A stretch of 64,000 bases of DNA from Dehalococcoidia bacterium (lineage in GTDB: Bacteria; Chloroflexota; Dehalococcoidia; UBA6926), in assembly GCA_965206275.1 (NCBI GenBank), contig OZ242203.1, forward strand, positions 904,474 through 968,473, given 5' to 3'. Under the pieces are notes generated by a model. The model was not told where the DNA came from, made no database searches, and saw only the letters and a program-made list of their open reading frames with translations. Below are positions 1 through 64,000 of the stretch, piece after piece; within the stretch, counting starts at the first letter, position 1; each line of letters begins with the position of its first letter. Made by a program: the position numbers and the translations under genes.

Positions 1-846
1 CGCGGACGCCGCTTCATTGGCAATGCGGCAGTCGTATTGTTCTTCCTGTCGACGCTTGTGGGACTTGCGACTCTAGCCGCCCTTATCATCGACGTGCTCA
101 TAGACGGTCTGCCTTGGCTGGACTGGGACTTTTTGTCGACATATCCATCGCGGCGGCCTGAGGACGCCGGACTGCGCTCCGCCCTATTTGGGACGCTGTG
201 GGTTGGTGGGCTGACCGCGCTGTTCACCTTCCCAATCGGGACGGCTACAGCGATCTACCTAGAGGAATATGCGCCTCGCAACAAGCTGACCCAGCTCATT
301 GAGGTGAATATCTCCAATCTCGCTGGTGTGCCGTCAATCGTCTATGGACTGCTCGGCCTGGCGGTCTTCGTGTTCCTGCTGGGCATGGGGCGTGTAATCA
401 TCGCTGGCGCGCTGACGCTGACGTTGCTGGTTCTACCGCTGTTGATTGTGGCGGGACGCGAGGCTATACGAGCGGTGCCGGACAGCTATCGGCAGGGGTC
501 GCTGGCGTTAGGTGCGACGCGCTGGCAGACGGTGAGGCATGTGATCCTGCCATCCGCGCTACCGGGCATCCTGACGGGCACGATCCTTGCGATGTCTCGC
601 GCGATTGGGGAAGCGGCGCCGCTCCTCGCCATCTCCGGTCTTGTTTTCGTGACGTTCACGCCAGGGCACCCATTTGAGCGATTCACCGTACTGCCCATCC
701 AGATCTTCAACTGGGTGTCACGTCCACAGTTGGACTGGCAGCACGTGACGGCAGCGGCAATCATCATCCTGTTGCTCGTACTGCTGACCATGAACGCGAC
801 AGCGATCTTGCTGCGCGACAGGTTCCAACGGCGGTCGGAAGAATAA
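1..846 (+). CDS. pstA: phosphate ABC transporter permease PstA (frame open to window start; 5' end probably outside window)
   Basis: No stop between nt 1 and the first Met at 37. Multi-TM protein with an EAA-like loop ([15 protein letters not shown]). Good similarity to the PstA core; directly followed by pstB genes and phoU. Confidence 0.85.
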
Positions 847-871
847 GGCAGGCAGGGAGAGAGTTACACAT

Positions 872-1660
872 ATGGCAACTGCGACAGCGATTTCGGCGCC
901 TCCTGCCCTGTCCGTTCGGGACCTGAACCTCTACTACGGGCATTTTCAGGCGCTCAAGGACGTGAATCTGGACATTCCGCACCACAAGATCACAGCATTC
1001 ATTGGGCCGTCCGGTTGTGGCAAGAGTTCTCTTTTGCGCTGCATGAATCGGATGAATGACCTAATCCGCACGGCGCAGGTTGACGGCGAGGTGTTGTTCC
1101 ACGGAGAAAACGTATACGCGGAGGAGACGGACCCAACGGAGATACGATTCCGAATTGGAATGGTGTTTCAGAAGCCCAACCCGTTCCCGAAATCGATATA
1201 TGACAATGTTGCGTTTGGACCAAAACTCGCGGGGTACAAGGGTGATATGGGCGCCCTCGTGGAGCGGTGTCTGCGACAGGCGGCGCTGTGGGATGAGGTG
1301 AAGGACAGGCTGAAGGATTCCGCATACAAGCTCTCCGGCGGTCAACAACAACGTTTGTGCATCGCTCGGACGCTGGCGCTGGATCCAGAGGTCATCCTGA
1401 TGGATGAGCCGTGTTCGTCGCTCGATCCAATCGCAACGCTGGCCATCGAGGAACTGATGCGAGAGCTGGCTCCTAACTACACCATCGTGTTGGTGACTCA
1501 CAACATGCAGCAGGCCGCCCGTGTCTCGGACTACACCACTTTCCTAACAGTCGACGATCAGCAGACCGGATACGTCGTGGAGTTCGGGGAGACGGGCGGA
1601 ATCTTTTCGATGCCGCGAGAGAAGGCGACGGAGGATTACATCACGGGTCGGTTCGGTTAG
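872..1660 (+). CDS. pstB: phosphate ABC transporter ATP-binding protein PstB (copy 1)
   Basis: Walker [10 protein letters not shown] and ABC signature [16 protein letters not shown]. PstB-typical LNLYYG, RMNDLI and C-terminal EDYITGRFG motifs. SD-like GGAGAGAG upstream of the ATG. Confidence 0.93.
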
Positions 1661-1678
1661 ACAGGAACGAAATCGCCA

Positions 1679-2608
1679 ATGACGAATAACATCAGAGAAA
1701 GCTACAGTGGCGGCGAGACACATCGCGCGTCTATCATGACCACCGTGGCAAATCCAGAGGCAAACCAGGACGCTCACGAGTTGCCTGACATGGCGGCATC
1801 TCCTGAGCACGTTTCGGACCGCCTCCCCGTGTCGGAGCGACCCGTTTCACTCAGCACACGGAACATGTCGCTCTACTACGGACAGTTCAGGGCGCTGAAG
1901 GACATCTCCGTTGAGATCCCGGAGCGAACGGTCACGGCAATCATCGGCGCGTCCGGCTGCGGCAAAAGCACTTTCTTGCGCAGCTTCAATCGCATGAATG
2001 ACCTGATTCCCGGTGTACGTGTGGAGGGCACCGTGGAGATGTCCGGCGTACCCATCTATGACCGACGTGTAGACGTTACTGAGCTGCGCCGTGCAGTCGG
2101 GATGGTGTTCCAGCGACCGAACCCGCTGCCCATGTCCATCTACGAAAACATCGCTTACGGACCCCGACGGCACGGTGTGCGGAATCGGGCAGCTTTGGAT
2201 GAGATTGTCGAGCGGTGCCTGACACAGGCAGCGCTGTGGGACGAAGTAAAGGATAAGTTGAAGCAGCAAGGAAATGAGCTTTCCGGCGGCCAACAGCAAC
2301 GGCTGTGCATCGCGAGAACACTGGCCGTGGAGCCAGACGTGATTCTGATGGATGAGCCATGCTCAGCGCTTGACCCAGCGTCAACACTGCGTATTGAGGA
2401 ACTCATGCAGGAGTTGGGACATGAGTATACAATCCTTGTCGTTACGCACAATATGCAGCAAGCTGCGCGCGTATCTGAGATGACTGCATTCATGAACATG
2501 GAGGAGGATCGAGCAGGCGTCCTCGTTGAATTCGGACCCACCACCGAAATCTTCACTACTCCCAAAGAGAGAACAACGGAGGACTATATCACGGGCCGCT
2601 TCAGTTAG
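1679..2608 (+). CDS. pstB: phosphate ABC transporter ATP-binding protein PstB (copy 2, tandem paralog with ~50-aa N-terminal extension; start uncertain, alternatives 1739 or 1790)
   Basis: Walker [10 protein letters not shown] and [16 protein letters not shown]. Same PstB hallmark motifs ([20 protein letters not shown]). AGGAA 12 nt upstream of 1679. Confidence 0.88.
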
Positions 2609-2662
2609 GTAGACTGGATAACCTGTCAACACGAAACCCGCGAACGGGAAGAGGTAACGACA

Positions 2663-3343
2663 ATGGCAATGGGACGGCACCCGACACGGCAGGACTTCGA
2701 CCGGCTCCTGCAAGAGGTGCAGGACGACGTGATAGCGATGGGCTCCATGGTGGACAAGTCCATCGAGCGCTCCACCGAGGCTCTCTTGAACCGCGATGCG
2801 GCACTTGCGCGGCAGGTTGTCGCGGAGGACGCGCGCATCGACTCCATGCGATTCGAAATCGAAGAAAAGGCCATCCGCCTGATTGCGACACAGCAACCGA
2901 TGGCCGGTGATCTACGCGTATTGGTCACTGTACTCAACGTCATCGTCGATCTTGAACGAATGGCGGATCACGCAGAAGGGAATGGGCGCATAGCAGAGAT
3001 GATTGGGGCGGACAGTACGATCCGGCCGCTAGATACCCTGCCCCGTATGGCAGAAAAATGTCGCGACATGCTGCGGCGCGCGCTTTCTGCGCTGGTGGAT
3101 CACGACGCCGACACGGCGCGGAAGATCTGCGAGGAGGATGACGAAGTCGACGCGATGCAGGATTCGTCCTACCATGCGTTGCTGGAACTCATGATTGAGA
3201 ATCCGTCGCGTGTTCAGGAGGCGACGTACCTGCTGTGGGCGACGCATAACCTGGAGCGTATCGCGGACCGGACGACGAACATCGCCGAACGCGTCGTCTT
3301 CCTCGTAACCGGCCATATGGAGGAACTGGCCAGCAAGCTATAG
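2663..3343 (+). CDS. phoU: phosphate signalling complex protein PhoU
   Basis: 226 aa with two PhoU repeats. Conserved E/D...D loops (VVAEDARID, ICEEDDEVD) and a LERIADHAEN-like motif (LERMADHAEG). Position after pstB. Confidence 0.92.
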   Translation: MAMGRHPTRQDFDRLLQEVQDDVIAMGSMVDKSIERSTEALLNRDAALARQVVAEDARIDSMRFEIEEKAIRLIATQQPMAGDLRVLVTVLNVIVDLERMADHAEGNGRIAEMIGADSTIRPLDTLPRMAEKCRDMLRRALSALVDHDADTARKICEEDDEVDAMQDSSYHALLELMIENPSRVQEATYLLWATHNLERIADRTTNIAERVVFLVTGHMEELASKL

Positions 3344-3388
3344 GGAGTGGTATAACGCACCCTCAAAGCTGTTCGCTGAAGGATTCCC

Positions 3389-4741
3389 CTACGCTACGTC
3401 CGGGTCGTAGTCCATGCCGACATGGCCCATGTCGATGAACTTCTGGTACTCCTCGTCTGAGTAGCCCATGACGTTCTTGTAGACGTAATCGTTGTCCTGG
3501 CCGAGCATGACAGCGTGGCGCCGGATCTCATAAGGCGTATTCTGGAGTTTGAATCCCGTCGTGGGGTTCTTGTGGGTGCCGGCCTCGGGATGGGTCACCT
3601 GCTGGAAGAAGTTGCGCTCAGCCACGTGCGGGTCCGCGTGGACATCGCTCTCATCCATGACCATGCCAGCGGGGACGCCGACCGCCTGCAGGCGGTGCAT
3701 GGTCTCGCGAGCATCCTGCTCAATCGTCCACCTGGAAATCACCTCATCCAGTTCGCGGCGGTTCTGATAGCGGCTGAGGGAGTCGGCAAAGCGCGGATCG
3801 TCGGCGAGGTTGGGCTCGCCCATGATCTGGCAGAGCGTGCGGAATTCGGCGTCTGAGCGGCAGGCAATGGTGAGCCATCGCTCGTCGCCGGCGCACTGGT
3901 AGACGTTGTGCGGGGCGAGGAACTGGTGCGTGTTGCCAAGTTGGGTGTAGACGCGGCCGTTCATGGAGTAGTCCATGACGAAATCACCAAGGAACGGAAC
4001 GAAGTTCTCAGCCGTTGGCGCCTCGATGAGGATTCCTTTGCCGGTCTTGTTGCGGTGGCGCAGACCCATGATAAAGGCGAGCGCGCCGCCGACGCCGCCC
4101 GCCGCATCACTTGGGACGCCGCTAGGGCCGCGGGCCGGGTCTTCATCCGGATAGGCGCGCAAGAGAGGATGGCCCGCCAAGGCCTCCATGTGATTGCCCC
4201 ACGTGCGGTAGTTCTTGTAAGGGCCCTCGATGCCGAAGGCGGGCATTCGGACCATGATCAGGCGCGGGTTGATTGCGGAGAGGCGCTCCCACGTAATGCC
4301 AAACCGCTCCATGGAAATGGCGACATTGTTTTCCAGGAAACCGTCCGCCTGGGCGACGAGCCGCTCCAGGGCTTCCTGGCCCTCAGGGCTCGCGAGATCC
4401 ATGGTGACGGAGAGCTTGTTGCGCGCGTGTGTGTTGAAGATAGCCTGGCGGTTCCAGGGGCGTTCACCCGGATCGTCATCGACATAACCCATGCCGGTGT
4501 TTCGGAGACGCACGAATTCCAGTGGCGGGCGGGCCATTTGGCCGCGTGTACTGGTAGCGAAGTGCTTGATGGACTCGATTCGGATGACCTCCGCGCCCCA
4601 GTCCGCAAGGTGCATGGTGCCATACGGGCCGGCCCACACGACAGTGATGTCCAAGATACGCAGGCCCTCAAGGGGCAGCTTGCCGGTACCAGGGACAGGG
4701 GAGCCGGTCATGTCTCGGCGGCCGTTCTCTGTGGCTGTCAT
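3389..4741 (-). CDS. CoA-transferase family III (CaiB/BaiF) protein
   Basis: N-terminal LEGLRILDITVVWAGPYGTMHLADWGAEVIRIES is the family-III CoA-binding Rossmann signature. 450 aa. Confidence 0.85.
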   Translation of the reverse strand: MTATENGRRDMTGSPVPGTGKLPLEGLRILDITVVWAGPYGTMHLADWGAEVIRIESIKHFATSTRGQMARPPLEFVRLRNTGMGYVDDDPGERPWNRQAIFNTHARNKLSVTMDLASPEGQEALERLVAQADGFLENNVAISMERFGITWERLSAINPRLIMVRMPAFGIEGPYKNYRTWGNHMEALAGHPLLRAYPDEDPARGPSGVPSDAAGGVGGALAFIMGLRHRNKTGKGILIEAPTAENFVPFLGDFVMDYSMNGRVYTQLGNTHQFLAPHNVYQCAGDERWLTIACRSDAEFRTLCQIMGEPNLADDPRFADSLSRYQNRRELDEVISRWTIEQDARETMHRLQAVGVPAGMVMDESDVHADPHVAERNFFQQVTHPEAGTHKNPTTGFKLQNTPYEIRRHAVMLGQDNDYVYKNVMGYSDEEYQKFIDMGHVGMDYDPDVA

Positions 4742-4786
4742 TGTCGTGCTCCTTTAGCTTTCGGCGTCCTTGCGTATGGCATACGT

Positions 4787-6004
4787 CTAGATGACGCCCT
4801 CAGACCGGAGGAACGATATATCTTCGCCCTCAATGCCGATCTCCTTGAGAACCTCGACGGTGTGTTCACCGAGGAGGGGTGCACGGTGGCGGGCGGGCCG
4901 CTCGCCGTCCTCGAAGTGGATACGAGAGTTGAAGCCAGGGTAGGTGAGAGGGCCAGTGGCGGGGTGGTCGATAGTTTGCCAGAAACCTCGCGCGTCAAAG
5001 TCTTCGTCGTTCATGAGGTTCTCGATGGTGTTGACGGGGCCGCCAAGCACGCCGAACTCCATGCAGGCGCGCTGCACCTCTTTGGTGGTGCGCTCCAGCA
5101 TCCACGGGATGAGGGTGGCCTCCCATTCTTCGGCGGCCTCCGGACGTGAGCGGGCGGCGACAGTATCCCAACCGGGTTGGGTTAGGATGTCCTCCGCGCC
5201 GACCATGCGCGCCATGTTGGGGAACTGGGCGGCACCGGCCGTGGTCATGAACATGCCATCAAGGCAGGGGTAGATGCCGCTGCCGAGACCGAGGCTGGCG
5301 CCGGGGGAGACACGCATGGGCACCTGGTTGTTGTACTGGTAGCCGAGGAGTTTTTGCATGCGGCCATCGATGGATTGGAGCGTAACTTCGAAATAGCTGA
5401 CATCGATGTTCTCGCCCTGCCCTCGCAGTTCGGCATTGGTAAGGCCCAGAGCGCTGGCGAGGGCGGCGGCGTAGCCGACGTGGAAGCTGGCCATGCGGCC
5501 GGCGGTCTTGAGCGGCTCAAGCTCGGGATCCCCGGAGCCCCACATGTTGCCACCCATTGCGTACAATGTGAGATCAAGCCCGACCCAGTCCTTATAGGGG
5601 CCGGTTTTACCGAAGTTGCTGATGGAGGTCATCACGAGCTGAGGGTTGATTTGACTGAGCTCCTCGTAGCCGAGTCCGGCGTTCGGCATGACGTCGGGCG
5701 GGAAGCTCTCGATGAGGATGTCGGCACCCTTTACGAGCTCCTTGATGATCTGTTTGCCCTTCTCAGTCTTGAAGTCCAGGGTGACGGAACGCTTGTTGGT
5801 GTTGAGGAATAGGAAAAGTCCGCTCTTTTCGAGGTCAGGCTCATCGTGGTAGAAGGGACCGATACGGCGCGCCGGGTCTCCACCGCCCGGCCTCTCAATC
5901 TTGATAACGTCTGCGCCGTAGTCGCCGAGAATCCGTGTGGCGTACGGCCCTGCGGTGTAATGCGTCAAGTCAATAACGCGGACACCCTCAAGCGGCATGA
6001 ACAT
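4787..6004 (-). CDS. CoA-transferase family III (CaiB/BaiF) protein
   Basis: LEGVRVIDLTHYTAGPYATRILGDYGADVIKIERPGGGDP signature. Start moved to the ATG (MFMPLEG) that has a GGAGGGGGGG SD 10 nt upstream; the longer ORF begins at 6088. Confidence 0.82.
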   Translation of the reverse strand: MFMPLEGVRVIDLTHYTAGPYATRILGDYGADVIKIERPGGGDPARRIGPFYHDEPDLEKSGLFLFLNTNKRSVTLDFKTEKGKQIIKELVKGADILIESFPPDVMPNAGLGYEELSQINPQLVMTSISNFGKTGPYKDWVGLDLTLYAMGGNMWGSGDPELEPLKTAGRMASFHVGYAAALASALGLTNAELRGQGENIDVSYFEVTLQSIDGRMQKLLGYQYNNQVPMRVSPGASLGLGSGIYPCLDGMFMTTAGAAQFPNMARMVGAEDILTQPGWDTVAARSRPEAAEEWEATLIPWMLERTTKEVQRACMEFGVLGGPVNTIENLMNDEDFDARGFWQTIDHPATGPLTYPGFNSRIHFEDGERPARHRAPLLGEHTVEVLKEIGIEGEDISFLRSEGVI

Positions 6005-6144
6005 CTCTAAACGGCCCCCCCTCCGTCTCTGCTCACCGGGCGATGGGCTTTGTTCCTCACCGTCCAGATTGATGCCATATTGTGGCACTGAGTGATGGTG
6101 GGGTAAAGGGATGGAGGGAGCAAGTATAATTGTAGGCGCGGGGA

Positions 6145-6756
6145 TTGCGAATGGAGAATCGGTCTAACGACGTCGAAAGCGGCTTTCCGGGGCCGGGCGC
6201 TCAGGAGCAGGGGCGGCCGGGAATTGTCGTTGTCAGTGTGGCGGTTGTGGTGATGGCGGCGTTCATTGGCCTCCTTGCATACAGCTTGCTGACACGTGAG
6301 ACGATGCCGATGGACACGACGACACGCACCAGCATCGCGGCGCCGTCGTTCACGCTTTCACAGCTGAACGGAGCGGGAGACGTGAGTTTGTCCGATTTTG
6401 AGGGTTCGCCACTCGTGGTGAATTTCTGGGCTTCATGGTGCGCTCCGTGCCGCGTTGAGATGCCACATCTGGTCGAGGCTCATGAGCGATACAAGGACCA
6501 GGGAGTTCGATTCATCGGCGTTGCGATCCAGGACACGAATGAGGACGCGCTGGCCTTTATCGAGGAATTCGACGTTCCCGTTGACGATGGCTATGTCATG
6601 GTGACCGATCCGGACGGGGAGGCCACTATAGACTACGGTGTCGGCGGGCTGCCAGTGACGTTCTTCATCGAGCAGGACGGCACGGTGCATACGCGGTGGG
6701 CAGGCGTGGTGAACAGTACAGTCCTCGATGAGAGGATCGCGGAGATACTCTATTAG
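6145..6756 (+). CDS. membrane-anchored TlpA/ResA-like thiol-disulfide oxidoreductase (thioredoxin fold, WCAPC)
   Basis: N-terminal TM helix, then a thioredoxin-like domain with NFWASWCAPCRVEMPHL (CxxC active site). Confidence 0.85.
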   Translation: MRMENRSNDVESGFPGPGAQEQGRPGIVVVSVAVVVMAAFIGLLAYSLLTRETMPMDTTTRTSIAAPSFTLSQLNGAGDVSLSDFEGSPLVVNFWASWCAPCRVEMPHLVEAHERYKDQGVRFIGVAIQDTNEDALAFIEEFDVPVDDGYVMVTDPDGEATIDYGVGGLPVTFFIEQDGTVHTRWAGVVNSTVLDERIAEILY

Positions 6757-6772
6757 CGGCAACTGGCATACC

Positions 6773-7738
6773 ATGGATCGCTTCATCGGACTCTGGGCGC
6801 TTATCTTTGTTCGGCCACTATTTGTACTGGGCATCTTAGTGGCGGCCATTGGGGTCTTGTTGGTGTTGTTCTCGGCAGGTTATTTCGCTCTCGGGGGGTA
6901 TTCAGAGGCAAACCTGGATGAACTGAACGTTTCACAGGCTGAGAGCGGCATCACGCAGGAAGATCTGACACGTGGTTTGCCAACGGCGCTGCCGACCACG
7001 CCATCCGCAACAACTCCCACGCCCGTCAGTTCACCATCGCCTGGGAATACACCATTGGCAATGACCGCGCAAACTCAGCAACCTACTCCCATCACTGAAG
7101 ATGCGGCAGGTAATCCCACTCAGGCAGACAGCACAACAGGAAGCAATCTCTATGACGAGTACGGCGTCCTCCGGGACTTCAGTCATTATTTGGCCGAGGC
7201 TAACGATGGCGCGCTGCTTGAGCCGATTAGAGAGAATTTCAAGCTAATTGCTGAGGAAGACCTCGTTGAGACCTATGGAGAGGAACCGCGACCTCTCCAC
7301 ATCATCATTCCTGCCATCAACCTCGAATCGAACATTATCGACCTCAACATCTTGTGGGATGGCGAGACGGCTGAATGGGAGACGGCTGACCGCGCAGTTG
7401 GTTTCCACGTTGGTTCAGCGACCCCGGGAGAAATCGGTAATACGGTGATGTCCGGCCACGTGAATTCGCCGTTTGCAGGCGAGGGATCGATATTCGCACG
7501 TCTGGATGAGATTGCACCTCTTCTGCGACGCGGCGAGATTGTAGACATCATGGTCATGGCAGGCGGTGACGTGTTCCTGTACCGGGCTACAGATACGACC
7601 GTTGTTCTGCCGGAGGACATGGACGTATTCGATTACTCAGACAGCCCGACGCTGTCACTTGTGACGTGCGCGCCGGCAACAACATATTCCCATCGCTTCA
7701 TCGTTAACGCGACGCTTGTTGGTGTGGCACGGCTGTAG
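6773..7738 (+). CDS. sortase family transpeptidase (membrane anchor + Pro/Thr-rich linker + catalytic domain)
   Basis: Catalytic His (MSGHVNSP) and the TLxTC cysteine motif (SPTLSLVTCAP); Arg in ATDTTVV...; N-terminal TM segment. Start set at the internal ATG at 6773; the ORF overlaps the upstream gene if started at 6728. Confidence 0.8.
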   Translation: MDRFIGLWALIFVRPLFVLGILVAAIGVLLVLFSAGYFALGGYSEANLDELNVSQAESGITQEDLTRGLPTALPTTPSATTPTPVSSPSPGNTPLAMTAQTQQPTPITEDAAGNPTQADSTTGSNLYDEYGVLRDFSHYLAEANDGALLEPIRENFKLIAEEDLVETYGEEPRPLHIIIPAINLESNIIDLNILWDGETAEWETADRAVGFHVGSATPGEIGNTVMSGHVNSPFAGEGSIFARLDEIAPLLRRGEIVDIMVMAGGDVFLYRATDTTVVLPEDMDVFDYSDSPTLSLVTCAPATTYSHRFIVNATLVGVARL

Positions 7739-7872
7739 ACGGATGTGCCACATCGATTGGCGCGTGTACCCGTTGATTCGTATACACTAGCAAGGACTTT
7801 CGGCAGATTGCCGCGTAGCACGTGTGAGACAGTCGCGCGGGATAGTTGAAGCCGTGAGCACAATCGTGGAAA

Positions 7873-8610
7873 TTGGTGGGGGGTGTCTTAGTGACAGCAA
7901 CAGCGTCCGCCTTATTCGATGAGACGGCGGCACGAGCGCGGGCAGAAGGGCGACTCATCCTGACGGAAGAGGAATCCAAGGCCATCCTGCAGGAGCAGGG
8001 CATCCAAGTGACCATGCCGACACTGGCATCGTCTGCGGATGAAGCAGCCTCGGCAGCAGAGAACATCGGCTACCCCGTTGTGATGAAGGTGTCTTCACGA
8101 GAGATCACACACAAAAGCGATGTTGGCGGCGTAAAGCTTGGTATAGCAGACGCAGATGCCGCACGAGCTGCGTACGACGAGATCGTTGCCAGCGCCAAGG
8201 CTGCAGAGCCGAGCGCGGCTATCGACGGCGTTACGGTGCAGTCACAAGCACCGGGTGGCGGTGTCGAGGTAATCGTGGGAATGACTCGCGACCACCAATT
8301 CGGCCCCGTCATCATGTTCGGGCTGGGAGGGATAGCCGTTGAAGTTCTACAGGACGTGGCGTTCCGTATCGCTCCCCTGACCAAGAGGGACGCAGGCGCT
8401 ATTGTCCGTGAGATCAAGGGGTATCCCCTGCTGACCGGGTATCGGGCGACGCAAGCCGTCGATCTCGAGGCGCTTGAAGGCGTTATCGGGGCAGTCTCAA
8501 CATTCGTGAGCGAGACATCAGACGTGGCGGAGATGGATCTCAATCCCGTACTGGCGTATGCGGACGGTACAATCGCCGTCGATGCCCGGATCGTTCTCAC
8601 AGCGGACTAG
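7873..8610 (+). CDS. NDP-forming acyl-CoA synthetase beta subunit (ATP-grasp domain; AcdB-like). TTG start at 7873; alternative GTG at 7891.
   Basis: ILTEEESKAILQEQGIQV...YPVVMKVSSREITHKSDVGGVKLG matches the ATP-grasp ligase-CoA subunit of ADP-forming acetyl-CoA synthetase. Confidence 0.8.
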   Translation: MVGGVLVTATASALFDETAARARAEGRLILTEEESKAILQEQGIQVTMPTLASSADEAASAAENIGYPVVMKVSSREITHKSDVGGVKLGIADADAARAAYDEIVASAKAAEPSAAIDGVTVQSQAPGGGVEVIVGMTRDHQFGPVIMFGLGGIAVEVLQDVAFRIAPLTKRDAGAIVREIKGYPLLTGYRATQAVDLEALEGVIGAVSTFVSETSDVAEMDLNPVLAYADGTIAVDARIVLTAD

Positions 8611-8642
8611 TCCCACTACACAGTAAGCGGAGGAGTATAGAG

Positions 8643-10079
8643 ATGGACGCGACACGCAAAGCCAACCTGGACAGGGCGTTCAATCCACAAGTGATTGCCG
8701 TGGTGGGCGATAAGAAAATCACGGACTACATGTGGCTGAAGAGCGTTCGTGACGCCAAGGCCAAGGTTGTGTCCGTCCAGATTGATGAGAACGAGATCCC
8801 GGGCATCCTTGAGATGGGATTCGAGAACTATCCCAGCCTTGCCGACGTGCCGGGGCAGGTTGACTATGTGATCGTTGCGGTGCCGCGCCCCGTCGCGCCC
8901 CGCATCGTGAAGGATGCCATCGACGTGGGCGCCGGTGCAGCGGCGCTGTTCACATCCGGCTTTGCGGAGACGGGCGAGGAACAAGGCGTCCAACTGCAGG
9001 ATGCACTGACACAGATGACGCACGAGGCGAATTTCAACCTCGTCGGCCCGAACTGCATGTGCCTGTATCACTCCAAGACCGGCATACGAAACTCTGCGGA
9101 CCAGTGGATCGGCGAGGGCGGCGACATCGGGTTCATGTCCAACTCCGGCACACACGCGACCAGCTTCGTGATGCGGGCTCGCAACAACGGGTTGTTCCCG
9201 CTCAAGTCCATCAGCATGGGCAATAGCATCTCCGTGGACCAAGGGGATTGGCTTGAGTACCTGGGCGACGACCCGGAGGTCAAGTCCATCGGCATGTACG
9301 TTGAGGGGACACGGGACGGGCGCAAATTCTTTGAAGCACTGCGGGACGTTGCAGCGCGCAAGCCGGTGGTCATCTGGAAGGGTGGGCAGACACGCGAAGG
9401 AGCCCGCGCCGCCGCGTCTCATACAGGGCACCTGGCCTCCGATATGGCGCTGTGGGACGCGATGATGCGCCAGACGGGCGCTATTCGTGTCGATACGCAG
9501 GACGAGCTGATGGACGCCTTCAAGGCGCTTCACTTCATGAAGCCGTTCACGGGCAGCAGGATGGGCATTGTGGCGCAGACGGGTGGGCAGTCCGTGCTGG
9601 TGTCTGACGCGTTCGGACGCGAAGGGCTGACTGTACCGGATCTGACGCAGGAGAGCTACGACATACTGGAGCCTATCGTCACGGTCGTTGGCGGCAGTTA
9701 CAAGAATCCTTTGGATGTGTCCGGCTCGCTTACGAGCATCGAACGAGGGCGGGAGATGCTGGATACGCTTGCGGCTGATACGAATACGGACATCATCGTC
9801 ATTGAGGCGAGCATCGGGTTCATCTCGCGGCGGCTCGAGCGGCAGGGAAAGACCATGGACGATCTCATCGACATGTTCAAGGAATTCCAGGAATCGACGG
9901 ACAAGCCTTTCGGCGTGATTGCGACATGGAACCAAGATGAGGCGGCGTTGGCAGAGTTCCGAATCAAGATTGCAGACCGTGGGATTGCGGTTTTTCCGTC
10001 GTTTCAAGATGCTGCGCGGGCGATCCGGCGGCTGCGGGAGTACTACATCACGCAGGCGGAGCTCGCGGCCGGGTCGTAG
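8643..10079 (+). CDS. NDP-forming acyl-CoA synthetase alpha subunit (CoA-binding + CoA-ligase domains; AcdA-like)
   Basis: NPQVIAVVGDKK...VDYVIVAVPRPVAPRIVKDAIDVGAGAAALFTSGFAETGEEQGV is the succinyl-CoA-synthetase-like CoA-binding fold. 478 aa; GGAG SD upstream. Confidence 0.85.
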   Translation: MDATRKANLDRAFNPQVIAVVGDKKITDYMWLKSVRDAKAKVVSVQIDENEIPGILEMGFENYPSLADVPGQVDYVIVAVPRPVAPRIVKDAIDVGAGAAALFTSGFAETGEEQGVQLQDALTQMTHEANFNLVGPNCMCLYHSKTGIRNSADQWIGEGGDIGFMSNSGTHATSFVMRARNNGLFPLKSISMGNSISVDQGDWLEYLGDDPEVKSIGMYVEGTRDGRKFFEALRDVAARKPVVIWKGGQTREGARAAASHTGHLASDMALWDAMMRQTGAIRVDTQDELMDAFKALHFMKPFTGSRMGIVAQTGGQSVLVSDAFGREGLTVPDLTQESYDILEPIVTVVGGSYKNPLDVSGSLTSIERGREMLDTLAADTNTDIIVIEASIGFISRRLERQGKTMDDLIDMFKEFQESTDKPFGVIATWNQDEAALAEFRIKIADRGIAVFPSFQDAARAIRRLREYYITQAELAAGS

Positions 10080-10154
10080 ACACCAGATATCGTTATTTCG
10101 CGTTTGCGATTAGGTGTGGGTTGCGGCGGCGGGTAGCGTCGCGCGGCCGGTTTT

Positions 10155-11333
10155 GTGGCTGATATCAGGCTTTCTGAGGATGAGGCGCGTCGGTGGCGTT
10201 TTGCGTCTCAGGGGCTGGATGTAGGGGTTAAAGCGCGGGAAAGTGGCGGGGCGGTACCGGATGTTGTGCGGCTGAGCGCCGGGGTGCAGGCGCAGGATAT
10301 GAACACTGCGCCTCTGCAGGTGCGGGCGCGGAGCCTCGACACGAAGGTGGGGGATGCTTGGAAATCCCTATCTGAAACTCGTCATATTGTGCGGACCTGG
10401 GCGATGCGTGGGACGCTGCATATTATTCCGGCGGAGGATCATAAGTGGCTGACTGCGTTGCTCGGGCCGAGTTCGTTTAATGCGGGGCGAAAAAGGCGTT
10501 CAGAGCTCGGATTGGACGAATCGACGCTGTATAAGGCGTTTGAAAGTTTCGCTACTTTTTTCACACAGGAGGGCCCTTTAACACGCCAAAAACTGGCTGA
10601 AATGCTCATTTTAGAGGGGATAAGGGTCGAAAACCAGGCAATTAATCACATCGTGCGTTCCGGGGGGTTTTTGGGTTACATAACGCACGGTCCCCTACTG
10701 GACGGCAAGACGGAGACGTTTGTCGCGGCCGACGAGTGGCTGGCGGGGGTGGAACGTCCGCAGCTCGATCGGGAGGAGGCTCTGGCGCGGCTGGCGGGGC
10801 GGTATGTCCGGGCTTTCGGGCCGACGACTGAGCGTGACTTCGCGGTGTGGTCGGGGCTGCCGCTGAGGGACGCGCGGGCGGGGTGGCAGGCGATCTCCGG
10901 TGAGCTGGTGGAGGTTGATGTTGCGGGGGAGCGGATGTGGGTGGATGAGGAGGGGATTGCACTCCAAGATCAAGATTCCCGCTTTCGCGGGAATGACGAG
11001 GACACTTCCCCGCTCTCGCCGGTGGTTAGGTTGTTGGGGTTTTTTGATACGTATTTGTTGGGGTATCGGGGGCGGGGGCTTGCGGTTGGGTCGGAGCACT
11101 TGTCCCGGGTGAATGCGGGCGGGGGGATGATCCGGCCGGTTGTGACTATCGATGGGCTTGCGGTGGCGACGTGGTCGTGGACGCGGCTGTCGGGCGGCAG
11201 GGGGCTTGAGATCTCGGTTGAGGCGTTCCCGGGGATGGAGGGGGCGCTGGGGCCTTCGTGGGCGCGGGAGGCGGTGGCTCGCGAGGTTGAGGATATTGGG
11301 CGGTTTTTGGGGGTTGAGGCGGGGCTACGCTAG
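10155..11333 (+). CDS. winged-helix DNA glycosylase, AlkZ/YcaQ (HTH_42) family
   Basis: QxQ catalytic motif (VQAQDMNTA) followed by WAMRGTLHIIP, characteristic of YcaQ/AlkZ crosslink-repair glycosylases. Contains an in-frame palindromic repeat copy at 10975-10994. Confidence 0.7.
   Translation: MADIRLSEDEARRWRFASQGLDVGVKARESGGAVPDVVRLSAGVQAQDMNTAPLQVRARSLDTKVGDAWKSLSETRHIVRTWAMRGTLHIIPAEDHKWLTALLGPSSFNAGRKRRSELGLDESTLYKAFESFATFFTQEGPLTRQKLAEMLILEGIRVENQAINHIVRSGGFLGYITHGPLLDGKTETFVAADEWLAGVERPQLDREEALARLAGRYVRAFGPTTERDFAVWSGLPLRDARAGWQAISGELVEVDVAGERMWVDEEGIALQDQDSRFRGNDEDTSPLSPVVRLLGFFDTYLLGYRGRGLAVGSEHLSRVNAGGGMIRPVVTIDGLAVATWSWTRLSGGRGLEISVEAFPGMEGALGPSWAREAVAREVEDIGRFLGVEAGLR
10971..10999. 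repeat. palindromic repeat module A (attcccgc-tttc-gcgggaat + gacga) embedded in-frame inside the AlkZ-like CDS
   Basis: Exact match to the module found at 10 or more intergenic loci. It encodes DSRFRGNDE in the CDS frame. Confidence 0.8.
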
Positions 11334-12269
11334 TAGGTCCGGGTTCTTTAGGACGTGGGTGGCGGCGTTGGTGGGGGGGATCTCTCCCGTTTCTACTTTG
11401 CGGAGGATGTCCGCCAAAGCTTCGGAGTGTTCGGCGTGGGTGAGGCGGGTGAGGAGGCGTTCTCTGAGGGCTGCGTGAAATTCTGAGCGCCTCTGGGCGG
11501 CGCGGCGGTCTTCGAGGCGTCCTGAGTCGCGCAGCGTGTCGTAGTGCCGCTCCACGGCGTCCAGGAGCTCCGTTACGCCCTTGTTACGGATTCCTTCTGT
11601 CTGGAGGACGGGAATCGTCCACCAGTCCATGTCACGGCTGCCCAAGTGGACGGTGGTCTCAAGGTCGTTGGCCATTCTCTTCGCGCCGGGTCGGTCGGCT
11701 TTGTTGACGACGAAGACATCGGCGATCTCGAGCAGCCCGGCTTTCATGGTCTGAATGGCGTCGCCCGCCTCGGGGACGACGACGACCACGACGCTATCGA
11801 CGGTGTGCATGATGTCCAGCTCAGTCTGGCCGACGCCCGCGGTCTCGACGATGATGACGTCCACGCCCGCTGCGTCCAGGACGCGCATGGCGGAGGGTGC
11901 GATGGCGGAGAGGCCGCCGGACGCGCCGCGTGTGGCCATGCTGCGGATGAAGACGCCGGGGTCCAGGAAGTGGTCTCTCATGCGGACGCGGTCGCCGAGG
12001 ATCGCGCCACCTGTGAAGGGGCTAGAGGGATCGACGACGAGGACGCCGACGGTGCGGTCTCGTTCGCGGAGTTGGGCGGTCATGGCCTCGACGAGGGTGC
12101 TTTTGCCCGCGCCGGGGGGGCCTGTGATGCCTATGAGGTGTGCGCCGCCGGTATGAGGGGCGATGCGCTGCATGATGTCGTCGGCGACGGGGTCGCCTTT
12201 TTCGAGGAGGGTGAGGATGCGGGGGGCGGCGGCGAGGTCTCCGGTGAGGAGGCGGTCTACTAGTTCCAT
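11325..12269 (-). CDS. meaB: methylmalonyl-CoA mutase-associated GTPase MeaB/ArgK
   Basis: P-loop GITGPPGAGKST and the G-protein motifs of the MeaB/ArgK family (VVDPSSPFTGGAILGDRVRM, VVNKAD). Confidence 0.9.
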   Translation of the reverse strand: MELVDRLLTGDLAAAPRILTLLEKGDPVADDIMQRIAPHTGGAHLIGITGPPGAGKSTLVEAMTAQLRERDRTVGVLVVDPSSPFTGGAILGDRVRMRDHFLDPGVFIRSMATRGASGGLSAIAPSAMRVLDAAGVDVIIVETAGVGQTELDIMHTVDSVVVVVVPEAGDAIQTMKAGLLEIADVFVVNKADRPGAKRMANDLETTVHLGSRDMDWWTIPVLQTEGIRNKGVTELLDAVERHYDTLRDSGRLEDRRAAQRRSEFHAALRERLLTRLTHAEHSEALADILRKVETGEIPPTNAATHVLKNPDLLA

Positions 12270-12287
12270 GGGTTAAGGGTAACGCAA

Positions 12288-12326
12288 AGGGAGAGGCCCC
12301 GGGGGTTGCCCGGGGCCTCTTTTGTT
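12288..12326. terminator. GC-rich hairpin (aggccccggg-ggttg-cccggggcct) followed by a T-tract on the + strand, between the surface-protein stop and the meaB start
   Basis: A 10-bp perfect stem seen in sequence. Its orientation relative to the minus-strand genes is ambiguous. Confidence 0.25.
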
Positions 12327-12376
12327 TCCGCTAGGGAGGGGCTGCCGGGTGGCAGGCCCCTCCATGGTGTCGGGGA

Positions 12377-15300
12377 TTAGCCGCCGATCACGCCGTTGCG
12401 GGTGGCGAAGAGCAGGTAGCCCTTGCCGCTTTCGACGACCGCTACGCCGCCCTCGTGCGGGAAGCCATCGGTCATCGCGCCGCTGGAGAAGTAGGTCTCG
12501 TACTGCGGCGGGGTTGCGTCAGCGTTCCAAGTGCGGATCATGCCCCATCCGCTGGCGCCAAGCGCGCTGAGGTAGGCGTCGGCGCTCACGGAATCCTCAC
12601 CGCCTGCGGGGGTGTAGCCAATGCCGTTCCACCCGCTGGTGACGGTGTACTGCGGCGGCGTGCGCTGCGGGCTGAACCGAACGGTTAGGACGCTAATGGG
12701 ATCGAAGGTGGTGCTGCGGACGAAGTAGGCGCGGCCATCCACGATGTTGGTCAGGGTTCCCGTCAACCACTCGCCACTCTCCGGATCCTTGCCGGCGTAC
12801 TCCCACTGCTTAGTCTCGTTGTTGAGACTCCAGACATCCGTCACCGCAGAGCCTTCGAAGACGCCGCTGATGCTGGTGTCCTGCGGGGTGCCTGGGATGG
12901 ACACAAGGGACCAACCCGGGACAACCGCAACCTTAGCGGGGGCCGGGGCCGTGATGCGGAAGACGTAGCCAAAGGTATCCGTATTCCCGGCCTGATCCTC
13001 GTAGTCAACGTTGAGGCGGTAGTTGCCAATGGCCAGATCCGACAGAGCCACGACGTAGCGGATGCTGTTGGAAGTCTGGGCCGCGGCCCCATCAACCTCG
13101 GTAGTTTCCGTGACGGTCACGGAGGAGGCAGCCTTGAGGTTCTTGCTGGAGTCCAGCGAGTCCGCAGACAGGGACTGCAGGGCGAGGCCCGTAACACTCA
13201 CGGTCTTGGCGGAATCATCGTCGTACTCTCCGGCCTCGCCCGAGAAGTCGAAGTTGAGGAAGACAACGTCGTTCACTTCAATGGGCTGGGCGGCTGCGGA
13301 GGCCGCATCCGGGTCGTAGACACGCGCGGGATCAACACCACCATTGGCGAGGGTGTCAAGCTCCCACTTGGCCTTGCTACTGGATCCATCGTTATTGTTG
13401 TCGTCCGTGCCTTCCACGTGAATGGTGTACACGCCGCTGCGGTTGGTTCCACCAAGGTTCTCGGCGCGCCGGTTGGTATCCACCGTCCAAGTGTTGTTGG
13501 ATCCACCGCGGACGGGCAACGCTTCATTTACCGTGCCGTGCCGCAGGCGAGCGGATGGCGCTCGTTCAAGGTCCTCAGAGGACTCGATGGTGACGCTCAG
13601 GTCATTGTTGCTGAGCTTGGTTCCCACGGTCACGGTGAAGACGGGCGCCAGCTTGTCCGCAGGCGTGGTCCGGTGGTTCACCCGGCTCTCGTTTCCGGCC
13701 AGGTCACGCAGATCGGCATTGTCGATTTCAATGCCGGGGCGCGCGTCCGTGGGAAGGTCATTCTCGAGAGTGAGGAACAGCAGGTGCCTTGCGTCACCGC
13801 TACCGATGTCGCCGAGGTCACCGCGGATATCCGAGCCCGCAGTTCCTGCGGATCCGATCTTGTTCGAGCCGGTGTTGTCAAGCCACATGACGCCGGCGAC
13901 AGTATTGCCAACGACGTTGATGTCCTGCGCGTTGACGTCGTTGCCGGCAATGGCATCGTCAAACACGAGGACGATGCTCTTGCGGTTCTGGTCATTCAGT
14001 TCGTAGGGATCGGCGGTGTCCTTGGCGGCCTTGACGGAGACGCCCGTGATGGCACGCAGCAGCTCCGGATCAATGTCATCAATGATGAACGTGAGGGTCT
14101 TGCTCGCCTCGTTCCGGGCGATGTCATACGCGAGGATGCGGACCTGGATGGTCACCGTCCTGGCATCTGTGTTCTCGTCGCCCTCGGCGGCCTGAACGGT
14201 GTTCGTGACGTCAAACTCTATCTCGTAGCGCTCGCCGTCGGCAACCTCATCATCAACGTCGAGCGTCGCGTCATCGTTAGGCTCGCTGAAGTTGTTCTGA
14301 TCAGTGCCGTCATTAGGATTAAGGGTAAACGACTCGCCAGTGGGCGCGCCGCCGGACGACTGGCTCACGTACGGCAAACCGCTCCGTATCGCCTGCTCGC
14401 CCAGGTCATGCGCATCCTCCGGGATGCCGGAGTCCGCATCTGTGACGGTGAAGAACAACGAGAAGTCATCCTCGTCAACGTAGGCACCGCTGGCAAGCGA
14501 GGTATCGCCGATCGTCGGCGCGACCAAGTCAACCTCAGCATCACGGCTGCGGGTGGACCGAGGGTTGGCGTCGCTGTAGTTCACCTCAAGGGTGTCACCG
14601 TGCTCGACGCCAATGAGCATGCCCACCAATTGGCTGGCGGCATCGCCGCCATCCAGGCCCAGGTTATCCGTGTGGGCCTGGATGGCGGCAACAAGCTTGC
14701 CCTGCTCGGCGCACTCTTGTCCAGCCTTAGCATTAGGATCGCAGAAGCTCTCAAAGGCCTCACTCGGCCCGGTTGCGCCAGTCACCGCGCCGTCAACAAC
14801 AGCAACATCATTAATGTCGTCGATCAGGTCCTGAATTGTATCTTCGTTGGCAGCCGGTTCCCAGTCAGAAAGAGCTTCCTTGAAGTCGTTGCGAATCACG
14901 CCGAACATTCCGACGAAGATGCCGGAGTCACGCGAGGAGTTTGCTGCGAGGCCACTGGCATCAACAGCGGCGCCACCGAAACCTCCCAGGTTCTTCTCCG
15001 TCGCCGTCACACGAATCGACTCGCCGGAGGTGCTGCTGATTACAACACGGCTCAGGCCGCGCAACCTCTCAGTTGCGTGGTCAGTAGCGTAGTTGAGGTT
15101 ATCTATGGTTGCGGAGGCAAACCGGATTCGCAGAGCGCCCACTTCACCGGTCACGCGCCCAGTCGGGTAGGTCGGGATGATGTTCAAGCTGAGGTAGGCT
15201 TCCTTACCGTTGGTGCTCGAACTCACGAAGGCGTTCTGCACGTTCACTGTTCGGACAGCTTCAAACGCACCGGTTGCGCTCACGTAGTATCCAGTTTCAA

Positions 15301-15781
15301 TCAAAAGGTCGCCGGCATCAATCGAGCCGTTCCTGTTGCGGTCACCGATCTGGAGGTCGGCGGCATTCGCAACATTAGTGCCGTCACTCTCAGTGACTGC
15401 GGTAGCGACCGCTGGGTTGGGGGTCGTTCCGCTTTGGGCCGGATCAATCACGTACGCGTTACCACCGCCGTCCGCAGTGGCTGGCCTGTCGGTGAAGTAC
15501 GCGTAGTAGTCAGTCAATGTGTTTGAGGAAGAGTCATTGTCCTCAATAACGACGTAGAGGGTGCCTCCGGCGTCTTCCAAGGTATCGCGGCCGGTTGAAT
15601 CAGAGACAAAATCGGCGCTGTCCAGCCTATCAAAAGACGAGCCGGTCGACCCCGAGGGACCGGCCAATTCGTCAGGGGTGACGAGCTTGACCGTACCCGC
15701 AGCTGCGCCAGCCCCGAGGGCCGGGACCATGGCGAACGCGAGGATCGCGATCGACAGGATAATCAGTGCTTTGCGCTTCAC
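12377..15781 (-). CDS. large secreted/cell-surface protein (1,134 aa; S-layer-like candidate), unknown family
   Basis: GTG start at 15781 preceded by GGAAGGGGG. Signal peptide KRKALIILSIAILAFAMVPALGAGA. Asp/Thr/Gly-rich, no TM apart from the signal peptide. The longer ORF to 15907 would bury the signal peptide. Confidence 0.6.
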   Translation of the reverse strand: MKRKALIILSIAILAFAMVPALGAGAAAGTVKLVTPDELAGPSGSTGSSFDRLDSADFVSDSTGRDTLEDAGGTLYVVIEDNDSSSNTLTDYYAYFTDRPATADGGGNAYVIDPAQSGTTPNPAVATAVTESDGTNVANAADLQIGDRNRNGSIDAGDLLIETGYYVSATGAFEAVRTVNVQNAFVSSSTNGKEAYLSLNIIPTYPTGRVTGEVGALRIRFASATIDNLNYATDHATERLRGLSRVVISSTSGESIRVTATEKNLGGFGGAAVDASGLAANSSRDSGIFVGMFGVIRNDFKEALSDWEPAANEDTIQDLIDDINDVAVVDGAVTGATGPSEAFESFCDPNAKAGQECAEQGKLVAAIQAHTDNLGLDGGDAASQLVGMLIGVEHGDTLEVNYSDANPRSTRSRDAEVDLVAPTIGDTSLASGAYVDEDDFSLFFTVTDADSGIPEDAHDLGEQAIRSGLPYVSQSSGGAPTGESFTLNPNDGTDQNNFSEPNDDATLDVDDEVADGERYEIEFDVTNTVQAAEGDENTDARTVTIQVRILAYDIARNEASKTLTFIIDDIDPELLRAITGVSVKAAKDTADPYELNDQNRKSIVLVFDDAIAGNDVNAQDINVVGNTVAGVMWLDNTGSNKIGSAGTAGSDIRGDLGDIGSGDARHLLFLTLENDLPTDARPGIEIDNADLRDLAGNESRVNHRTTPADKLAPVFTVTVGTKLSNNDLSVTIESSEDLERAPSARLRHGTVNEALPVRGGSNNTWTVDTNRRAENLGGTNRSGVYTIHVEGTDDNNNDGSSSKAKWELDTLANGGVDPARVYDPDAASAAAQPIEVNDVVFLNFDFSGEAGEYDDDSAKTVSVTGLALQSLSADSLDSSKNLKAASSVTVTETTEVDGAAAQTSNSIRYVVALSDLAIGNYRLNVDYEDQAGNTDTFGYVFRITAPAPAKVAVVPGWSLVSIPGTPQDTSISGVFEGSAVTDVWSLNNETKQWEYAGKDPESGEWLTGTLTNIVDGRAYFVRSTTFDPISVLTVRFSPQRTPPQYTVTSGWNGIGYTPAGGEDSVSADAYLSALGASGWGMIRTWNADATPPQYETYFSSGAMTDGFPHEGGVAVVESGKGYLLFATRNGVIGG

Positions 15782-16304
15782 AGGAAGCCCCCTTCCGTAA
15801 CTGTGATTTAGGCCTCTGCGGCCCGTCTTCTCAAGTGTAGTAGAAATTGCGGGTTTATTCACGGCGCCCGTTGGGCTTCGGGATTGCCAGGGTTCTCGTA
15901 AGTGCATGTGCTCCTCCCCATCCGTGGGAGCCAGGAACCCTGCTGTTTGCCGTCTGTTACGGCAGAGGGCGCCGGCTTTCCCGCGCTACCTGTCCGGTTA
16001 GTCTCCATACCTGCGGAGAGCCCCGCGCTCTCCCATTTCTGCTCTCTTTATCCCGACTCCGCTTTGCCACACATGTGACTTCCGCGCGTGTGCATGCAAT
16101 ACGCGGAAGCGCCCACGCCTGCGGCTAGGCGTAGTCACTGACCGTGATTCTAGGGGAGATTTACAAGTGTTGTCAATAGTGGTTTGGCTTGGAATAAGTA
16201 GAAATTGTCGAATCAGGTTTGAGACCTGTTTCGGTTTATCGGCGTGTTCCGGGTGGTTTGTCTGAGGGCATATGTAGGAGTTTTCCTGGTGGGGTTTACG
16301 AGAT
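15782..16304 (-). promoter_or_regulatory. long (~520 nt) structured 5' leader/promoter region of the surface-protein gene, with repeated AAGTAGAAATTG boxes
   Basis: Several stable hairpins (cttccgcg...cgcggaag, ggagagc...gctctcc) and a direct repeat of agtagaaattg at about 15838 and 16197. Confidence 0.3.
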
Positions 16305-18080
16305 TTAGATTTCACGGGAGAGGGTGGCCATGAAGTCGGCGTTGGTCTTGGTCTTGGAGATGCGGTCAAGGATGCGCTCTGTGGCGTCGGAGGCGTCAAG
16401 GTTGGAGTTGGAGAGCATGGCCATCATGCGGCGGAGGGTGACGATGCCGCGGTAGGTCTTGTCGTCGTAGAGCCGCTCGTCACGCCGTGTGCCGGATTTG
16501 AGGACGTCAATGGCGGGGTAGATGCGGCGCTCGGCGAGTTTGCGATCGAGGTGGACTTCCATGTTGCCGGTGCCTTTGAATTCTTCGTAGATGACATCGT
16601 CAAGGCGGGAGCCGGTGTCAACGAGGCAGGTGGCGACGATGGTCAACGTTCCGGCTTCTTCAGTGTTACGCGCGGCGCCGAAGAAGTGTTTGGGTGGGTA
16701 GAGGGCGACGGGGTCCATGCCGCCGGAGAGTGTGCGTCCACTGGAGGGGGCGGCGATGTTGTAGGCGCGTGCGAGGCGTGTGATGGAGTCAAGGAGGATG
16801 ACGACGTCCTGGCCTGCTTCGACGAGTCGCTTGGCGCGGGCGAGGACGAGCTCCGCGACGCGGGTGTGTTCTTCGACGGGCTCGTCAAAGGTGGAGGCCA
16901 TGACCTCCGCTCCTTTAACGGTGCGCTCCCAGTCCGTGACTTCTTCGGGTCGCTCGCCAATGAGTGCGGCCATGATGTGGGTGGAGGGGTATTGGGCGGA
17001 GATGGCGTCCGCGATCTGGTGGAGGAGGATGGTCTTGCCGGCCTTGGGCGGGGAGACGATGAGCGCGCGCTGGCCGAAGCCGATGGGGGCGATGAGGTTG
17101 AGGAGGCGGGCGGCGACGGCCTTTTGGCCGGTCTCAAGATCGTAGAGTCGGTCCGGGAAGAGTGCGGTGAGCTGGTCAAAGACGGGTCGGCGGCGGGAGA
17201 CTTCAGGCTCCTGGCCGGTGACGGTGTCAACGCGGAGGAGGCCGTAGTATTTCTCGCCGCTCTTGGGCGAGCGGACCTGGCCGGTGACCCAATCGCCGGT
17301 GCGGAGGGAGAATCGGCGGATCTGGGACTGGGCGACGTAGACATCGTTGATGTTGTGGCGGAGTGTACGGTGGCGGATGAAGCCGTAGCCGTCGTTGGTG
17401 ATTTCAAGGATGCCGCTGGCGGAGATTGTGCCGCCGCGCTCGCCAAGGTTCTGGATGGCGCGGTGGACCATCTCGTCACGGCGGAGGGCAGCGCCGGGGG
17501 GCATGCCGAGGAATTCGGCAAGGCGCGCGCCTTCGTCACGGTCAAGGGCCTCGAGTTGAGGGATGGTGACGTGGTGGAGGGGTTCGGGGAGGTCAACGAC
17601 GCGGGGTTCACGCTCTGAATCGGCGTCGTCACTCGCGGGTGGACGGGGCCTCTGAGGGCGATCGCGGTCCTGGCGGTCCCGGTCCGGGCGTTCGCGTCGG
17701 CGCTGGGGCGCGCCGTTGGCGGAGCGTGGGCGTGGGGCGCGGCGAGGGGGGGCCTCGTCTTCGGTGTCTTCGATCACGTCGGCGGTGGTTGAGACGGGTG
17801 GTAGGCCGTCGGTGATGGATGGTGTGGCTGCGCCGTTTGCCGCGGCAGTTTCCTCAGGGGCTGTGCCGTTGTCTGTGGTTTCGGCAGGAGCCGCGCCGTT
17901 GTCTGCCGATTCGACCGGGGCCGAGCCGTTATCTGCAACGGCTTCCTCAGTGGTGGTCTCCTCAGGGGGAGTTTCGGTTGCGGCGGCCGCTGTGCGGCGG
18001 GTGCGCGGTGGGCGGGCGATGCCGCGCCGGGTGACGGGGCGTTGCGGCTCGTCAGTGTTGGGGGTGTCTGTGGTGTCCAC
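16305..18080 (-). CDS. rho: transcription termination factor Rho with ~170-aa disordered N-terminal extension
   Basis: Rho core motifs (RNA-binding GILEI..DGYGFIR, P-loop PPKAGKT, C-terminal helicase domain). GTG start with AAGGAG 6 nt upstream. The N-terminus is R/D/E/T/A-rich low complexity. Confidence 0.93.
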   Translation of the reverse strand: MDTTDTPNTDEPQRPVTRRGIARPPRTRRTAAAATETPPEETTTEEAVADNGSAPVESADNGAAPAETTDNGTAPEETAAANGAATPSITDGLPPVSTTADVIEDTEDEAPPRRAPRPRSANGAPQRRRERPDRDRQDRDRPQRPRPPASDDADSEREPRVVDLPEPLHHVTIPQLEALDRDEGARLAEFLGMPPGAALRRDEMVHRAIQNLGERGGTISASGILEITNDGYGFIRHRTLRHNINDVYVAQSQIRRFSLRTGDWVTGQVRSPKSGEKYYGLLRVDTVTGQEPEVSRRRPVFDQLTALFPDRLYDLETGQKAVAARLLNLIAPIGFGQRALIVSPPKAGKTILLHQIADAISAQYPSTHIMAALIGERPEEVTDWERTVKGAEVMASTFDEPVEEHTRVAELVLARAKRLVEAGQDVVILLDSITRLARAYNIAAPSSGRTLSGGMDPVALYPPKHFFGAARNTEEAGTLTIVATCLVDTGSRLDDVIYEEFKGTGNMEVHLDRKLAERRIYPAIDVLKSGTRRDERLYDDKTYRGIVTLRRMMAMLSNSNLDASDATERILDRISKTKTNADFMATLSREI

Positions 18081-18196
18081 GATGTCTCCTTTTGCTGCGG
18101 GCGATGTGATGGATGATGCCCGGGTTTTTTTCTCGGTTTTGCTTGCTCGGTGTCGGTTGCTACTTAAAGGAAAGGACTAATCAGATATGTGTCAGA

Positions 18197-20005
18197 TCAC
18201 GAGGCACGGGCGCTGCGGGGCTGCTCGGCTGTTTGGTCCCGCCCTTCGACAGGCTCAGGGCGAGCGGTGGCGGGCCGCCCTTCGGGCGGCACTGGATTCC
18301 CGCTTTCGCGGGAATGACGAGATTCGTCCGGGCGTTGGGCGGGATGGGCGAGGCCGTCCTGGGCGACGATGAGCGGCGGCTGTTCGCCCTCACGGAGGAT
18401 GCCGGCGGCGACGGAGACGAATTCGCGGAAGAGGGGGTGGGCGTGGGTGGGGCGGGACTTGAACTCCGGGTGGAATTGTGTGCCAACCATGAAGGGGTGA
18501 TCACGCACTTCAGAAATCTCAACGAGGTCGAGTTCACGGTACGCGCCGCTGACGATCAAGCCGGCGTCATTAAAGGAGGAGCGGTAGGCGTTGTTGAATT
18601 CAAAGCGGTGGCGGTGTCGCTCAACGATGGTGTCCGGGTTGCCGTATGCGCGGGCGGCGTTTGTGCCGGGGGTGAGGTGGCAGAGGTAGGAGCCGAGACG
18701 CATGGTGCCGCCCTTGGCGCGGACTCGCTCCTGGTCTTCCATGATGTGGATGACGGGGTGGCGGGTGGCGACGTTGAACTCGGTGGAGTTTGCGCCGTCA
18801 AGGCCGGCGACGTTTCGGGCGAATTCAATGACCATAATCTGCATACCAAGGCAGAGGCCAAGATAGGGGACGCGCTGCTCACGGGCATAGGAGGCGGCGC
18901 GAATCATGCCCTCGATGCCGCGCTCACCAAAGCCGCCGGGGACGACGATGCCGTGCGCGCGTTCGAGCAGCGATTCCCAGCCGTCCTCTTCCAGCTCTTC
19001 AGCGGATATCCAGTCGATGTCGATGTCCACACCGATCTCAAGGCCGGAGTGGGTGAGGGCCTCTTTAACGGAAAGGTAGGCATCGCGCAGTTCAACATAT
19101 TTGCCGACGATGGCGACGGTTAAAGGAGGCTTAGGTTCGTCGAAACGTCGGACGAGATCGTGCCAGTCATCGAGCTGCGGCTCGGTTTCGGCATACGCCG
19201 CGAGCTGCATCCTTTTAAGGAGGTAGTCGCCGAGGCCGCGCTCTTCAAGGAGGAGAGGGACACGGTAGATGGTGTCCACGGTGGCCAGCGGAATCACGGC
19301 CTGCGGCTCAACATCACAGAACAGGGCAATCTTCTCAATCGTGTCCTGCGTGGCCTCAACCTCACTGCGGGCGATGATGACATCGGGCGCAATGCCGGCA
19401 CTGCGGCCAAGCTCACGGACGGAGTGCTGGGTGGGCTTGGTCTTGAGCTCCCCGGTGGCATGGAGGTACGGGAGATATGTGACATGAACGAAGATGGCGT
19501 CGGCGCGGCCGACCTCATTGCGAACCTGGCGGATGGCCTCAAGGAACGGCTGGCCCTCGATATCGCCGACGGTGCCGCCGACCTCTATGATTATGACCTC
19601 TGCGTCAGTCTCGTCCGCGATCTGTCGCATGCGATTCTTGATGGAATTCGTGACATGCGGAACGACCTGGATGGTGCCGCCAAGGAAGTCGCCACGCCGC
19701 TCCCGCGAGAGGACGGAGGAGTAGACCTGGCCGGCGGTGACGCTGGATGAGCGGGTCATTTCGGTATCGACGAATCTCTCGTAGTGGCCGAGGTCGAGGT
19801 CTGTTTCCGCGCCGTCACGCGTGACGAAGACCTCGCCGTGCTGATAGGGGGACATGGTGCCGGGGTCGACGTTGAGATACGGATCGAGCTTCTGCACTGC
19901 GACCCTGATGCCGCGGCTCGTGAAGAGCCGACCGATGGCGGCGGCGGTGATGCCTTTCCCGATGGAACTAACGACGCCGCCGGTCACAAAGACGTACTTT
20001 GCCAT
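18197..20005 (-). CDS. pyrG: CTP synthase PyrG (annotated ORF carries ~55-65 aa C-terminal tail read through a repeat element)
   Basis: N-terminal MAKYVFVTGGVVSSIGKG and a GATase domain with the catalytic LGLCLGMQ. The native PyrG end is expected near ...FVSVAAG; the ORF continues through the repeat at 18233-18322. Confidence 0.92.
   Translation of the reverse strand: MAKYVFVTGGVVSSIGKGITAAAIGRLFTSRGIRVAVQKLDPYLNVDPGTMSPYQHGEVFVTRDGAETDLDLGHYERFVDTEMTRSSSVTAGQVYSSVLSRERRGDFLGGTIQVVPHVTNSIKNRMRQIADETDAEVIIIEVGGTVGDIEGQPFLEAIRQVRNEVGRADAIFVHVTYLPYLHATGELKTKPTQHSVRELGRSAGIAPDVIIARSEVEATQDTIEKIALFCDVEPQAVIPLATVDTIYRVPLLLEERGLGDYLLKRMQLAAYAETEPQLDDWHDLVRRFDEPKPPLTVAIVGKYVELRDAYLSVKEALTHSGLEIGVDIDIDWISAEELEEDGWESLLERAHGIVVPGGFGERGIEGMIRAASYAREQRVPYLGLCLGMQIMVIEFARNVAGLDGANSTEFNVATRHPVIHIMEDQERVRAKGGTMRLGSYLCHLTPGTNAARAYGNPDTIVERHRHRFEFNNAYRSSFNDAGLIVSGAYRELDLVEISEVRDHPFMVGTQFHPEFKSRPTHAHPLFREFVSVAAGILREGEQPPLIVAQDGLAHPAQRPDESRHSRESGNPVPPEGRPATARPEPVEGRDQTAEQPRSARAS
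18233..18322. repeat. composite repeat (module C variant + module A) at the 3' end of pyrG
   Basis: cccttcgacaggctcagggcgagcgg ... attcccgctttcgcgggaatgacga. Confidence 0.8.
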
Positions 20006-20261
20006 GCAACCTCAAATGGCCTGCCCCACCGGGCGATCTCGGGGGGCGGTTCGCGCCTGCTCTATTCCCCAACTGTCAATCAACGCATGCACGCGCATAT
20101 CGATATTCAAAACGCGCTACAACGTCTTTTGTCTTGGGAAATTCTCTCCAACTAACCGAGGCGACTACACACCGTTGTCGACCCCGATAACGGATTCAAT
20201 ATGCGCTTGATATGGCGGGGTGTCAAGTTTTTGGGGTTCGGGAGGGGGCTTCGGCAGCACA

Positions 20262-20455
20262 GTGAGATTTTAGATTCTTCGCTGCGCTCAGAATGACATG
20301 GGGGACGGAATGACAGTGGAGGACGGCGCTGCGCGCCGTACTGGATTCCCGCTTTCGCGGGAATGACGAACCCGATGGATTCCGGCTTGCCCCGGAATGA
20401 AGGGAAAGGCACAAATGAGGTTTTAGATTCTTCGCTACGCTCGGAATGACGGAGG
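20262..20455. repeat. composite MITE/REP-like repeat cluster (modules B, E, A, A', B) in the pyrG-ppc intergenic region
   Basis: ttagattcttcgctgcgctcagaatgaca; ggcgctgcgcgccgtactgg; attcccgctttcgcgggaatgacga; attccggcttgccccggaatga; ttagattcttcgctacgctcggaatgac. Confidence 0.85.
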
Positions 20456-20458
20456 GGG

Positions 20459-21934
20459 TTAGCCGAGGAAGTGGCGGAGTTCTCCTGCTTCGGCGATGTA
20501 TTGCGACACCCGGCCGGTGGCACCCTGCTCAATACTCGCCCAGACGGATGTGGTGAGGCCTTCGTGGATGCGGTCAATCTCTTCCGTGAAGCGCACGAGC
20601 AGTCGCCGGTATTTGTCGCCGAGCAGTTGGTTGACGCGTGTCTCGTTGGCGTACTGGAGCGCCGTGGCGAGATCTTCGACAAAGCTCGGGTATATCTCTC
20701 GCAGGTAGGCGAAATCCTCCTGGTCAAGGGCGGCGAGTCCGAGTAGTTCCGGCGGAACGCCGATGGAATAGAGGGCAGTGGTAAAGGCGATGGCGCGGGG
20801 CAGCGTCACGTCGTCCGAGCCAGAGAGGGAGCGCCCGTAGCCGAATAGTCCCACGTGCAATTTGCGCTCTCGTCTTCGCGGGGAGAGCGCGGAGACTGTG
20901 GCGATAGTCGGAGCAAGGCTGCGTACCTGCTTCTGGTACTCAGCGGCGGTCTTGTCGAGGATGGTGATGGCACGTTCTTCATCTATAGGATGCGCGGGCG
21001 CCTGTTCGTGAGCCTGGATTTCGGCGATGCCCGCCGTCACATCCTCACGGGGGTAGTCAAATTTGAATGCGGACTGGACGGTGAGCGTGTGGACGCTGGG
21101 GTATTCACGGAAGGCCCGCGCAGTGTTGACGGGTTTCAGGTGTCCACGGAACGGGACGGAGCCGGCGCCGATAATCGGGTACATCGGGATGCCGGTCTCC
21201 TGCGCGAGGCGGTCAACGCGGTAGAGGGCGCTCTTGAGCAGGATTTCCGCGCCAACCATGCCGTAGTTGAGGGCAGGGTCGCTGCGGGCCAGGAAGACAC
21301 GCTGGTAGGGTTCCTCACGCTCCCGCAGGTAGTCCCGGACGATGTCATCAACGTTGAGCATCTGATCGCGCTCTTCCACGAGCGGGATAACACGAATGCG
21401 CTTCGGGAGGAATTCGCCGATCCAATCGCGAACGGATACATCGCCCAAGAGAGTGCTTGATTCCTGTCCGACGATGAAGTTCTCGTAGTAGGCCGCGATG
21501 CGAGAGAGTTCGTCGGCGGAGGTGGTAAAGGGGAGAATTATCTCCTGTATGGGCGGCTCCACATCATCGCCATAGAATTCATGGGCCACATCAAAGGCGG
21601 TGGGGACGCCCTGCAGCGCCTCAACCATGAGCTTCCGCATCTCAACCTCGATGGCGGGGTTGGGGACGCGCAGGGTGATGACGGTGTCGGTTCCCAACCG
21701 GCGCTCCTCGCGGAAGTAGTCGGAGTAGTTGCTGAGGAGTTTCTGGACGACGTGGGTATCGGTGTCCTTGCCTTCCGAGTCCCACATCTGCTCATCGCAG
21801 CCGAGGCTGAAGGCGTCGACGGCTTCGATGATTTCTCCGTCGCCCTTGATGACACCATCAACGGCGTAGGGAGGCGCCGCAGCGTTGTCCGGGTGCTGGG
21901 TGCTCATCACTTTGGGAATGAGAGGCACTGCCAA
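20459..21934 (-). CDS. ppcA: archaeal-type phosphoenolpyruvate carboxylase (PepcA family)
   Basis: N-terminal IPKVMSTQHPDN is the hallmark of archaeal-type PEPC. The ~490 aa length fits. Confidence 0.8.
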   Translation of the reverse strand: MAVPLIPKVMSTQHPDNAAAPPYAVDGVIKGDGEIIEAVDAFSLGCDEQMWDSEGKDTDTHVVQKLLSNYSDYFREERRLGTDTVITLRVPNPAIEVEMRKLMVEALQGVPTAFDVAHEFYGDDVEPPIQEIILPFTTSADELSRIAAYYENFIVGQESSTLLGDVSVRDWIGEFLPKRIRVIPLVEERDQMLNVDDIVRDYLREREEPYQRVFLARSDPALNYGMVGAEILLKSALYRVDRLAQETGIPMYPIIGAGSVPFRGHLKPVNTARAFREYPSVHTLTVQSAFKFDYPREDVTAGIAEIQAHEQAPAHPIDEERAITILDKTAAEYQKQVRSLAPTIATVSALSPRRRERKLHVGLFGYGRSLSGSDDVTLPRAIAFTTALYSIGVPPELLGLAALDQEDFAYLREIYPSFVEDLATALQYANETRVNQLLGDKYRRLLVRFTEEIDRIHEGLTTSVWASIEQGATGRVSQYIAEAGELRHFLG

Positions 21935-21961
21935 ACTCCAGTCGTCAGGTTGGGTTCATCA

Positions 21962-22068
21962 TATCGGAATGACATGGGGGACGGCGCTGCGCGCCGTACT
22001 GGATTCCCGCTTTCGCGGGAATGACGAGGGGTTCACCCTTCGACAGGCTCAGGGTGAACGGGGGCTCA
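21962..22068. repeat. composite repeat (partial B + E + A + C)
   Basis: ggaatgacatggggg; ggcgctgcgcgccgtactgg; attcccgctttcgcgggaatgacga; ggttcacccttcgacaggctcagggtgaacggggg. Confidence 0.85.
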
Positions 22069-23178
22069 GTCGAAGGTGGTGAGGTTGGTGACGGTTTCAG
22101 GGGTGAGGCGGTGGAGGACTTTGGTGACGAGGCGGACAGCATTGGCGAAATCGTCGCGGTGGATGATGCCGTTGTGGCTGTGGAGATAGCGGGTGGGGAC
22201 GGCAATGTTGATGGAGGGCGCGCCGGAGCCTGATTTCTGCATCTCCGCGCCGTCTTCGCCGTAGCCGCTGAGGACGTTGAACTGGAGCGGCATCTCGAGT
22301 TCTGCGGCGGTGTCGACAAAGAAATCGCGGAGGCGGAGGTTGGGGAGCATGGAGCTGTCATGGAGGAAGACCGTCGGACCTTTGCCGAGTTCCTCCTACG
22401 CTTCGTCCTTAGTGATGCCGGGGTAGTCGCCCGCGACGCCGGACTCAAGGTTGATGCCGATGTCGGGCATGACGTGGAAGGAGCTTGTGTGCGCGCCGCG
22501 GAGGCCAACCTCTTCCTGGACGGTGGCGACGAGGTAGACGGTTGCGGGGAGCGAATCGGCGGATTCGCGGATGGCGCGAGCGACCTCAATGAGGCCGGCA
22601 ACCCCTGCCCTGTCGTCCCATGCCTTGCCGAGGTAGAGTTCACCGCCGGCCATCTCCTGAAACCGGCTGTCCGGCGCAACGGGATCGCCGGGGCGGATGC
22701 CGAGGCGTTGCTCGGCGTCCTCCTTGTTGGCCGCGCCGACGTCGATGAACATGTTCTCTTTCTTGAACACCTGCGAGCGGGCTTCAGGCTGCATAACGTG
22801 GACAGTCTTGATACCGGTGAGGCCGGGTATGGGGCCGTTGCGGGTCATGACGACCCATCGCTGGTTTATCAAGGCTTGGTCAAGCCAGCCGCCGAGGTTC
22901 TGGATGGTCAGGAATCCCTCACTGGTGATCTGGCGGACCATGAGGCCGACTTCGTCCATGTGGGCGGAGAGCATGATGCGGGGGACGCCATCGGTCTCGT
23001 CGCCAATGCGGGCGATGAGGGAGCCGATGCCGTCGGTCTCTATGTCATCGGCGAGGGGAGTGAGTTCGCGTCGGACGATGGCGCGGACGGGGCCTTCGTG
23101 GCCGGTGGGGCCGAAGGCGTTGGAGAGCTCTTCGAGGAGGGTGCGTTGGCGGGCGTGGGTTTCGGGGGATGTGGTCAT
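22066..23178 (-). pseudogene. M42 family metallopeptidase (FrvX/YsdC-like) interrupted by a single in-frame TAG at 22395-22397. Two ORF fragments in the same frame: 22396-23178 and 22066-22350.
   Basis: The N fragment has GHEGPVRAIV...IMLSAHMDEVGLMV. The C fragment has SINIAVPTRYLHSHNG. Translation across the TAG gives contiguous M42 homology (...PGITKDEA*EELGKGPTVFLHD...). Confidence 0.6.
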
Positions 23179-23256
23179 ATCGGATACTTGCCTCTTTCAC
23201 GCTTGGCGCGTCATTCGTCATTATAGATAGGAGTAGCGCAAGGAGAATTTTTTTGC

Positions 23257-25038
23257 ATGTCACATGAGGAACACCAGTCAGTCAGTGCGAACGGCGGCGC
23301 GCTTGAGGAGCGTTACACGGGCGAGAATGACACGCTCATCCGGATGCGGCATTCCGCGGCGCACATGATGGCGGAGGCGGTGCTGTCCATGTTCCCAGAG
23401 GCGAAGCTGGGAATCGGGCCGCCCATCGAGGACGGGTTCTATTACGACTTTCTGCTGCCGCGGACACTTTCGACGGATGATCTGCCGGAGATCGAGGCGC
23501 GGATGCGGGAGAGCGCAAAGGCGGCCGCGCCGTTTGTCGTGGGTGAGATGACGCGTGAGGAGGGTTTACAGCGTTTCGCGGACCAGCCTTTCAAGGTGGA
23601 GATCATCGATAGCCTGACGGACGAGACGGTATCGACATACTCGCATCGGGATTTCACGGACTTGTGCCAAGGGCCTCATGCGGAGTCGACGGACAAGACG
23701 GGGGCGTTCACGCTGACGCGGGTGGCGGGGGCGTACTGGCGCGGCGATGAGAGCAATCCGCAGCTGCAGCGCATCTATGGGGCGCTGTTTGAGACGCAGG
23801 AGGAGCTGGACGCGCACCTGGAGCGGCTGGCTGAGGCGGAGCGACGTGACCATCGGCGGCTGGGGCGCGAGCTTGATCTGTTCTTCTTCGATCCCATCGC
23901 GCCGGCGAGCCCGTTCTTCCTGCCGAAGGGGGCGACGGTCTATAACCTGATGGTGGATTTCATCCGCGAGCTTTATGACCGGTACGGGTACCAGGAGGTC
24001 ATCACGCCGCAAATCTTTTTGACCGACCTGTGGAAGCAGTCGGGGCATTACGACAATTACCTGGAGAACATGTACCTGACGCAGTCGGATGAGATCGAGT
24101 ACGGGGTCAAGCCGATGAACTGCCCCGGGCACTGCGTGATGTACGCCTCTCAACTGCATTCGTATCGAGCATTGCCGCTGCGGTACGCGGACTTTGGGCG
24201 GCTGCATCGGAACGAGCGGTCCGGGGTGACGCACGGGCTGACGCGGGTACGGAGTTTTTCCCAAGACGACGCGCATATCTTCTGCCGCATGGACCAGGTG
24301 CAGGACGAGTTTTCGTCGTTGATCCGGATGATGCGCGACGTGTACTCGGCGTTTGGGCTGAATGAGCCGCGGTACACGCTGTCGCTTCGGCCTGAGAAAC
24401 GGGTGGGGAGCGATGAGACGTGGGACCGGGCGGAGGACGCGCTGCGGGAGGCGCTGACCATCGCAGGGGCGGACTTTGAGGAGATTCCGAATGAGGGCGC
24501 GTTCTACGGGCCGAAGATTGACCTGTTCTCACAGGACGCGCTGCGGCGGGAGTGGCAGTTGAGCACGTTCCAGCTGGACTTCAATCTGCCGGAGCGGTTC
24601 GACCTGGAATACGTGACGGAGGACAACACGCGGGAGCGGCCGGTGATGATTCACCGCGCGATACTCGGCTCGCTGGAGCGGTTTTTTGGGGTTTTATTAG
24701 AGCACAACGCGGGGGCGTTCCCGGTGTGGCTCGCGCCGGTGCAGGCGACGATCATCCCCATCGCGGACCGGCACATCCCCTATGCGGAGCAGGTGCAGGA
24801 GCAGCTGCATGACGCGGGGCTGCGCGTTGAGATTGATGACCGGAATGAGCGGATGAACGCGAAGATCCGTGAGGCGCAGACTCGGCACGTGCCGTACATG
24901 CTGGTGGTCGGCGACCGCGAGGCGGAGTCGGGCGCGGTGGCGGTGCGTCGTCGTGAGGGGAGCGAGGACCTGGGGGCGATGGCGGTTGCGGAGTTTGTGG
25001 GGCGGGTGTTGAGGGAGGTTGAGGCGGGGAGGGGGTGA
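23257..25038 (+). CDS. thrS: threonine--tRNA ligase ThrS
   Basis: Class II aaRS motifs and a ThrRS catalytic core (NCPGHCVMY Zn site, RVRSFSQDDAHIF). AAGGAG SD 11 nt upstream. Confidence 0.93.
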   Translation: MSHEEHQSVSANGGALEERYTGENDTLIRMRHSAAHMMAEAVLSMFPEAKLGIGPPIEDGFYYDFLLPRTLSTDDLPEIEARMRESAKAAAPFVVGEMTREEGLQRFADQPFKVEIIDSLTDETVSTYSHRDFTDLCQGPHAESTDKTGAFTLTRVAGAYWRGDESNPQLQRIYGALFETQEELDAHLERLAEAERRDHRRLGRELDLFFFDPIAPASPFFLPKGATVYNLMVDFIRELYDRYGYQEVITPQIFLTDLWKQSGHYDNYLENMYLTQSDEIEYGVKPMNCPGHCVMYASQLHSYRALPLRYADFGRLHRNERSGVTHGLTRVRSFSQDDAHIFCRMDQVQDEFSSLIRMMRDVYSAFGLNEPRYTLSLRPEKRVGSDETWDRAEDALREALTIAGADFEEIPNEGAFYGPKIDLFSQDALRREWQLSTFQLDFNLPERFDLEYVTEDNTRERPVMIHRAILGSLERFFGVLLEHNAGAFPVWLAPVQATIIPIADRHIPYAEQVQEQLHDAGLRVEIDDRNERMNAKIREAQTRHVPYMLVVGDREAESGAVAVRRREGSEDLGAMAVAEFVGRVLREVEAGRG

Positions 25039-25123
25039 GGAAAGCACCCTGCTCATCACCTTCAGCATCTCCAGTGAGCGCTCCTCTCTTTATATCGGCT
25101 GCATTCAACATTCTTAGGGAATA

Positions 25124-25951
25124 ATGTCAATGCGCAGCGCCATTCTTCTCCGTGATTGGGTCCGTAGCTATTTGGGGAGCTACGTTCGCATAATGCTGCG
25201 GTTGTCTGTGCCAACATTCTGCGCTGGTGTTTTGGCGGTGGTATTCGCCAACGATCTGACAAACGACTTTTTTAGGTACTTAAGATGGAGCACACCTAGT
25301 CTGACAACTACGTACTTCATAGCAGTTCACGGAATCCTGCTTGGCATCGTTGCAATTGGTATCCTTGCAGCGCCATTTGCATTCGCAGCGGCAGTTTTCC
25401 AAGCACGGGGTACGGATTGGCGAGAACGAACACTACTGGGTGTCTGGACCGGCATCGCTTCAGCATCTATGTTGTCGCCATGGATCGAGCTTCAGACCAA
25501 GAATGCCAAGGCCGCACGACTTAGATTAGGTATCAGGGCCTTCAATCGCACCTTGCTGCTGCTCTGGCTATTGGGCCCAATCGCATTGTGGCTGATATGG
25601 ACTGCGGAGCAAATATTCACCTTCACGTTTGTAAGTGGTGCCGAGTTCCTTGGGAAACCGCATGGCGAGTCTGGCTTTGCCTTTGATGATTGGGATGGTC
25701 GCTTCAGTTATTTGATTAACGGAGTCGTTTCAGTGGCTTACTCATCAGCATTGTTTGTCTTGTCCCTCACAAATTGGAGATATGCACTGCGTACAGGCGT
25801 GAGGTCAAGCGAGGAAGTACTCGACCCATCTGTTTGGCAAGATGTGCGCACAAAATGTTGGCCGCTTACTCCTCTGGCGATATTGATTGTCAGTACTCCA
25901 TTTTTGATTGCACTTTACGTCCTTTTGGGATGGATTGGTGTCGAATTGTGA
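25124..25951 (+). CDS. hypothetical multi-pass membrane protein in a lower-GC patch (about 55% vs about 63%)
   Basis: 5-6 predicted TM helices; no recognisable family. Compositional shift seen in sequence. Confidence 0.5.
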   Translation: MSMRSAILLRDWVRSYLGSYVRIMLRLSVPTFCAGVLAVVFANDLTNDFFRYLRWSTPSLTTTYFIAVHGILLGIVAIGILAAPFAFAAAVFQARGTDWRERTLLGVWTGIASASMLSPWIELQTKNAKAARLRLGIRAFNRTLLLLWLLGPIALWLIWTAEQIFTFTFVSGAEFLGKPHGESGFAFDDWDGRFSYLINGVVSVAYSSALFVLSLTNWRYALRTGVRSSEEVLDPSVWQDVRTKCWPLTPLAILIVSTPFLIALYVLLGWIGVEL

Positions 25952-25982
25952 ACCTGGCTTCCTTACAAGGGTGAACGGGGGT

Positions 25983-26095
25983 TTGCTGTGGCCCTTGCGG
26001 GCCACGGGATGGATTCCGGCCTTCGCCGGAATGACGATTGGGCTAGGTCCCCGTTCGGGAGCCCCCTTCGACTGCGCTCAGGGCGAACGGGGGTG
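25983..26095. repeat. composite repeat (module D gtggcccttgcgggccac + A' attccggccttcgccggaatgacg + C')
   Basis: Modules as stated. Its twin lies at 33565-33620. Confidence 0.8.
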
Positions 26096-26100
26096 GTGGC

Positions 26101-26487
26101 CTAGACTCCGCGGATGTCTGTGTGGGGGAAGTCTTGGCCTTTGTAGAGGAGGGGTTCTCCGGTCATGTCTGCGAGGGCGTAGGCGAGGCAGTCGCCGAGG
26201 TTGAGGGCGGCAGGGTGGTTGCCCTTGCCGAATTGTCGCCAAGCGCGTCGGGCGGCGGTGACCTGTTCAGGCGTTACGGGGACGATCTCTATGGACTCGC
26301 GCTGGAGGAATGCATCGAATTCCTCGCCGCCTGCGGGGCCCAGTCGGCTTTCCAAAACGACGGCGGATTCAAGGGCATTGAACGCGGACATTCGGAGACC
26401 GTCCACGCGGAACAGCGCTTCTTCGAAATAGGGGCCGTCAGTCTCTCTCAGCAGGATGGCGCAGATGGCAGATGAATCGATGATCAC
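26101..26487 (-). CDS. vapC: type II toxin VapC (PIN-domain ribonuclease)
   Basis: A GTG start overlaps the vapB stop (GTGA). The N-terminal IIDSSA is a PIN acidic-residue pattern; about 128 aa. Confidence 0.8.
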   Translation of the reverse strand: MIIDSSAICAILLRETDGPYFEEALFRVDGLRMSAFNALESAVVLESRLGPAGGEEFDAFLQRESIEIVPVTPEQVTAARRAWRQFGKGNHPAALNLGDCLAYALADMTGEPLLYKGQDFPHTDIRGV

Positions 26488-26777
26488 TTGGGTTCGCCGT
26501 GCTCGCCATAGAGGGAGTCGAGAAGCTCCTGTGAGGAGGGGGCGGGGCGCAGATGCGGCGCAAGCCGGCGATGCATGTCGGCAATTTCCTTGCGTCGTTC
26601 CGCTTTCCAGCGCAGCCAACCTTCAAGGGAGCGGTCTACTTCCGCGAGCCGTTCTCGTTCCCGTTCCAAGCGCTCCTGGAGGGCGATGGTGATGGCCTGC
26701 GTTTTGTTTTCGTTGGTCAGGGCCGCGAGTTCTTCGGCGAGTCGGTTGGTTTCGGGGTTCTTGATGTTCAGGCTCAT
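26484..26777 (-). CDS. vapB: type II antitoxin VapB (ribbon-helix-helix-like)
   Basis: 97-aa charged protein immediately upstream of the PIN gene, with a 4-nt overlap. Confidence 0.7.
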   Translation of the reverse strand: MSLNIKNPETNRLAEELAALTNENKTQAITIALQERLERERERLAEVDRSLEGWLRWKAERRKEIADMHRRLAPHLRPAPSSQELLDSLYGEHGEPK

Positions 26778-26851
26778 TGTGTACCTCAGGGTAGACGGTT
26801 TGTTATGTGTCTACCCTACTGGTTATGGGGGGCGGGGGCAAGGGGGTTTCG

Positions 26852-27118
26852 GCTGGGTTCACCCTTCGACGGGCTCAGGGTGAACGGGGGTGGTGGGACT
26901 GCCAATACGTTCTTTAGATTCTTCGCTACGCTCAGAATGACATCGGGGTTGTGGCGGCGCTGTGCGCCGCACTGGATTCCCGCCCCGTATCGGAGTACGG
27001 GGCATGCTTTCGCGGGAATGACGATGGGACTTCTATCCTTGACCCGTTGGGGTGGGGAGCCTATCGTACTCGCAGATTGGGGAGGGTGTTCTGGATTCCC
27101 GCTTTCGCGGGAATGACG
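26852..27118. repeat. repeat cluster: module C, then B+E+A with a 23-nt nested palindromic insertion inside hairpin A (26984-27006), then another A
   Basis: attcccgc|cccgtatcggagtacggggcatg|ctttcgcgggaat. Second copy at 27093-27115. Confidence 0.85.
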
Positions 27119-27147
27119 AATGCGCCTAGTCGGTGGGGAGTGTGGTT

Positions 27148-29565
27148 ATGACTAATGGTGGGGCGGGATCGGCGGCTGGCGGCGGGGATTCGGCGCTGGG
27201 GCATTTGCGGGTTGTGGAGATTGGGGAGATTCCCGCGGCGTATTGCGCGGGGTATCTGGCCGGGCTCGGCGCGGACGTGGTCAAGGTTGAGCCGCCGGGG
27301 GGCGATCCTAACCGGATGCATGCGCCGTTCGCGGGCGATATTGCCGACCCGGAGCGCGGTATTCCTTTTCTTAATGCGAATCTGAATCGTCGCAGCATCG
27401 TGCTGGACGTTGAGGATGCGGGCGGCAAGGAGACGCTTGAGAAGCTCATCGAGCGGGCGGATATCTTTGTCGAGTGCACGCCGCCTGGATACCTGGCCTC
27501 TCTGGGTGTTGATGATGAGCGGCTGGAGGCGTTGAATTCCGGGCTTGTGACGGTTTCGATGACGCCGTTTGGGCAGTCGGGGCCGCACAGCGCGTTCGCG
27601 GCTAACGAGGCGGTGATCTCCGCCATGTCCGGCGTGATGATGAGCCAGGGGGATGATGAGCGCTCACCGGTCGTGCTGCCGTGCCAGATCGGCGCGCAGC
27701 TGGCCGCGGCGCTTGGCGCGTATTTGGGAGTCAACGGTGTGCGGCATCGACGGGCGACGGGTCGGGGCCAGCGCATCGATCTCTCGTTGCAGGAGGCGCT
27801 GACATTCGCGACAGTCGGGACGATTGCGCGGTACAGTCAGCGGAGCGAGCTGGTGACGCGGCAGGGACCACGCGGCGGACCCGCGAATATCTATCGAACA
27901 AAGGACGACAAGTACGTCCAGATTGCGGTCTTTATGACCGGGCACTGGCGTGTTCTGGCCCGGCAGTGGATGGAGGACGCGGTGTTGTCCGGCGACGACT
28001 GGGATTCGTCGCAGTACCGGACGGACAACGAGGACCTGGCGCAGATCCTTATACAGTCGTTCGTCGAGCAGTTCGACCGCGATGAGTTCGTGGAGGAGGG
28101 GCAGAAGCGCGGGCTGGCAGTCTGCCCCGTCAACACGTTCGAGGATTTCGTAACGGACGAGCATATGCGGTCACGGGGGTGGTTCCAGACAGTGACGCAT
28201 CCCGTCGTTGGCGAGTACGAGACGCCGGGGCAGCCTTTCATCATGTCAGCGACGCCGTGGAACCAGACGCGCCCTGCCCCGCTGCTGGACCAGCATCGGG
28301 ATGAGGTGCTGGCCGAGATTGAATCGGTTCAGCCGCGTCGTGAGACGTACCCTGCGCCGACGAACGGGAAAGCATCGGACGACGCGCTGCTGGAGGGCAT
28401 CCGCGTGGCGGACATCACGCGGGCGTTCGCGGGGCCGATCGGGACGATGTTCCTCGGCTTCTACGGGGCGGAGGTCATCAAGGTGGAGTCCGAGAGCCTT
28501 GAGGCGAATCGCGAGCCGACGCGTCCGCTGTTCCCCGACATGAACCGGAACAAGATCAGCTGCACACTCGATCTGCGGTCGGACGGCGGCAAGGACCTGT
28601 TCCGCCAAATGGTCAAGGAAAGTGACGTTGTCGTTGACAACTTCAGCGCGACGGTCATGAAGCGACTTGGGCTGGGCTACGACGACCTGACGAAGATCAA
28701 CCCGGGCATCATCCAGATCGGGATGCCGGGGATGGGGTCCGAGGGGCCGCTGAACAACTGGGTGACGTACGGGAACAACCTGCAGGCGGTGACGGGGCTG
28801 TCGCTGCTGTGGGGGCACCCGGACTCGCCGATGCAGAACCATGCGAAGGGGGTCATCCCGGATTACGTGGGCGCTGCGTTCGTGGCGCTATCGACGGCGG
28901 CGGCGCTGGAATACCGAGACGTGACGGGTCGCGGTCAGTTCATCGAGATTGCTCAGGTGGACGGCCAGGGGTCGATGATGGGCCCGGCCATCCTGGACTA
29001 CACGATCAACAAGAACATCTGGGGCAGCGTGGGCTATGACGAGCCGCTGGCGGCCCATTACGCGCCCTACGGGGCGTATGCGTGCCTTTACCAGGACACA
29101 TGGATCGTCATCGCGTGCGAGACGGACGAGCAGTGGCGGGCGCTGGCTCAGGCGATGGGCGCGCCGCACTGGGCGGACGATCCCCGTTTCGCAGACACAG
29201 CGGGGCGGCGTGAGAACCGCGACGAGATCGACCACGAGATAAGCGAGTGGGCCAAGGCGTTCACGTCGCACCAGCTTCTGCACATGCTGCAGAAGGTGGG
29301 CGTGCCTGCGGGCGTGGCGATGAACAGTGAGGACCTGTACCACGATCCGCACTTGCGGGAGCGGGGACACATCGTACAGTCGACGCACTCGACGTGGGGG
29401 ACGCTGTCGCATCACGGGCTGCCTGCGATACCGTCGCTGTCCAAGGCGACGGCGGCGAATCGCGCGCCATGGATCGGTGAGGATAATGAGTACGTGTACA
29501 GGTCCGTGCTTGGGCTTTCAGAGGATGAGATCAGAGAGGGCACGGAGAGTGGGGTGCTGAGGTAG
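27148..29565 (+). CDS. fused tandem double CoA-transferase family III protein (two CaiB/BaiF domains, ~805 aa)
   Basis: Domain 1 signature LRVVEIGEIPAAYCAGYLAGLGADVVKVEPPGG. Domain 2 signature LEGIRVADITRAFAGPIGTMFLGFYGAEVIKVES. ATG at 27148 with GGGGAG 7 nt upstream. Confidence 0.8.
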   Translation: MTNGGAGSAAGGGDSALGHLRVVEIGEIPAAYCAGYLAGLGADVVKVEPPGGDPNRMHAPFAGDIADPERGIPFLNANLNRRSIVLDVEDAGGKETLEKLIERADIFVECTPPGYLASLGVDDERLEALNSGLVTVSMTPFGQSGPHSAFAANEAVISAMSGVMMSQGDDERSPVVLPCQIGAQLAAALGAYLGVNGVRHRRATGRGQRIDLSLQEALTFATVGTIARYSQRSELVTRQGPRGGPANIYRTKDDKYVQIAVFMTGHWRVLARQWMEDAVLSGDDWDSSQYRTDNEDLAQILIQSFVEQFDRDEFVEEGQKRGLAVCPVNTFEDFVTDEHMRSRGWFQTVTHPVVGEYETPGQPFIMSATPWNQTRPAPLLDQHRDEVLAEIESVQPRRETYPAPTNGKASDDALLEGIRVADITRAFAGPIGTMFLGFYGAEVIKVESESLEANREPTRPLFPDMNRNKISCTLDLRSDGGKDLFRQMVKESDVVVDNFSATVMKRLGLGYDDLTKINPGIIQIGMPGMGSEGPLNNWVTYGNNLQAVTGLSLLWGHPDSPMQNHAKGVIPDYVGAAFVALSTAAALEYRDVTGRGQFIEIAQVDGQGSMMGPAILDYTINKNIWGSVGYDEPLAAHYAPYGAYACLYQDTWIVIACETDEQWRALAQAMGAPHWADDPRFADTAGRRENRDEIDHEISEWAKAFTSHQLLHMLQKVGVPAGVAMNSEDLYHDPHLRERGHIVQSTHSTWGTLSHHGLPAIPSLSKATAANRAPWIGEDNEYVYRSVLGLSEDEIREGTESGVLR

Positions 29566-29696
29566 GTATTCGTTCTTGACGTGGTAAATAGGCGGATTGT
29601 AGAGTACGTGCTTGAACAATAGGGATAAAAGGCACTTACAATAGGGATGAGAGCGGCCTGCGATACGGCTGAGAAACGCATAGCGAGGGAGTAGAC

Positions 29697-30296
29697 ATAC
29701 CGAGAGATTATCGCGTCAACCAACGAATCACCGTGCCGGAGGTCCTTGTGGTGACCGACACGGGGGAACGGGTTGGAGTGATGCATACGGCAGACGCCAT
29801 TCAGATGGCGCTGGATCGGGGCCTTGACCTGGTTGAGGTGGCCCCGGGGGCGCAACCACCTGTTTGCCGCATTCTTGACTACGGCCGCTATCGCTATGAG
29901 CAGTCCAAGAAGGAGCGGGAGCTTCGCAAGGGACAGCACACGCAGGAACTCGGCGAGGTGCGGCTCCGCCCCAAGATCGGTCAGCACGATATCGACTTCA
30001 AGACGCGGACGGTTCGCAAGCTGATTGACGGCGGGGACAAGGTCAAGGTTTCGGTTATTTTCAGAGGCCGTGAGGCGACCCACCCCGAGTTGGCAATCAA
30101 TCTGTTGAAGAAGGTATTGGACCAAGTAGAGGACATCGCGGGCATCGACACCGCGCCGCAGTTGGAGGGACGGGGCATGAGCATGATCCTGGCCCCCCTG
30201 AAGCGCAAGAACGCGGCATCATCGAAGCAGGCAGTTGAGGCTCCTGCCGAGGAGAAGGCCGAAGAAGCAGCAGCGGCCGCCGGTTCGCCAGAGTAA
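29697..30296 (+). CDS. infC: translation initiation factor IF-3 with non-canonical AUA start
   Basis: IF3 N-terminal (RVNQRITVPEVLVV..GE..GV) and C-terminal domains present. In-frame stop at 29670-29672. The only start upstream of the conserved N-terminus is ATA at 29697, with AGGGAG 5 nt upstream. Confidence 0.85.
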   Translation: MPRDYRVNQRITVPEVLVVTDTGERVGVMHTADAIQMALDRGLDLVEVAPGAQPPVCRILDYGRYRYEQSKKERELRKGQHTQELGEVRLRPKIGQHDIDFKTRTVRKLIDGGDKVKVSVIFRGREATHPELAINLLKKVLDQVEDIAGIDTAPQLEGRGMSMILAPLKRKNAASSKQAVEAPAEEKAEEAAAAAGSPE

Positions 30297-30346
30297 ACTA
30301 GAGTTAGCACCAGACCGGTTAGAGGCGCGGGGATAGATATATCGTC

Positions 30347-30553
30347 ATGGCAAAGTACAAACTCAAGACGCACAAGGGCACGCAGAAGCGGATCGGCATG
30401 ACCGGTTCCGGCAAGCTGACGAAGCGCAAGGGGCACCAGAGCCACCTGCGGCGTCGCAAGCCGAAGGACGTCAAGCGCCTGTACGGCGATGAGATGCCGT
30501 TGAGCCCGGCAGATCGGCGTCGCGTGCAGCGGCTGCTGCCGTACGGGCCATAA
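30347..30553 (+). CDS. rpmI: 50S ribosomal protein L35
   Basis: MAKYKLKTHKGTQKRI... is the bL35 signature. Confidence 0.95.
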   Translation: MAKYKLKTHKGTQKRIGMTGSGKLTKRKGHQSHLRRRKPKDVKRLYGDEMPLSPADRRRVQRLLPYGP

Positions 30554-30595
30554 GCCGCGCGCTTATTTTCGTTATCTGAAGAGAGGATCACCGAC

Positions 30596-30970
30596 ATGAC
30601 CCGAATCAAGGGCGGCCCGAGAACGCGACGCCGCCACAAGGAAGTCATCAACTTGATGAAGGGGCAATGGGGCTCCCGGCACAAGCTGTTTCGCCGGGCG
30701 CAGGAGTCCCTGCTGCACTCCTGGCAGTACGCTTATGAGCACCGGCGTGAGCGCAAGGGCGATTTCCGTCGGTTGTGGATCACGCGAATCAACGCGGCGG
30801 CGCGTCAGAACGACATCACGTACGGCAACCTGATCCACGGGCTGAAGCTGGCGAACGTGGCCGTCGATCGCAAGATGTTGGCGGATTTGGCGGTGCGAGA
30901 CCCGCAGGCGTTTGCGCGGATCGCGGAGGCGGCGAAAGAGGCGCTGGCGGCGGAGACGGCTGCGGCGTAG
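30596..30970 (+). CDS. rplT: 50S ribosomal protein L20
   Basis: MTRIKGGPRTRRRHKEV... is the bL20 signature. Confidence 0.95.
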   Translation: MTRIKGGPRTRRRHKEVINLMKGQWGSRHKLFRRAQESLLHSWQYAYEHRRERKGDFRRLWITRINAAARQNDITYGNLIHGLKLANVAVDRKMLADLAVRDPQAFARIAEAAKEALAAETAAA

Positions 30971-31051
30971 CTGCGCTACGGCTCTCGGTTCGCGATCCGG
31001 TTTCGATTCCTGAATGAGATATTTGCCGCGTTCCGGCTTTGGCGGTCTGTT

Positions 31052-31142
31052 GAGTCTTTAGATTCCTCGGCTACGCTCGGAATGACATGAGAAGGCGGCG
31101 CTTCGCGCCGCACTGGATTCCCGCTTTCGCGGGAATGACGAG
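31052..31142. repeat. composite repeat (B + E + A), overlapping the annotated 5' end of the following redoxin ORF
   Basis: tttagattcctcggctacgctcggaatgaca; ggcggcgcttcgcgccgcactgg; attcccgctttcgcgggaatgacga. Confidence 0.85.
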
Positions 31143-31833
31143 TCCGTACAATCGGAGTGTGAGGGGATTACTTCCGGGACGCTTTTCTATTCTGTTCATT
31201 GCCGTGTTGGCGGCAATTGTCTTCATCATCGCGGGATGCGGAGAGGATTCACCGACCGCGACTTCTGTACCAACAATTACTCCGACTGCGGTACCTACGG
31301 ACACTCCCCTGCCGACGGCTACCGCGGTGCCAACGGCGACTCCTGAACATGAGCTGCCGCAGGCGCCGGATTTCTCGCTGTCTACGGGGACGGGCGAGCG
31401 GTATTCGTTGGATGAGCTGCTTGCGGGGCGGGATGCGCTCGTGCTGGTGTTCTATCGCAGCTTCCGTTGAGGCATCTGCCAGCAGCAACTGGTCGAGTTG
31501 CAAAGTTTCTACGACGAGTTTGAGGAACGGGACGTCGGGCTGGCGGCGATCAGCACGGACTCGCTGGTCGATGCAGAGCAGATGGAGGTGTTGGCAGAAG
31601 CAGAGTTCCCGGTGCTAGCCGACAGGAACGAGGACGTTTCCAAGGATTTCGGCGTGTTCAACCTGCTTGGGGACGGGGTCGCTGCCCCCGCGACGTTCAT
31701 CATCTTGCCGGACGGCGGGGTTGTGTGGGGGTACGTCGGTGTGGAGATCGGGGACCGGGTGCCGTCGCAGGTCATTTTGGAGGTGCTGGACGTGGTGCTG
31801 GGGGTTGAGGAGGGGGAGCAGGTGAGGGTGTGA
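31087..31833 (+). CDS. candidate selenoprotein: lipoprotein Prx-like/redoxin (AhpC-TSA fold) with in-frame TGA (31468-31470) giving a U-G-I-C redox motif. The true start is likely downstream of 31087.
   Basis: ORFs 31087-31470 and 31498-31833 share a frame and are separated only by one TGA. Lipobox IAGC and a Pro/Thr linker. The redoxin domain PDFSL..GERYSLDEL..ALVLVFYRSFR[TGA]GICQQQLVELQSFYDEFEERDVGLAAISTDS places the TGA three residues before the conserved Cys. Confidence 0.5.
31471..31505 (+). promoter_or_regulatory. bacterial SECIS-like hairpin downstream of the in-frame UGA (gcaac-UGGUCGA-guugc)
   Basis: The stem-loop starts 15 nt after the UGA. GGUC in its apical loop lies at +21..+24, comparable to the E. 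coli fdhF SECIS (G/U at about +19..+22). Confidence 0.4.
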
Positions 31834-31839
31834 GGGAGG

Positions 31840-32760
31840 TTACCCCTTAAACACGTTTTCGTTGTGCCAGTTGAGCGCAGCTCGGTTTGGTTGCTCATCT
31901 TTGTATGGCGGGATGTAGATTGGCTTGGCGTTCAGCGCGTAATAGTTACGCCCGTTCCCGAATTCCTTCCGAATGCTCTCACTCACCTTGAATGTGTAAT
32001 CAGGCGTCACCGTCACATAACCATCATCAAAAAGCTTATGGATATCGCGACGAAGCAGGATGCCATTGCTGATCTCATGTTGCCCGCCTAGGCGATATGG
32101 GTGAATGTGTGCCGCCTCCAGAGCGGGGAATGTGCGCTCGCCGGTAATAGCGCACTTGCGGCCATAGGTGTCGGCAACGAGTACCCGAAAACCGCCTTGC
32201 CCCAATCGCGGCTCAACAAGCTGTGGCGATCCATAGCGAGCCCTCTCTTCCGCAAGCAGCGCTCCTGCTTCCTCCACAGCCGCACGGGCCAGACGTTCCT
32301 GAAAGGCTTCCCTCAGAGCACGTCCGATGCCGATTTCAGAATCGTATCTCTTTCCCGAAACAATGCTCTTGGACCAATCCTCAGGTGGATCCATCCAGTC
32401 AGACTCATCGAAGAAGAATGGCTGTAAGAGAATCCGGCAAATGATCTCATGGCGTGGGCCTTGCCAACCATGCTTGGTCATCCTTGCAAGAAACTCTTCT
32501 GCGGATAGCGCTCCGTTGTTTTCTTCAAAAGCCTCCCAAGCGTAGAAAAGCGGAAGCTTGGTTGAATGCCGGAAGTATGCTCCGCCCACTATCTTGTTTA
32601 TGGGCGCATGCAGTTTGAACAGGAATAAGGAGCCTCGCTCGAGAGAACCAATGTTGTCCTTGGCCGACGGCGACCAGAAGTTGACCTCACTCGGCTTGAG
32701 CTCTCTGAGCGTCTGAAACCAATCATTGTCTGTGACCGCGACGACAAGGTTTATCGCCAT
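31840..32760 (-). CDS. PUA-like (EVE/YTH-like) domain + HNH_2 endonuclease; putative modification-dependent (type IV-like) restriction enzyme
   Basis: C-terminal CAITGERTFPALEAAHIHPY...NGILLRRDIHKLFDDGYVTV is the HNH_2 motif. The N-terminal VNFWSPSA...GSLFLFKLH...IVGGAYF resembles a PUA-like fold. Start set at the ATG (MAINLVV) with GGAG 5 nt upstream. Confidence 0.6.
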   Translation of the reverse strand: MAINLVVAVTDNDWFQTLRELKPSEVNFWSPSAKDNIGSLERGSLFLFKLHAPINKIVGGAYFRHSTKLPLFYAWEAFEENNGALSAEEFLARMTKHGWQGPRHEIICRILLQPFFFDESDWMDPPEDWSKSIVSGKRYDSEIGIGRALREAFQERLARAAVEEAGALLAEERARYGSPQLVEPRLGQGGFRVLVADTYGRKCAITGERTFPALEAAHIHPYRLGGQHEISNGILLRRDIHKLFDDGYVTVTPDYTFKVSESIRKEFGNGRNYYALNAKPIYIPPYKDEQPNRAALNWHNENVFKG

Positions 32761-32884
32761 GTCTGCTCCAGCCATGAGTGGCATTGGGTTAACTGGGCGA
32801 CTACCTCCGAGGATAGCAGATGCGATGAGCTGCGGCTTGCGGCGGATTGAGCGGAGCAGCGGCTACAGAGTTGGGTTGGGTATT

Positions 32885-33005
32885 TGAGTTTTTAGATTCT
32901 TCGCTGCGCTCAGAATGACAGACCCGATGGATTCCGGCTTTCGCCGGAATGAGGGGAGACGGCGCTGTGCGCCGTACTGGATTCCCGCTTTCGCGGGAAT
33001 GACGG
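32885..33005. repeat. composite repeat (B + A' + E + A)
   Basis: tttagattcttcgctgcgctcagaatgaca; attccggctttcgccggaatga; ggcgctgtgcgccgtactgg; attcccgctttcgcgggaatgacgga. Confidence 0.85.
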
Positions 33006-33011
33006 AGGGGG

Positions 33012-33404
33012 TTAGCAGGCGCAGCGGATGTTGGGGTCTCCGATGGTGGCGCCGGGGCCGTGGGTGGCGTAGCCGTCGCGTCGCCACCAGTCAAGGCCGC
33101 CGATGAGTTCTCGCACCTGGAAGCCCAGTTCAGCCAGTTTCAAGGCCGTCTTGGTGGAGGCGTTGCAGCCAATGCCGTCGCAGTAACAGACGTAGATTCT
33201 TGTTTTGTCCAGCGATGCGGTGGAGTCGGCGTTGATCTCTCGATGGGGGAGGCTTATCGCGCCGGGGATGTGTTCCTGTTCGTAGGCGAAGTGGGCACGG
33301 CCGTCCACGACGATGATTGGCTCATCGTTTTGGAGGCTTTCGAAGAGGTCTGCGGAGTCGGTTTCGTAGGCGAGTTTGTGGCGGTAGAAGTCCAGTTGGT
33401 CCAT
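33012..33404 (-). CDS. rhodanese-like sulfurtransferase domain protein
   Basis: 130 aa. Active-site loop YCDGIGCNAS (Cys-x-G-x-x), a single rhodanese domain. Confidence 0.75.
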   Translation of the reverse strand: MDQLDFYRHKLAYETDSADLFESLQNDEPIIVVDGRAHFAYEQEHIPGAISLPHREINADSTASLDKTRIYVCYCDGIGCNASTKTALKLAELGFQVRELIGGLDWWRRDGYATHGPGATIGDPNIRCAC

Positions 33405-33480
33405 GAGTTTGGTTGCCCTTTCTGAGGTTGGGTGGATTGGTGCGGGGTTAAAGCTTAGCGGAGGCTAGGTGGGGTGTCAC

Positions 33481-33775
33481 GGGGTTCACCCTTCGACAAG
33501 CTCAGGGTGAACGGGTGGTGGCTCAGGGTGAGCGGGCTAGATCTAGGCTCGAGGTGAACGGGGGGATGTGTTGTGGCCCTGCGGGCCACGGGGTGGATTC
33601 CGGCCTTCGCCGGAATGACGGATGGTTTGCGGAATTGAGTCTTTAGATTCTTCGACTCCGCTACGCTCCGCTCAGAATGACATGGGGAGGAGGCGCTGTG
33701 CGCCGCACTGGATTCCCGCTTTCGCGGGAATGACGAGGGGGTTCACCCTTCGACAAGCTCAGGGTGAACGGGACG
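33481..33775. repeat. dense repeat array (C, C-like, D + A', B + E + A + C) filling the rhodanese/DUF1801 intergenic region
   Basis: Two ggttcacccttcgacaagctcagggtgaacgg copies; gtggccctgcgggccac + attccggccttcgccggaatgacg; ttagattcttcg...ctcagaatgaca; ggcgctgtgcgccgcactgg; attcccgctttcgcgggaatgacga. Confidence 0.85.
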
Positions 33776-33776
33776 G

Positions 33777-34244
33777 TTAGAAGCCTTTCCAGGCGGGGAG
33801 GTTGGCGGATTGGCGGAACCAGTCTGAGAGTTGGGCTTCGTCGAAGTCGCCTTCGTAGAGGTCGATCCAGCGGGCATCGGGATCTTTGCCGCCGGCGGGA
33901 GGCATGGGATCGAGTCCGACGCCATTGAGGAATGTCACCTTGATGTACTTGGCGAAGACGTGATAGCTGACGAACCAGCCGTGCTCTTCCGTGCCGTAGA
34001 AGGGAGAGTTCCAGCGGACGGCCTTGCGGACGTTGGGGACGGCTTTCACGATGAGGTCATCGAGGCGTCGGCCAATGTCGCTCTTCCATTCCGGCATGGC
34101 GTCGATGTAGGCCTGCACGGGGGCATCGCCGTCGCCCTTGGCAATCTGTGGGTTGCCGCCGGAGAGGTAGACGATTCCGTTGGCATCGGGCTTTAAGGCG
34201 GGCCTCGTTGACCCGCTGGACGAACTTGTCGGCTTATCGGGCAT
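33777..34244 (-). CDS. DUF1801 (YdhG-like) domain protein
   Basis: VRWNSPFYG..GWFVSYHVFAKYIKVTF is the characteristic DUF1801 core. Confidence 0.65.
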   Translation of the reverse strand: MPDKPTSSSSGSTRPALKPDANGIVYLSGGNPQIAKGDGDAPVQAYIDAMPEWKSDIGRRLDDLIVKAVPNVRKAVRWNSPFYGTEEHGWFVSYHVFAKYIKVTFLNGVGLDPMPPAGGKDPDARWIDLYEGDFDEAQLSDWFRQSANLPAWKGF

Positions 34245-34319
34245 TGCGCTTACTCCGGTTCACGAATCTCAGGGTAGACCGTGCCAGCGACGGGGCGGAA
34301 AGTCAACGGGAGCGCGTTA

Positions 34320-34940
34320 CTAAAGCCACGTGACGAGTTCCGAGTGCGGTGTGCGCTGCGTGGCGGGGTCTTCGGCCGCCTTGCCGATGAAAACGACGCC
34401 CACCATCATCCAGTCCTCGTTCGCGCCCAGTATGTTCGCGAGGTCCGGGAGCTTTGTGAGGCGTCCGGTGCTCCAGCCGAGGCTGAGGCCCTCTGCGACG
34501 GCGGCGAGGGCCATGTTGTGGACGGCGATGCAGGAGCTGGCGTAGTTCTCAAGGGTGATCTCCTGCACCAGTCCCTTGACGCTGTAGACGTAGACCATCG
34601 CGGGGGCGGTCAGCACCCTGTCTCGCAGGTCATCCGCCGAGCGCTGCTTCTGCTCGGGATTGGGATTGGTCACGCCATCGTAGGCGGACTGCCAAGCAAC
34701 TTCGGCAATCTTCGTCCTCATGGGACTGTCTTTCTGCACCGCAAAGTATCGGGTAGGTTCGTTGAGTCGGTGATTGGGCGCCCAGACGGCGGCGGAGAAG
34801 AGGCGTTCAAGCGTTTCACGACTAACGGCGTCAGTCGTGAACTCCTTGATGTGCCTACGACGGTAGATTGCCTCATAGACGCTGACGGGCGTTGACGGGA
34901 TCTCAGCGCCATCACTGTTCAGTTTCATTCCTGTGCTCAT
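34320..34940 (-). CDS. nitroreductase family protein
   Basis: [13 protein letters not shown]...[25 protein letters not shown] is the nitroreductase fold signature. Confidence 0.8.
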
Positions 34941-35141
34941 GATTTAGTTTGCGGCATCAGATTGGCGGTGTCCCTTAGAGTAAGCGTATACGCGGTTGGC
35001 TGTTGTGGCACGCATCGCGTGTCGACGGGAAAAGTTGCAGTTTTAAACGAAAGTTTACGTGCCCGCCTATTTCCTGTACACTGCGACGAATCCAAAAACT
35101 GGAGGGGTAAACCCCGCCCGGAGGGACTGACACCGTGGGGG

Positions 35142-36410
35142 GTGTGTCATATCGATATTTATTCAGCAGCCAATGGCGCTGCCGATCTTACTCAGGCGAG
35201 TGACGAGCTCGACCTAGAAGTCGACACGAGGCTTGTCTGTGAAAACCTGTGGAAGGTCTTTGGAGACGGAGCCGAGGAGCTTGCCGAGTCCATAGAGCCC
35301 GGCCAGTCCAGAGAAGAGGTGCTGGCCGAGACCGGGTGCGTTCTCGCCGTCCGGGACATCTCATTCGATGTGCCTGAGGGAGAGACCTTCGTCATCATGG
35401 GTCTTTCCGGCAGCGGGAAGTCCACACTTGTGCGCTGTTTGAGCAGACTCATCGAACCGACGCGGGGACATGTCCACGTGGACGGTGAGGACCTGCTCGC
35501 GATGAACAAGCAGCAGCTGCGGGATGTCCGCCGCCACAAGATGGGCATGGTCTTCCAGCACTTCGGGAACTTCCCCCACAAACGCGTCCTTGAGAACGTT
35601 GTCTATGGGCTGCAGGTGCAGGGCATCGACAAGGCCACGCAGCAGAGCCGCGCGGAGGAAGTTATTGAGTTGGTGGGCCTGTCAGGATGGGAACACCGGT
35701 ACCCCCATGAGCTGAGCGGCGGAATGCAGCAGCGCGTTGGCTTGGCGCGCGCCCTTGCAGTCGATCCCGAGATTCTTCTGTTCGATGAGCCGTTCAGCGC
35801 TCTTGATCCCCTTATCCGCCGGGATATGCAGGACCAGCTGATCGGGCTCCAGCAACTGGTCAAGAAGACAATGGTCTTCATCACCCACGACTTCCTCGAG
35901 GCCATCAAGGTGGGAGACCGGGTGGCCATCATGAAGGACGGGGAGTTCGTCCAGGTGGGCACGCCCGAAGAGCTGGTCTCCAACCCCATCGACGATTACG
36001 TGCGGGACTTCACGCGCGACGTGCCGCGTTCAAAGGTGCTGACGGCGCGTTCCGTGATGACCGAGCCTTCAGTCTATGTGACGCCGGATCAGTCACTGGC
36101 CGGTGTGGTCGACAAGATGAACACAGAGGATTGCGAGTGCGCGGTGGTGGTGGACGGGGACGGTCGCTTTATCGGAACCATGCACCTGGATGATGTGCCG
36201 AGTAATGGCGCGTCGGCGCACTCCAGCGTCGCATCCTGCATGCAGGACTCCTGCCCTGTTGCGGATGCGGATACAAGCCTTGAACAGCTTATTCCTCTTG
36301 TAATCGACAACGACGCGCCTATCGTCGTCCTGGATGATTCCCGATGCATCGGCACCATAACTCGCGCAGCAGCCATGGCGGCGCTGGTGAGTGACGAGGG
36401 TGCAGTGTGA
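35142..36410 (+). CDS. proV: glycine betaine/proline ABC transporter ATP-binding protein with C-terminal CBS pair (ProV/OpuAA). Start uncertain: GTG at 35142, and the ORF is open from 34962.
   Basis: Walker [10 protein letters not shown] and [16 protein letters not shown]. Strong ProV N-terminal conservation (NLWKVFG). C-terminal CBS-like region. Confidence 0.85.
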
Positions 36411-38386
36411 TTCGCGCGGAGACTCTGCAGCTTCGCTACATCCGCGAGCCACGATTCAAATGGGCTCTTTGGGTGTTGGTGGCGGCGGCCTGCTATGGCC
36501 TGGCGTATACGCTGGCGGCCACCAACGCCAACACTGAGTTTGGCAACTGGCCGAGCAACTGGGAACTGCCGATGCAGGAGCCCATCGACGTGGCGTTCGA
36601 TTGGGTGGGGGACACTTTCGCGTGGTTCTTCAATCCAATCTCTGATGTCATTGCCGGTGGTGTGTCTGCAATCAACTCATTCCTTCTGTGGCTGCCCTGG
36701 CCCACTGTCCTGGCGATCGTCCTGATTGGAGGACTAAGGCTGGGCGGCAGAACGCTGGGACTGCTCAGCTGCGGGTCTCTGCTCTTCATTGGCCTCAACG
36801 GGTTCTGGGACTCCGCGGTGCTCACCATGAGCGTGGTTGTTGTCTCCGTGATCATCGGCGTGGGACTCGGCGTACCAGTGGGCATCCTGGCAGCCTTCAG
36901 CAATCGATTTGAAGCGCTTGTCCGGCCGATCCTGGATACCATGCAGGTGCTGCCTGCCTTCGTGTATTTCATTCCGGCGCTTGTCCTGTTTGGTGTGAGC
37001 GGCGCGGCGGGCGTTTTCCTGACGGTGGTCTATTCCATCCCGCCCGTTATCAGGCTGACCAACCTCGGGATCCGCCAGGTCCCACAGGCAGCCGTTGAAA
37101 CCGCTCAATCTCATGGATCGACACCACTCCAGACGCTGTTCCATGTACAGCTTCCGCTGGCAAAGAGCTCAATCATGATGGGGATCAACCAGACAATCAT
37201 GATGGCGGTTGCCATGGTGATTATTACGGCACTGGTGGGCGTTGGAGGGCTTGGTTGGGATGTCTGGCTCGCGCTACGCCAGGTGGACGCGGGCGATGGG
37301 CTGCAGAGCGGCATCGCAATCGTTCTCCTGGCCATCGTTTTGGACCGGTTCAGCTACGCGTTTGCCCAGTCCAGCCCGAAGGCGTCCGCGCCAGAGCCAG
37401 GCGACGATCAGTCCGGCGAGAAATCGGCGGGCGACATCATTCGACAGATGCCGTCCCTGAGCATTCTGTTGATGGTGGGTGTTGGGCTCCTGACCGTCCT
37501 CGGCGTGTTGATTGCGCCACTGAGAGATATCCCGGAAGAACTCACCTTCTCGCTGACAGACCAGATCAACATGGTGTTTGACTGGATGGCCGTCCACATT
37601 CACTTTGCGACGAGCTGGAGCCGTGACATCCTGTTCCGCGAGCTTGGCTACGCACCCGTCAATACGTTCTTTCTTTGGCTTCCATGGCCCGCACTGATGT
37701 TGGTTGCGGCGGGCGCGGCTTACTTTGCCGCGGGATGGCGCATAGCCCTTCTCGCTGTGGGGGGCCTCGCGTTCGCAGGCATTGGAGGTCTCTGGGACAT
37801 CACAGTGGACACCCTGAGCCAGGTGCTAACGGCGGGGGTGTTCACAGTGGTCGTGGGGGTCGCAATTGGCGCTCTCGTGTCCCAGAGCAGGACGTTTGAG
37901 GCGATCCTGCGTCCCATCCTGGACACCATGCAGACGATGCCGATATTCGTGTACCTGATACCGGTCATCATGCTCTGGGGGATTGGGCCACTGGTCGGCA
38001 TCATCGCCACAGCGATATACGCGGTGCCTCCGGTGATTCGTATGACGTCCCTGGGAATCAGGGAGGTGCCGGCCCAGGCAATCGAAACCGCGCAGTCCCA
38101 CGGCTCGACGGGGCTTCAGACCATGCTGCAGGTGAAGATGCCGCTGGCGCTGCCAACAATCATGATGGGCATCAACCAGACGATCATCATGGTGTTGGCC
38201 ATGGTAATCATCGCCGGTCTCGTTGGCGGTCGCGGCCTTGGAGAAGTGATTATCGTCAGCTCTCTCAGGCTCGACATTGGCGACGGTCTGATAGCGGGCA
38301 TGACCATCGTCATCATGGCGATGATTCTCGACCGAATGACCCAACGACGGGGGAAGGCGTCTGCCACTTCGGGTTTGTTCAGATAG
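36407..38386 (+). CDS. proW: tandem-duplicated (fused) glycine betaine ABC permease ProW/OpuAB, two permease domains in one 659-aa polypeptide
   Basis: Two internal repeats, each with ...[16 protein letters not shown]...G......VYA.PPVIR.T.LGIR.VP....E.AQSHGST.LQ... (EAA-loop region). GTG start overlaps the proV stop. Confidence 0.8.
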
Positions 38387-38498
38387 CACTGAGATAATTG
38401 AGATTTCGTTGAACAAGGAGGACTGTGTATGTGACCAACCGGAAGGAGGCAACCGAGCAGGGTTGCCTGTCGCGCCACTAAAAGACAGGAGGGAAAGA

Positions 38499-39503
38499 AT
38501 GAAGAAACTGAGAAAGGCCTTGTTTGGTATCTCGCTGGCAATGCTGCTGACTATCGGCCTCGCGGCAGGTCTGGCATGTGAACAGGCGGAAGACGACGCG
38601 GCCGAAACTGATGAGAGGGGCACCCTCTATCTCGTCGACCAGGATTGGAACGGCCAGCTTGTCATGACGGCCGTGGCACAGATCCTATTGGAGCAAGAGA
38701 TGGGCCTCGACGTCGCGACGAAGTTCGCGCCCGCCGATTCGGTGCCGTTGTTCATCGGGCTCGAAAATGGTGACTTCCACTTCGTTTGCTGCAACTGGCC
38801 GTCATACAGCGCTGACCTGCTTGATGAGTACGTCGACGCTGACGAAGCCACGGTGGACCGCCTGGGTTCGGTCGGCATTCTTGGCACGGGCGGCTGGTAT
38901 GTGCCCTCCTACGTCATCAATGGCGACCCGGATCGCGGAATTGAGCCCGTGGCTCCCAACCTCCGCACGGTTGACGACATGAACCAGTACAAGGACATCT
39001 TTGCCACGAGCGATACGGCCCCAAGCGGCCGGGTGCTGGAGTTCACTCCGGCATGGGACACACGGCCTGAGGAACGCATGGAGGCATTCGGCGTTGACTT
39101 CGTTCCGATCTACGCCGGATCCGAGGGCGCGGCGCTGGCTGAGGTGGACGCTGCCTTCCAGAGAGGCGACCCGGTTATCACGTACCTGTGGGAGCCGCAC
39201 TGGGCGCATGCCAAGTATGACCTCGTCCGCATTGAGATGCCGGAGTGGACCACAGATTGCTATCCGGACGGCGAGAGCTTTGACTGCGGCTACCCAAGCG
39301 ATCCCGTTGCCAAACTGATTTGGCCCGGTCTTCAAGAGGAGTTCCCGGAGGCTTACGAGTTCCTCTCCAACTTCGAGATGACCAACGCACAGCAGAACGA
39401 GATTGTGCTGAATCTGACTGAGAACGACCTGCCGGTGCGGGCGGCCGCACAGGAGTGGGTTGACGCCAACGAGTCAGTGTGGAGGGCCTGGATTCCATCG
39501 TAA
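38499..39503 (+). CDS. proX: glycine betaine ABC transporter substrate-binding lipoprotein (ProX/OpuAC)
   Basis: ATG at 38499 with AGGAGGGAAAGA SD. Lipobox LAAGLAC. Mature domain LYLVDQDWNGQ... is typical of OpuAC/ProX. Confidence 0.82.
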   Translation: MKKLRKALFGISLAMLLTIGLAAGLACEQAEDDAAETDERGTLYLVDQDWNGQLVMTAVAQILLEQEMGLDVATKFAPADSVPLFIGLENGDFHFVCCNWPSYSADLLDEYVDADEATVDRLGSVGILGTGGWYVPSYVINGDPDRGIEPVAPNLRTVDDMNQYKDIFATSDTAPSGRVLEFTPAWDTRPEERMEAFGVDFVPIYAGSEGAALAEVDAAFQRGDPVITYLWEPHWAHAKYDLVRIEMPEWTTDCYPDGESFDCGYPSDPVAKLIWPGLQEEFPEAYEFLSNFEMTNAQQNEIVLNLTENDLPVRAAAQEWVDANESVWRAWIPS

Positions 39504-39525
39504 CGGCACACAGTGCATTGATGAC

Positions 39526-39566
39526 GAGGGAGAGGGGTTTGCCCCTCTCCCTCGTTTGGGTTTTGG
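39526..39566 (+). terminator. rho-independent terminator after proX
   Basis: gagggagagggg-ttt-gcccctctccctc followed by gtttgggttttgg. Confidence 0.7.
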
Positions 39567-39939
39567 GGGGTTGTGGACAGTGTACTCTTACTTAGGAAAT
39601 CGCTATATCGGAGGTGAGGTCGGAGTAGAAACGATTCCCGTCCCGTAGGATTGACGATGGGGCAAGCATGCTTCAGGGGCGATGTCCAGCCAAAATACAG
39701 ACCGCTTGAGCAAGCTTGAAAGATGCCTCCAATCTGAGCACAGAGGCGGTTCGGGCGATAGTTTACGGCGAAGAATTGCAGGATACCTCGAATTCAAGAG
39801 ACATTCATGGCTAGGTGCGAGAGTTTTGTGAGCACCGGGGACCAGAAACGTCAACAGTAAGAGTGGACATACTAGGTAAGCGAGAGTTTGGCTACAGATT
39901 GAGATTGACTGGCACCTTTAGGACAATTGGCAAAGGCTG

Positions 39940-40467
39940 ATGGACAGCGAAGCACACCAGTATGCGGAGCATGGATTCAGTAACGAGTCGTTGCGCATGC
40001 TAGATAGCGAGGAGGGACAACTCAACGCGGTCTTTGCTTGCTTTGGCTCGGCTGCCCAGCACGGCCAGTTATTCGAACAGGGCCTGACAAGATTCTTGAT
40101 GGTGTGTAGCAAGGCTGGCTTGGTGTCGATTAGCAACATCGATACCACAAACAAAATGACCATGGGCCAGCTATTTCGCGAAGTGCGGAAGCATGTCACC
40201 ATAATCGACAATTGGGTTGAGGAGGACTTCTTGACTGCCATACAGCAGAGGAATTTCCTAATCCACCGCTTCTTCTTGGAGCGCAGCGCCCAACTTCGTT
40301 CGTCCAGTGGTCGTGTGGAGCTTCTCAACGAATTGGTAAGTATGGAGTTGAATCTCGATCGTTGTCATACACTAATAAACGCGATGCGCATTGCCATGTG
40401 CAGAACGCTAGGAATTACAGATGATTGGGCCTATGAGTACACAGCCGACACTCCGGGCGATTCTTAA
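39940..40467 (+). CDS. hypothetical protein in lower-GC (about 50%) islet; possible HEPN-like (R-N-x-x-x-H motif) protein
   Basis: The only plausible ORF in the AT-richer 39.58-40.62 kb segment. Contains RNFLIHR, which fits the HEPN Rx4-6H motif. Otherwise no recognisable family. Confidence 0.4.
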   Translation: MDSEAHQYAEHGFSNESLRMLDSEEGQLNAVFACFGSAAQHGQLFEQGLTRFLMVCSKAGLVSISNIDTTNKMTMGQLFREVRKHVTIIDNWVEEDFLTAIQQRNFLIHRFFLERSAQLRSSSGRVELLNELVSMELNLDRCHTLINAMRIAMCRTLGITDDWAYEYTADTPGDS

Positions 40468-40639
40468 GTCCGCCTGATGACGATTCAGTTCATTTTCGCA
40501 GCTTGAAGCCCTTATGCTGGGCAATTCAATTGCTAGTCTCAGCGAGGGCCTTGTGCAAAATCTCCCGTGATACTTTCATTCAGTATCGGACACGTTTCAG
40601 AGTAATTTGCCCAGCCTCTACGCGATAACGGGCGGGGCG

Positions 40640-40745
40640 CGTTCCGGCCTTGGCGGTCTATTGAGGCTTTGGATTCTTCGCTTCGCTCGGAATGACATAG
40701 GGGGTTCCCCCCTCACCCCGGCCCTCTCTCTGAGGGAGAGGGGGT
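40640..40745. repeat. repeat copy (module B variant ttggattcttcgcttcgctcggaatgacata + C-like gggggttcccccctcaccccggccctctctctgagggagaggggg)
   Basis: Matches modules elsewhere in the window. Confidence 0.7.
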
Positions 40746-40762
40746 GGGCGGCAGGGCGCGGC

Positions 40763-40800
40763 TTGACGTGCAACCCTGTGGTTGTGTATTGTGTGCATCG
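40763..40800 (+). promoter_or_regulatory. sigma70-like promoter (TTGACG-18 nt-TATTGT) giving a leaderless arsR transcript
   Basis: The -10 element ends about 8 nt before the ATG at 40801, and there is no SD. Confidence 0.3.
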
Positions 40801-41073
40801 ATGAACGAGGACCTGGTGTTCAAGGCACTGGCGGATCCAACACGGAGGTTGATGCTGGACGAGCTCTCTGAGCGCAGGGAGCAGACGCTTTATGAGCTGA
40901 CGGCGCGCTTGATCATGCGCCATGAGGTCGCTATCTCCCGACAGGCCATGGCCAAGCACATTGCCGTGCTGGAGAAGGCGGGGATCGTCAGCTCAGAGAA
41001 GCGTGGCAAGTTTCGGATGCTCGTCTTCAACGATGAACCGATCCGCGGTGTCATGAATCGATGGCTGAAGTAA
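40801..41073 (+). CDS. ArsR/SmtB family transcriptional regulator
   Basis: ALADPTRRLMLDEL...LYELTARL is the ArsR wHTH signature. Start at the internal ATG (MNEDLVF). Confidence 0.8.
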   Translation: MNEDLVFKALADPTRRLMLDELSERREQTLYELTARLIMRHEVAISRQAMAKHIAVLEKAGIVSSEKRGKFRMLVFNDEPIRGVMNRWLK

Positions 41074-41099
41074 CTCCATGAGGAGAGGGGAAACGGGAT

Positions 41100-41483
41100 A
41101 TGCGCATCACGCACACCGGTGTTTTTGTCAATGACCAGGACAAGGCCCTGACGTTCTATACGGAGACGCTGGGCTTTGTGTTGAAGCACGACGTGCCTGC
41201 GGGGGAATACAGGTGGATTACGGTGGTCTCGCCCGATGATCCGGACGGGACCGAGCTTCTGCTTGAGCCGAATGAAAACCCGGTCGCGCAGACATATCAG
41301 AAGGGGATATTTGACCAGGGCATCCCGGCGACGTCATTTGGCGTTGCGGACATCCATGCAGAGCATGAGAAGCTGGCGGCACTGGGCGTTGCTTTTACGA
41401 TGGAGCCGACAGACATGGGCCCTGTTACTATCGCCGTCTTCGACGACACGTGCGGCAACCTGATCCAGATCATGCAGACGTAG
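41100..41483 (+). CDS. VOC (glyoxalase/bleomycin-resistance/dioxygenase) family protein
   Basis: MRITHTGVFVNDQDKALTFYTETLGF... is the paired beta-alpha-beta-beta-beta fold signature. Adjacent to arsR, a common pairing. Confidence 0.8.
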   Translation: MRITHTGVFVNDQDKALTFYTETLGFVLKHDVPAGEYRWITVVSPDDPDGTELLLEPNENPVAQTYQKGIFDQGIPATSFGVADIHAEHEKLAALGVAFTMEPTDMGPVTIAVFDDTCGNLIQIMQT

Positions 41484-41502
41484 GGGGGGCCGGGCGTCGG
41501 GG

Positions 41503-44500
41503 CTATTCGCGTTCTTCTGAATAGGTAGCGCTTCGTCCGTCTAAACTGTGACCCGCCGCGTAATGCCTGTTCCTGCGTTTCCGTATAACCCTGATGGCAA
41601 TTGCTATCAGCACTGCCAGCAACAGCAGCAACCACCAGGGCAGCGGAGTAAGCCACGACAACGGGAGCGCCATTGACGCGGGGGAGGCTGCTGAACCCGA
41701 ATCGCTTACGCCCGTCGACCCGCTCATAGACTGCGGGAAGCCGCCCGCCAACTCCGGCACGGGAGGAGTCGCCGTCGGCGCCACGCCGGACGTCATCCCT
41801 GAATCGCGCCCAGGTCCCATACCCGGACTGCCGGATTCCGTCTGCCTCTCGTACCCAGCCCCCGTCCGGGACTCGTAGCCAGGCCAAGCCCCCGGCACGA
41901 GAGTGGTTATCGGCTCCGGTGTGGGCGTGTCTTCGGGTTCAGGTGTAGACGTATCCTCCGGTTCAGGCGTGGATGTTGACTCCGGCGTGGGCGCGGGTGT
42001 CGGTTCCGGTGTGGGCGCGGGTGTCGGTTCCGGTGTGGGATCGGACGGTGGTTCCGGTGTGGGCGCGGGTGTCGGTTCCGGTGTGGGCACGGGTGTCGGC
42101 TCCGGTGTGGGTTCGGGTGTCGGTTCCGGTGTGGGCGCGGGTGTCGGTTCCGGTGTGGGCGCGGGTGTCGGTTCCGGTGTGGGATCCGACGGTGGTTCCG
42201 GTGTGGGTTCGGGCGTCGGCTCTGGTGTTGGATCGGACGGCGGCGGCGGTGGTGTCGGCGGAACAGGGCTGCCGGGCGTATCGTCGTTCGTGTCTGTGAT
42301 GGTGGTGGTTACCGATGCCGTGCCGATAGTGGGCGCGGGGCCTCCACCGCCTTGAGGATTAGAGACGGTGACGGTGAAGGTCTCGCCCGTGCCCTCGACG
42401 ACGGTGTCCTCGGTGGTGCTCACGGTGAACGTCTGCGACCCAGCCGCCGTGCTTGTGAAGGTCAGCGTGCCGGAGGCCGCCGCGTAGTCGGAGCCTGCTG
42501 TCGCCGTGCCGTCGGACGTGGCGTAGCTCACTGTCAGGGCTGCCGTGGGCGTGACGCCGGACGGGGAGAGGGAGACGGTGTACGTGGCGGAATCGCCCTC
42601 GTTCACGGATGAGGGGCCGCTGATGTTGACGGTAATCGGGTCGCTCCCGGCGATGGTGGCGGTGGCGGCGGAGGACCCGCTCTTGAGAAAGACCTGGGAT
42701 GACAGCGTCGAGGTGATTGTTCCGAGGGTGACGGTGAAGGTTTCCAGCCCCTCCGACAAGTTGTCGTCAATGACAGGGATAGTGATGGTCTGTGTGGAAC
42801 CCTCCGCGCTGTTGGCGCTGAAGGTCACGGTGCCGGACGCTCCTGTGTAGTCCGATGTCCCGGCCGTCCCGGCCGTGGCGGACCAGGCTACCTGCACTTC
42901 CGCCGCCACCTGCCTGGAGAGGGTGACGGTGAATACCGCGTCTCCGCCCTCGGAGACTGGGGACGTGGGGCCAGATATGCTCAGTTCCGCCCCGTCCACT
43001 CGCTCACTGTTAGAGTGATCCGTCAGCGTGATCTCGGCCGAATTGACTGTCAGGTCTACCGTGGTGGTACCGGAGACGGTGATAGTCTCATCGCCCTCCA
43101 CCACATCGTCGTTCGTCGGTGTGATCGTTAGCGTCCCGGTCGCACTGCCGGAATTCGCCGGGATGGTGATGCTGGTCAAGGTTGTCGTGACCGTGTAATC
43201 CGTGTCCTTAGTGGCGGTGCCTGAGAGAGTCCCGATGGTGATTACGGTGTCAGACGACCGAGTACTGCCCTGCAGCGTGGCGGTGACGGTAACTTCAGTG
43301 GCATCATCGTCTTCCCGAATGCCGGATGGGCTTACGCTGAGAACCACATCCGGCGGGTCGTCATCATCCGTGATAGTGGTAGTGACGGAGGCCGTGCCGA
43401 TAGTGGGCGCGGCTCCGCCACCACCTGTTGGGTTGGAGATACTGACGGTGAATGTCTCATCCAATTCGTCGATGGTGTCCTGCTTCGTTTCGACGGTGAA
43501 AGTCTGCGCGCCGGGGGCGGCATTGGTGAAGGTCAGCGTGCTGGACTTGGCAGTGTAGTCCGTTCCGACGGTCGCCGTGCCGTTGGAGGTGGCATAGGAG
43601 ACGGTGAGGTCTGCCGTGGGTGTGACGCCTGACGGCGAGAGGGAGACGGTGTATACAGTCGTCGTGTCGCCTTCGTCCACGGTGGACGGGCCGCTGATGT
43701 TGATAGTGATTGGGTCGCTTTCGGCGATGGTGGCAGTGGCACTGGCGGCAGTGCTCTTGACCCACACGGTGTCTGCCTGGTCACCGGAATCTGCGCCCAA
43801 TGCGACGCTGAAGGTTTCAGAGCCCTCCGACAGGTCGTCGTCGGTGACCGCAATCGTGATGGTCTGCGTGGCCTCGGCTGCGGAATTGGCGTCGAAGGTA
43901 ACGGAGCCGGACGTGGCGCCCAGGTCCGCTGCTACCGCTGTGTCTGCGGCAATGGACCAGGCGACCGTGACATCCGCGGTTACGGTCCTGGACAGAGTGA
44001 CGGTGAAGGTTGCGTTGGAGCCCTCCGTTACCTCTGCCGACGGCCCGGTGATGCTCAAGTACGCCGAGTCGTTGTCGTTGATGGTGATGAGCGCGGAGGC
44101 AATGGTCAGGGTTCCAGAGCTGCCGCCGACGATGATGGTCTCGTCGCCCTCGGATATGTCGTCGTCAATGAGGGTGAGGGTTAGGGTGCCAGAGCCGCTG
44201 GACTGATTTGCCGGTATGGTCACGCTGGCCTGCTCTGGGCCGGTGTAATCCGCGCTATCCGCGGTTCCTCCCAGGGTTAGGCTAACGGTAGTTGCTGTGT
44301 TCGGCGGTGTCTCCACGTCATGGGTGGCCGTTACGGTGAAGGTGGTCTCGCCGTTGTCTTCGTTCACGGAGACCGGGGAGACGGTTAGCTGGATGTCTAT
44401 ATCCGCACTATTGCCGGGGGGGTCAGATGGGGACAAGAGTAGCGCATCGTTGTCCCTGATGTCAGTGGTGACGGTAGGGGATGTGCCGAGGGCGGGGGTG

Positions 44501-47500
44501 GGGTCTCCGCCGCCTGTGGGATTAGAGATGGAGGCGGTGAAGTTCTCGGTGTTTTCGGCCAGGATGTCCTCGGTGGTCTGCACCGTGAACGTCTTGTCTC
44601 CGGCGTCGGTCTGGGTGAATGTCAGGGTGCCAGAGGCAGCGGTGTAGTCGGAACCGGTTACTGCCGTACCATCGGCGGTGGCGTAGTTCACTGTTAGATC
44701 CGCTGTGGGTGTCACACCTGCGGGAGACAGCGATACCGTGTACGTTGCCGGGTCTCCCTCAGTCACTTCCTCTGTAGGCCCGGTGACTGAGATAGTGATG
44801 GGGTCACTTGCGGCGATGGTGGCAGTGGCAGAGGAAGCCCCGCTCTTCAGGGAGACCTGGGAGGAGAGGTCGGAGGTGATGGTTCCAAGGGTGACGGTGA
44901 AGCTCTCTGCGCCCTCGGAGAGCATGTCATCCGTTGCGGTGATGTTGATGGTCTGCGTCGCTCCAGCGGCGGAGTTGGCGGCGAAGGTCACGGTGCCACT
45001 GTCGGGAGAGTAGTCGTCCGTGTTTCCGGTAGCTGTCCACGCCACAGTCACGGACTTCGCGATGGCCCCCGACAGGGTGACGGTGAAGGTGGCGTTGCTG
45101 CCTTCGGAGACGTTGGATGCCGGGCCGGTGATGGAAATCTCTGCGGAGTCCTTGTCGTCCGTCGGGGTGGTAGTGGTCTTGTTGTCGTCGGTGAGGGTTA
45201 CCGTGGCGGAGGTGACGCTCAAGCTCACTGTTGTGGTGCCGGGGATGGTGATGGTCTCATCTCCCTCTACCACGGCGTCGTCGGTGGGGGTGATGGTGAG
45301 AGTTCCTGTCCCAGTGGACGAGTTGGCAGGGATGGTGATTCTGGTTAGGCTCGTCGCCGTGTAGTCGGTGTCTTTGGTCGCCGACCCCGCAAGCGTACCG
45401 ATGGTAACTATGGTGGCAGTAGGCAGGGTGCTATCGCCGTCGAGAGTCGCGGTGACGGTGATTGACGTCGCCGAATCATCCTCACCCAAAGTGGACGGGT
45501 TCGCGGTAAGTGTGATGCCTGTAGGCGCGTCGTCATCGTCCGTGATGGTGGTACTCACCGAGGACGTGCCGAGGCTCGGCGCGGGACCGCCGCCGCCTGA
45601 CGGGCTGGAGATGGTGACGGTGAAGGTTTCGCCTGTCCTCTCGTCGATGGTGTCCTCGGTGGTCTGCACGGTGAACGTCTGTGATCCCGCGGCCGCGTTC
45701 GTGAAGGTCAGCGTGCCGGACTTGGCGGTGTAGTCAGTGCCAGCCGTGGCCGTGCCATTGGAAGTGGCGTAGCTCACGGTGAGATTCGTGGTCGGTATGA
45801 CGCCTGACGGCGACAGGGAGACGGTGTATGCGGTGGTGGCGTCACCCTCGTCCACGGTGGATGGGCCGGAGATGTTGATGGTGATGGGGTCGCTGGCGGC
45901 GATGGTGGCGGTGGCGGAGGATGCGCCGTTCTTGAGAGATATTTGCGACGACAAGGTCGACGTGATTGTACCCAGTGTCACGGTGAAGGATTCCGCCGTT
46001 TCCGAGAGTATGTCGTCCGTTACCGTGATGGTGATACTCTGCGTAGCTCCGGCCGCGGAGTTGGCCGTGAAGGTCACGGTGCCCGTCGTCGCCGACAGGT
46101 CAGCACTCTCTGCTGTGTCCGTGCTCAATGGCGCGGACCACGCAACTTGCACTTCGGCATCCACTGCCTGCGACAGTGTCACTGTGAAGGAGGCGCTGCT
46201 GCCCTCAGCGACGTTGGATGTGGGGCCGGAGATGGAGACCTCTGCTGAGTCCTTGTCGTCCGTTGGGGTGGTAGTGGTCTTGTTGTCGTCGGTGAGGGTG
46301 ATGGTGGCGGATGTGACAGTTAGGCTGACCGTCGTCGTGCCGGGGAGGGTGATGGTCTCATCACCCTCCACCACCGAGTCGTCCCTAGGCGTGATTGTGA
46401 TTGTGCCCGTTCCACTGGTCGAGTTGGCGGGGATGGTGATACTGGTCAACGACGTAGTCGTGTAGTCGGTGTCTTTAGTGGCGGTGCCGGACAGGGTACC
46501 GATGGTGACGACGGTGGCGGAAGTTCGGGTGGTGCCGCCGTTGAGGGTGGCTGTGACGGTGATCGACGTCGCCGAATCATCCTCGCCTAAGCTGGACGGG
46601 CTCGCGCTGAGTGTGATGCCCGACGGCGCGTCATCATCGTCCGTGATGGTGGTACTCACCGACGACGTACCAAGACTCGGCGCGGGGCCTCCGCCGCCTG
46701 ATGGGCTGGAGATGGTGACGGTAAAGGTCTCGCCCGTTCCTTCGTCGATGGTGTCCTCCGTCGTCTGGACGGTGATGGTTTGCGACCCAGCCGCCGTGTT
46801 CGTGAAGGTCAACGTGCCGGATTTGGCGGTGTAGTCCGTCCCCGCCGTGGCCGAGCCGTTCGACGTGTTATAGGAGACCGTCAGGTCCGCCGTCGGCGTC
46901 ACTCCGGTCGGGGAGAGGGAGACGGTGTATGCGGTGGTGGCGTCACCCTCGTCCACGGTGGATGGGCCAGAGACGTTGATGGTGATTGGGTCGCTTGCGG
47001 CGATGGTGGCTTGGGCGGAGGATGCTCCGTTCTTCAGAGAGATCTGGGAAGACAGCGTGGAGGTGATGGCTCCGAGCGTAACGGTAAAAGTTTCTGCCGT
47101 TTCCGAGAGCATGTCGTCGGTGGCGGTGATTGTGATGCTTTGCGTCGCGCCCGCCGCGGAGTTGGCCGTGAAGGTCACCGTGCCGGATGTGGCCGATAGG
47201 TCACTACCTTCCGCCGCGTCTGTGCCCAGCGGCGCGGACCACGCAACTTGCACTTCGGCATCCACTGCCTGCGACAGTGTCACGGTGAAGGAGGCGCTGC
47301 TGCCCTCAGCGACGTTGGATGTGGGGCCGGAGATGGAGACCTCTGCTGAGTCCTTGTCGTCCGTTGGGGTAGTAGTGGTCTTGTTGTCGTCGGTGAGGGT
47401 AATGGTGGCGGATGTCACAGTCAGGCCCACCTGCGTTGTGGTGGCGCCGGGGATGGTGATGGTCTCGTCGCCCTCCACCACCGCATCGTCCGTCAGGGTG

Positions 47501-50500
47501 ATGGTAAAAGTCTGGCTGCTGCTGGCTGTGTTCGCCGGGATGGTGATGCTGGTCAGCGTCGTGGCTGTGTAATCCGTGTCCTTGGTGGCGGTGCCGGACA
47601 GCGTGCCGATGGTGACCACCGTGGCGGAAGTCCGGGTAGTGTCTCCGTTCAGGGTGGCAGTGACGGTGATTGATGTTGCCGAATCGTCCTCGCCGAGAGA
47701 GTTGGGGTTGGCGGTCAGGGTGATGCCTGTCGGCGCGTCGTCATCGTCTGTGATGGTGGTGGTAACGCTCTTGGATGTGCCCAAGCTCGGTGCAGGTCCG
47801 CCGCCGCCCGATGGGCTAGAGATGGTGACGGTGAAGGTTTCACCTGTTCCCTCGTCGATGGTGTCCTCGGTGGTCTGGATGGTGAAGGTTTGCGGTCCAG
47901 CGGCCGTGTTTGTGAAGGTGAGTGTGCCGGTCTTGGCGGTGTAGTCGGAGCCTGCTGTCGCGGTGCCGTTGGAGGTGTTGTAGGAGACGGTGAGGTCCGC
48001 CGTAGGTTTCACTCCCGCAGGGCTCAGGGAGACGGTGTAGGCGGTGGTGGCGTCACCCTCGTCCACTGACGTGGGGCCGGTGATCGAGATAGTGATGGGG
48101 TCGCTTGCGGCGATGGTGGCGGTGGCGGAGGAAGCCCCGCTCTTAAGGGAGAGTTGGGAGGCGAGAGAAGAGGTGATGGTTCCGAGGGTGACGGTGAAGG
48201 ATTCGGCTGTCTCCGACAGCATGTCGTCCGTGACGGTGATGGTGATGCTTTGCGTCGCTCCGGCCGCACTGTTGGCGGCGAAGGTCACGGTGCCGGAGGT
48301 GGCGGAGAGGTCTGCGCCCTCCGCGGCGTCGGCGGCGAGCGGAGCGCTCCACGCAACTTGCACTTGGGCGGCTACTGCCTTGGAGAGGGTGACGGTGAAG
48401 GTAGCGTCTGAGCCCTCCGAGACGTTGGACGCAGGGCCGGTGATGCTCAGTTCGGCGCTGTCCTTGTCACCAGGGGTAGTGGTGCCCTTGTCATCGTCGG
48501 TGAGGGTGACAGTGGCGGCGCTCACATCCAAGCTCACCGTGGTTGTGCCGGAGATGATGATGGTCTCATTACCCTCGACCACAGCGTCGTCCGTGGGGGT
48601 GATGGTGATGCTGCCGGTTCCCGTCGTGGAATTGGCGGGGATGGTGATGGTGGTCAGGCTCGTTGCCGTGTAGTCGGTGTCCTTGGTGGCGGTGCCCTTG
48701 AGCGCGCCGATGGTGACGACCGTGGCGGAAGTTCGGGTGGTGCCGCCCTTCAGGGTGGCAGTGACGGTAATCTCGGTGGCCGCATCGTCCTCGCCGAGGG
48801 AGTTGGGGCTCGTGCTGAGGGTGATGCCTGTTGGCGCGTCGTCATCGTCCGTGATGGTGGTGGTGACGGATGACGTGCCCAAAGACGTGGTCCCGCCGCC
48901 GCCTGACTGACCGGATATGGTGACGGTGAAGGTTTCGCCTGTCCCTTCATCAATGGTGTCCCCGGTGGTTTGGACGGTGAAGGTTTGCGATCCTGCTGCC
49001 GTGTTCGTGAATGTGAGCGTGCCGGACTTGGCGGTGTAGTCAGAACCGGCGGTCGCTGTGCTGTTGGATGTTCCGTAGGAGACGGTGAGATCAGCAGTCG
49101 GTGTCACGCCGGAGGGCGAGAGGGAGACGGTGTAGGCCGTGGTGGCATCACCCTCATCCACTGACGTGGGGCCGCTGATTGAGATAGTGATGGGGTCGCT
49201 GGCGGCGATGGTGGCGGTGGCGGAGGATGCGCCGTTCTTCAGAGAGATCTGGGACGACAGGTCGGAGGTGATGGTTCCGAGGGTGACGGTGAAGGACTCG
49301 GCCGTCTCCGAGAGCATGTCGTCCGTGGCGGTGATGGTGATGGTCTGCGTCGCTCCGGCGGCGGAGTTGGCGGCGAAGGTGACGGTGCCGCTGTCGGGAG
49401 AGTAGTCGTCAGTATTTCCGGTAGCTGTCCACGCCACAGTCACAGACTTCGAGATGGCTGCCGACAGGGTGACGGTGAAGGTGGCGTCGCTGCCCTCGGA
49501 GATGTTAGACGCGGGACCGGTGATGCTGATCTCGGCGGTGTCCTTGTCGTCCGTCGGAGTGGTGGTGGACTTGTCATCGTCAGTGAGGGTGATGGTGGCG
49601 GAGGTGACGGTCAGGCCCACCTGCGTGGTGGTGCTGCCCGGGATTGTGATGGTCTCGTCACCTTCCACCACCGAGTCGTCCGTGGGTGTGATGGTGATGG
49701 TGCCGGTGCCGCTCGTGGAGTTGGCGGGGATGGTGATGGAGGCAAGGCTCGTTGCCGTGTAGTCGGTGTCCTTGGTGGCTGTGCCCGCCAGCGTGCCGAT
49801 GGTGACGACGGTGGCGGAAGTCCGGGTGGTGCCACCGTCGAGAGTCGCGGTGATAGTGATCTCGGTGGCTGTGTCGTCTTCGCCCAAACTGGAGGGACTT
49901 GCGCTGAGGGTGATGCCTGTTGGTGCGTCGTCATCGTCCGTGATGGTGGTGGCGACTGAAGACGTGCCGAGGGTCGGCGTTGCTCCGCCGCCGGAGGGGC
50001 TGGAGATGGTGACGGTGAAGGTTTCATCAGATTCGTCGGTCGTGTCTCCGGTGGTCTGGACGGTGAAGGTTTGCGGTCCAGCGGCCGTGCTTGAGAAGGT
50101 GAGTGTGCCGGACTTGGCGGTGTAGTCGTTGCCTGCGGTGGCGGTGCCGTTTGCGGTGGTGTAGCTCACCGTGAGGTCTGCAGTGGGTTTCACGCCGGAG
50201 GGCGACAGGGAAACGGTGTAGGCGGTAGTGGCGTCGCCTTCATCGGCCGACGATGGGCCGCTGATGTTGATGGTGATGGGGTCGCTTGCGGCGATGGTGG
50301 CGGTGGCGGAGGATGCGCCGCTCTTGAGAGATATTTGCGACGACAAGGTCGATGTGATGGTTCCGAGGGTGACGGTGAAGGACTCGGCCGTCTCCGAGAG
50401 CATGTCGTCCGTCACGGCGATGGTGATGCTCTGGGTGGCTCCGGCGGCGGAGTTGGCGGCGAAGGTTACGGTGCCACTGTCGGGAGAGTAGTCGTCAGTG

Positions 50501-53500
50501 TTCCCGGTAGCCGTCCACGCCACAGTCACAGATTTCGAGATGGCCGCCGACAGGGTGAAGGTGAAGGTGGCGTTCCCGCCCTCGGAGACGTTGGACGACG
50601 GACCTGAGATGGAGAGGTCTGCCGTGTCCGTGTCGTCCGTCGGGGTGGTAGTGGTCTTGTTGTCGTCGGTGAGGGTGATGGTGGCGGAGGTGACGCTCAG
50701 GCCCGTGACGGTGGTGGTCCCGGGGATGGTGATGGTTTCGTCGCCCTCGACGACCGCGTCGTCTGTGGGTGTGATGGTGATAGAGCCTGTTCCACTAGTG
50801 GAGTTGGCGGGGATGGTGATGCTGGCCAACGCCGTCGCGGTGTAGTCGGTGTCCTTGGTGGCGGTGCCGGTCAGCGTGCCGATGGTGACGATGGTGGCGG
50901 AAGTCCGGGTGGTGCCGCCTTGCAGGGTAGCGGTGACCGTGATTGTGGTCGCGTTATCATCCTCGCCCAAAGTGGACGGATTTGCGCTGAGGGTGATGCC
51001 TGTGGGTGCGTCGTCATCGTCCGTGATGGTGGTGGTAACTGAGGCCGTTCCTAGAGTGGGCGTCGCTCCGCCGCCTGACTGGCCGGATATGGTGACGGTG
51101 AAGGTCTCGCCGGTGCCCTCGTCGATGGAATCCTCCTTGGTCTGGACGGTGAAGGTTTGCGGTCCAGCGGCCGTGCTCGAGAAGGTCAACGTGCCGGACT
51201 TGGCGGTGTAGTCAGAACCGGCGGTCGCTGTGCCGTTGGATGTTCCGTAGGAGACGGTGAGGTCGGCGCTGGGAACGCCGCCCGAGATGGAGACGGTGTA
51301 GTTGGAAGTGGCGTCTCCCTCATCGACGCTCGTGGGGCCGCTGATCGAGATCGTGATTGGGTCGCTGGCGGCGATGGTGGCTGTCGCTGAGGAGGCGCCG
51401 TTCTTGAGAGATATATGCGACGACAGCGTGGACGTGATGGTTCCGAGGGTGACGGTGAAGGACTCAGCGCCCTCGGAGAGCATGTCATCCGTTGCGGTGA
51501 TGTTGATGGTCTGCGTCGCTCCGGCGGCGGAGTTGGCCGCGAAGGTGACGGTGCCACTGTCGGGAGAATAGTCGTCCGTGTTCCCTGTAGCTGTCCACGC
51601 CACAGTCACAGACTTCGCGATAGCCGCCGACAGGGTGACGGTGAAGGTGGCGTTGCTGCCCTCAGCGACGTTGGATGTAGGGCCGGTGATGCTCAACTCG
51701 GCTGAGTCCTTGTCATCCCCCGGGGTCGTGGACTTGTCGTCGTCGGTGAGGGTGATGGTGGCGTCGGACACGTTCAGGCCGGAGACCGTGGTGGTTCCGG
51801 GGATGATGATGGTTTCGTCGCCTTCGACCACCGAGTCGTCTGTGGGCGTGATTTTGATAGTGCCGGTCCCAGTGGCGGAGTTGGCGGGGATGGTGATGGA
51901 GGCCAATGACGTGGCCGTGTAGTCGGCGTCCTTGGTGGTGGTGCCTGTCAGTGTGCTGATGGTGACGACTGTGTCAGATGGCAGAGTGCTGCCGTTCAGG
52001 GTGGCGGTGATAGTGACAGAGGTGGCTGCGTCATCCTCGCCCAAGGAGTTGGGGCTCGCGCTAAGGGTGATACCTGTGGGGGCGGCATCATCGTCCGTGA
52101 TAGTGGTGGTAACGCTCTTGGCGGTGCCAAAGCTCGGTGCGGGACCGCCGCCGCCCGATGGGCTTGAGATGGTGACGGTGAAGGTTTCGCCGGTTCCCTC
52201 GTCGATGGAGTCATCTGTTGTTTGGACGGTGAAGGTCTGGGCTCCTGCAGCCGTGCTCGTGAAGGTGAGTGTGCCGGACTTGGCCGTGTAGTCGGCACCC
52301 ACCGTGGCAGTCCCGTTGGCGGTGGTATAGCTCACGGTGAGGTCTGCGGTGGGCGTCACGCCGGAGGGGGAGAGGGAGACGGTGTAGTTGGCGGTGGTGT
52401 CACCTTCGTCGACGCTCGTGGGACCGCTGATGCTGATGGTGATTGGGTCGCTCTCGGCGATGGTGGCCTGGGCGCTGGAGGCGCTGTTCTTGAGGGAGAG
52501 CTGAGACGAGAGCGTGGAGGTGATGGTTCCGAGGGTGACGGTGAAGGACTCGGCCGTCTCCGAGAGGTTGTCGTCCGTCACGGCGATGGTGACATCTTGC
52601 GTGGCTCCTGCGGCGGAGTTGGCGGCGAAGGTTACGGTGCCGCTATCGGGAGAGTAGTCGTCAGTGTTTCCGGTAGCTGTCCACGCCACAGTCACGGACT
52701 TCGCGATGGCCGCCGACAGGGTGATGGTGAAGGTGGCGTTGCTGCCCTCGGAGATGTTGGATGCGGGGCCGGAGATGGAGATCTCGGCAGTGTCCTTGTC
52801 ACCGGGGGTGGTGGTGGACTTGTCGTCGTCCGTGAGGGTGAGGGTGGCGGAGGTGACGTTGAGGCCGGAGACCGTGGTGGTGCCGGGGATTGTGATGGTC
52901 TCGTCGCCCTCTACTACGGTGTCGTCGGTGGGGGTGATGGTGAAGGTCCCTGTGCCACTGGAGGAGTTGGCGGGGATGGTGATGCTGGCCAAAGACGTGG
53001 CCGTGTAGTCCGTGTCCTTGGTGGCGATGCCGGACAGTGTTCCGATGGAGACAATGGTGCTGGTGGGCCGGGTGCTCCCGCCTTCCAATGTGGCGGTGAT
53101 GGTGACGGTAGTGGCTGCGTCGTCTTCCCCGAGAGAGTCAGGGCTGACGGAGAGGGTAATGCCTGTGGGCGCGTCGTCATCGTCTGTGATGGTGGTGGTG
53201 ACGGTCTTGGATGTACCCAAGGATGTGGTTCCGCCACCACCTGTTGCGTTGGAGATGGTGACGGTGAAGGTTTCGCCCGTCCCTTCGTCGATGGTGTCCA
53301 CGGTGGTCTGGACGGTGAAGGTCTGGGCTTCTGCAGCCGTGCTCGTGAAGGTGAGTGTGCCGGACTTGGCGGTGTAGTCCGACCCGGCGGTCGCTGTGCC
53401 GTTGGCGGTGGCGTAGGAAACAGTGAGGTCCGCCGTGGGGGTGACGCCATCGGGCGAGAGGGAGACGGTGTAGTCGCTCGTCGCGTCGCCCTCATCCACG

Positions 53501-56500
53501 GTGGACGGGCCGGTGATGTTGACGGTGATCGGGTCGCTTGCGGCGATGGTGGCGGTGGCGCTGGAGTCGTCGGTCTTCAGTGTCACCTGGGTCGCGGGCA
53601 GCGTTGTCGTGATGGTTCCGAGGGTGACGGTGAACGACTCAGTGCCCTCCGAGAGCATGTCATCCGTCACCATGATGGTGATGGTCTGGGTGGACTCGGT
53701 TGCGGAGTTGGCTGGGAAGGTCACGGTGCCGGAGGTTGTGCCTAAATCTGCTGCTGCTGCCGCGTCCGTGCCGAGCGGCGCGCTCCATGCTACCTGCACT
53801 TCCTTGGACACCGCTGCCGACAGTGTGACGGTGAAGGTGGCGTTACTACCCTCGGAGACGTTGGATGCGGGACCGGAGATGGAAATCTCGGCTGTGTCCT
53901 TGTCGTCCGTCGGAGTGGTGGTCTTGTTGTCGTCGGTGAGGGTGACGGTGGCATCACTTACATCTAGGCTCACCGTGGTAGTGCCGGGGATGGTGATGGT
54001 CTCATCGCCCTCTACTACGGTGTCGTCCGTGGGCGTGATGGTGAATGTTCCCGTTCCGTTGGTGGAGTTCGCTGAGATGGTGATGCTGGCCAAGCTCGTT
54101 GCCGTGTAGTCGGTGTCCTTGGTGGCGGTGCCAGCCAGGGTTCCGATGGTGACGACGGTGGCGGAAGTGCGGGTGGTGCCGCCGTCTAGGGTGGCGGTGA
54201 CGGTGATCTCAGTCTCGCCGTCGTCCTCGCCGAGAGTGGCCGGATCCACCGAGAGGGTGATGCCCGTTGGCGCGTCGTCATCGTCCGTGATGGTGGTAGT
54301 GACGGTCTTGGACGTACCCAAGCTTGGCGTGGGGCCGCCGCCGCCCGACGGGCCAGAGATGGTGACAGTGAAGGTCTCGCCCGTCCCCTCGTCGATGGTG
54401 TCCACTGTCGTCTGGACGGTGAAGGTCTGCGATCCCGCAGCCGCGTTGGTGAAGGTGAGTGTGCCGGTCTTGGCTGTGTAGTCGGTGCCCGACGTGGCCG
54501 TGCCGCCGGACGCGGCGTAGTTCACGGTGAGGTCTGCTGTGGGGGTGACGCCGGATGGGGAGAGGGAGACGGTGTAGTTGCCCGTCGCGTCACCTTCATC
54601 CACTGACGTGGGGCCAGTGATTGAGATAGTGATGGGGTCGCTGGCGGCGATGGTTGCTGTGGCGGTGGAGTCGTCGGTCTTCAGGGTCACCTGTGTCGAG
54701 GGCAGCGTTGTCGTGATGGTTCCGAGCGTTACAGTAAAGGACTCCGCGCCTTCAGAGAGCATGTCGTCTGTCACGGCGATCGTGATGGTCTGCGTTGAAT
54801 CCGCAGGGGAGTTGGCCGCGAAGGTCACCGTGCCGGAGGTTGATCCCAAGTCGGCCCCCTCCGCAGCGTCGGTGGCCAGCGGCGCGCTCCACGCCACCTG
54901 CACTTGCGACGCTACCGCCGCGTCCAGCGCCACCGTGAAGACAGCGTTCCCGCCCTCTGTTACGTTCTCCGTGGGCCCCGTGATCCTCAGGTCTGCCTTG
55001 TCCTCGTCGTTGGGATCATCGGTGGTGGTGCCATTGTGGTCTTTGAGGGTGATTGTGGCCGAACTGACGGTCAGACCCGTGACGGTGGTGGTTCCGGGGA
55101 TGATTATTGTCTCGTTGCCCTCGACCATCTTGTCGTCCGAGGGGGTGATGGTTAGCGTGCCGCTGCCGCTCATGGAGTTGGCGGGGATGGTGATGCTGGC
55201 CAACACCGTGGCCGTGTAGTCCGTTCCCTTGGTGGCGGAGCCCTTAAGCGTGCCGATGGTGACGACCGTCGCCTCGGTCCTCGTGCCACCGTTGAGAGTG
55301 GCGGTTACCGTCACCGACGTCGCTGCCCCGTCTTCTTCGACGGTGTCGGGGTCGGCGCTCAGTGTGATTCCGCTTAGTGAGTCGTCGTCCGTTATGGTGG
55401 TGGTTACCGACTTTGCCGTGCCCAGGCTGGGCGCGGGCCCACCGCCGCCCGTCGGGCTGTCAAGGGTGACGGTGAACGTTTCGTCGGACTCGTCAATCGT
55501 GTCCTCGGTGGTTTGGACGGTGAAGGTCTTAGCTCCGGCATCTGTAGGCGTGAACGTCAGCGTGCCAGAAGCCGCTTCGTAGTCGTCGCCCTCAGCGGCA
55601 GTGCCATCCGACGTGGAATAATCCACCGTGAGGTCCGCCGTCGGCGTTCCTCCGGACAACGACACCGTATAAACCGTGGTGGCGTCGCCCTCGGCGACGG
55701 TGGACGGGCCGGAGATGGTGACGGTGATGGGGTCGTTCTCTGCGATATACGCGTCCGCGATGAAGGAGCCTGATTTGGGCGCGACGAAGGCGCTGAGAGA
55801 CGAGGTGACAGTCCCCAACTCTAAGGTGAAGTTTTCGAGCGTCTCCGACAGATTGTCGTCAGTCATCGTGACGGTGAAGGTCTGGGTTGCGCCTGCCGAC
55901 GAGCCCGCAGGGAAGGTGACGGAGCCGCCGGCCGGGGAGTAGTCCGCCGCTACGGCGGTGTTCGGCACTGCGGACCAGGTTACGCTCAGTTCTTCAGAGA
56001 TGGCCGCGGACAGGGTGACGGTGAAGGTGGCGCTTGCTCCCTCTGCCACCGGTGCGCTTGGGCCGCTTATGCTCAGGTCCGCATGGCTGGTGTTGAGAAT
56101 CGTGATTGTCGCAGGGAATACCTGCGTACGCCCGAGCGCCGCGCTCAACAGGACGGTTTCGTCCCTCTCCACAACGGCGTCGTTCGTGGGCGTGAAGGTG
56201 AAGGTGGCGATGCCGTAGTCCTCCCCCGCAGGGATGGTCAGCGTTCCGGTGGCCGCGGTGTAGTCGCCGCTGGCGAGGGTGGCCGTGCCGTCGGCCAGCG
56301 ACAGGCCGATCGGCGCGTCAGTCGTAAACGGGTCCATCCCATGCAGCGATGCCGTTACCGTCAGAACGGTGGCGCCAGCGTCCTCCCGCACCCTGTTGGG
56401 GCTCACGGTCAAGGTGATGCCTCTGCGCCCAGAGTCGTCGTCCAGAATAGTGATCTCCGCCGGATGAACCGTGAACGGCATTGCCGTTCCGGTCACCTGA

Positions 56501-59500
56501 AGGGTCTCATTCTCTTCGGATTTGTCGTCGCCCTTGACGTTCACCTTGAGGTTTGCGGACCCGCTCATTTGGCCGGCAGGAATGGTCACCTTCGCCGTGG
56601 CTTTGGCGTAGTCCTCGCTGTTGGCGGTCCCGTCCTCCAGCGACACCGTAACCTCGATTGCGCCCGGCAGCGTCGAGCCGCTATTCAGCGTGGCCGTGAC
56701 CCTAACGTCGGTGGCGGAATCAGAGCTGCCCTCGCGCAGGACCGAGGGGCTGACGCTGAGCGTGATGCTGGGGGGAATTTCGTTGTCCTCGAGGGTGATG
56801 GCAGGCTCGTCCGAGGTTGTGAGACCTCCACCAGCGTGGCTGGTGAAGACGATTGTCTCGTCATCTTCCACGATGTCGTCATCAACCGGCGTGATTGTCA
56901 GCGTCCCGCTGGCGTCTTCCTCCCCGGCGTCGATGGTCAGAACCAGGTAATGGCCGCTGATGGTGTAGTCCTCCGTCGCCACCCTGGTGCCTCTGTCGGA
57001 ATTCGGGAAAACGACAATCTGGACTGCATTGTGGAGGAACCGCTTGTCGCTGTCGTCTATAGTCGCCGTGAACCTGATCTGCGTGGCCCCATCACCCTCG
57101 CCCACCTCGACGGGAGTAGCCGTCAGGGTGTACGAGTCAGGGTATGCCGGATCGTCGGTGAAGCTGTCGGCGATGGTTGTGGTTCTCCCATCCTTGACTA
57201 TCTCGGGGGCCAGGCCTCCGCCGCCCTGGGCGTTGGACAGGGTGACGGTGAAGTCTTCCGTGGGTTCGAATATGGTGTCGGCGAGGGTGCTGACCGTCAC
57301 GGTCTTGGTGGTCTCGGTGGGCGTGAAGGTGAGGGTCTGGTCCACCGCCGTGTAGTCTTCACCGGCGGTAGCCAGGTCCCTGGGGCCACCGGTCTTGAAG
57401 CGCACCGTCACGTTTGTGGTTCGACTGCCTTCCAGCTTGATGACATATGTGGCGTCACTTCCTTCCGTGACCGATGTTGGCGCGGTCTCGAAGGAGATCA
57501 CCGGCGCTTGCGGAGCGGAGTTTGTGAGGGTGATGTCCGTCGTGCTCACGGTGTGACAAATAGCCGTGCCGTAGAGCCGGATGGTCTCGTCACTCTCCGC
57601 CAGCGCGTCATGGACCGGGGTCACCGTGAGGGTTGCCGTGCCGGTGGTCGCGTTGGCGGGGATGGTGATGGTGACGGGCAGCGACGCCGCGTAGTCGTCC
57701 TGGATCTTGGCCGTCCCGGACAGGGACAGCTTCACCACTGTGTCCACGTCCCGGGCGGTTTGGCGAGTCGCCGTCACGGTCACTTCAGTGGCGCCCGCGT
57801 TCTCCGCAATGCTGGACTTGTTGACGCTCAGCGCGATGTTGTTGGTGTATTCCTCAGTGATGGTCAGAACGGCGCGGGCCACTGTTAGGCCGGTAGCCGT
57901 CCCTTCCACCCATATGCTCTCGTCGCTCTCCGGCAGATAATCGTTCACCGGAGTCACGGTGAAGGTTGCCGTTCCGGTGGTGGCGTTGGCCGATATGGTG
58001 ATGGACGTCAGCGACGTCGCCGTGTAGTCCGAGTTCTCGGTGGCCGTGCCGGAGAGGGCGCCGATGGTGACTACGGTTTCTGATGACCGAGCGCCGCCTG
58101 TGAGAGTGGCCGTCACCGTGACAGAGGTGGCGGAGTCGTCCTCCCCAAGGCTCGACGGGTTCACGCTTAACTCGATGGCGTCCCTGTCGTTGTCGGTGAT
58201 TGTCAAAACGACCGGGGCCACTGACAGCCCGGCGGGGGCCGTTGCCTTGAGGAGGATGGTCTCGTCCCCTTCCACCTCGCTGTCGTCAGTCATGGTGAAA
58301 CCCAACGCCTGACGGGTGGAGGCGCTGGTTGCGCCATCCGGGATGGTTATCTGCCATCCCGACCACGTTACGTAATCATTGGGATTGCCCAGCGCACCCG
58401 CTTCGGCCGTGCCTTCCGGAGGCAATACGCCGGTTATCGTGACTTCACCATTCGTGCCGCTGCGGGTCGCCGTAAGGGTCACTCTCGCCGCAACTTCGTT
58501 CTCCCCGATGGTGTATCGGTTCGCGGTCAGGGTGATGTCGTGCTTGTCGTTGTCCTTGATGGTCAGAATGACCGGGGCAACCGTCAGTCCGCCGGTGGCC
58601 TTTCCGTTGATGATGATGGTCTCATCGCCTTCTTCGAAATCATCGTCAGTCATGGTGAAACCCAACGCCTGACGGGTGGACGCGCTGCTTGCGCCGTCCG
58701 GGATAGTTATCGACCAGCGCGACCAGATTACGTAATCCTGCGAATCGCCCAGGGCGCCCGGAGTGGCAGTCCCACCCGGAGGGAAATCGCCGGTTATCGT
58801 AACTGCGCCCTCCGTGCCAGTCCGAGCCGCCGTAATAGTGATCCTGGCCGCGATTTCATGCTCTCCGATGGTGTAGCGATTTGCGGTCAGCGTGATGTCC
58901 TTGTTGGCGTCGAGGATGACCGTGGTTACCTTGTCTACGCCTATGCTTGGCGGGGACGCCCCGCCCCCTTGCAGATTGGATATGCCGAAGGTGAAGACCT
59001 CTCCAGAGTCTGTCTCCGTGTCCGCGAGGATCGGCACGGTTATCGTCTTCGGGCCGGCGTTGGTGGGGGTGAACGTCACTGTTCCGGATTGAGCGGTGTA
59101 GTCAGTCCCGGCCACGGCGGCGGGCCCCCGATAGGGGTTCGACCCATCAGACGTGGCGTACTCCACAGTCAAATCAGCCTGAGGGACAGATCCCGGCGGG
59201 GACAGGGAGATGGTGTAGGTCGCGGAGTTGCGCTCCATCACGATCGCGGGCCCGCTGACGCTGACGGTTCGGGCTAAGGGGGCCGAGTCCGTGATGGTGA
59301 TGTCCGTCGGGCTGACTGTCCGGGCACCCGATTGGCCTGAAACTGTAATCGTCTCGTCTCCCTCCGGCATGGTGTCATTAACGGGGGTGATGGTGAGCGT
59401 TCCGTAGGCGGTGGTCTGTCCCTTGGGGATGGTGATGCTGTTGAGGGTAGTCGCCGTGTAATCGGCCGGGTTGGCAGCGGCGCCGCCCAGCGTGAGGTCC

Positions 59501-62500
59501 ACCACCGTGTCCGTAGGTCGCGCCGCGCTCATGGTGGCCGTGACCGTTACCTCGGTTGCGCCGGCGTCCTCAGTAATAGTGTCGGGGCTGACGGAGAGGG
59601 CGATGGTTTCCGGCTCGCCTATGGTGAGCACGGCATCGGTGACGGTTGCGCCGGGCACATCTGCCGACCAGACTATCGTTTCGTTCGGATCATCAAGGTC
59701 GTCGGAGCAAATGTGGAAGGTCATGCTCGTGGATGCGCTGGACTCGCCCGGCGCGATGCGCACATCCGAGGGAAGGACACGTATAAAGTAGTCGGTGTTC
59801 CGTTCAGGGCGGCAGGATCCACCTCCCCCCTGTGTGTAGTCAGTGTTGTCTGTGGCGGTTTGGCTGCTCCAGCCCCCGTGCCAATCGGTCGCATGATTGC
59901 CGACTGTACCGTCCCGAGTCGCCGTGAGGGTGACCTGGATGTCACTCCCTTCCTGAGTATATTCAGGGTCGAATGAGAGGGTGACGTGGGCGAGATCGTT
60001 CTCTGCCAGGTCTATGGTGTCCGGGAAGACCACAAAGCCAGTGAGGCTGCCCTCGACGACGATGGTCTCCTTACCCTCATAGACGGAGTCGTCGACGGGT
60101 GTGATGCTCAAAGTGGCCGAGCCGGTGGCGGTTGACGCCGGGATGGTCACATTGGCGACGGTGGCGGTGTAGTCATCCGTGCGGGTCGCCGTTCCGCCAA
60201 GGGAGACGGTCACGGTCGTGTCTTCGTCGAAGGTGGCGCAGCAGTCCAGGTTCACCTTGACGGTGAAGTCCGTGGCTGCGCCACCTTCCCCTATACTGTC
60301 GGGCGTCACCGTGAGAGTTGCGCCGAGCAGGGGCCCAGCGGCGTCCACGATGCCGGTGGTTGCGATGCTCGTGTCGAGGGTGGGCGTGAGTCCGCCGCCG
60401 CCCGACGGGCTGGAGAGGAGCAGGCGGAAGTACTCGACGGGCTCGGTGATGGCGTCGGTCAGGACGGGTACGCGCACCCGTTTGCTGGTCTCGCCGGGGA
60501 CGAAGGTCAGCGTGCCGGACTGAGGGGTGTAGTCGTCGCCCGACGTGGCTGAGCGCTGTGGAGAGAGCGCATCGTAGGTCTGGTAGTTCACCGTGAGGTT
60601 GGCGGTGGGCGCGCGGCTCAGCGAGACCGTGAAGTCGGCGTTCCCGCCCTCTGTGACCGTCTCCGGGCCGCTGACGGATACAGACATAGCCTGATCGCGG
60701 ATGGTGGTGGTGGCGGTGGCGGTGCCCAGCGCCGCATCAGTTATCTGGGTGAATCCGATGAAGTAATACTCCGGGTCGGAGAGGGTCAGGCTGAAGGTCT
60801 CGTTGGACTCGTCCACGTTATCCGCCGTGATCGGCACCAGGATCTCCCAGTCTGAGTACCGCACTTGGTATTCATCGGCAGTGGCGGGGGCGGGATAGGT
60901 GGTGACGGGCATCTCCAGCGTGCCGGAGACGGCGGTGTAGTCCGTGCCCGCCGTGGCCGTGCCGTCCGAAGTGGTGTAGCTGACCCTTGCGCCCCAGGCG
61001 GGGTGAAGGTCGGCGTTGCGCTTCACGACGAAACGGGCGTTGGTCCCCTCATCCACGAACTCGGGGCCTTCGACGGAGAAAGTCAGAGGGGTGGAAGTGA
61101 TGGTGGTGGTGACCGACGAGTCGCCTAAGACCACCGGCGTTGTGCCGCCGCCGCGGAGGTTGGAGAGGGAGAGCGTGAAGGTCTCATCCGTGTCTCCGGT
61201 CGAGCCGCTTACCATATAGACGAAGACGGTGTACCAGGTCACACCGAAGTCATTGACGTTGTGCTGAGTGTCCTTGCTTGGGCCGATGGTGAGGGTATCG
61301 GACACGTTCACATAGTCGCCGGTCTGGCCGCTCTCACAGCTATTGACGCCGCCATCGCACCCGGTGGCGGTCCCATCCGAGGAGGTGACGTCCACCTGGA
61401 TGTCGGCGTTGACCGGGCCGGAGAGGAAGACCTGGTAGACGGCGAAATCGGTGTTCCTGACGTGGGGGAATGCCCGAGGACCCATCAGGGTGACCGTCAC
61501 GACCTGTCCGGTGGCGATAGTGGCGTCAGCACTCGACTTGGTAGAGTCCACGGACACTTTGGAGGCAAGGTCGCCGGTGACGCTGCCGAGCGTGACGGTG
61601 AAGGTCTCCTGCTGCTCTTCCGTCCCATCGTCGGCGATGGCCATGGTGATGGTCTTGGTTGCGCCGGCGGCGGAGCCCGCAGGGAAGATGACGCTGCCGG
61701 AATCCGGGGAGTAGTCATCGGCGGAGGCGGCGACCGTGGCCGTCGAGCCTGCCGACCATGCAACGACGACCTGGGAAGCGACCGCGTGGGACAGGGTGAC
61801 GGTGAACTCGGCGCTGCTTCCCTCGCTTATCACACCAGTCGGGCCGGCGATGCCCACGGTTGCAGTGTCGTCATCGGTGATGGTGATGGTTGCGGGAGTC
61901 ACGTCCAGCCCGGCGGACGCGCCCTGCAGCAGAATGGTCTCGTCGCCCTCGACAATCTGATCGTTTACCGGCGTCACGGTGAAGCTGCCCGTTCCGCTGG
62001 ACTCGGTTGCGGTGATGGTGATGTTGCCCAGCGTGGTGGCGGTATAGTCGCCGGTGCTTCCCTTCGTGGCGGTTCCGCCGAGTGTGACCACGACGGTGGC
62101 ATTCTGTGCCAGTGTGCCGCCCTCCAGCGTGGCGGTCACGTTGACCGTTCCGGCCGCGTCAGCCTCACCGAAGGATGTTTTGTCGACGCTGAGGACAACG
62201 GAAGAGGGTAGGCCGTCATCGTCCACGATGGTGGTATTGACGAACTGGGTGGTGCTCATTAGAGGGGTGGGACCGCCGCCGCCCTGGGGGTTGGACATAC
62301 GGAACTCGAAGTAGGTGTTGGCCGCGTCGTCGGTGTTTTCGGTGGTGGCGACGGTGACGGTGGCGGAGGTATCCCCGGCGGCGATGGTGACAGTGCCGGT
62401 GGCGGCGGTGTAGTCAGTACCCGCCACTGCTGTCCTGTCCGTGGTGGTGTAGTCTACCGTGATGGCCTCGGTCGATGTGGCGCTGTCGAGCGTGAAGGTA

Positions 62501-64000
62501 TAGGTGGCCGAGTCGCCCTCCGTGACCCGTTCATCGCCGGAAATGCTCACGGTTACAGCGTCGTTTTCCGCGATGTCAGCGTTGGCCGTTCCCTTGCCGG
62601 ACTCTATAGACACCTGTGAGGCGGTCTTGCCGGTGATAGCGCCGAGGGCCACGGAGAATCGCTCCGTTGCCTCGGGAACGAGGTCATCCGTGATCGGGAT
62701 GGTGATGGTCTGGGTGGCGTTGTCGGGCGATCCGGCGGGGAAGGTGACGGTGCCGGACGAACCGACGAAATCGCCTGTCGATGCCGTGCCATTCGACGCG
62801 CTCCAGGCCACGGTGAGGGCCCTGGTTATTCCCCGGCTGAGCGAAACCGTGAACTCGGCGTCCTCGCCCTCCTCCACCTCTCCGGGCGGGCCGGTGATGG
62901 AAAGGACGGCGTGGTCATCGTCCTCCAGGGTGAGGATGACCGGTTCCACCCAATCCGTCGGGGTTGTCGTCACCAGATTGATGACCCAAGTCGGGTAGAT
63001 CTCTATCTCCTCGTCGCCTTCGACCAGGAAGTCCTCGATGCCGGTGAAATCGAACGTGACGGATGCGCCCTTCTGGCCGGCCGGAATTGTCAGCGCCTGT
63101 GAGTTGGTGTTGACCGTGTAGTCGCTGTTCTCACGCGCGTCATGGTCTATGTCAACCCTGATCTGTGGAATGGTGGTTGCGGAACTCCTGACCGGGCCGG
63201 TCAGCGTGCCGGTGACGGTCACGCGGCCTCCGCTGGTAGGCGTCGAGGACTCGGTGATGCTGTCGGGCGACAGGCTGAGCACGATGTCGGAAATTTGCTC
63301 CAGTGTCACGGTATAGGTGGGCGACTCAGACCCGGCGCGGTCCAGCACTTTAAAGGTGAAGGACCCACCGATGTCGACGCGGAAACCGTTGGGCTGCGGA
63401 ACGTATTTGAGCTTGCCCAGATCGTCAACGGGAACCTCCTGGCCCGCCGTGGCTGCTGTGCCATCGAAACGCAATACACCCGTTGTCTTGCCGTATATGT
63501 CAGTGTGGCCGGGCAGCGTGACGATCTTGACCTTGCTGATCGCATCGCCCGCGTCCACGTCGGTGAACGGGAAGTCGCTCGCGCTGAACGTCGCGCCGGT
63601 CTGGCGGGAGACCTTCTTGGTGAAATTCGCCGAGGTGGGAGCGGTGTTGGCCAACGTGGTCGCGGTCTGGGTGGTTGGCGGCCCCGGCTGTCTGTCCTCA
63701 TTGAGGGCCAGGACCCTGACGGTGTAGGTGGTGCTGGGAGTCAGGCCGGTCAGCGTTGTGGTGGTCCCGGATGTGATGGCTGCTGCAATGACGGCTGGCT
63801 CAGAATCCGCCTCGTAGCCCACCACGTACCGCTCGATGGGCGAGGAGCCGGTGGTGTCAGGGGGAGTTACGGTCACCAGCATCGTGGTGGCCGTAATCTC
63901 CGAGAGGGAGAAGGTCACGCTTGGCGCAGCGCCTTCCAGGACATTGGTGACTGTGATGTTGACGGTTACGGAATCGTCCACGGTTGTGTCAGCGGTTCCG
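41503..64000 (-). CDS. giant surface protein (>7,490 aa within the window; N-terminus outside the window). It has FN3-like and >25 Calx-beta-like domains, a PT/PEPT linker and a C-terminal TM anchor.
   Basis: Single uninterrupted minus-strand ORF to the window edge. Recurrent Calx-beta motifs (DDxxSEgtEtFTVTLs, VAWSA...TATAGSDY). C-terminus ...PEPTPAPTPE(n)...LPWWLLLLLAVLIAIAIRVIRKRRNRHY then a short tail. Confidence 0.9.
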   Translation of the reverse strand, partial: GTADTTVDDSVTVNITVTNVLEGAAPSVTFSLSEITATTMLVTVTPPDTTGSSPIERYVVGYEADSEPAVIAAAITSGTTTTLTGLTPSTTYTVRVLALNEDRQPGPPTTQTATTLANTAPTSANFTKKVSRQTGATFSASDFPFTDVDAGDAISKVKIVTLPGHTDIYGKTTGVLRFDGTAATAGQEVPVDDLGKLKYVPQPNGFRVDIGGSFTFKVLDRAGSESPTYTVTLEQISDIVLSLSPDSITESSTPTSGGRVTVTGTLTGPVRSSATTIPQIRVDIDHDARENSDYTVNTNSQALTIPAGQKGASVTFDFTGIEDFLVEGDEEIEIYPTWVINLVTTTPTDWVEPVILTLEDDDHAVLSITGPPGEVEEGEDAEFTVSLSRGITRALTVAWSASNGTASTGDFVGSSGTVTFPAGSPDNATQTITIPITDDLVPEATERFSVALGAITGKTASQVSIESGKGTANADIAENDAVTVSISGDERVTEGDSATYTFTLDSATSTEAITVDYTTTDRTAVAGTDYTAATGTVTIAAGDTSATVTVATTENTDDAANTYFEFRMSNPQGGGGPTPLMSTTQFVNTTIVDDDGLPSSVVLSVDKTSFGEADAAGTVNVTATLEGGTLAQNATVVVTLGGTATKGSTGDYTATTLGNITITATESSGTGSFTVTPVNDQIVEGDETILLQGASAGLDVTPATITITDDDTATVGIAGPTGVISEGSSAEFTVTLSHAVASQVVVAWSAGSTATVAASADDYSPDSGSVIFPAGSAAGATKTITMAIADDGTEEQQETFTVTLGSVTGDLASKVSVDSTKSSADATIATGQVVTVTLMGPRAFPHVRNTDFAVYQVFLSGPVNADIQVDVTSSDGTATGCDGGVNSCESGQTGDYVNVSDTLTIGPSKDTQHNVNDFGVTWYTVFVYMVSGSTGDTDETFTLSLSNLRGGGTTPVVLGDSSVTTTITSTPLTFSVEGPEFVDEGTNARFVVKRNADLHPAWGARVSYTTSDGTATAGTDYTAVSGTLEMPVTTYPAPATADEYQVRYSDWEILVPITADNVDESNETFSLTLSDPEYYFIGFTQITDAALGTATATTTIRDQAMSVSVSGPETVTEGGNADFTVSLSRAPTANLTVNYQTYDALSPQRSATSGDDYTPQSGTLTFVPGETSKRVRVPVLTDAITEPVEYFRLLLSSPSGGGGLTPTLDTSIATTGIVDAAGPLLGATLTVTPDSIGEGGAATDFTVKVNLDCCATFDEDTTVTVSLGGTATRTDDYTATVANVTIPASTATGSATLSITPVDDSVYEGKETIVVEGSLTGFVVFPDTIDLAENDLAHVTLSFDPEYTQEGSDIQVTLTATRDGTVGNHATDWHGGWSSQTATDNTDYTQGGGGSCRPERNTDYFIRVLPSDVRIAPGESSASTSMTFHICSDDLDDPNETIVWSADVPGATVTDAVLTIGEPETIALSVSPDTITEDAGATEVTVTATMSAARPTDTVVDLTLGGAAANPADYTATTLNSITIPKGQTTAYGTLTITPVNDTMPEGDETITVSGQSGARTVSPTDITITDSAPLARTVSVSGPAIVMERNSATYTISLSPPGSVPQADLTVEYATSDGSNPYRGPAAVAGTDYTAQSGTVTFTPTNAGPKTITVPILADTETDSGEVFTFGISNLQGGGASPPSIGVDKVTTVILDANKDITLTANRYTIGEHEIAARITITAARTGTEGAVTITGDFPPGGTATPGALGDSQDYVIWSRWSITIPDGASSASTRQALGFTMTDDDFEEGDETIIINGKATGGLTVAPVILTIKDNDKHDITLTANRYTIGENEVAARVTLTATRSGTNGEVTITGVLPPEGTAEAGALGNPNDYVTWSGWQITIPDGATSASTRQALGFTMTDDSEVEGDETILLKATAPAGLSVAPVVLTITDNDRDAIELSVNPSSLGEDDSATSVTVTATLTGGARSSETVVTIGALSGTATENSDYTATSLTSITISANATTGTATFTVTPVNDYLPESDESIWVEGTATGLTVARAVLTITEEYTNNIALSVNKSSIAENAGATEVTVTATRQTARDVDTVVKLSLSGTAKIQDDYAASLPVTITIPANATTGTATLTVTPVHDALAESDETIRLYGTAICHTVSTTDITLTNSAPQAPVISFETAPTSVTEGSDATYVIKLEGSRTTNVTVRFKTGGPRDLATAGEDYTAVDQTLTFTPTETTKTVTVSTLADTIFEPTEDFTVTLSNAQGGGGLAPEIVKDGRTTTIADSFTDDPAYPDSYTLTATPVEVGEGDGATQIRFTATIDDSDKRFLHNAVQIVVFPNSDRGTRVATEDYTISGHYLVLTIDAGEEDASGTLTITPVDDDIVEDDETIVFTSHAGGGLTTSDEPAITLEDNEIPPSITLSVSPSVLREGSSDSATDVRVTATLNSGSTLPGAIEVTVSLEDGTANSEDYAKATAKVTIPAGQMSGSANLKVNVKGDDKSEENETLQVTGTAMPFTVHPAEITILDDDSGRRGITLTVSPNRVREDAGATVLTVTASLHGMDPFTTDAPIGLSLADGTATLASGDYTAATGTLTIPAGEDYGIATFTFTPTNDAVVERDETVLLSAALGRTQVFPATITILNTSHADLSISGPSAPVAEGASATFTVTLSAAISEELSVTWSAVPNTAVAADYSPAGGSVTFPAGSSAGATQTFTVTMTDDNLSETLENFTLELGTVTSSLSAFVAPKSGSFIADAYIAENDPITVTISGPSTVAEGDATTVYTVSLSGGTPTADLTVDYSTSDGTAAEGDDYEAASGTLTFTPTDAGAKTFTVQTTEDTIDESDETFTVTLDSPTGGGGPAPSLGTAKSVTTTITDDDSLSGITLSADPDTVEEDGAATSVTVTATLNGGTRTEATVVTIGTLKGSATKGTDYTATVLASITIPANSMSGSGTLTITPSDDKMVEGNETIIIPGTTTVTGLTVSSATITLKDHNGTTTDDPNDEDKADLRITGPTENVTEGGNAVFTVALDAAVASQVQVAWSAPLATDAAEGADLGSTSGTVTFAANSPADSTQTITIAVTDDMLSEGAESFTVTLGTITTTLPSTQVTLKTDDSTATATIAASDPITISITGPTSVDEGDATGNYTVSLSPSGVTPTADLTVNYAASGGTATSGTDYTAKTGTLTFTNAAAGSQTFTVQTTVDTIDEGTGETFTVTISGPSGGGGPTPSLGTSKTVTTTITDDDDAPTGITLSVDPATLGEDDGETEITVTATLDGGTTRTSATVVTIGTLAGTATKDTDYTATSLASITISANSTNGTGTFTITPTDDTVVEGDETITIPGTTTVSLDVSDATVTLTDDNKTTTPTDDKDTAEISISGPASNVSEGSNATFTVTLSAAVSKEVQVAWSAPLGTDAAAAADLGTTSGTVTFPANSATESTQTITIMVTDDMLSEGTESFTVTLGTITTTLPATQVTLKTDDSSATATIAASDPITVNITGPSTVDEGDATSDYTVSLSPDGVTPTADLTVSYATANGTATAGSDYTAKSGTLTFTSTAAEAQTFTVQTTVDTIDEGTGETFTVTISNATGGGGTTSLGTSKTVTTTITDDDDAPTGITLSVSPDSLGEDDAATTVTITATLEGGSTRPTSTIVSIGTLSGIATKDTDYTATSLASITIPANSSSGTGTFTITPTDDTVVEGDETITIPGTTTVSGLNVTSATLTLTDDDKSTTTPGDKDTAEISISGPASNISEGSNATFTITLSAAIAKSVTVAWTATGNTDDYSPDSGTVTFAANSAAGATQDVTIAVTDDNLSETAESFTVTLGTITSTLSSQLSLKNSASSAQATIAESDPITISISGPTSVDEGDTTANYTVSLSPSGVTPTADLTVSYTTANGTATVGADYTAKSGTLTFTSTAAGAQTFTVQTTDDSIDEGTGETFTVTISSPSGGGGPAPSFGTAKSVTTTITDDDAAPTGITLSASPNSLGEDDAATSVTITATLNGSTLPSDTVVTISTLTGTTTKDADYTATSLASITIPANSATGTGTIKITPTDDSVVEGDETIIIPGTTTVSGLNVSDATITLTDDDKSTTPGDDKDSAELSITGPTSNVAEGSNATFTVTLSAAIAKSVTVAWTATGNTDDYSPDSGTVTFAANSAAGATQTINITATDDMLSEGAESFTVTLGTITSTLSSHISLKNGASSATATIAASDPITISISGPTSVDEGDATSNYTVSISGGVPSADLTVSYGTSNGTATAGSDYTAKSGTLTFSSTAAGPQTFTVQTKEDSIDEGTGETFTVTISGQSGGGATPTLGTASVTTTITDDDDAPTGITLSANPSTLGEDDNATTITVTATLQGGTTRTSATIVTIGTLTGTATKDTDYTATALASITIPANSTSGTGSITITPTDDAVVEGDETITIPGTTTVTGLSVTSATITLTDDNKTTTTPTDDTDTADLSISGPSSNVSEGGNATFTFTLSAAISKSVTVAWTATGNTDDYSPDSGTVTFAANSAAGATQSITIAVTDDMLSETAESFTVTLGTITSTLSSQISLKSGASSATATIAASDPITINISGPSSADEGDATTAYTVSLSPSGVKPTADLTVSYTTANGTATAGNDYTAKSGTLTFSSTAAGPQTFTVQTTGDTTDESDETFTVTISSPSGGGATPTLGTSSVATTITDDDDAPTGITLSASPSSLGEDDTATEITITATLDGGTTRTSATVVTIGTLAGTATKDTDYTATSLASITIPANSTSGTGTITITPTDDSVVEGDETITIPGSTTTQVGLTVTSATITLTDDDKSTTTPTDDKDTAEISITGPASNISEGSDATFTVTLSAAISKSVTVAWTATGNTDDYSPDSGTVTFAANSAAGATQTITITATDDMLSETAESFTVTLGTITSDLSSQISLKNGASSATATIAASDPITISISGPTSVDEGDATTAYTVSLSPSGVTPTADLTVSYGTSNSTATAGSDYTAKSGTLTFTNTAAGSQTFTVQTTGDTIDEGTGETFTVTISGQSGGGGTTSLGTSSVTTTITDDDDAPTGITLSTSPNSLGEDDAATEITVTATLKGGTTRTSATVVTIGALKGTATKDTDYTATSLTTITIPANSTTGTGSITITPTDDAVVEGNETIIISGTTTVSLDVSAATVTLTDDDKGTTTPGDKDSAELSITGPASNVSEGSDATFTVTLSKAVAAQVQVAWSAPLAADAAEGADLSATSGTVTFAANSAAGATQSITITVTDDMLSETAESFTVTLGTITSSLASQLSLKSGASSATATIAASDPITISITGPTSVDEGDATTAYTVSLSPAGVKPTADLTVSYNTSNGTATAGSDYTAKTGTLTFTNTAAGPQTFTIQTTEDTIDEGTGETFTVTISSPSGGGGPAPSLGTSKSVTTTITDDDDAPTGITLTANPNSLGEDDSATSITVTATLNGDTTRTSATVVTIGTLSGTATKDTDYTATTLTSITIPANTASSSQTFTITLTDDAVVEGDETITIPGATTTQVGLTVTSATITLTDDNKTTTTPTDDKDSAEVSISGPTSNVAEGSSASFTVTLSQAVDAEVQVAWSAPLGTDAAEGSDLSATSGTVTFTANSAAGATQSITITATDDMLSETAETFTVTLGAITSTLSSQISLKNGASSAQATIAASDPITINVSGPSTVDEGDATTAYTVSLSPTGVTPTADLTVSYNTSNGSATAGTDYTAKSGTLTFTNTAAGSQTITVQTTEDTIDEGTGETFTVTISSPSGGGGPAPSLGTSSVSTTITDDDDAPSGITLSASPSSLGEDDSATSITVTATLNGGTTRTSATVVTIGTLSGTATKDTDYTTTSLTSITIPANSTSGTGTITITPRDDSVVEGDETITLPGTTTVSLTVTSATITLTDDNKTTTTPTDDKDSAEVSISGPTSNVAEGSSASFTVTLSQAVDAEVQVAWSAPLSTDTAESADLSATTGTVTFTANSAAGATQSITITVTDDILSETAESFTVTLGTITSTLSSQISLKNGASSATATIAASDPITINISGPSTVDEGDATTAYTVSLSPSGVIPTTNLTVSYATSNGTATAGTDYTAKSGTLTFTNAAAGSQTFTVQTTEDTIDERTGETFTVTISSPSGGGGPAPSLGTSSVSTTITDDDDAPTGITLTANPSTLGEDDSATSITVTATLDGDSTLPTATIVTIGTLAGSATKDTDYTATSLTRITIPANSSTGTGTLTITPTDDAVVEGDETITIPGTTTVSLSVTSATVTLTDDNKTTTTPTDDKDSAEISITGPASNVSEGSNATFTVTLSGAIAKSVTVAWTATGNTDDYSPDSGTVTFAANSAAGATQTINITATDDMLSEGAESFTVTLGTITSDLSSQVSLKSGASSATATIAASDPITISVTGPTEEVTEGDPATYTVSLSPAGVTPTADLTVNYATADGTAVTGSDYTAASGTLTFTQTDAGDKTFTVQTTEDILAENTENFTASISNPTGGGDPTPALGTSPTVTTDIRDNDALLLSPSDPPGNSADIDIQLTVSPVSVNEDNGETTFTVTATHDVETPPNTATTVSLTLGGTADSADYTGPEQASVTIPANQSSGSGTLTLTLIDDDISEGDETIIVGGSSGTLTIASALITINDNDSAYLSITGPSAEVTEGSNATFTVTLSRTVTADVTVAWSIAADTAVAADLGATSGSVTFDANSAAEATQTITIAVTDDDLSEGSETFSVALGADSGDQADTVWVKSTAASATATIAESDPITINISGPSTVDEGDTTTVYTVSLSPSGVTPTADLTVSYATSNGTATVGTDYTAKSSTLTFTNAAPGAQTFTVETKQDTIDELDETFTVSISNPTGGGGAAPTIGTASVTTTITDDDDPPDVVLSVSPSGIREDDDATEVTVTATLQGSTRSSDTVITIGTLSGTATKDTDYTVTTTLTSITIPANSGSATGTLTITPTNDDVVEGDETITVSGTTTVDLTVNSAEITLTDHSNSERVDGAELSISGPTSPVSEGGDAVFTVTLSRQVAAEVQVAWSATAGTAGTSDYTGASGTVTFSANSAEGSTQTITIPVIDDNLSEGLETFTVTLGTITSTLSSQVFLKSGSSAATATIAGSDPITVNISGPSSVNEGDSATYTVSLSPSGVTPTAALTVSYATSDGTATAGSDYAAASGTLTFTSTAAGSQTFTVSTTEDTVVEGTGETFTVTVSNPQGGGGPAPTIGTASVTTTITDTNDDTPGSPVPPTPPPPPSDPTPEPTPEPTPEPPSDPTPEPTPAPTPEPTPAPTPEPTPEPTPEPTPVPTPEPTPAPTPEPPSDPTPEPTPAPTPEPTPAPTPESTSTPEPEDTSTPEPEDTPTPEPITTLVPGAWPGYESRTGAGYERQTESGSPGMGPGRDSGMTSGVAPTATPPVPELAGGFPQSMSGSTGVSDSGSAASPASMALPLSWLTPLPWWLLLLLAVLIAIAIRVIRKRRNRHYAAGHSLDGRSATYSEERE
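41950..42250. repeat. 24-bp tandem repeat (cggttccggtgtgggcgcgggtgt, about 12 copies) encoding the (PTPEPTPA)n linker of the giant protein
   Basis: Direct tandem copies with minor variants, seen in sequence. Confidence 0.85.
42300..55600. repeat. about 12 near-identical tandem DNA repeats of ~1.08-1.11 kb inside the giant gene (each encodes a ~365-aa three-Calx-beta module)
   Basis: Spurious plus-strand ORFs with near-identical translations recur at 45368, 46469, 47576, 48677, 49766, 50849, 51932, 53012 and 54113 (period ~1.1 kb). The minus-strand protein shows the same periodicity. Confidence 0.85.

Follow-up and report, generated by a model that had tools for sequence, protein, structure and literature searches.

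Several giant surface proteins built of tandem repeats have been described in bacteria. Ebh and Embp of staphylococci are rod proteins anchored in the membrane at the C-terminus, and each is the product of a gene far larger than any other in its small genome. They combine an N-terminal signal peptide, dozens of tandem modules forming the rod and, in place of LPxTG, a C-terminal transmembrane (TM) helix with a positively charged tail. In MpIBP (PMC5550230), SiiE (PMC6272769) and LapA, a long Ig-like extender, rigidified by Ca2+ and duplicated blockwise, carries ligand-binding domains at the distal tip. An adhesin of Mobiluncus mulieris has 7,651 residues and 51 Ig-like repeats (PMC10619420). 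Together with Giant1-5 of Apilactobacillus kunkeei (PMC12863079), it represents host-associated monoderm bacteria in which the largest protein of a small genome is specified by one gene of 7-8 thousand codons and comprises about 50 tandem beta-sandwich domains.

Among eukaryotes, Calx-beta modules with acidic Ca2+-site residues make up CBD1-CBD2 of NCX/CALX. A further eukaryotic Calx-beta array is that of ADGRV1/VLGR1. Demosponge aggregation factors are Ca2+-dependent proteoglycans with tandem Calx-beta domains, 2-15 per protein in MAFp4 and AqAFA-E, and need Ca2+ for stability and adhesiveness (PMC5400394, PMC11670116); the family is defined by the combination of a Wreath domain with Calx-beta (PMC5400394). 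Sponge symbionts, too, have been reported to be enriched in Calx-beta, fn3 and cadherin domains (PMC9531527, PMC11706023, PMC8163846).

The window analysed here, a 64,000-nucleotide stretch of a Dehalococcoidia contig, encodes a giant protein that shares with Ebh/Embp all the features listed above, the signal peptide being present in orthologues and the rod being predicted. There is no homology between them: the repeats of Ebh/Embp are alpha-helical FIVAR/GA modules and those described here are Calx-beta sandwiches, Ca2+ plays no part in Ebh/Embp, and phylum and habitat differ. The proposed fibre has the same general plan as MpIBP, SiiE and LapA, with a long, Ca2+-rigidified extender of Ig-like domains duplicated blockwise and a distal tip for ligand binding. 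Those three proteins, however, carry a C-terminal RTX signal for type I secretion, their N-terminus is held at the outer membrane, and their extender is BIg. The topology of the protein studied here is the opposite, with predicted Sec export, a C-terminal TM anchor and no RTX, and its extender is Calx-beta. The characters listed for the Mobiluncus adhesin and Giant1-5 are shared as well, host association being probable, although the Mobiluncus domains owe their stability to intramolecular covalent cross-links and those described here presumably to Ca2+. Compared with the eukaryotic arrays, to which it is related in Calx-beta family (by HMM and fold) and in acidic Ca2+-site residues, the protein is bacterial, intron-less and composed of 58 modules. 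Pfam scans of the giant protein gave no match to Wreath, VWA or VWD, and nothing points to a recent acquisition from a host. With the "eukaryotic-like" proteins of sponge symbionts it has in common the Pfam domains PF03160, PF00041 and PF00028 (the last in orthologues) and a placement of its closest relatives in Chloroflexota/Dehalococcoidia MAGs. Those studies give domain counts in fragmented MAGs and describe no single intact 58-module gene (PMC8163846, PMC9531527, PMC11706023). The probable fibre would be a striking member of an already known class of giant adhesins and not a new kind of system.

Organization of the giant reading frame

As the initial annotation had stated, a single minus-strand open reading frame occupies the last 22.5 kb of the window and runs past its edge. 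It comprises 7,498 uninterrupted codons and a stop. No start codon lies within the window, and the frame is open at the window edge. From N- to C-terminus, the features are as follows.

41503..63999, minus strand: giant ORF, with ~1,300 codons of its 5' end beyond the window, judged from orthologues
63928..63999, minus strand: C-terminal end of a cadherin domain starting outside the window, by homology to orthologue P0129
63670..63927, minus strand: fibronectin type III (FN3) domain, aa 25-110
63301..63669, minus strand: beta-sandwich domain with a DFPFTD motif, aa 111-233
55738..63300, minus strand: 21 non-identical Calx-beta modules, aa 234-2754 (Pfam and own module HMM)
42646..55737, minus strand: 12 super-repeats, U0-U11, of ~358-370 aa (~1.07-1.11 kb) each (periodicity and HMM)
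42289..42645, minus strand: 58th and last Calx-beta module, type B only (own module HMM)
41914..42288, minus strand: Pro/Thr/Glu-rich linker, (PTPEPTPA)n
41671..41913, minus strand: Gly/Ser/Pro/Thr-rich spacer, presumably disordered
41632..41670, minus strand: juxtamembrane motif ALPLSWLTPLPWW
41593..41637, minus strand: TM helix WWLLLLLAVLIAIAI, aa 7455-7469
41506..41592, minus strand: basic tail RVIRKRRNRHY..., 29 aa, predicted cytoplasmic

The part of the protein within the window therefore contains one FN3 domain, one beta-sandwich without family and 58 adjoining Calx-beta modules, followed by the Pro/Thr linker, the Gly/Ser/Pro-rich spacer, the juxtamembrane motif, one TM helix and the basic tail. 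The core of the initial annotation is borne out: a giant Calx-beta surface protein that has an FN3 domain and a PT linker and is anchored by one C-terminal TM helix with a basic tail behind it. Composition of this part is extreme (T 21%, S 11%, predicted pI 4.05), and it includes only 7 Cys residues.

Extrapolation from orthologues puts the full protein at roughly 8,800 residues, so that the 22.5 kb seen would be most of the coding sequence. The gene takes up at least 1.2% of the 1.87-Mb genome (about 26 kb, or 1.4%, estimated for its full length), and such a cost implies strong selection for the function of the fibre. The protein search returned no match longer than about 1,750 aa, the giant protein itself being without a record, and an exact search of the species-representative genome set with the last 70 bases of the window gave no match. 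The 3' end of the gene showed neither promoter-like nor terminator-like sites, and tRNA and Rfam scans of the window had no match.

Calx-beta modules

Dozens of Calx-beta-like modules had been proposed from the sequence, and the HMM scan agrees. Pfam Calx-beta (PF03160) matches 45 stretches (18 + 27) with scores of 615.6 and 851.6 bits, far above the gathering cutoff of 27 (E-values 1e-188 and 1e-261), while an HMM built from the modules of the giant protein itself delimits 58 contiguous, gap-free modules at aa 234-7237. Most of the 21 non-identical modules are collinear with orthologues; array modules 12-17 (aa 1575-2279) are missing from one relative.

The AF2 model of one three-module unit (pLDDT 88.4, pTM 0.71) consists of three beta-sandwiches. 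In the Foldseek comparison it matches chain 3ead_B, the CBD1 of Drosophila CALX, with TM 0.89 and rmsd 1.8 A, and the matches 3ead_B, 3e9t and 2dpk together span target-normalised TM 0.81-0.89 and rmsd 1.7-2.6 A. By Pfam score and by their predicted seven-stranded NCX/CALX beta-sandwich fold, the modules are members of the Calx-beta family, at a sequence identity to CALX of only about 20-30%.

Positions E16, D54, D82, E86 and E89 are acidic in 56-58 of the 58 modules, and D81 and D118 are kept in about 70-76% of them. The DDxxxExDE / DDxxDExDE motifs and the terminal DDD align with Ca2+-site residues of CALX CBD1. With acidic residues at the Ca2+ positions of nearly every module, Ca2+ binding is predicted for the array. 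These 58 consecutive modules would offer a natural system for the study of Ca2+-dependent stiffening of Calx-beta arrays.

Super-repeats and reliability of the assembly

Each of the 12 super-repeats consists of three Calx-beta modules, of types B, C and A. The DNA period of ~1.08-1.11 kb extends across roughly 42.6-55.7 kb, and ghost ORFs on the plus strand repeat at this interval too, as had been noted before. The number of units (12) and their length (~1.09 kb) likewise agree with the initial annotation, but its description of the units as near-identical in DNA does not hold. Identity among U1-U9 is 75-83% in DNA, falling to 60-72% for U10-U11; U0 and U5 are 68% identical in protein. The longest exact stretch common to two compared units (U1-U12) is 86 nt. 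Mean dS among units is 0.70 and dN/dS 0.20. On these values the super-repeats are paralogues of old origin that have diverged under purifying selection, and the term near-identical does not apply to them.

An array of this kind, 13 kb of tandem 1.09-kb units with relatives fragmented in other assemblies, might be suspected of having been collapsed, expanded or joined chimerically, in which case the ORF as given would not exist. We consider this extremely improbable. Collapse is made unlikely by the divergence of the units, which differ in 17-40% of their DNA and have at most 86 identical bases in common, together with dS of ~0.7. The frame stays open across all junctions, the dN/dS of 0.2 is that of units which all evolve as coding DNA, and the source contig has a length of 1.87 Mb. 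The earlier warning about an uncertain copy number is for the same reasons largely unfounded.

N-terminal region and orthologues

The FN3-like domain reported near the window edge is recognised by Pfam (PF00041, E 5.3e-13, 49.4 bits, cutoff 25). In orthologue P0129, the Pfam Cadherin match ends at aa 1338, directly before the last fn3, and the corresponding end in the window was assigned on this basis. The domain at aa 111-233 has no Pfam match at E<=1. Its AF2 model (pLDDT 77) shows in Foldseek a weak likeness to cadherin, FimH and SrpA domains (TM about 0.45-0.49); it is matched in distant genomes and occurs in large surface proteins of many phyla.

Because the N-terminus of the gene lies outside the window, its signal peptide and head were deduced from orthologues. 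At 75-87% identity, these begin with a Sec-type signal peptide of the typical n-h-c build, MVVLALVAILSTLIPPPVLAQA, preceded by RRRPSR if read from an upstream GTG, and continue with fn3, Cadherin, He_PIG and PKD domains. The same head is found in relative L003 in an unbroken frame of 3,395 aa. We infer that the ~1,300 upstream residues comprise a Sec-type signal peptide, four FN3-like domains with PT linkers between them, and cadherin, He_PIG, PKD and fn3 domains. The gene is broken by frameshifts in several relatives, which could be due to sequencing errors in low-coverage contigs or to real decay. One relative, ctg518814l, was followed as far as its C-terminal PT linker.

C-terminal linker and membrane anchor

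The PT linker is encoded by a 24-bp (72-bp) microsatellite of 10.3 copies at 41981-42228, in accordance with the initial annotation, which had also described the Gly/Ser stretch, the single TM helix and the basic tail. A similar linker and an equivalent spacer are present in relative L028. Kyte-Doolittle hydropathy supports one helix: values above 1.6 are confined to aa ~7447-7475 (peak 2.46), besides one isolated 19-residue window at aa 6622 scoring 1.69.

An exhaustive search of 1.84 billion representatives with the 133-aa tail gave P0177 as the only significant match, and a word-indexed search with the same tail gave none. P0177 is encoded after Calx-beta fragments; it conserves the juxtamembrane motif as IPLSWLTPFPWW, and its tail is likewise basic, with a different sequence. 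Motif, helix and basic tail are accordingly kept in a second lineage (P0177, L028), again after a Calx array and PT linker. A regex for the C-terminal motif over 605 kb of sequence found it only in the window and in L028, and a degenerate DNA pattern for WLTP[LF]PWWLLL had no match in JGI metagenome contigs.

LPxTG anchoring and known C-terminal sorting domains were rejected as candidates. Regex scans found no LPxTG, LAxTG or NPxTG in the tail and no LPxTG-type motif in any window ORF. The protein is thus not an LPxTG sortase substrate, in keeping with the earlier statement that the sortase at 6.8 kb is unlikely to process it. When the last 399 aa were compared with NCBIfam (E<=0.01), the only matches were to Calx-type and choice_anch_V models, below cutoff, and no curated sorting-domain model for PEP-CTERM, PGF-CTERM or other exosortase/archaeosortase signals matched the tail. 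PEP strings are numerous, and they sit in the linker and not beside the TM helix.

Gene neighbourhood

Genes downstream of the giant gene in the window encode a glyoxalase and an OpuA-type betaine importer, the only ABC system nearby. The glyoxalase had no record in an exact look-up, and other neighbours were on record. In relatives, the upstream neighbours are a hybrid sensor kinase, of GAF-PAS-HisKA-REC type in three of them, or Amt/P-II genes. No membrane-fusion or TolC-like component of type I secretion was detected among the window ORFs scanned with Pfam, from ~6 kb onward. A large secreted protein encoded at 12377-15907 could be a surface layer.

Proposed fibre and alternative explanations

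We consider it probable that the gene product is a giant membrane protein of type I topology that forms a long surface fibre, exported by Sec, anchored C-terminally, and made of a Ca2+-stiffened stalk with an adhesive head. The protein would pass through Sec N-terminus first and be held by the helix at its C-terminus; the basic tail would lie in the cytoplasm and the PT and Gly/Ser segment would cross the cell envelope. Ca2+, abundant in sea water, would bind at module junctions and stiffen the Calx-beta array into a rod. Ig-like domains measure ~4 nm each, from which a rod length of a few hundred nanometres can be estimated. The cadherin/FN3 head at the distal tip might contact the matrix or cells of a host, probably a sponge, or other bacteria. 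The 12 three-module super-repeats would act as a length-setting extender of old duplicates held by purifying selection. If so, the fibre is a concrete, testable candidate for the means by which Dehalococcoidia/Chloroflexota hold on inside a host, probably a sponge.

The same anatomy fits a passive coat or spacer. An acidic, Thr/Ser-rich brush with no specific ligand would keep off phages, host phagocytes or neighbouring cells, or replace a surface layer. The extreme composition (T 21%, S 11%, pI 4.05) is in line with this, as is the single fold shared by 58 of the 60 domains in this part of the protein, and related Dehalococcoidia genomes hold several large Calx-beta proteins of 3,300-4,400 aa. 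Eukaryote-like proteins of sponge symbionts have, moreover, been linked to evasion of host phagocytosis. What makes the coat rather unlikely is the distinct distal cadherin/FN3/He_PIG head of the orthologues, and thus the layout of fibrillar adhesins; in addition, the product of 12377-15907 could serve as the surface layer instead.

Two other routes to the cell surface would alter the proposed fibre in its export or anchoring. A type I-secreted RTX or BAP-like adhesin, suggested by the initial annotation, resembles the protein in general terms only, as a giant acidic array of tandem Ig-like repeats that probably binds Ca2+. Its probability is negligible, and it was rejected: there is no GGxGxD nonapeptide in 7,498 residues, the C-terminus is a TM helix with a basic tail and not a secretion signal, and type I genes are missing from the scanned ORFs, where the betaine importer is the sole ABC system near the gene. 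A signal peptide and secretion partners had been named as features to look for upstream; a Sec signal is present at the start of the orthologues, and no type I partner is among the scanned window ORFs or the upstream neighbours in relatives. For anchoring, LPLSW...PWW, the hydrophobic stretch and the basic tail could form a divergent signal cut by the unusual sortase encoded at 6728-7738, leaving the fibre covalently linked to the envelope. The tripartite layout of motif, hydrophobic segment and basic residues, conservation of the motif between two lineages and the presence of a sortase gene in the window (43.9 bits against 166, far below every class-specific cutoff) speak for this. We give it very little credence, given the negative motif and NCBIfam scans, the distance of 34 kb between sortase and giant gene, and the two known instances of the motif, both within the same orthologue group. 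Sortase signals also do not usually have, as here, about 20 further residues beyond the basic cluster. There is the smaller possibility that the conserved PLSWLTPxPWW, the TM helix and the basic tail together represent a kind of C-terminal sorting signal not yet described.

Probable sponge association and occurrence in related genomes

The products of adjacent genes group with proteins from Dehalococcoidia/Chloroflexota MAGs. Chloroflexota RHO3_bin_79 is the closest genome match (85% identical). The naming styles of related MAGs resemble those of sponge holobiont projects, and the name RHO3_bin_79 suggests the sponge Rhopaloeides. Since a literature search found no paper naming RHO3 bins, the sponge link of this bin rests on its name. 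Judged from such names, the source bacterium is probably a sponge symbiont. A further idea, to which we assign a low probability, is that the fibre is a molecular mimic or partner of the Calx-beta adhesion machinery of the host (aggregation factor or matrix networks). With its 58 predicted Ca2+-binding Calx-beta modules and its cadherin/FN3 head, the symbiont could link itself into these networks. In that case it would be retained in the mesohyl and taken by the host for "self" and not for food.

Where assemblies rest on short reads or low coverage, this gene is broken up into fragments at contig ends or into series of pieces of 100-1,700 aa. Such fragmentation probably distorts the numbers of "eukaryotic-like" Calx-beta, fn3 and cadherin genes that have been published for symbiont MAGs.

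Domain organization of the giant gene

A single minus-strand frame of 7,498 codons enters at the window edge, without a start codon inside the window, and is terminated by a stop at 41503. In DNA of 63% G+C, a stop-free frame of 22.5 kb cannot have arisen by chance. Pfam recognizes Calx-beta in 18 + 27 stretches (615.6 and 851.6 bits; cutoff 27). An HMM derived from the protein's own modules, used to delimit them, gives 58 modules arranged end to end between residues 234 and 7237 (counted from the first residue in the window), with no unassigned residues between them. They are preceded by one fn3 domain (Pfam; residues 25-110). The part in the window is very acidic (pI 4.05), with 21% Thr and only 7 Cys. 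The feature is thus real and well defined. The initial annotation, which had described an uninterrupted ORF running past the window, dozens of Calx-beta modules and an FN3-like domain near the edge, is largely correct except in repeat identity and misassembly risk.

In a profile-free search of solved structures, a module aligns to Drosophila CALX CBD1, its DDTTDESDETF pairing with DDDVFEEDECF and its terminal TITDDD with MILDDD. Acidic columns E16, D54, D82, E86, and E89, positions established as the Ca2+ ligands of NCX/CALX CBD1, are kept in 56-58 of the 58 modules. Ca2+ binding is stated to depend critically on a small number of residues (PMC5400394). AlphaFold2, run on one module triplet with the 12 super-repeat units as alignment, predicted three beta-sandwiches (pLDDT 88.4, pTM 0.71). 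The top Foldseek matches of this model are NCX1 and CALX CBD structures (best single-domain target-normalised TM up to 0.89, rmsd 1.8 A).

Super-repeat array

Lag analysis and motif spacing reveal a period of 1,074-1,110 nt over about 42.6-55.7 kb, and plus-strand ghost ORFs recur at the same spacing. Each unit is a Calx-beta triplet; 12 full units (U0-U11) and one additional module are present, in agreement with the roughly 12 super-repeats and ~ 1.1 kb ghosts reported initially. The units had also been considered nearly identical at the DNA level, which does not hold: pairwise identity among U1-U9 is 75-83% in DNA and 76-88% in protein, U10 and U11 fall to about 61% and 70% in DNA, and U0 shares 68% of protein residues with U5. 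The longest exact stretch common to any two units (U1-U12 compared) is 86 nt. Together with Nei-Gojobori estimates for U1-U9 (dS 0.70, dN 0.14, dN/dS 0.20), these values indicate that the units are old duplicates under purifying selection. Assembly collapse or expansion, to which such repeats were thought prone, is unlikely given this divergence and the 1.87 Mb length of the source contig.

The third module comes in two loop variants, grouped blockwise in the array, a pattern suggestive of block duplication or recombination. Against one relative, the N-terminal modules pair off unambiguously one to one (66-83% identity). Modules of the super-repeats fit several positions with equal quality, and for six modules, at residues 1575-2279, no partner exists. 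The array therefore evolves by module gain and loss.

C-terminal tail, sortase and export

The last 261 residues comprise, in order, a Pro/Thr/Glu linker, a Gly/Ser/Pro/Thr-rich stretch, a TM helix and a basic tail, all as initially annotated. The helix is the sole sustained, strongly hydrophobic stretch in the protein. Features considered here are:

41981-42228, minus strand: 24-bp microsatellite coding for the Pro/Thr/Glu linker, 10.3 copies
6728-7738, plus strand: sortase, Pfam Sortase domain at residues 193-331

LPxTG-like motifs are absent from the giant protein, as had been stated, and from every other ORF in the window, leaving the sortase with no recognisable substrate of this type there. 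The enzyme is a genuine but divergent sortase (31-44 bits against class-specific NCBIfam models, whose cutoffs are 140-166). It has a TM segment at its N-terminus together with an extended Pro/Thr/Ser linker, and its start overlaps the 3' end of an AhpC/TSA thioredoxin-like gene (6145-6756, plus strand). It lies 34 kb from the giant gene, and the initial view that it is unlikely to process the giant protein stands. Type I or BAP-like secretion partners, which the initial annotation suggested looking for, gained no support: the protein has no RTX nonapeptide, the nearby ABC system is an OpuA betaine importer (34962-39503), and no type I component occurs among the ORFs scanned with Pfam (those beyond the first ~ 6 kb).

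No curated sorting-signal model matched the tail in an NCBIfam scan. A word-indexed protein search with 133 aa of the tail returned no matches; an exhaustive search of 1.84 billion representatives returned one (E 1.3e-7), the protein piece P0177, whose gene lies downstream of Calx-beta fragments and a PT linker on its own contig. P0177 reads ...IPLSWLTPFPWWLLLLIAILIAITIRVTRRLLKR... where the giant protein has ...ALPLSWLTPLPWWLLLLLAVLIAIAIRVIRKRRNR... Conservation thus extends to the juxtamembrane motif, the helix and the tail's basic character, but not to the tail's sequence. A regex over 605 kb of sequence found the motif only in the window and in relative L028, and a degenerate DNA pattern found no carrier in the JGI metagenome contigs.

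The giant protein itself has no record in the protein collections searched, and P0177 was overlooked by word-indexed searching; these collections seem to underrepresent giant ORFs and their ends.

N-terminal part in relatives

The matching pieces that the protein search returned do not exceed about 1,750 aa. At one related locus (L001), a 1,429-aa piece, P0129, precedes the piece aligned to the first residues in the window. It starts with MVVLALVAILSTLIPPPVLAQA; reading from an in-frame GTG that lies 22 codons further upstream gives it the n-region RRRPSR. In P0129, four FN3-like domains with PT linkers between them are followed by Cadherin, He_PIG, PKD, and fn3. In L003 (Chloroflexota RHO3_bin_79, 85% identical), an unbroken frame of 3,395 aa extends from a P0129-like start to the contig end, with 1,290 residues and the same domain set ahead of the alignment point of window residue 1. 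From these orthologue extents, the complete protein is probably about 8,800 aa long. In another relative, the fragmented giant gene extends at least 31 kb.

In the genome studied here, the position directly upstream of the giant gene falls beyond the window. At this position three relatives encode a GAF-PAS-HisKA-HATPase-REC-Trans_reg_C hybrid of about 800-890 aa, a candidate dedicated regulator:

L002, 3225-5648
L003, 3121-5802
L026, 1897-4296

Source organism and comparison with known systems

Neighbouring housekeeping proteins cluster with Dehalococcoidia or Chloroflexota MAG proteins (named members; contigs of about 1.7-2.0 Mb). Sponge association is likely, because the closest genome match is the MAG RHO3_bin_79, a name suggestive of the sponge Rhopaloeides odorabile, and the contigs of the fragmented relatives, drawn from long-read metagenome assemblies, bear metaMDBG-style names, as in sponge holobiont projects.

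The protein would have fibrillar-adhesin anatomy, with a signal peptide, adhesive head, long extender, envelope-spanning linker and membrane anchor. Its anchoring resembles that of Ebh/Embp, although the modules are unrelated. The fibre would work like Ca2+-stiffened RTX adhesins (PMC5550230, PMC6272769), although its topology and export route are the reverse of theirs. Giant tandem-Ig adhesins of comparable size are already known (PMC10619420, PMC12863079), and bacterial genes can be far larger still (10.1101/2023.11.21.568195). Sponge symbionts are reported to be enriched in 'eukaryotic-like' Calx-beta, fn3, and cadherin proteins (PMC8163846, PMC9531527, PMC11706023), a class that the giant protein would fit. 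Since sponge aggregation factors are tandem Calx-beta, Ca2+-dependent adhesion molecules (PMC5400394, PMC11670116), host mimicry by the fibre is an attractive idea. Of interest are the gene's size within a 1.87-Mb genome, the retention of Ca2+-site residues in 58 modules, and the testable link to host attachment.

Other genes and related surface proteins

Other Calx-beta or FN3 surface proteins, in open frames of 1,800-4,400 aa, are encoded by related Dehalococcoidia chromosomes of 2.0-5.1 Mb and by a Binatia MAG (L004-L007, L017, L021), so that large surface proteins of beta-sandwich type recur in these MAGs. A beta-sandwich domain with a DFPFTD motif (63301-63669, minus strand), for which there is no Pfam model, matches large proteins of Burkholderiales, Verrucomicrobiota, Planktothrix, Endozoicomonas, Paenibacillus, and one archaeon (L008-L025; 30-43% identity); it seems to be an adhesin domain of wide distribution that has escaped curation.

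The window contains no tRNA genes or Rfam matches across its 64 kb. Scattered among its housekeeping genes are:

10155-11333, plus strand: AlkZ-like DNA glycosylase
26101-26619, minus strand: PIN-domain protein
31840-32784, minus strand: HNH_2 endonuclease-domain protein

The acidic, 1,176-aa product of 12377-15907 (minus strand) has a signal/anchor segment at its N-terminus, matches nothing in Pfam or NCBIfam and lacks a TM helix at its C-terminus; it is a candidate for a surface-layer protein or another envelope component in this Dehalococcoidia lineage. Rho factor (16305-18080, minus strand; 591 aa) is extended at its N-terminus by about 220 residues, ahead of its RNA-binding domain. PEP carboxylase at 20459-21934 (minus strand; PEPcase_2, PF14010, E 8e-170) is of the archaeal type, here in a bacterial genome. 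An 810-aa protein (27133-29565, plus strand) carries two CoA-transferase family III stretches as a fused duplicate, and the ORF at 3389-4741 (minus strand) falls into one 90%-identity cluster with a protein named CaiB-like acyl-CoA transferase by its source; with OpuA, these two ORFs hint at carnitine or betaine metabolism.
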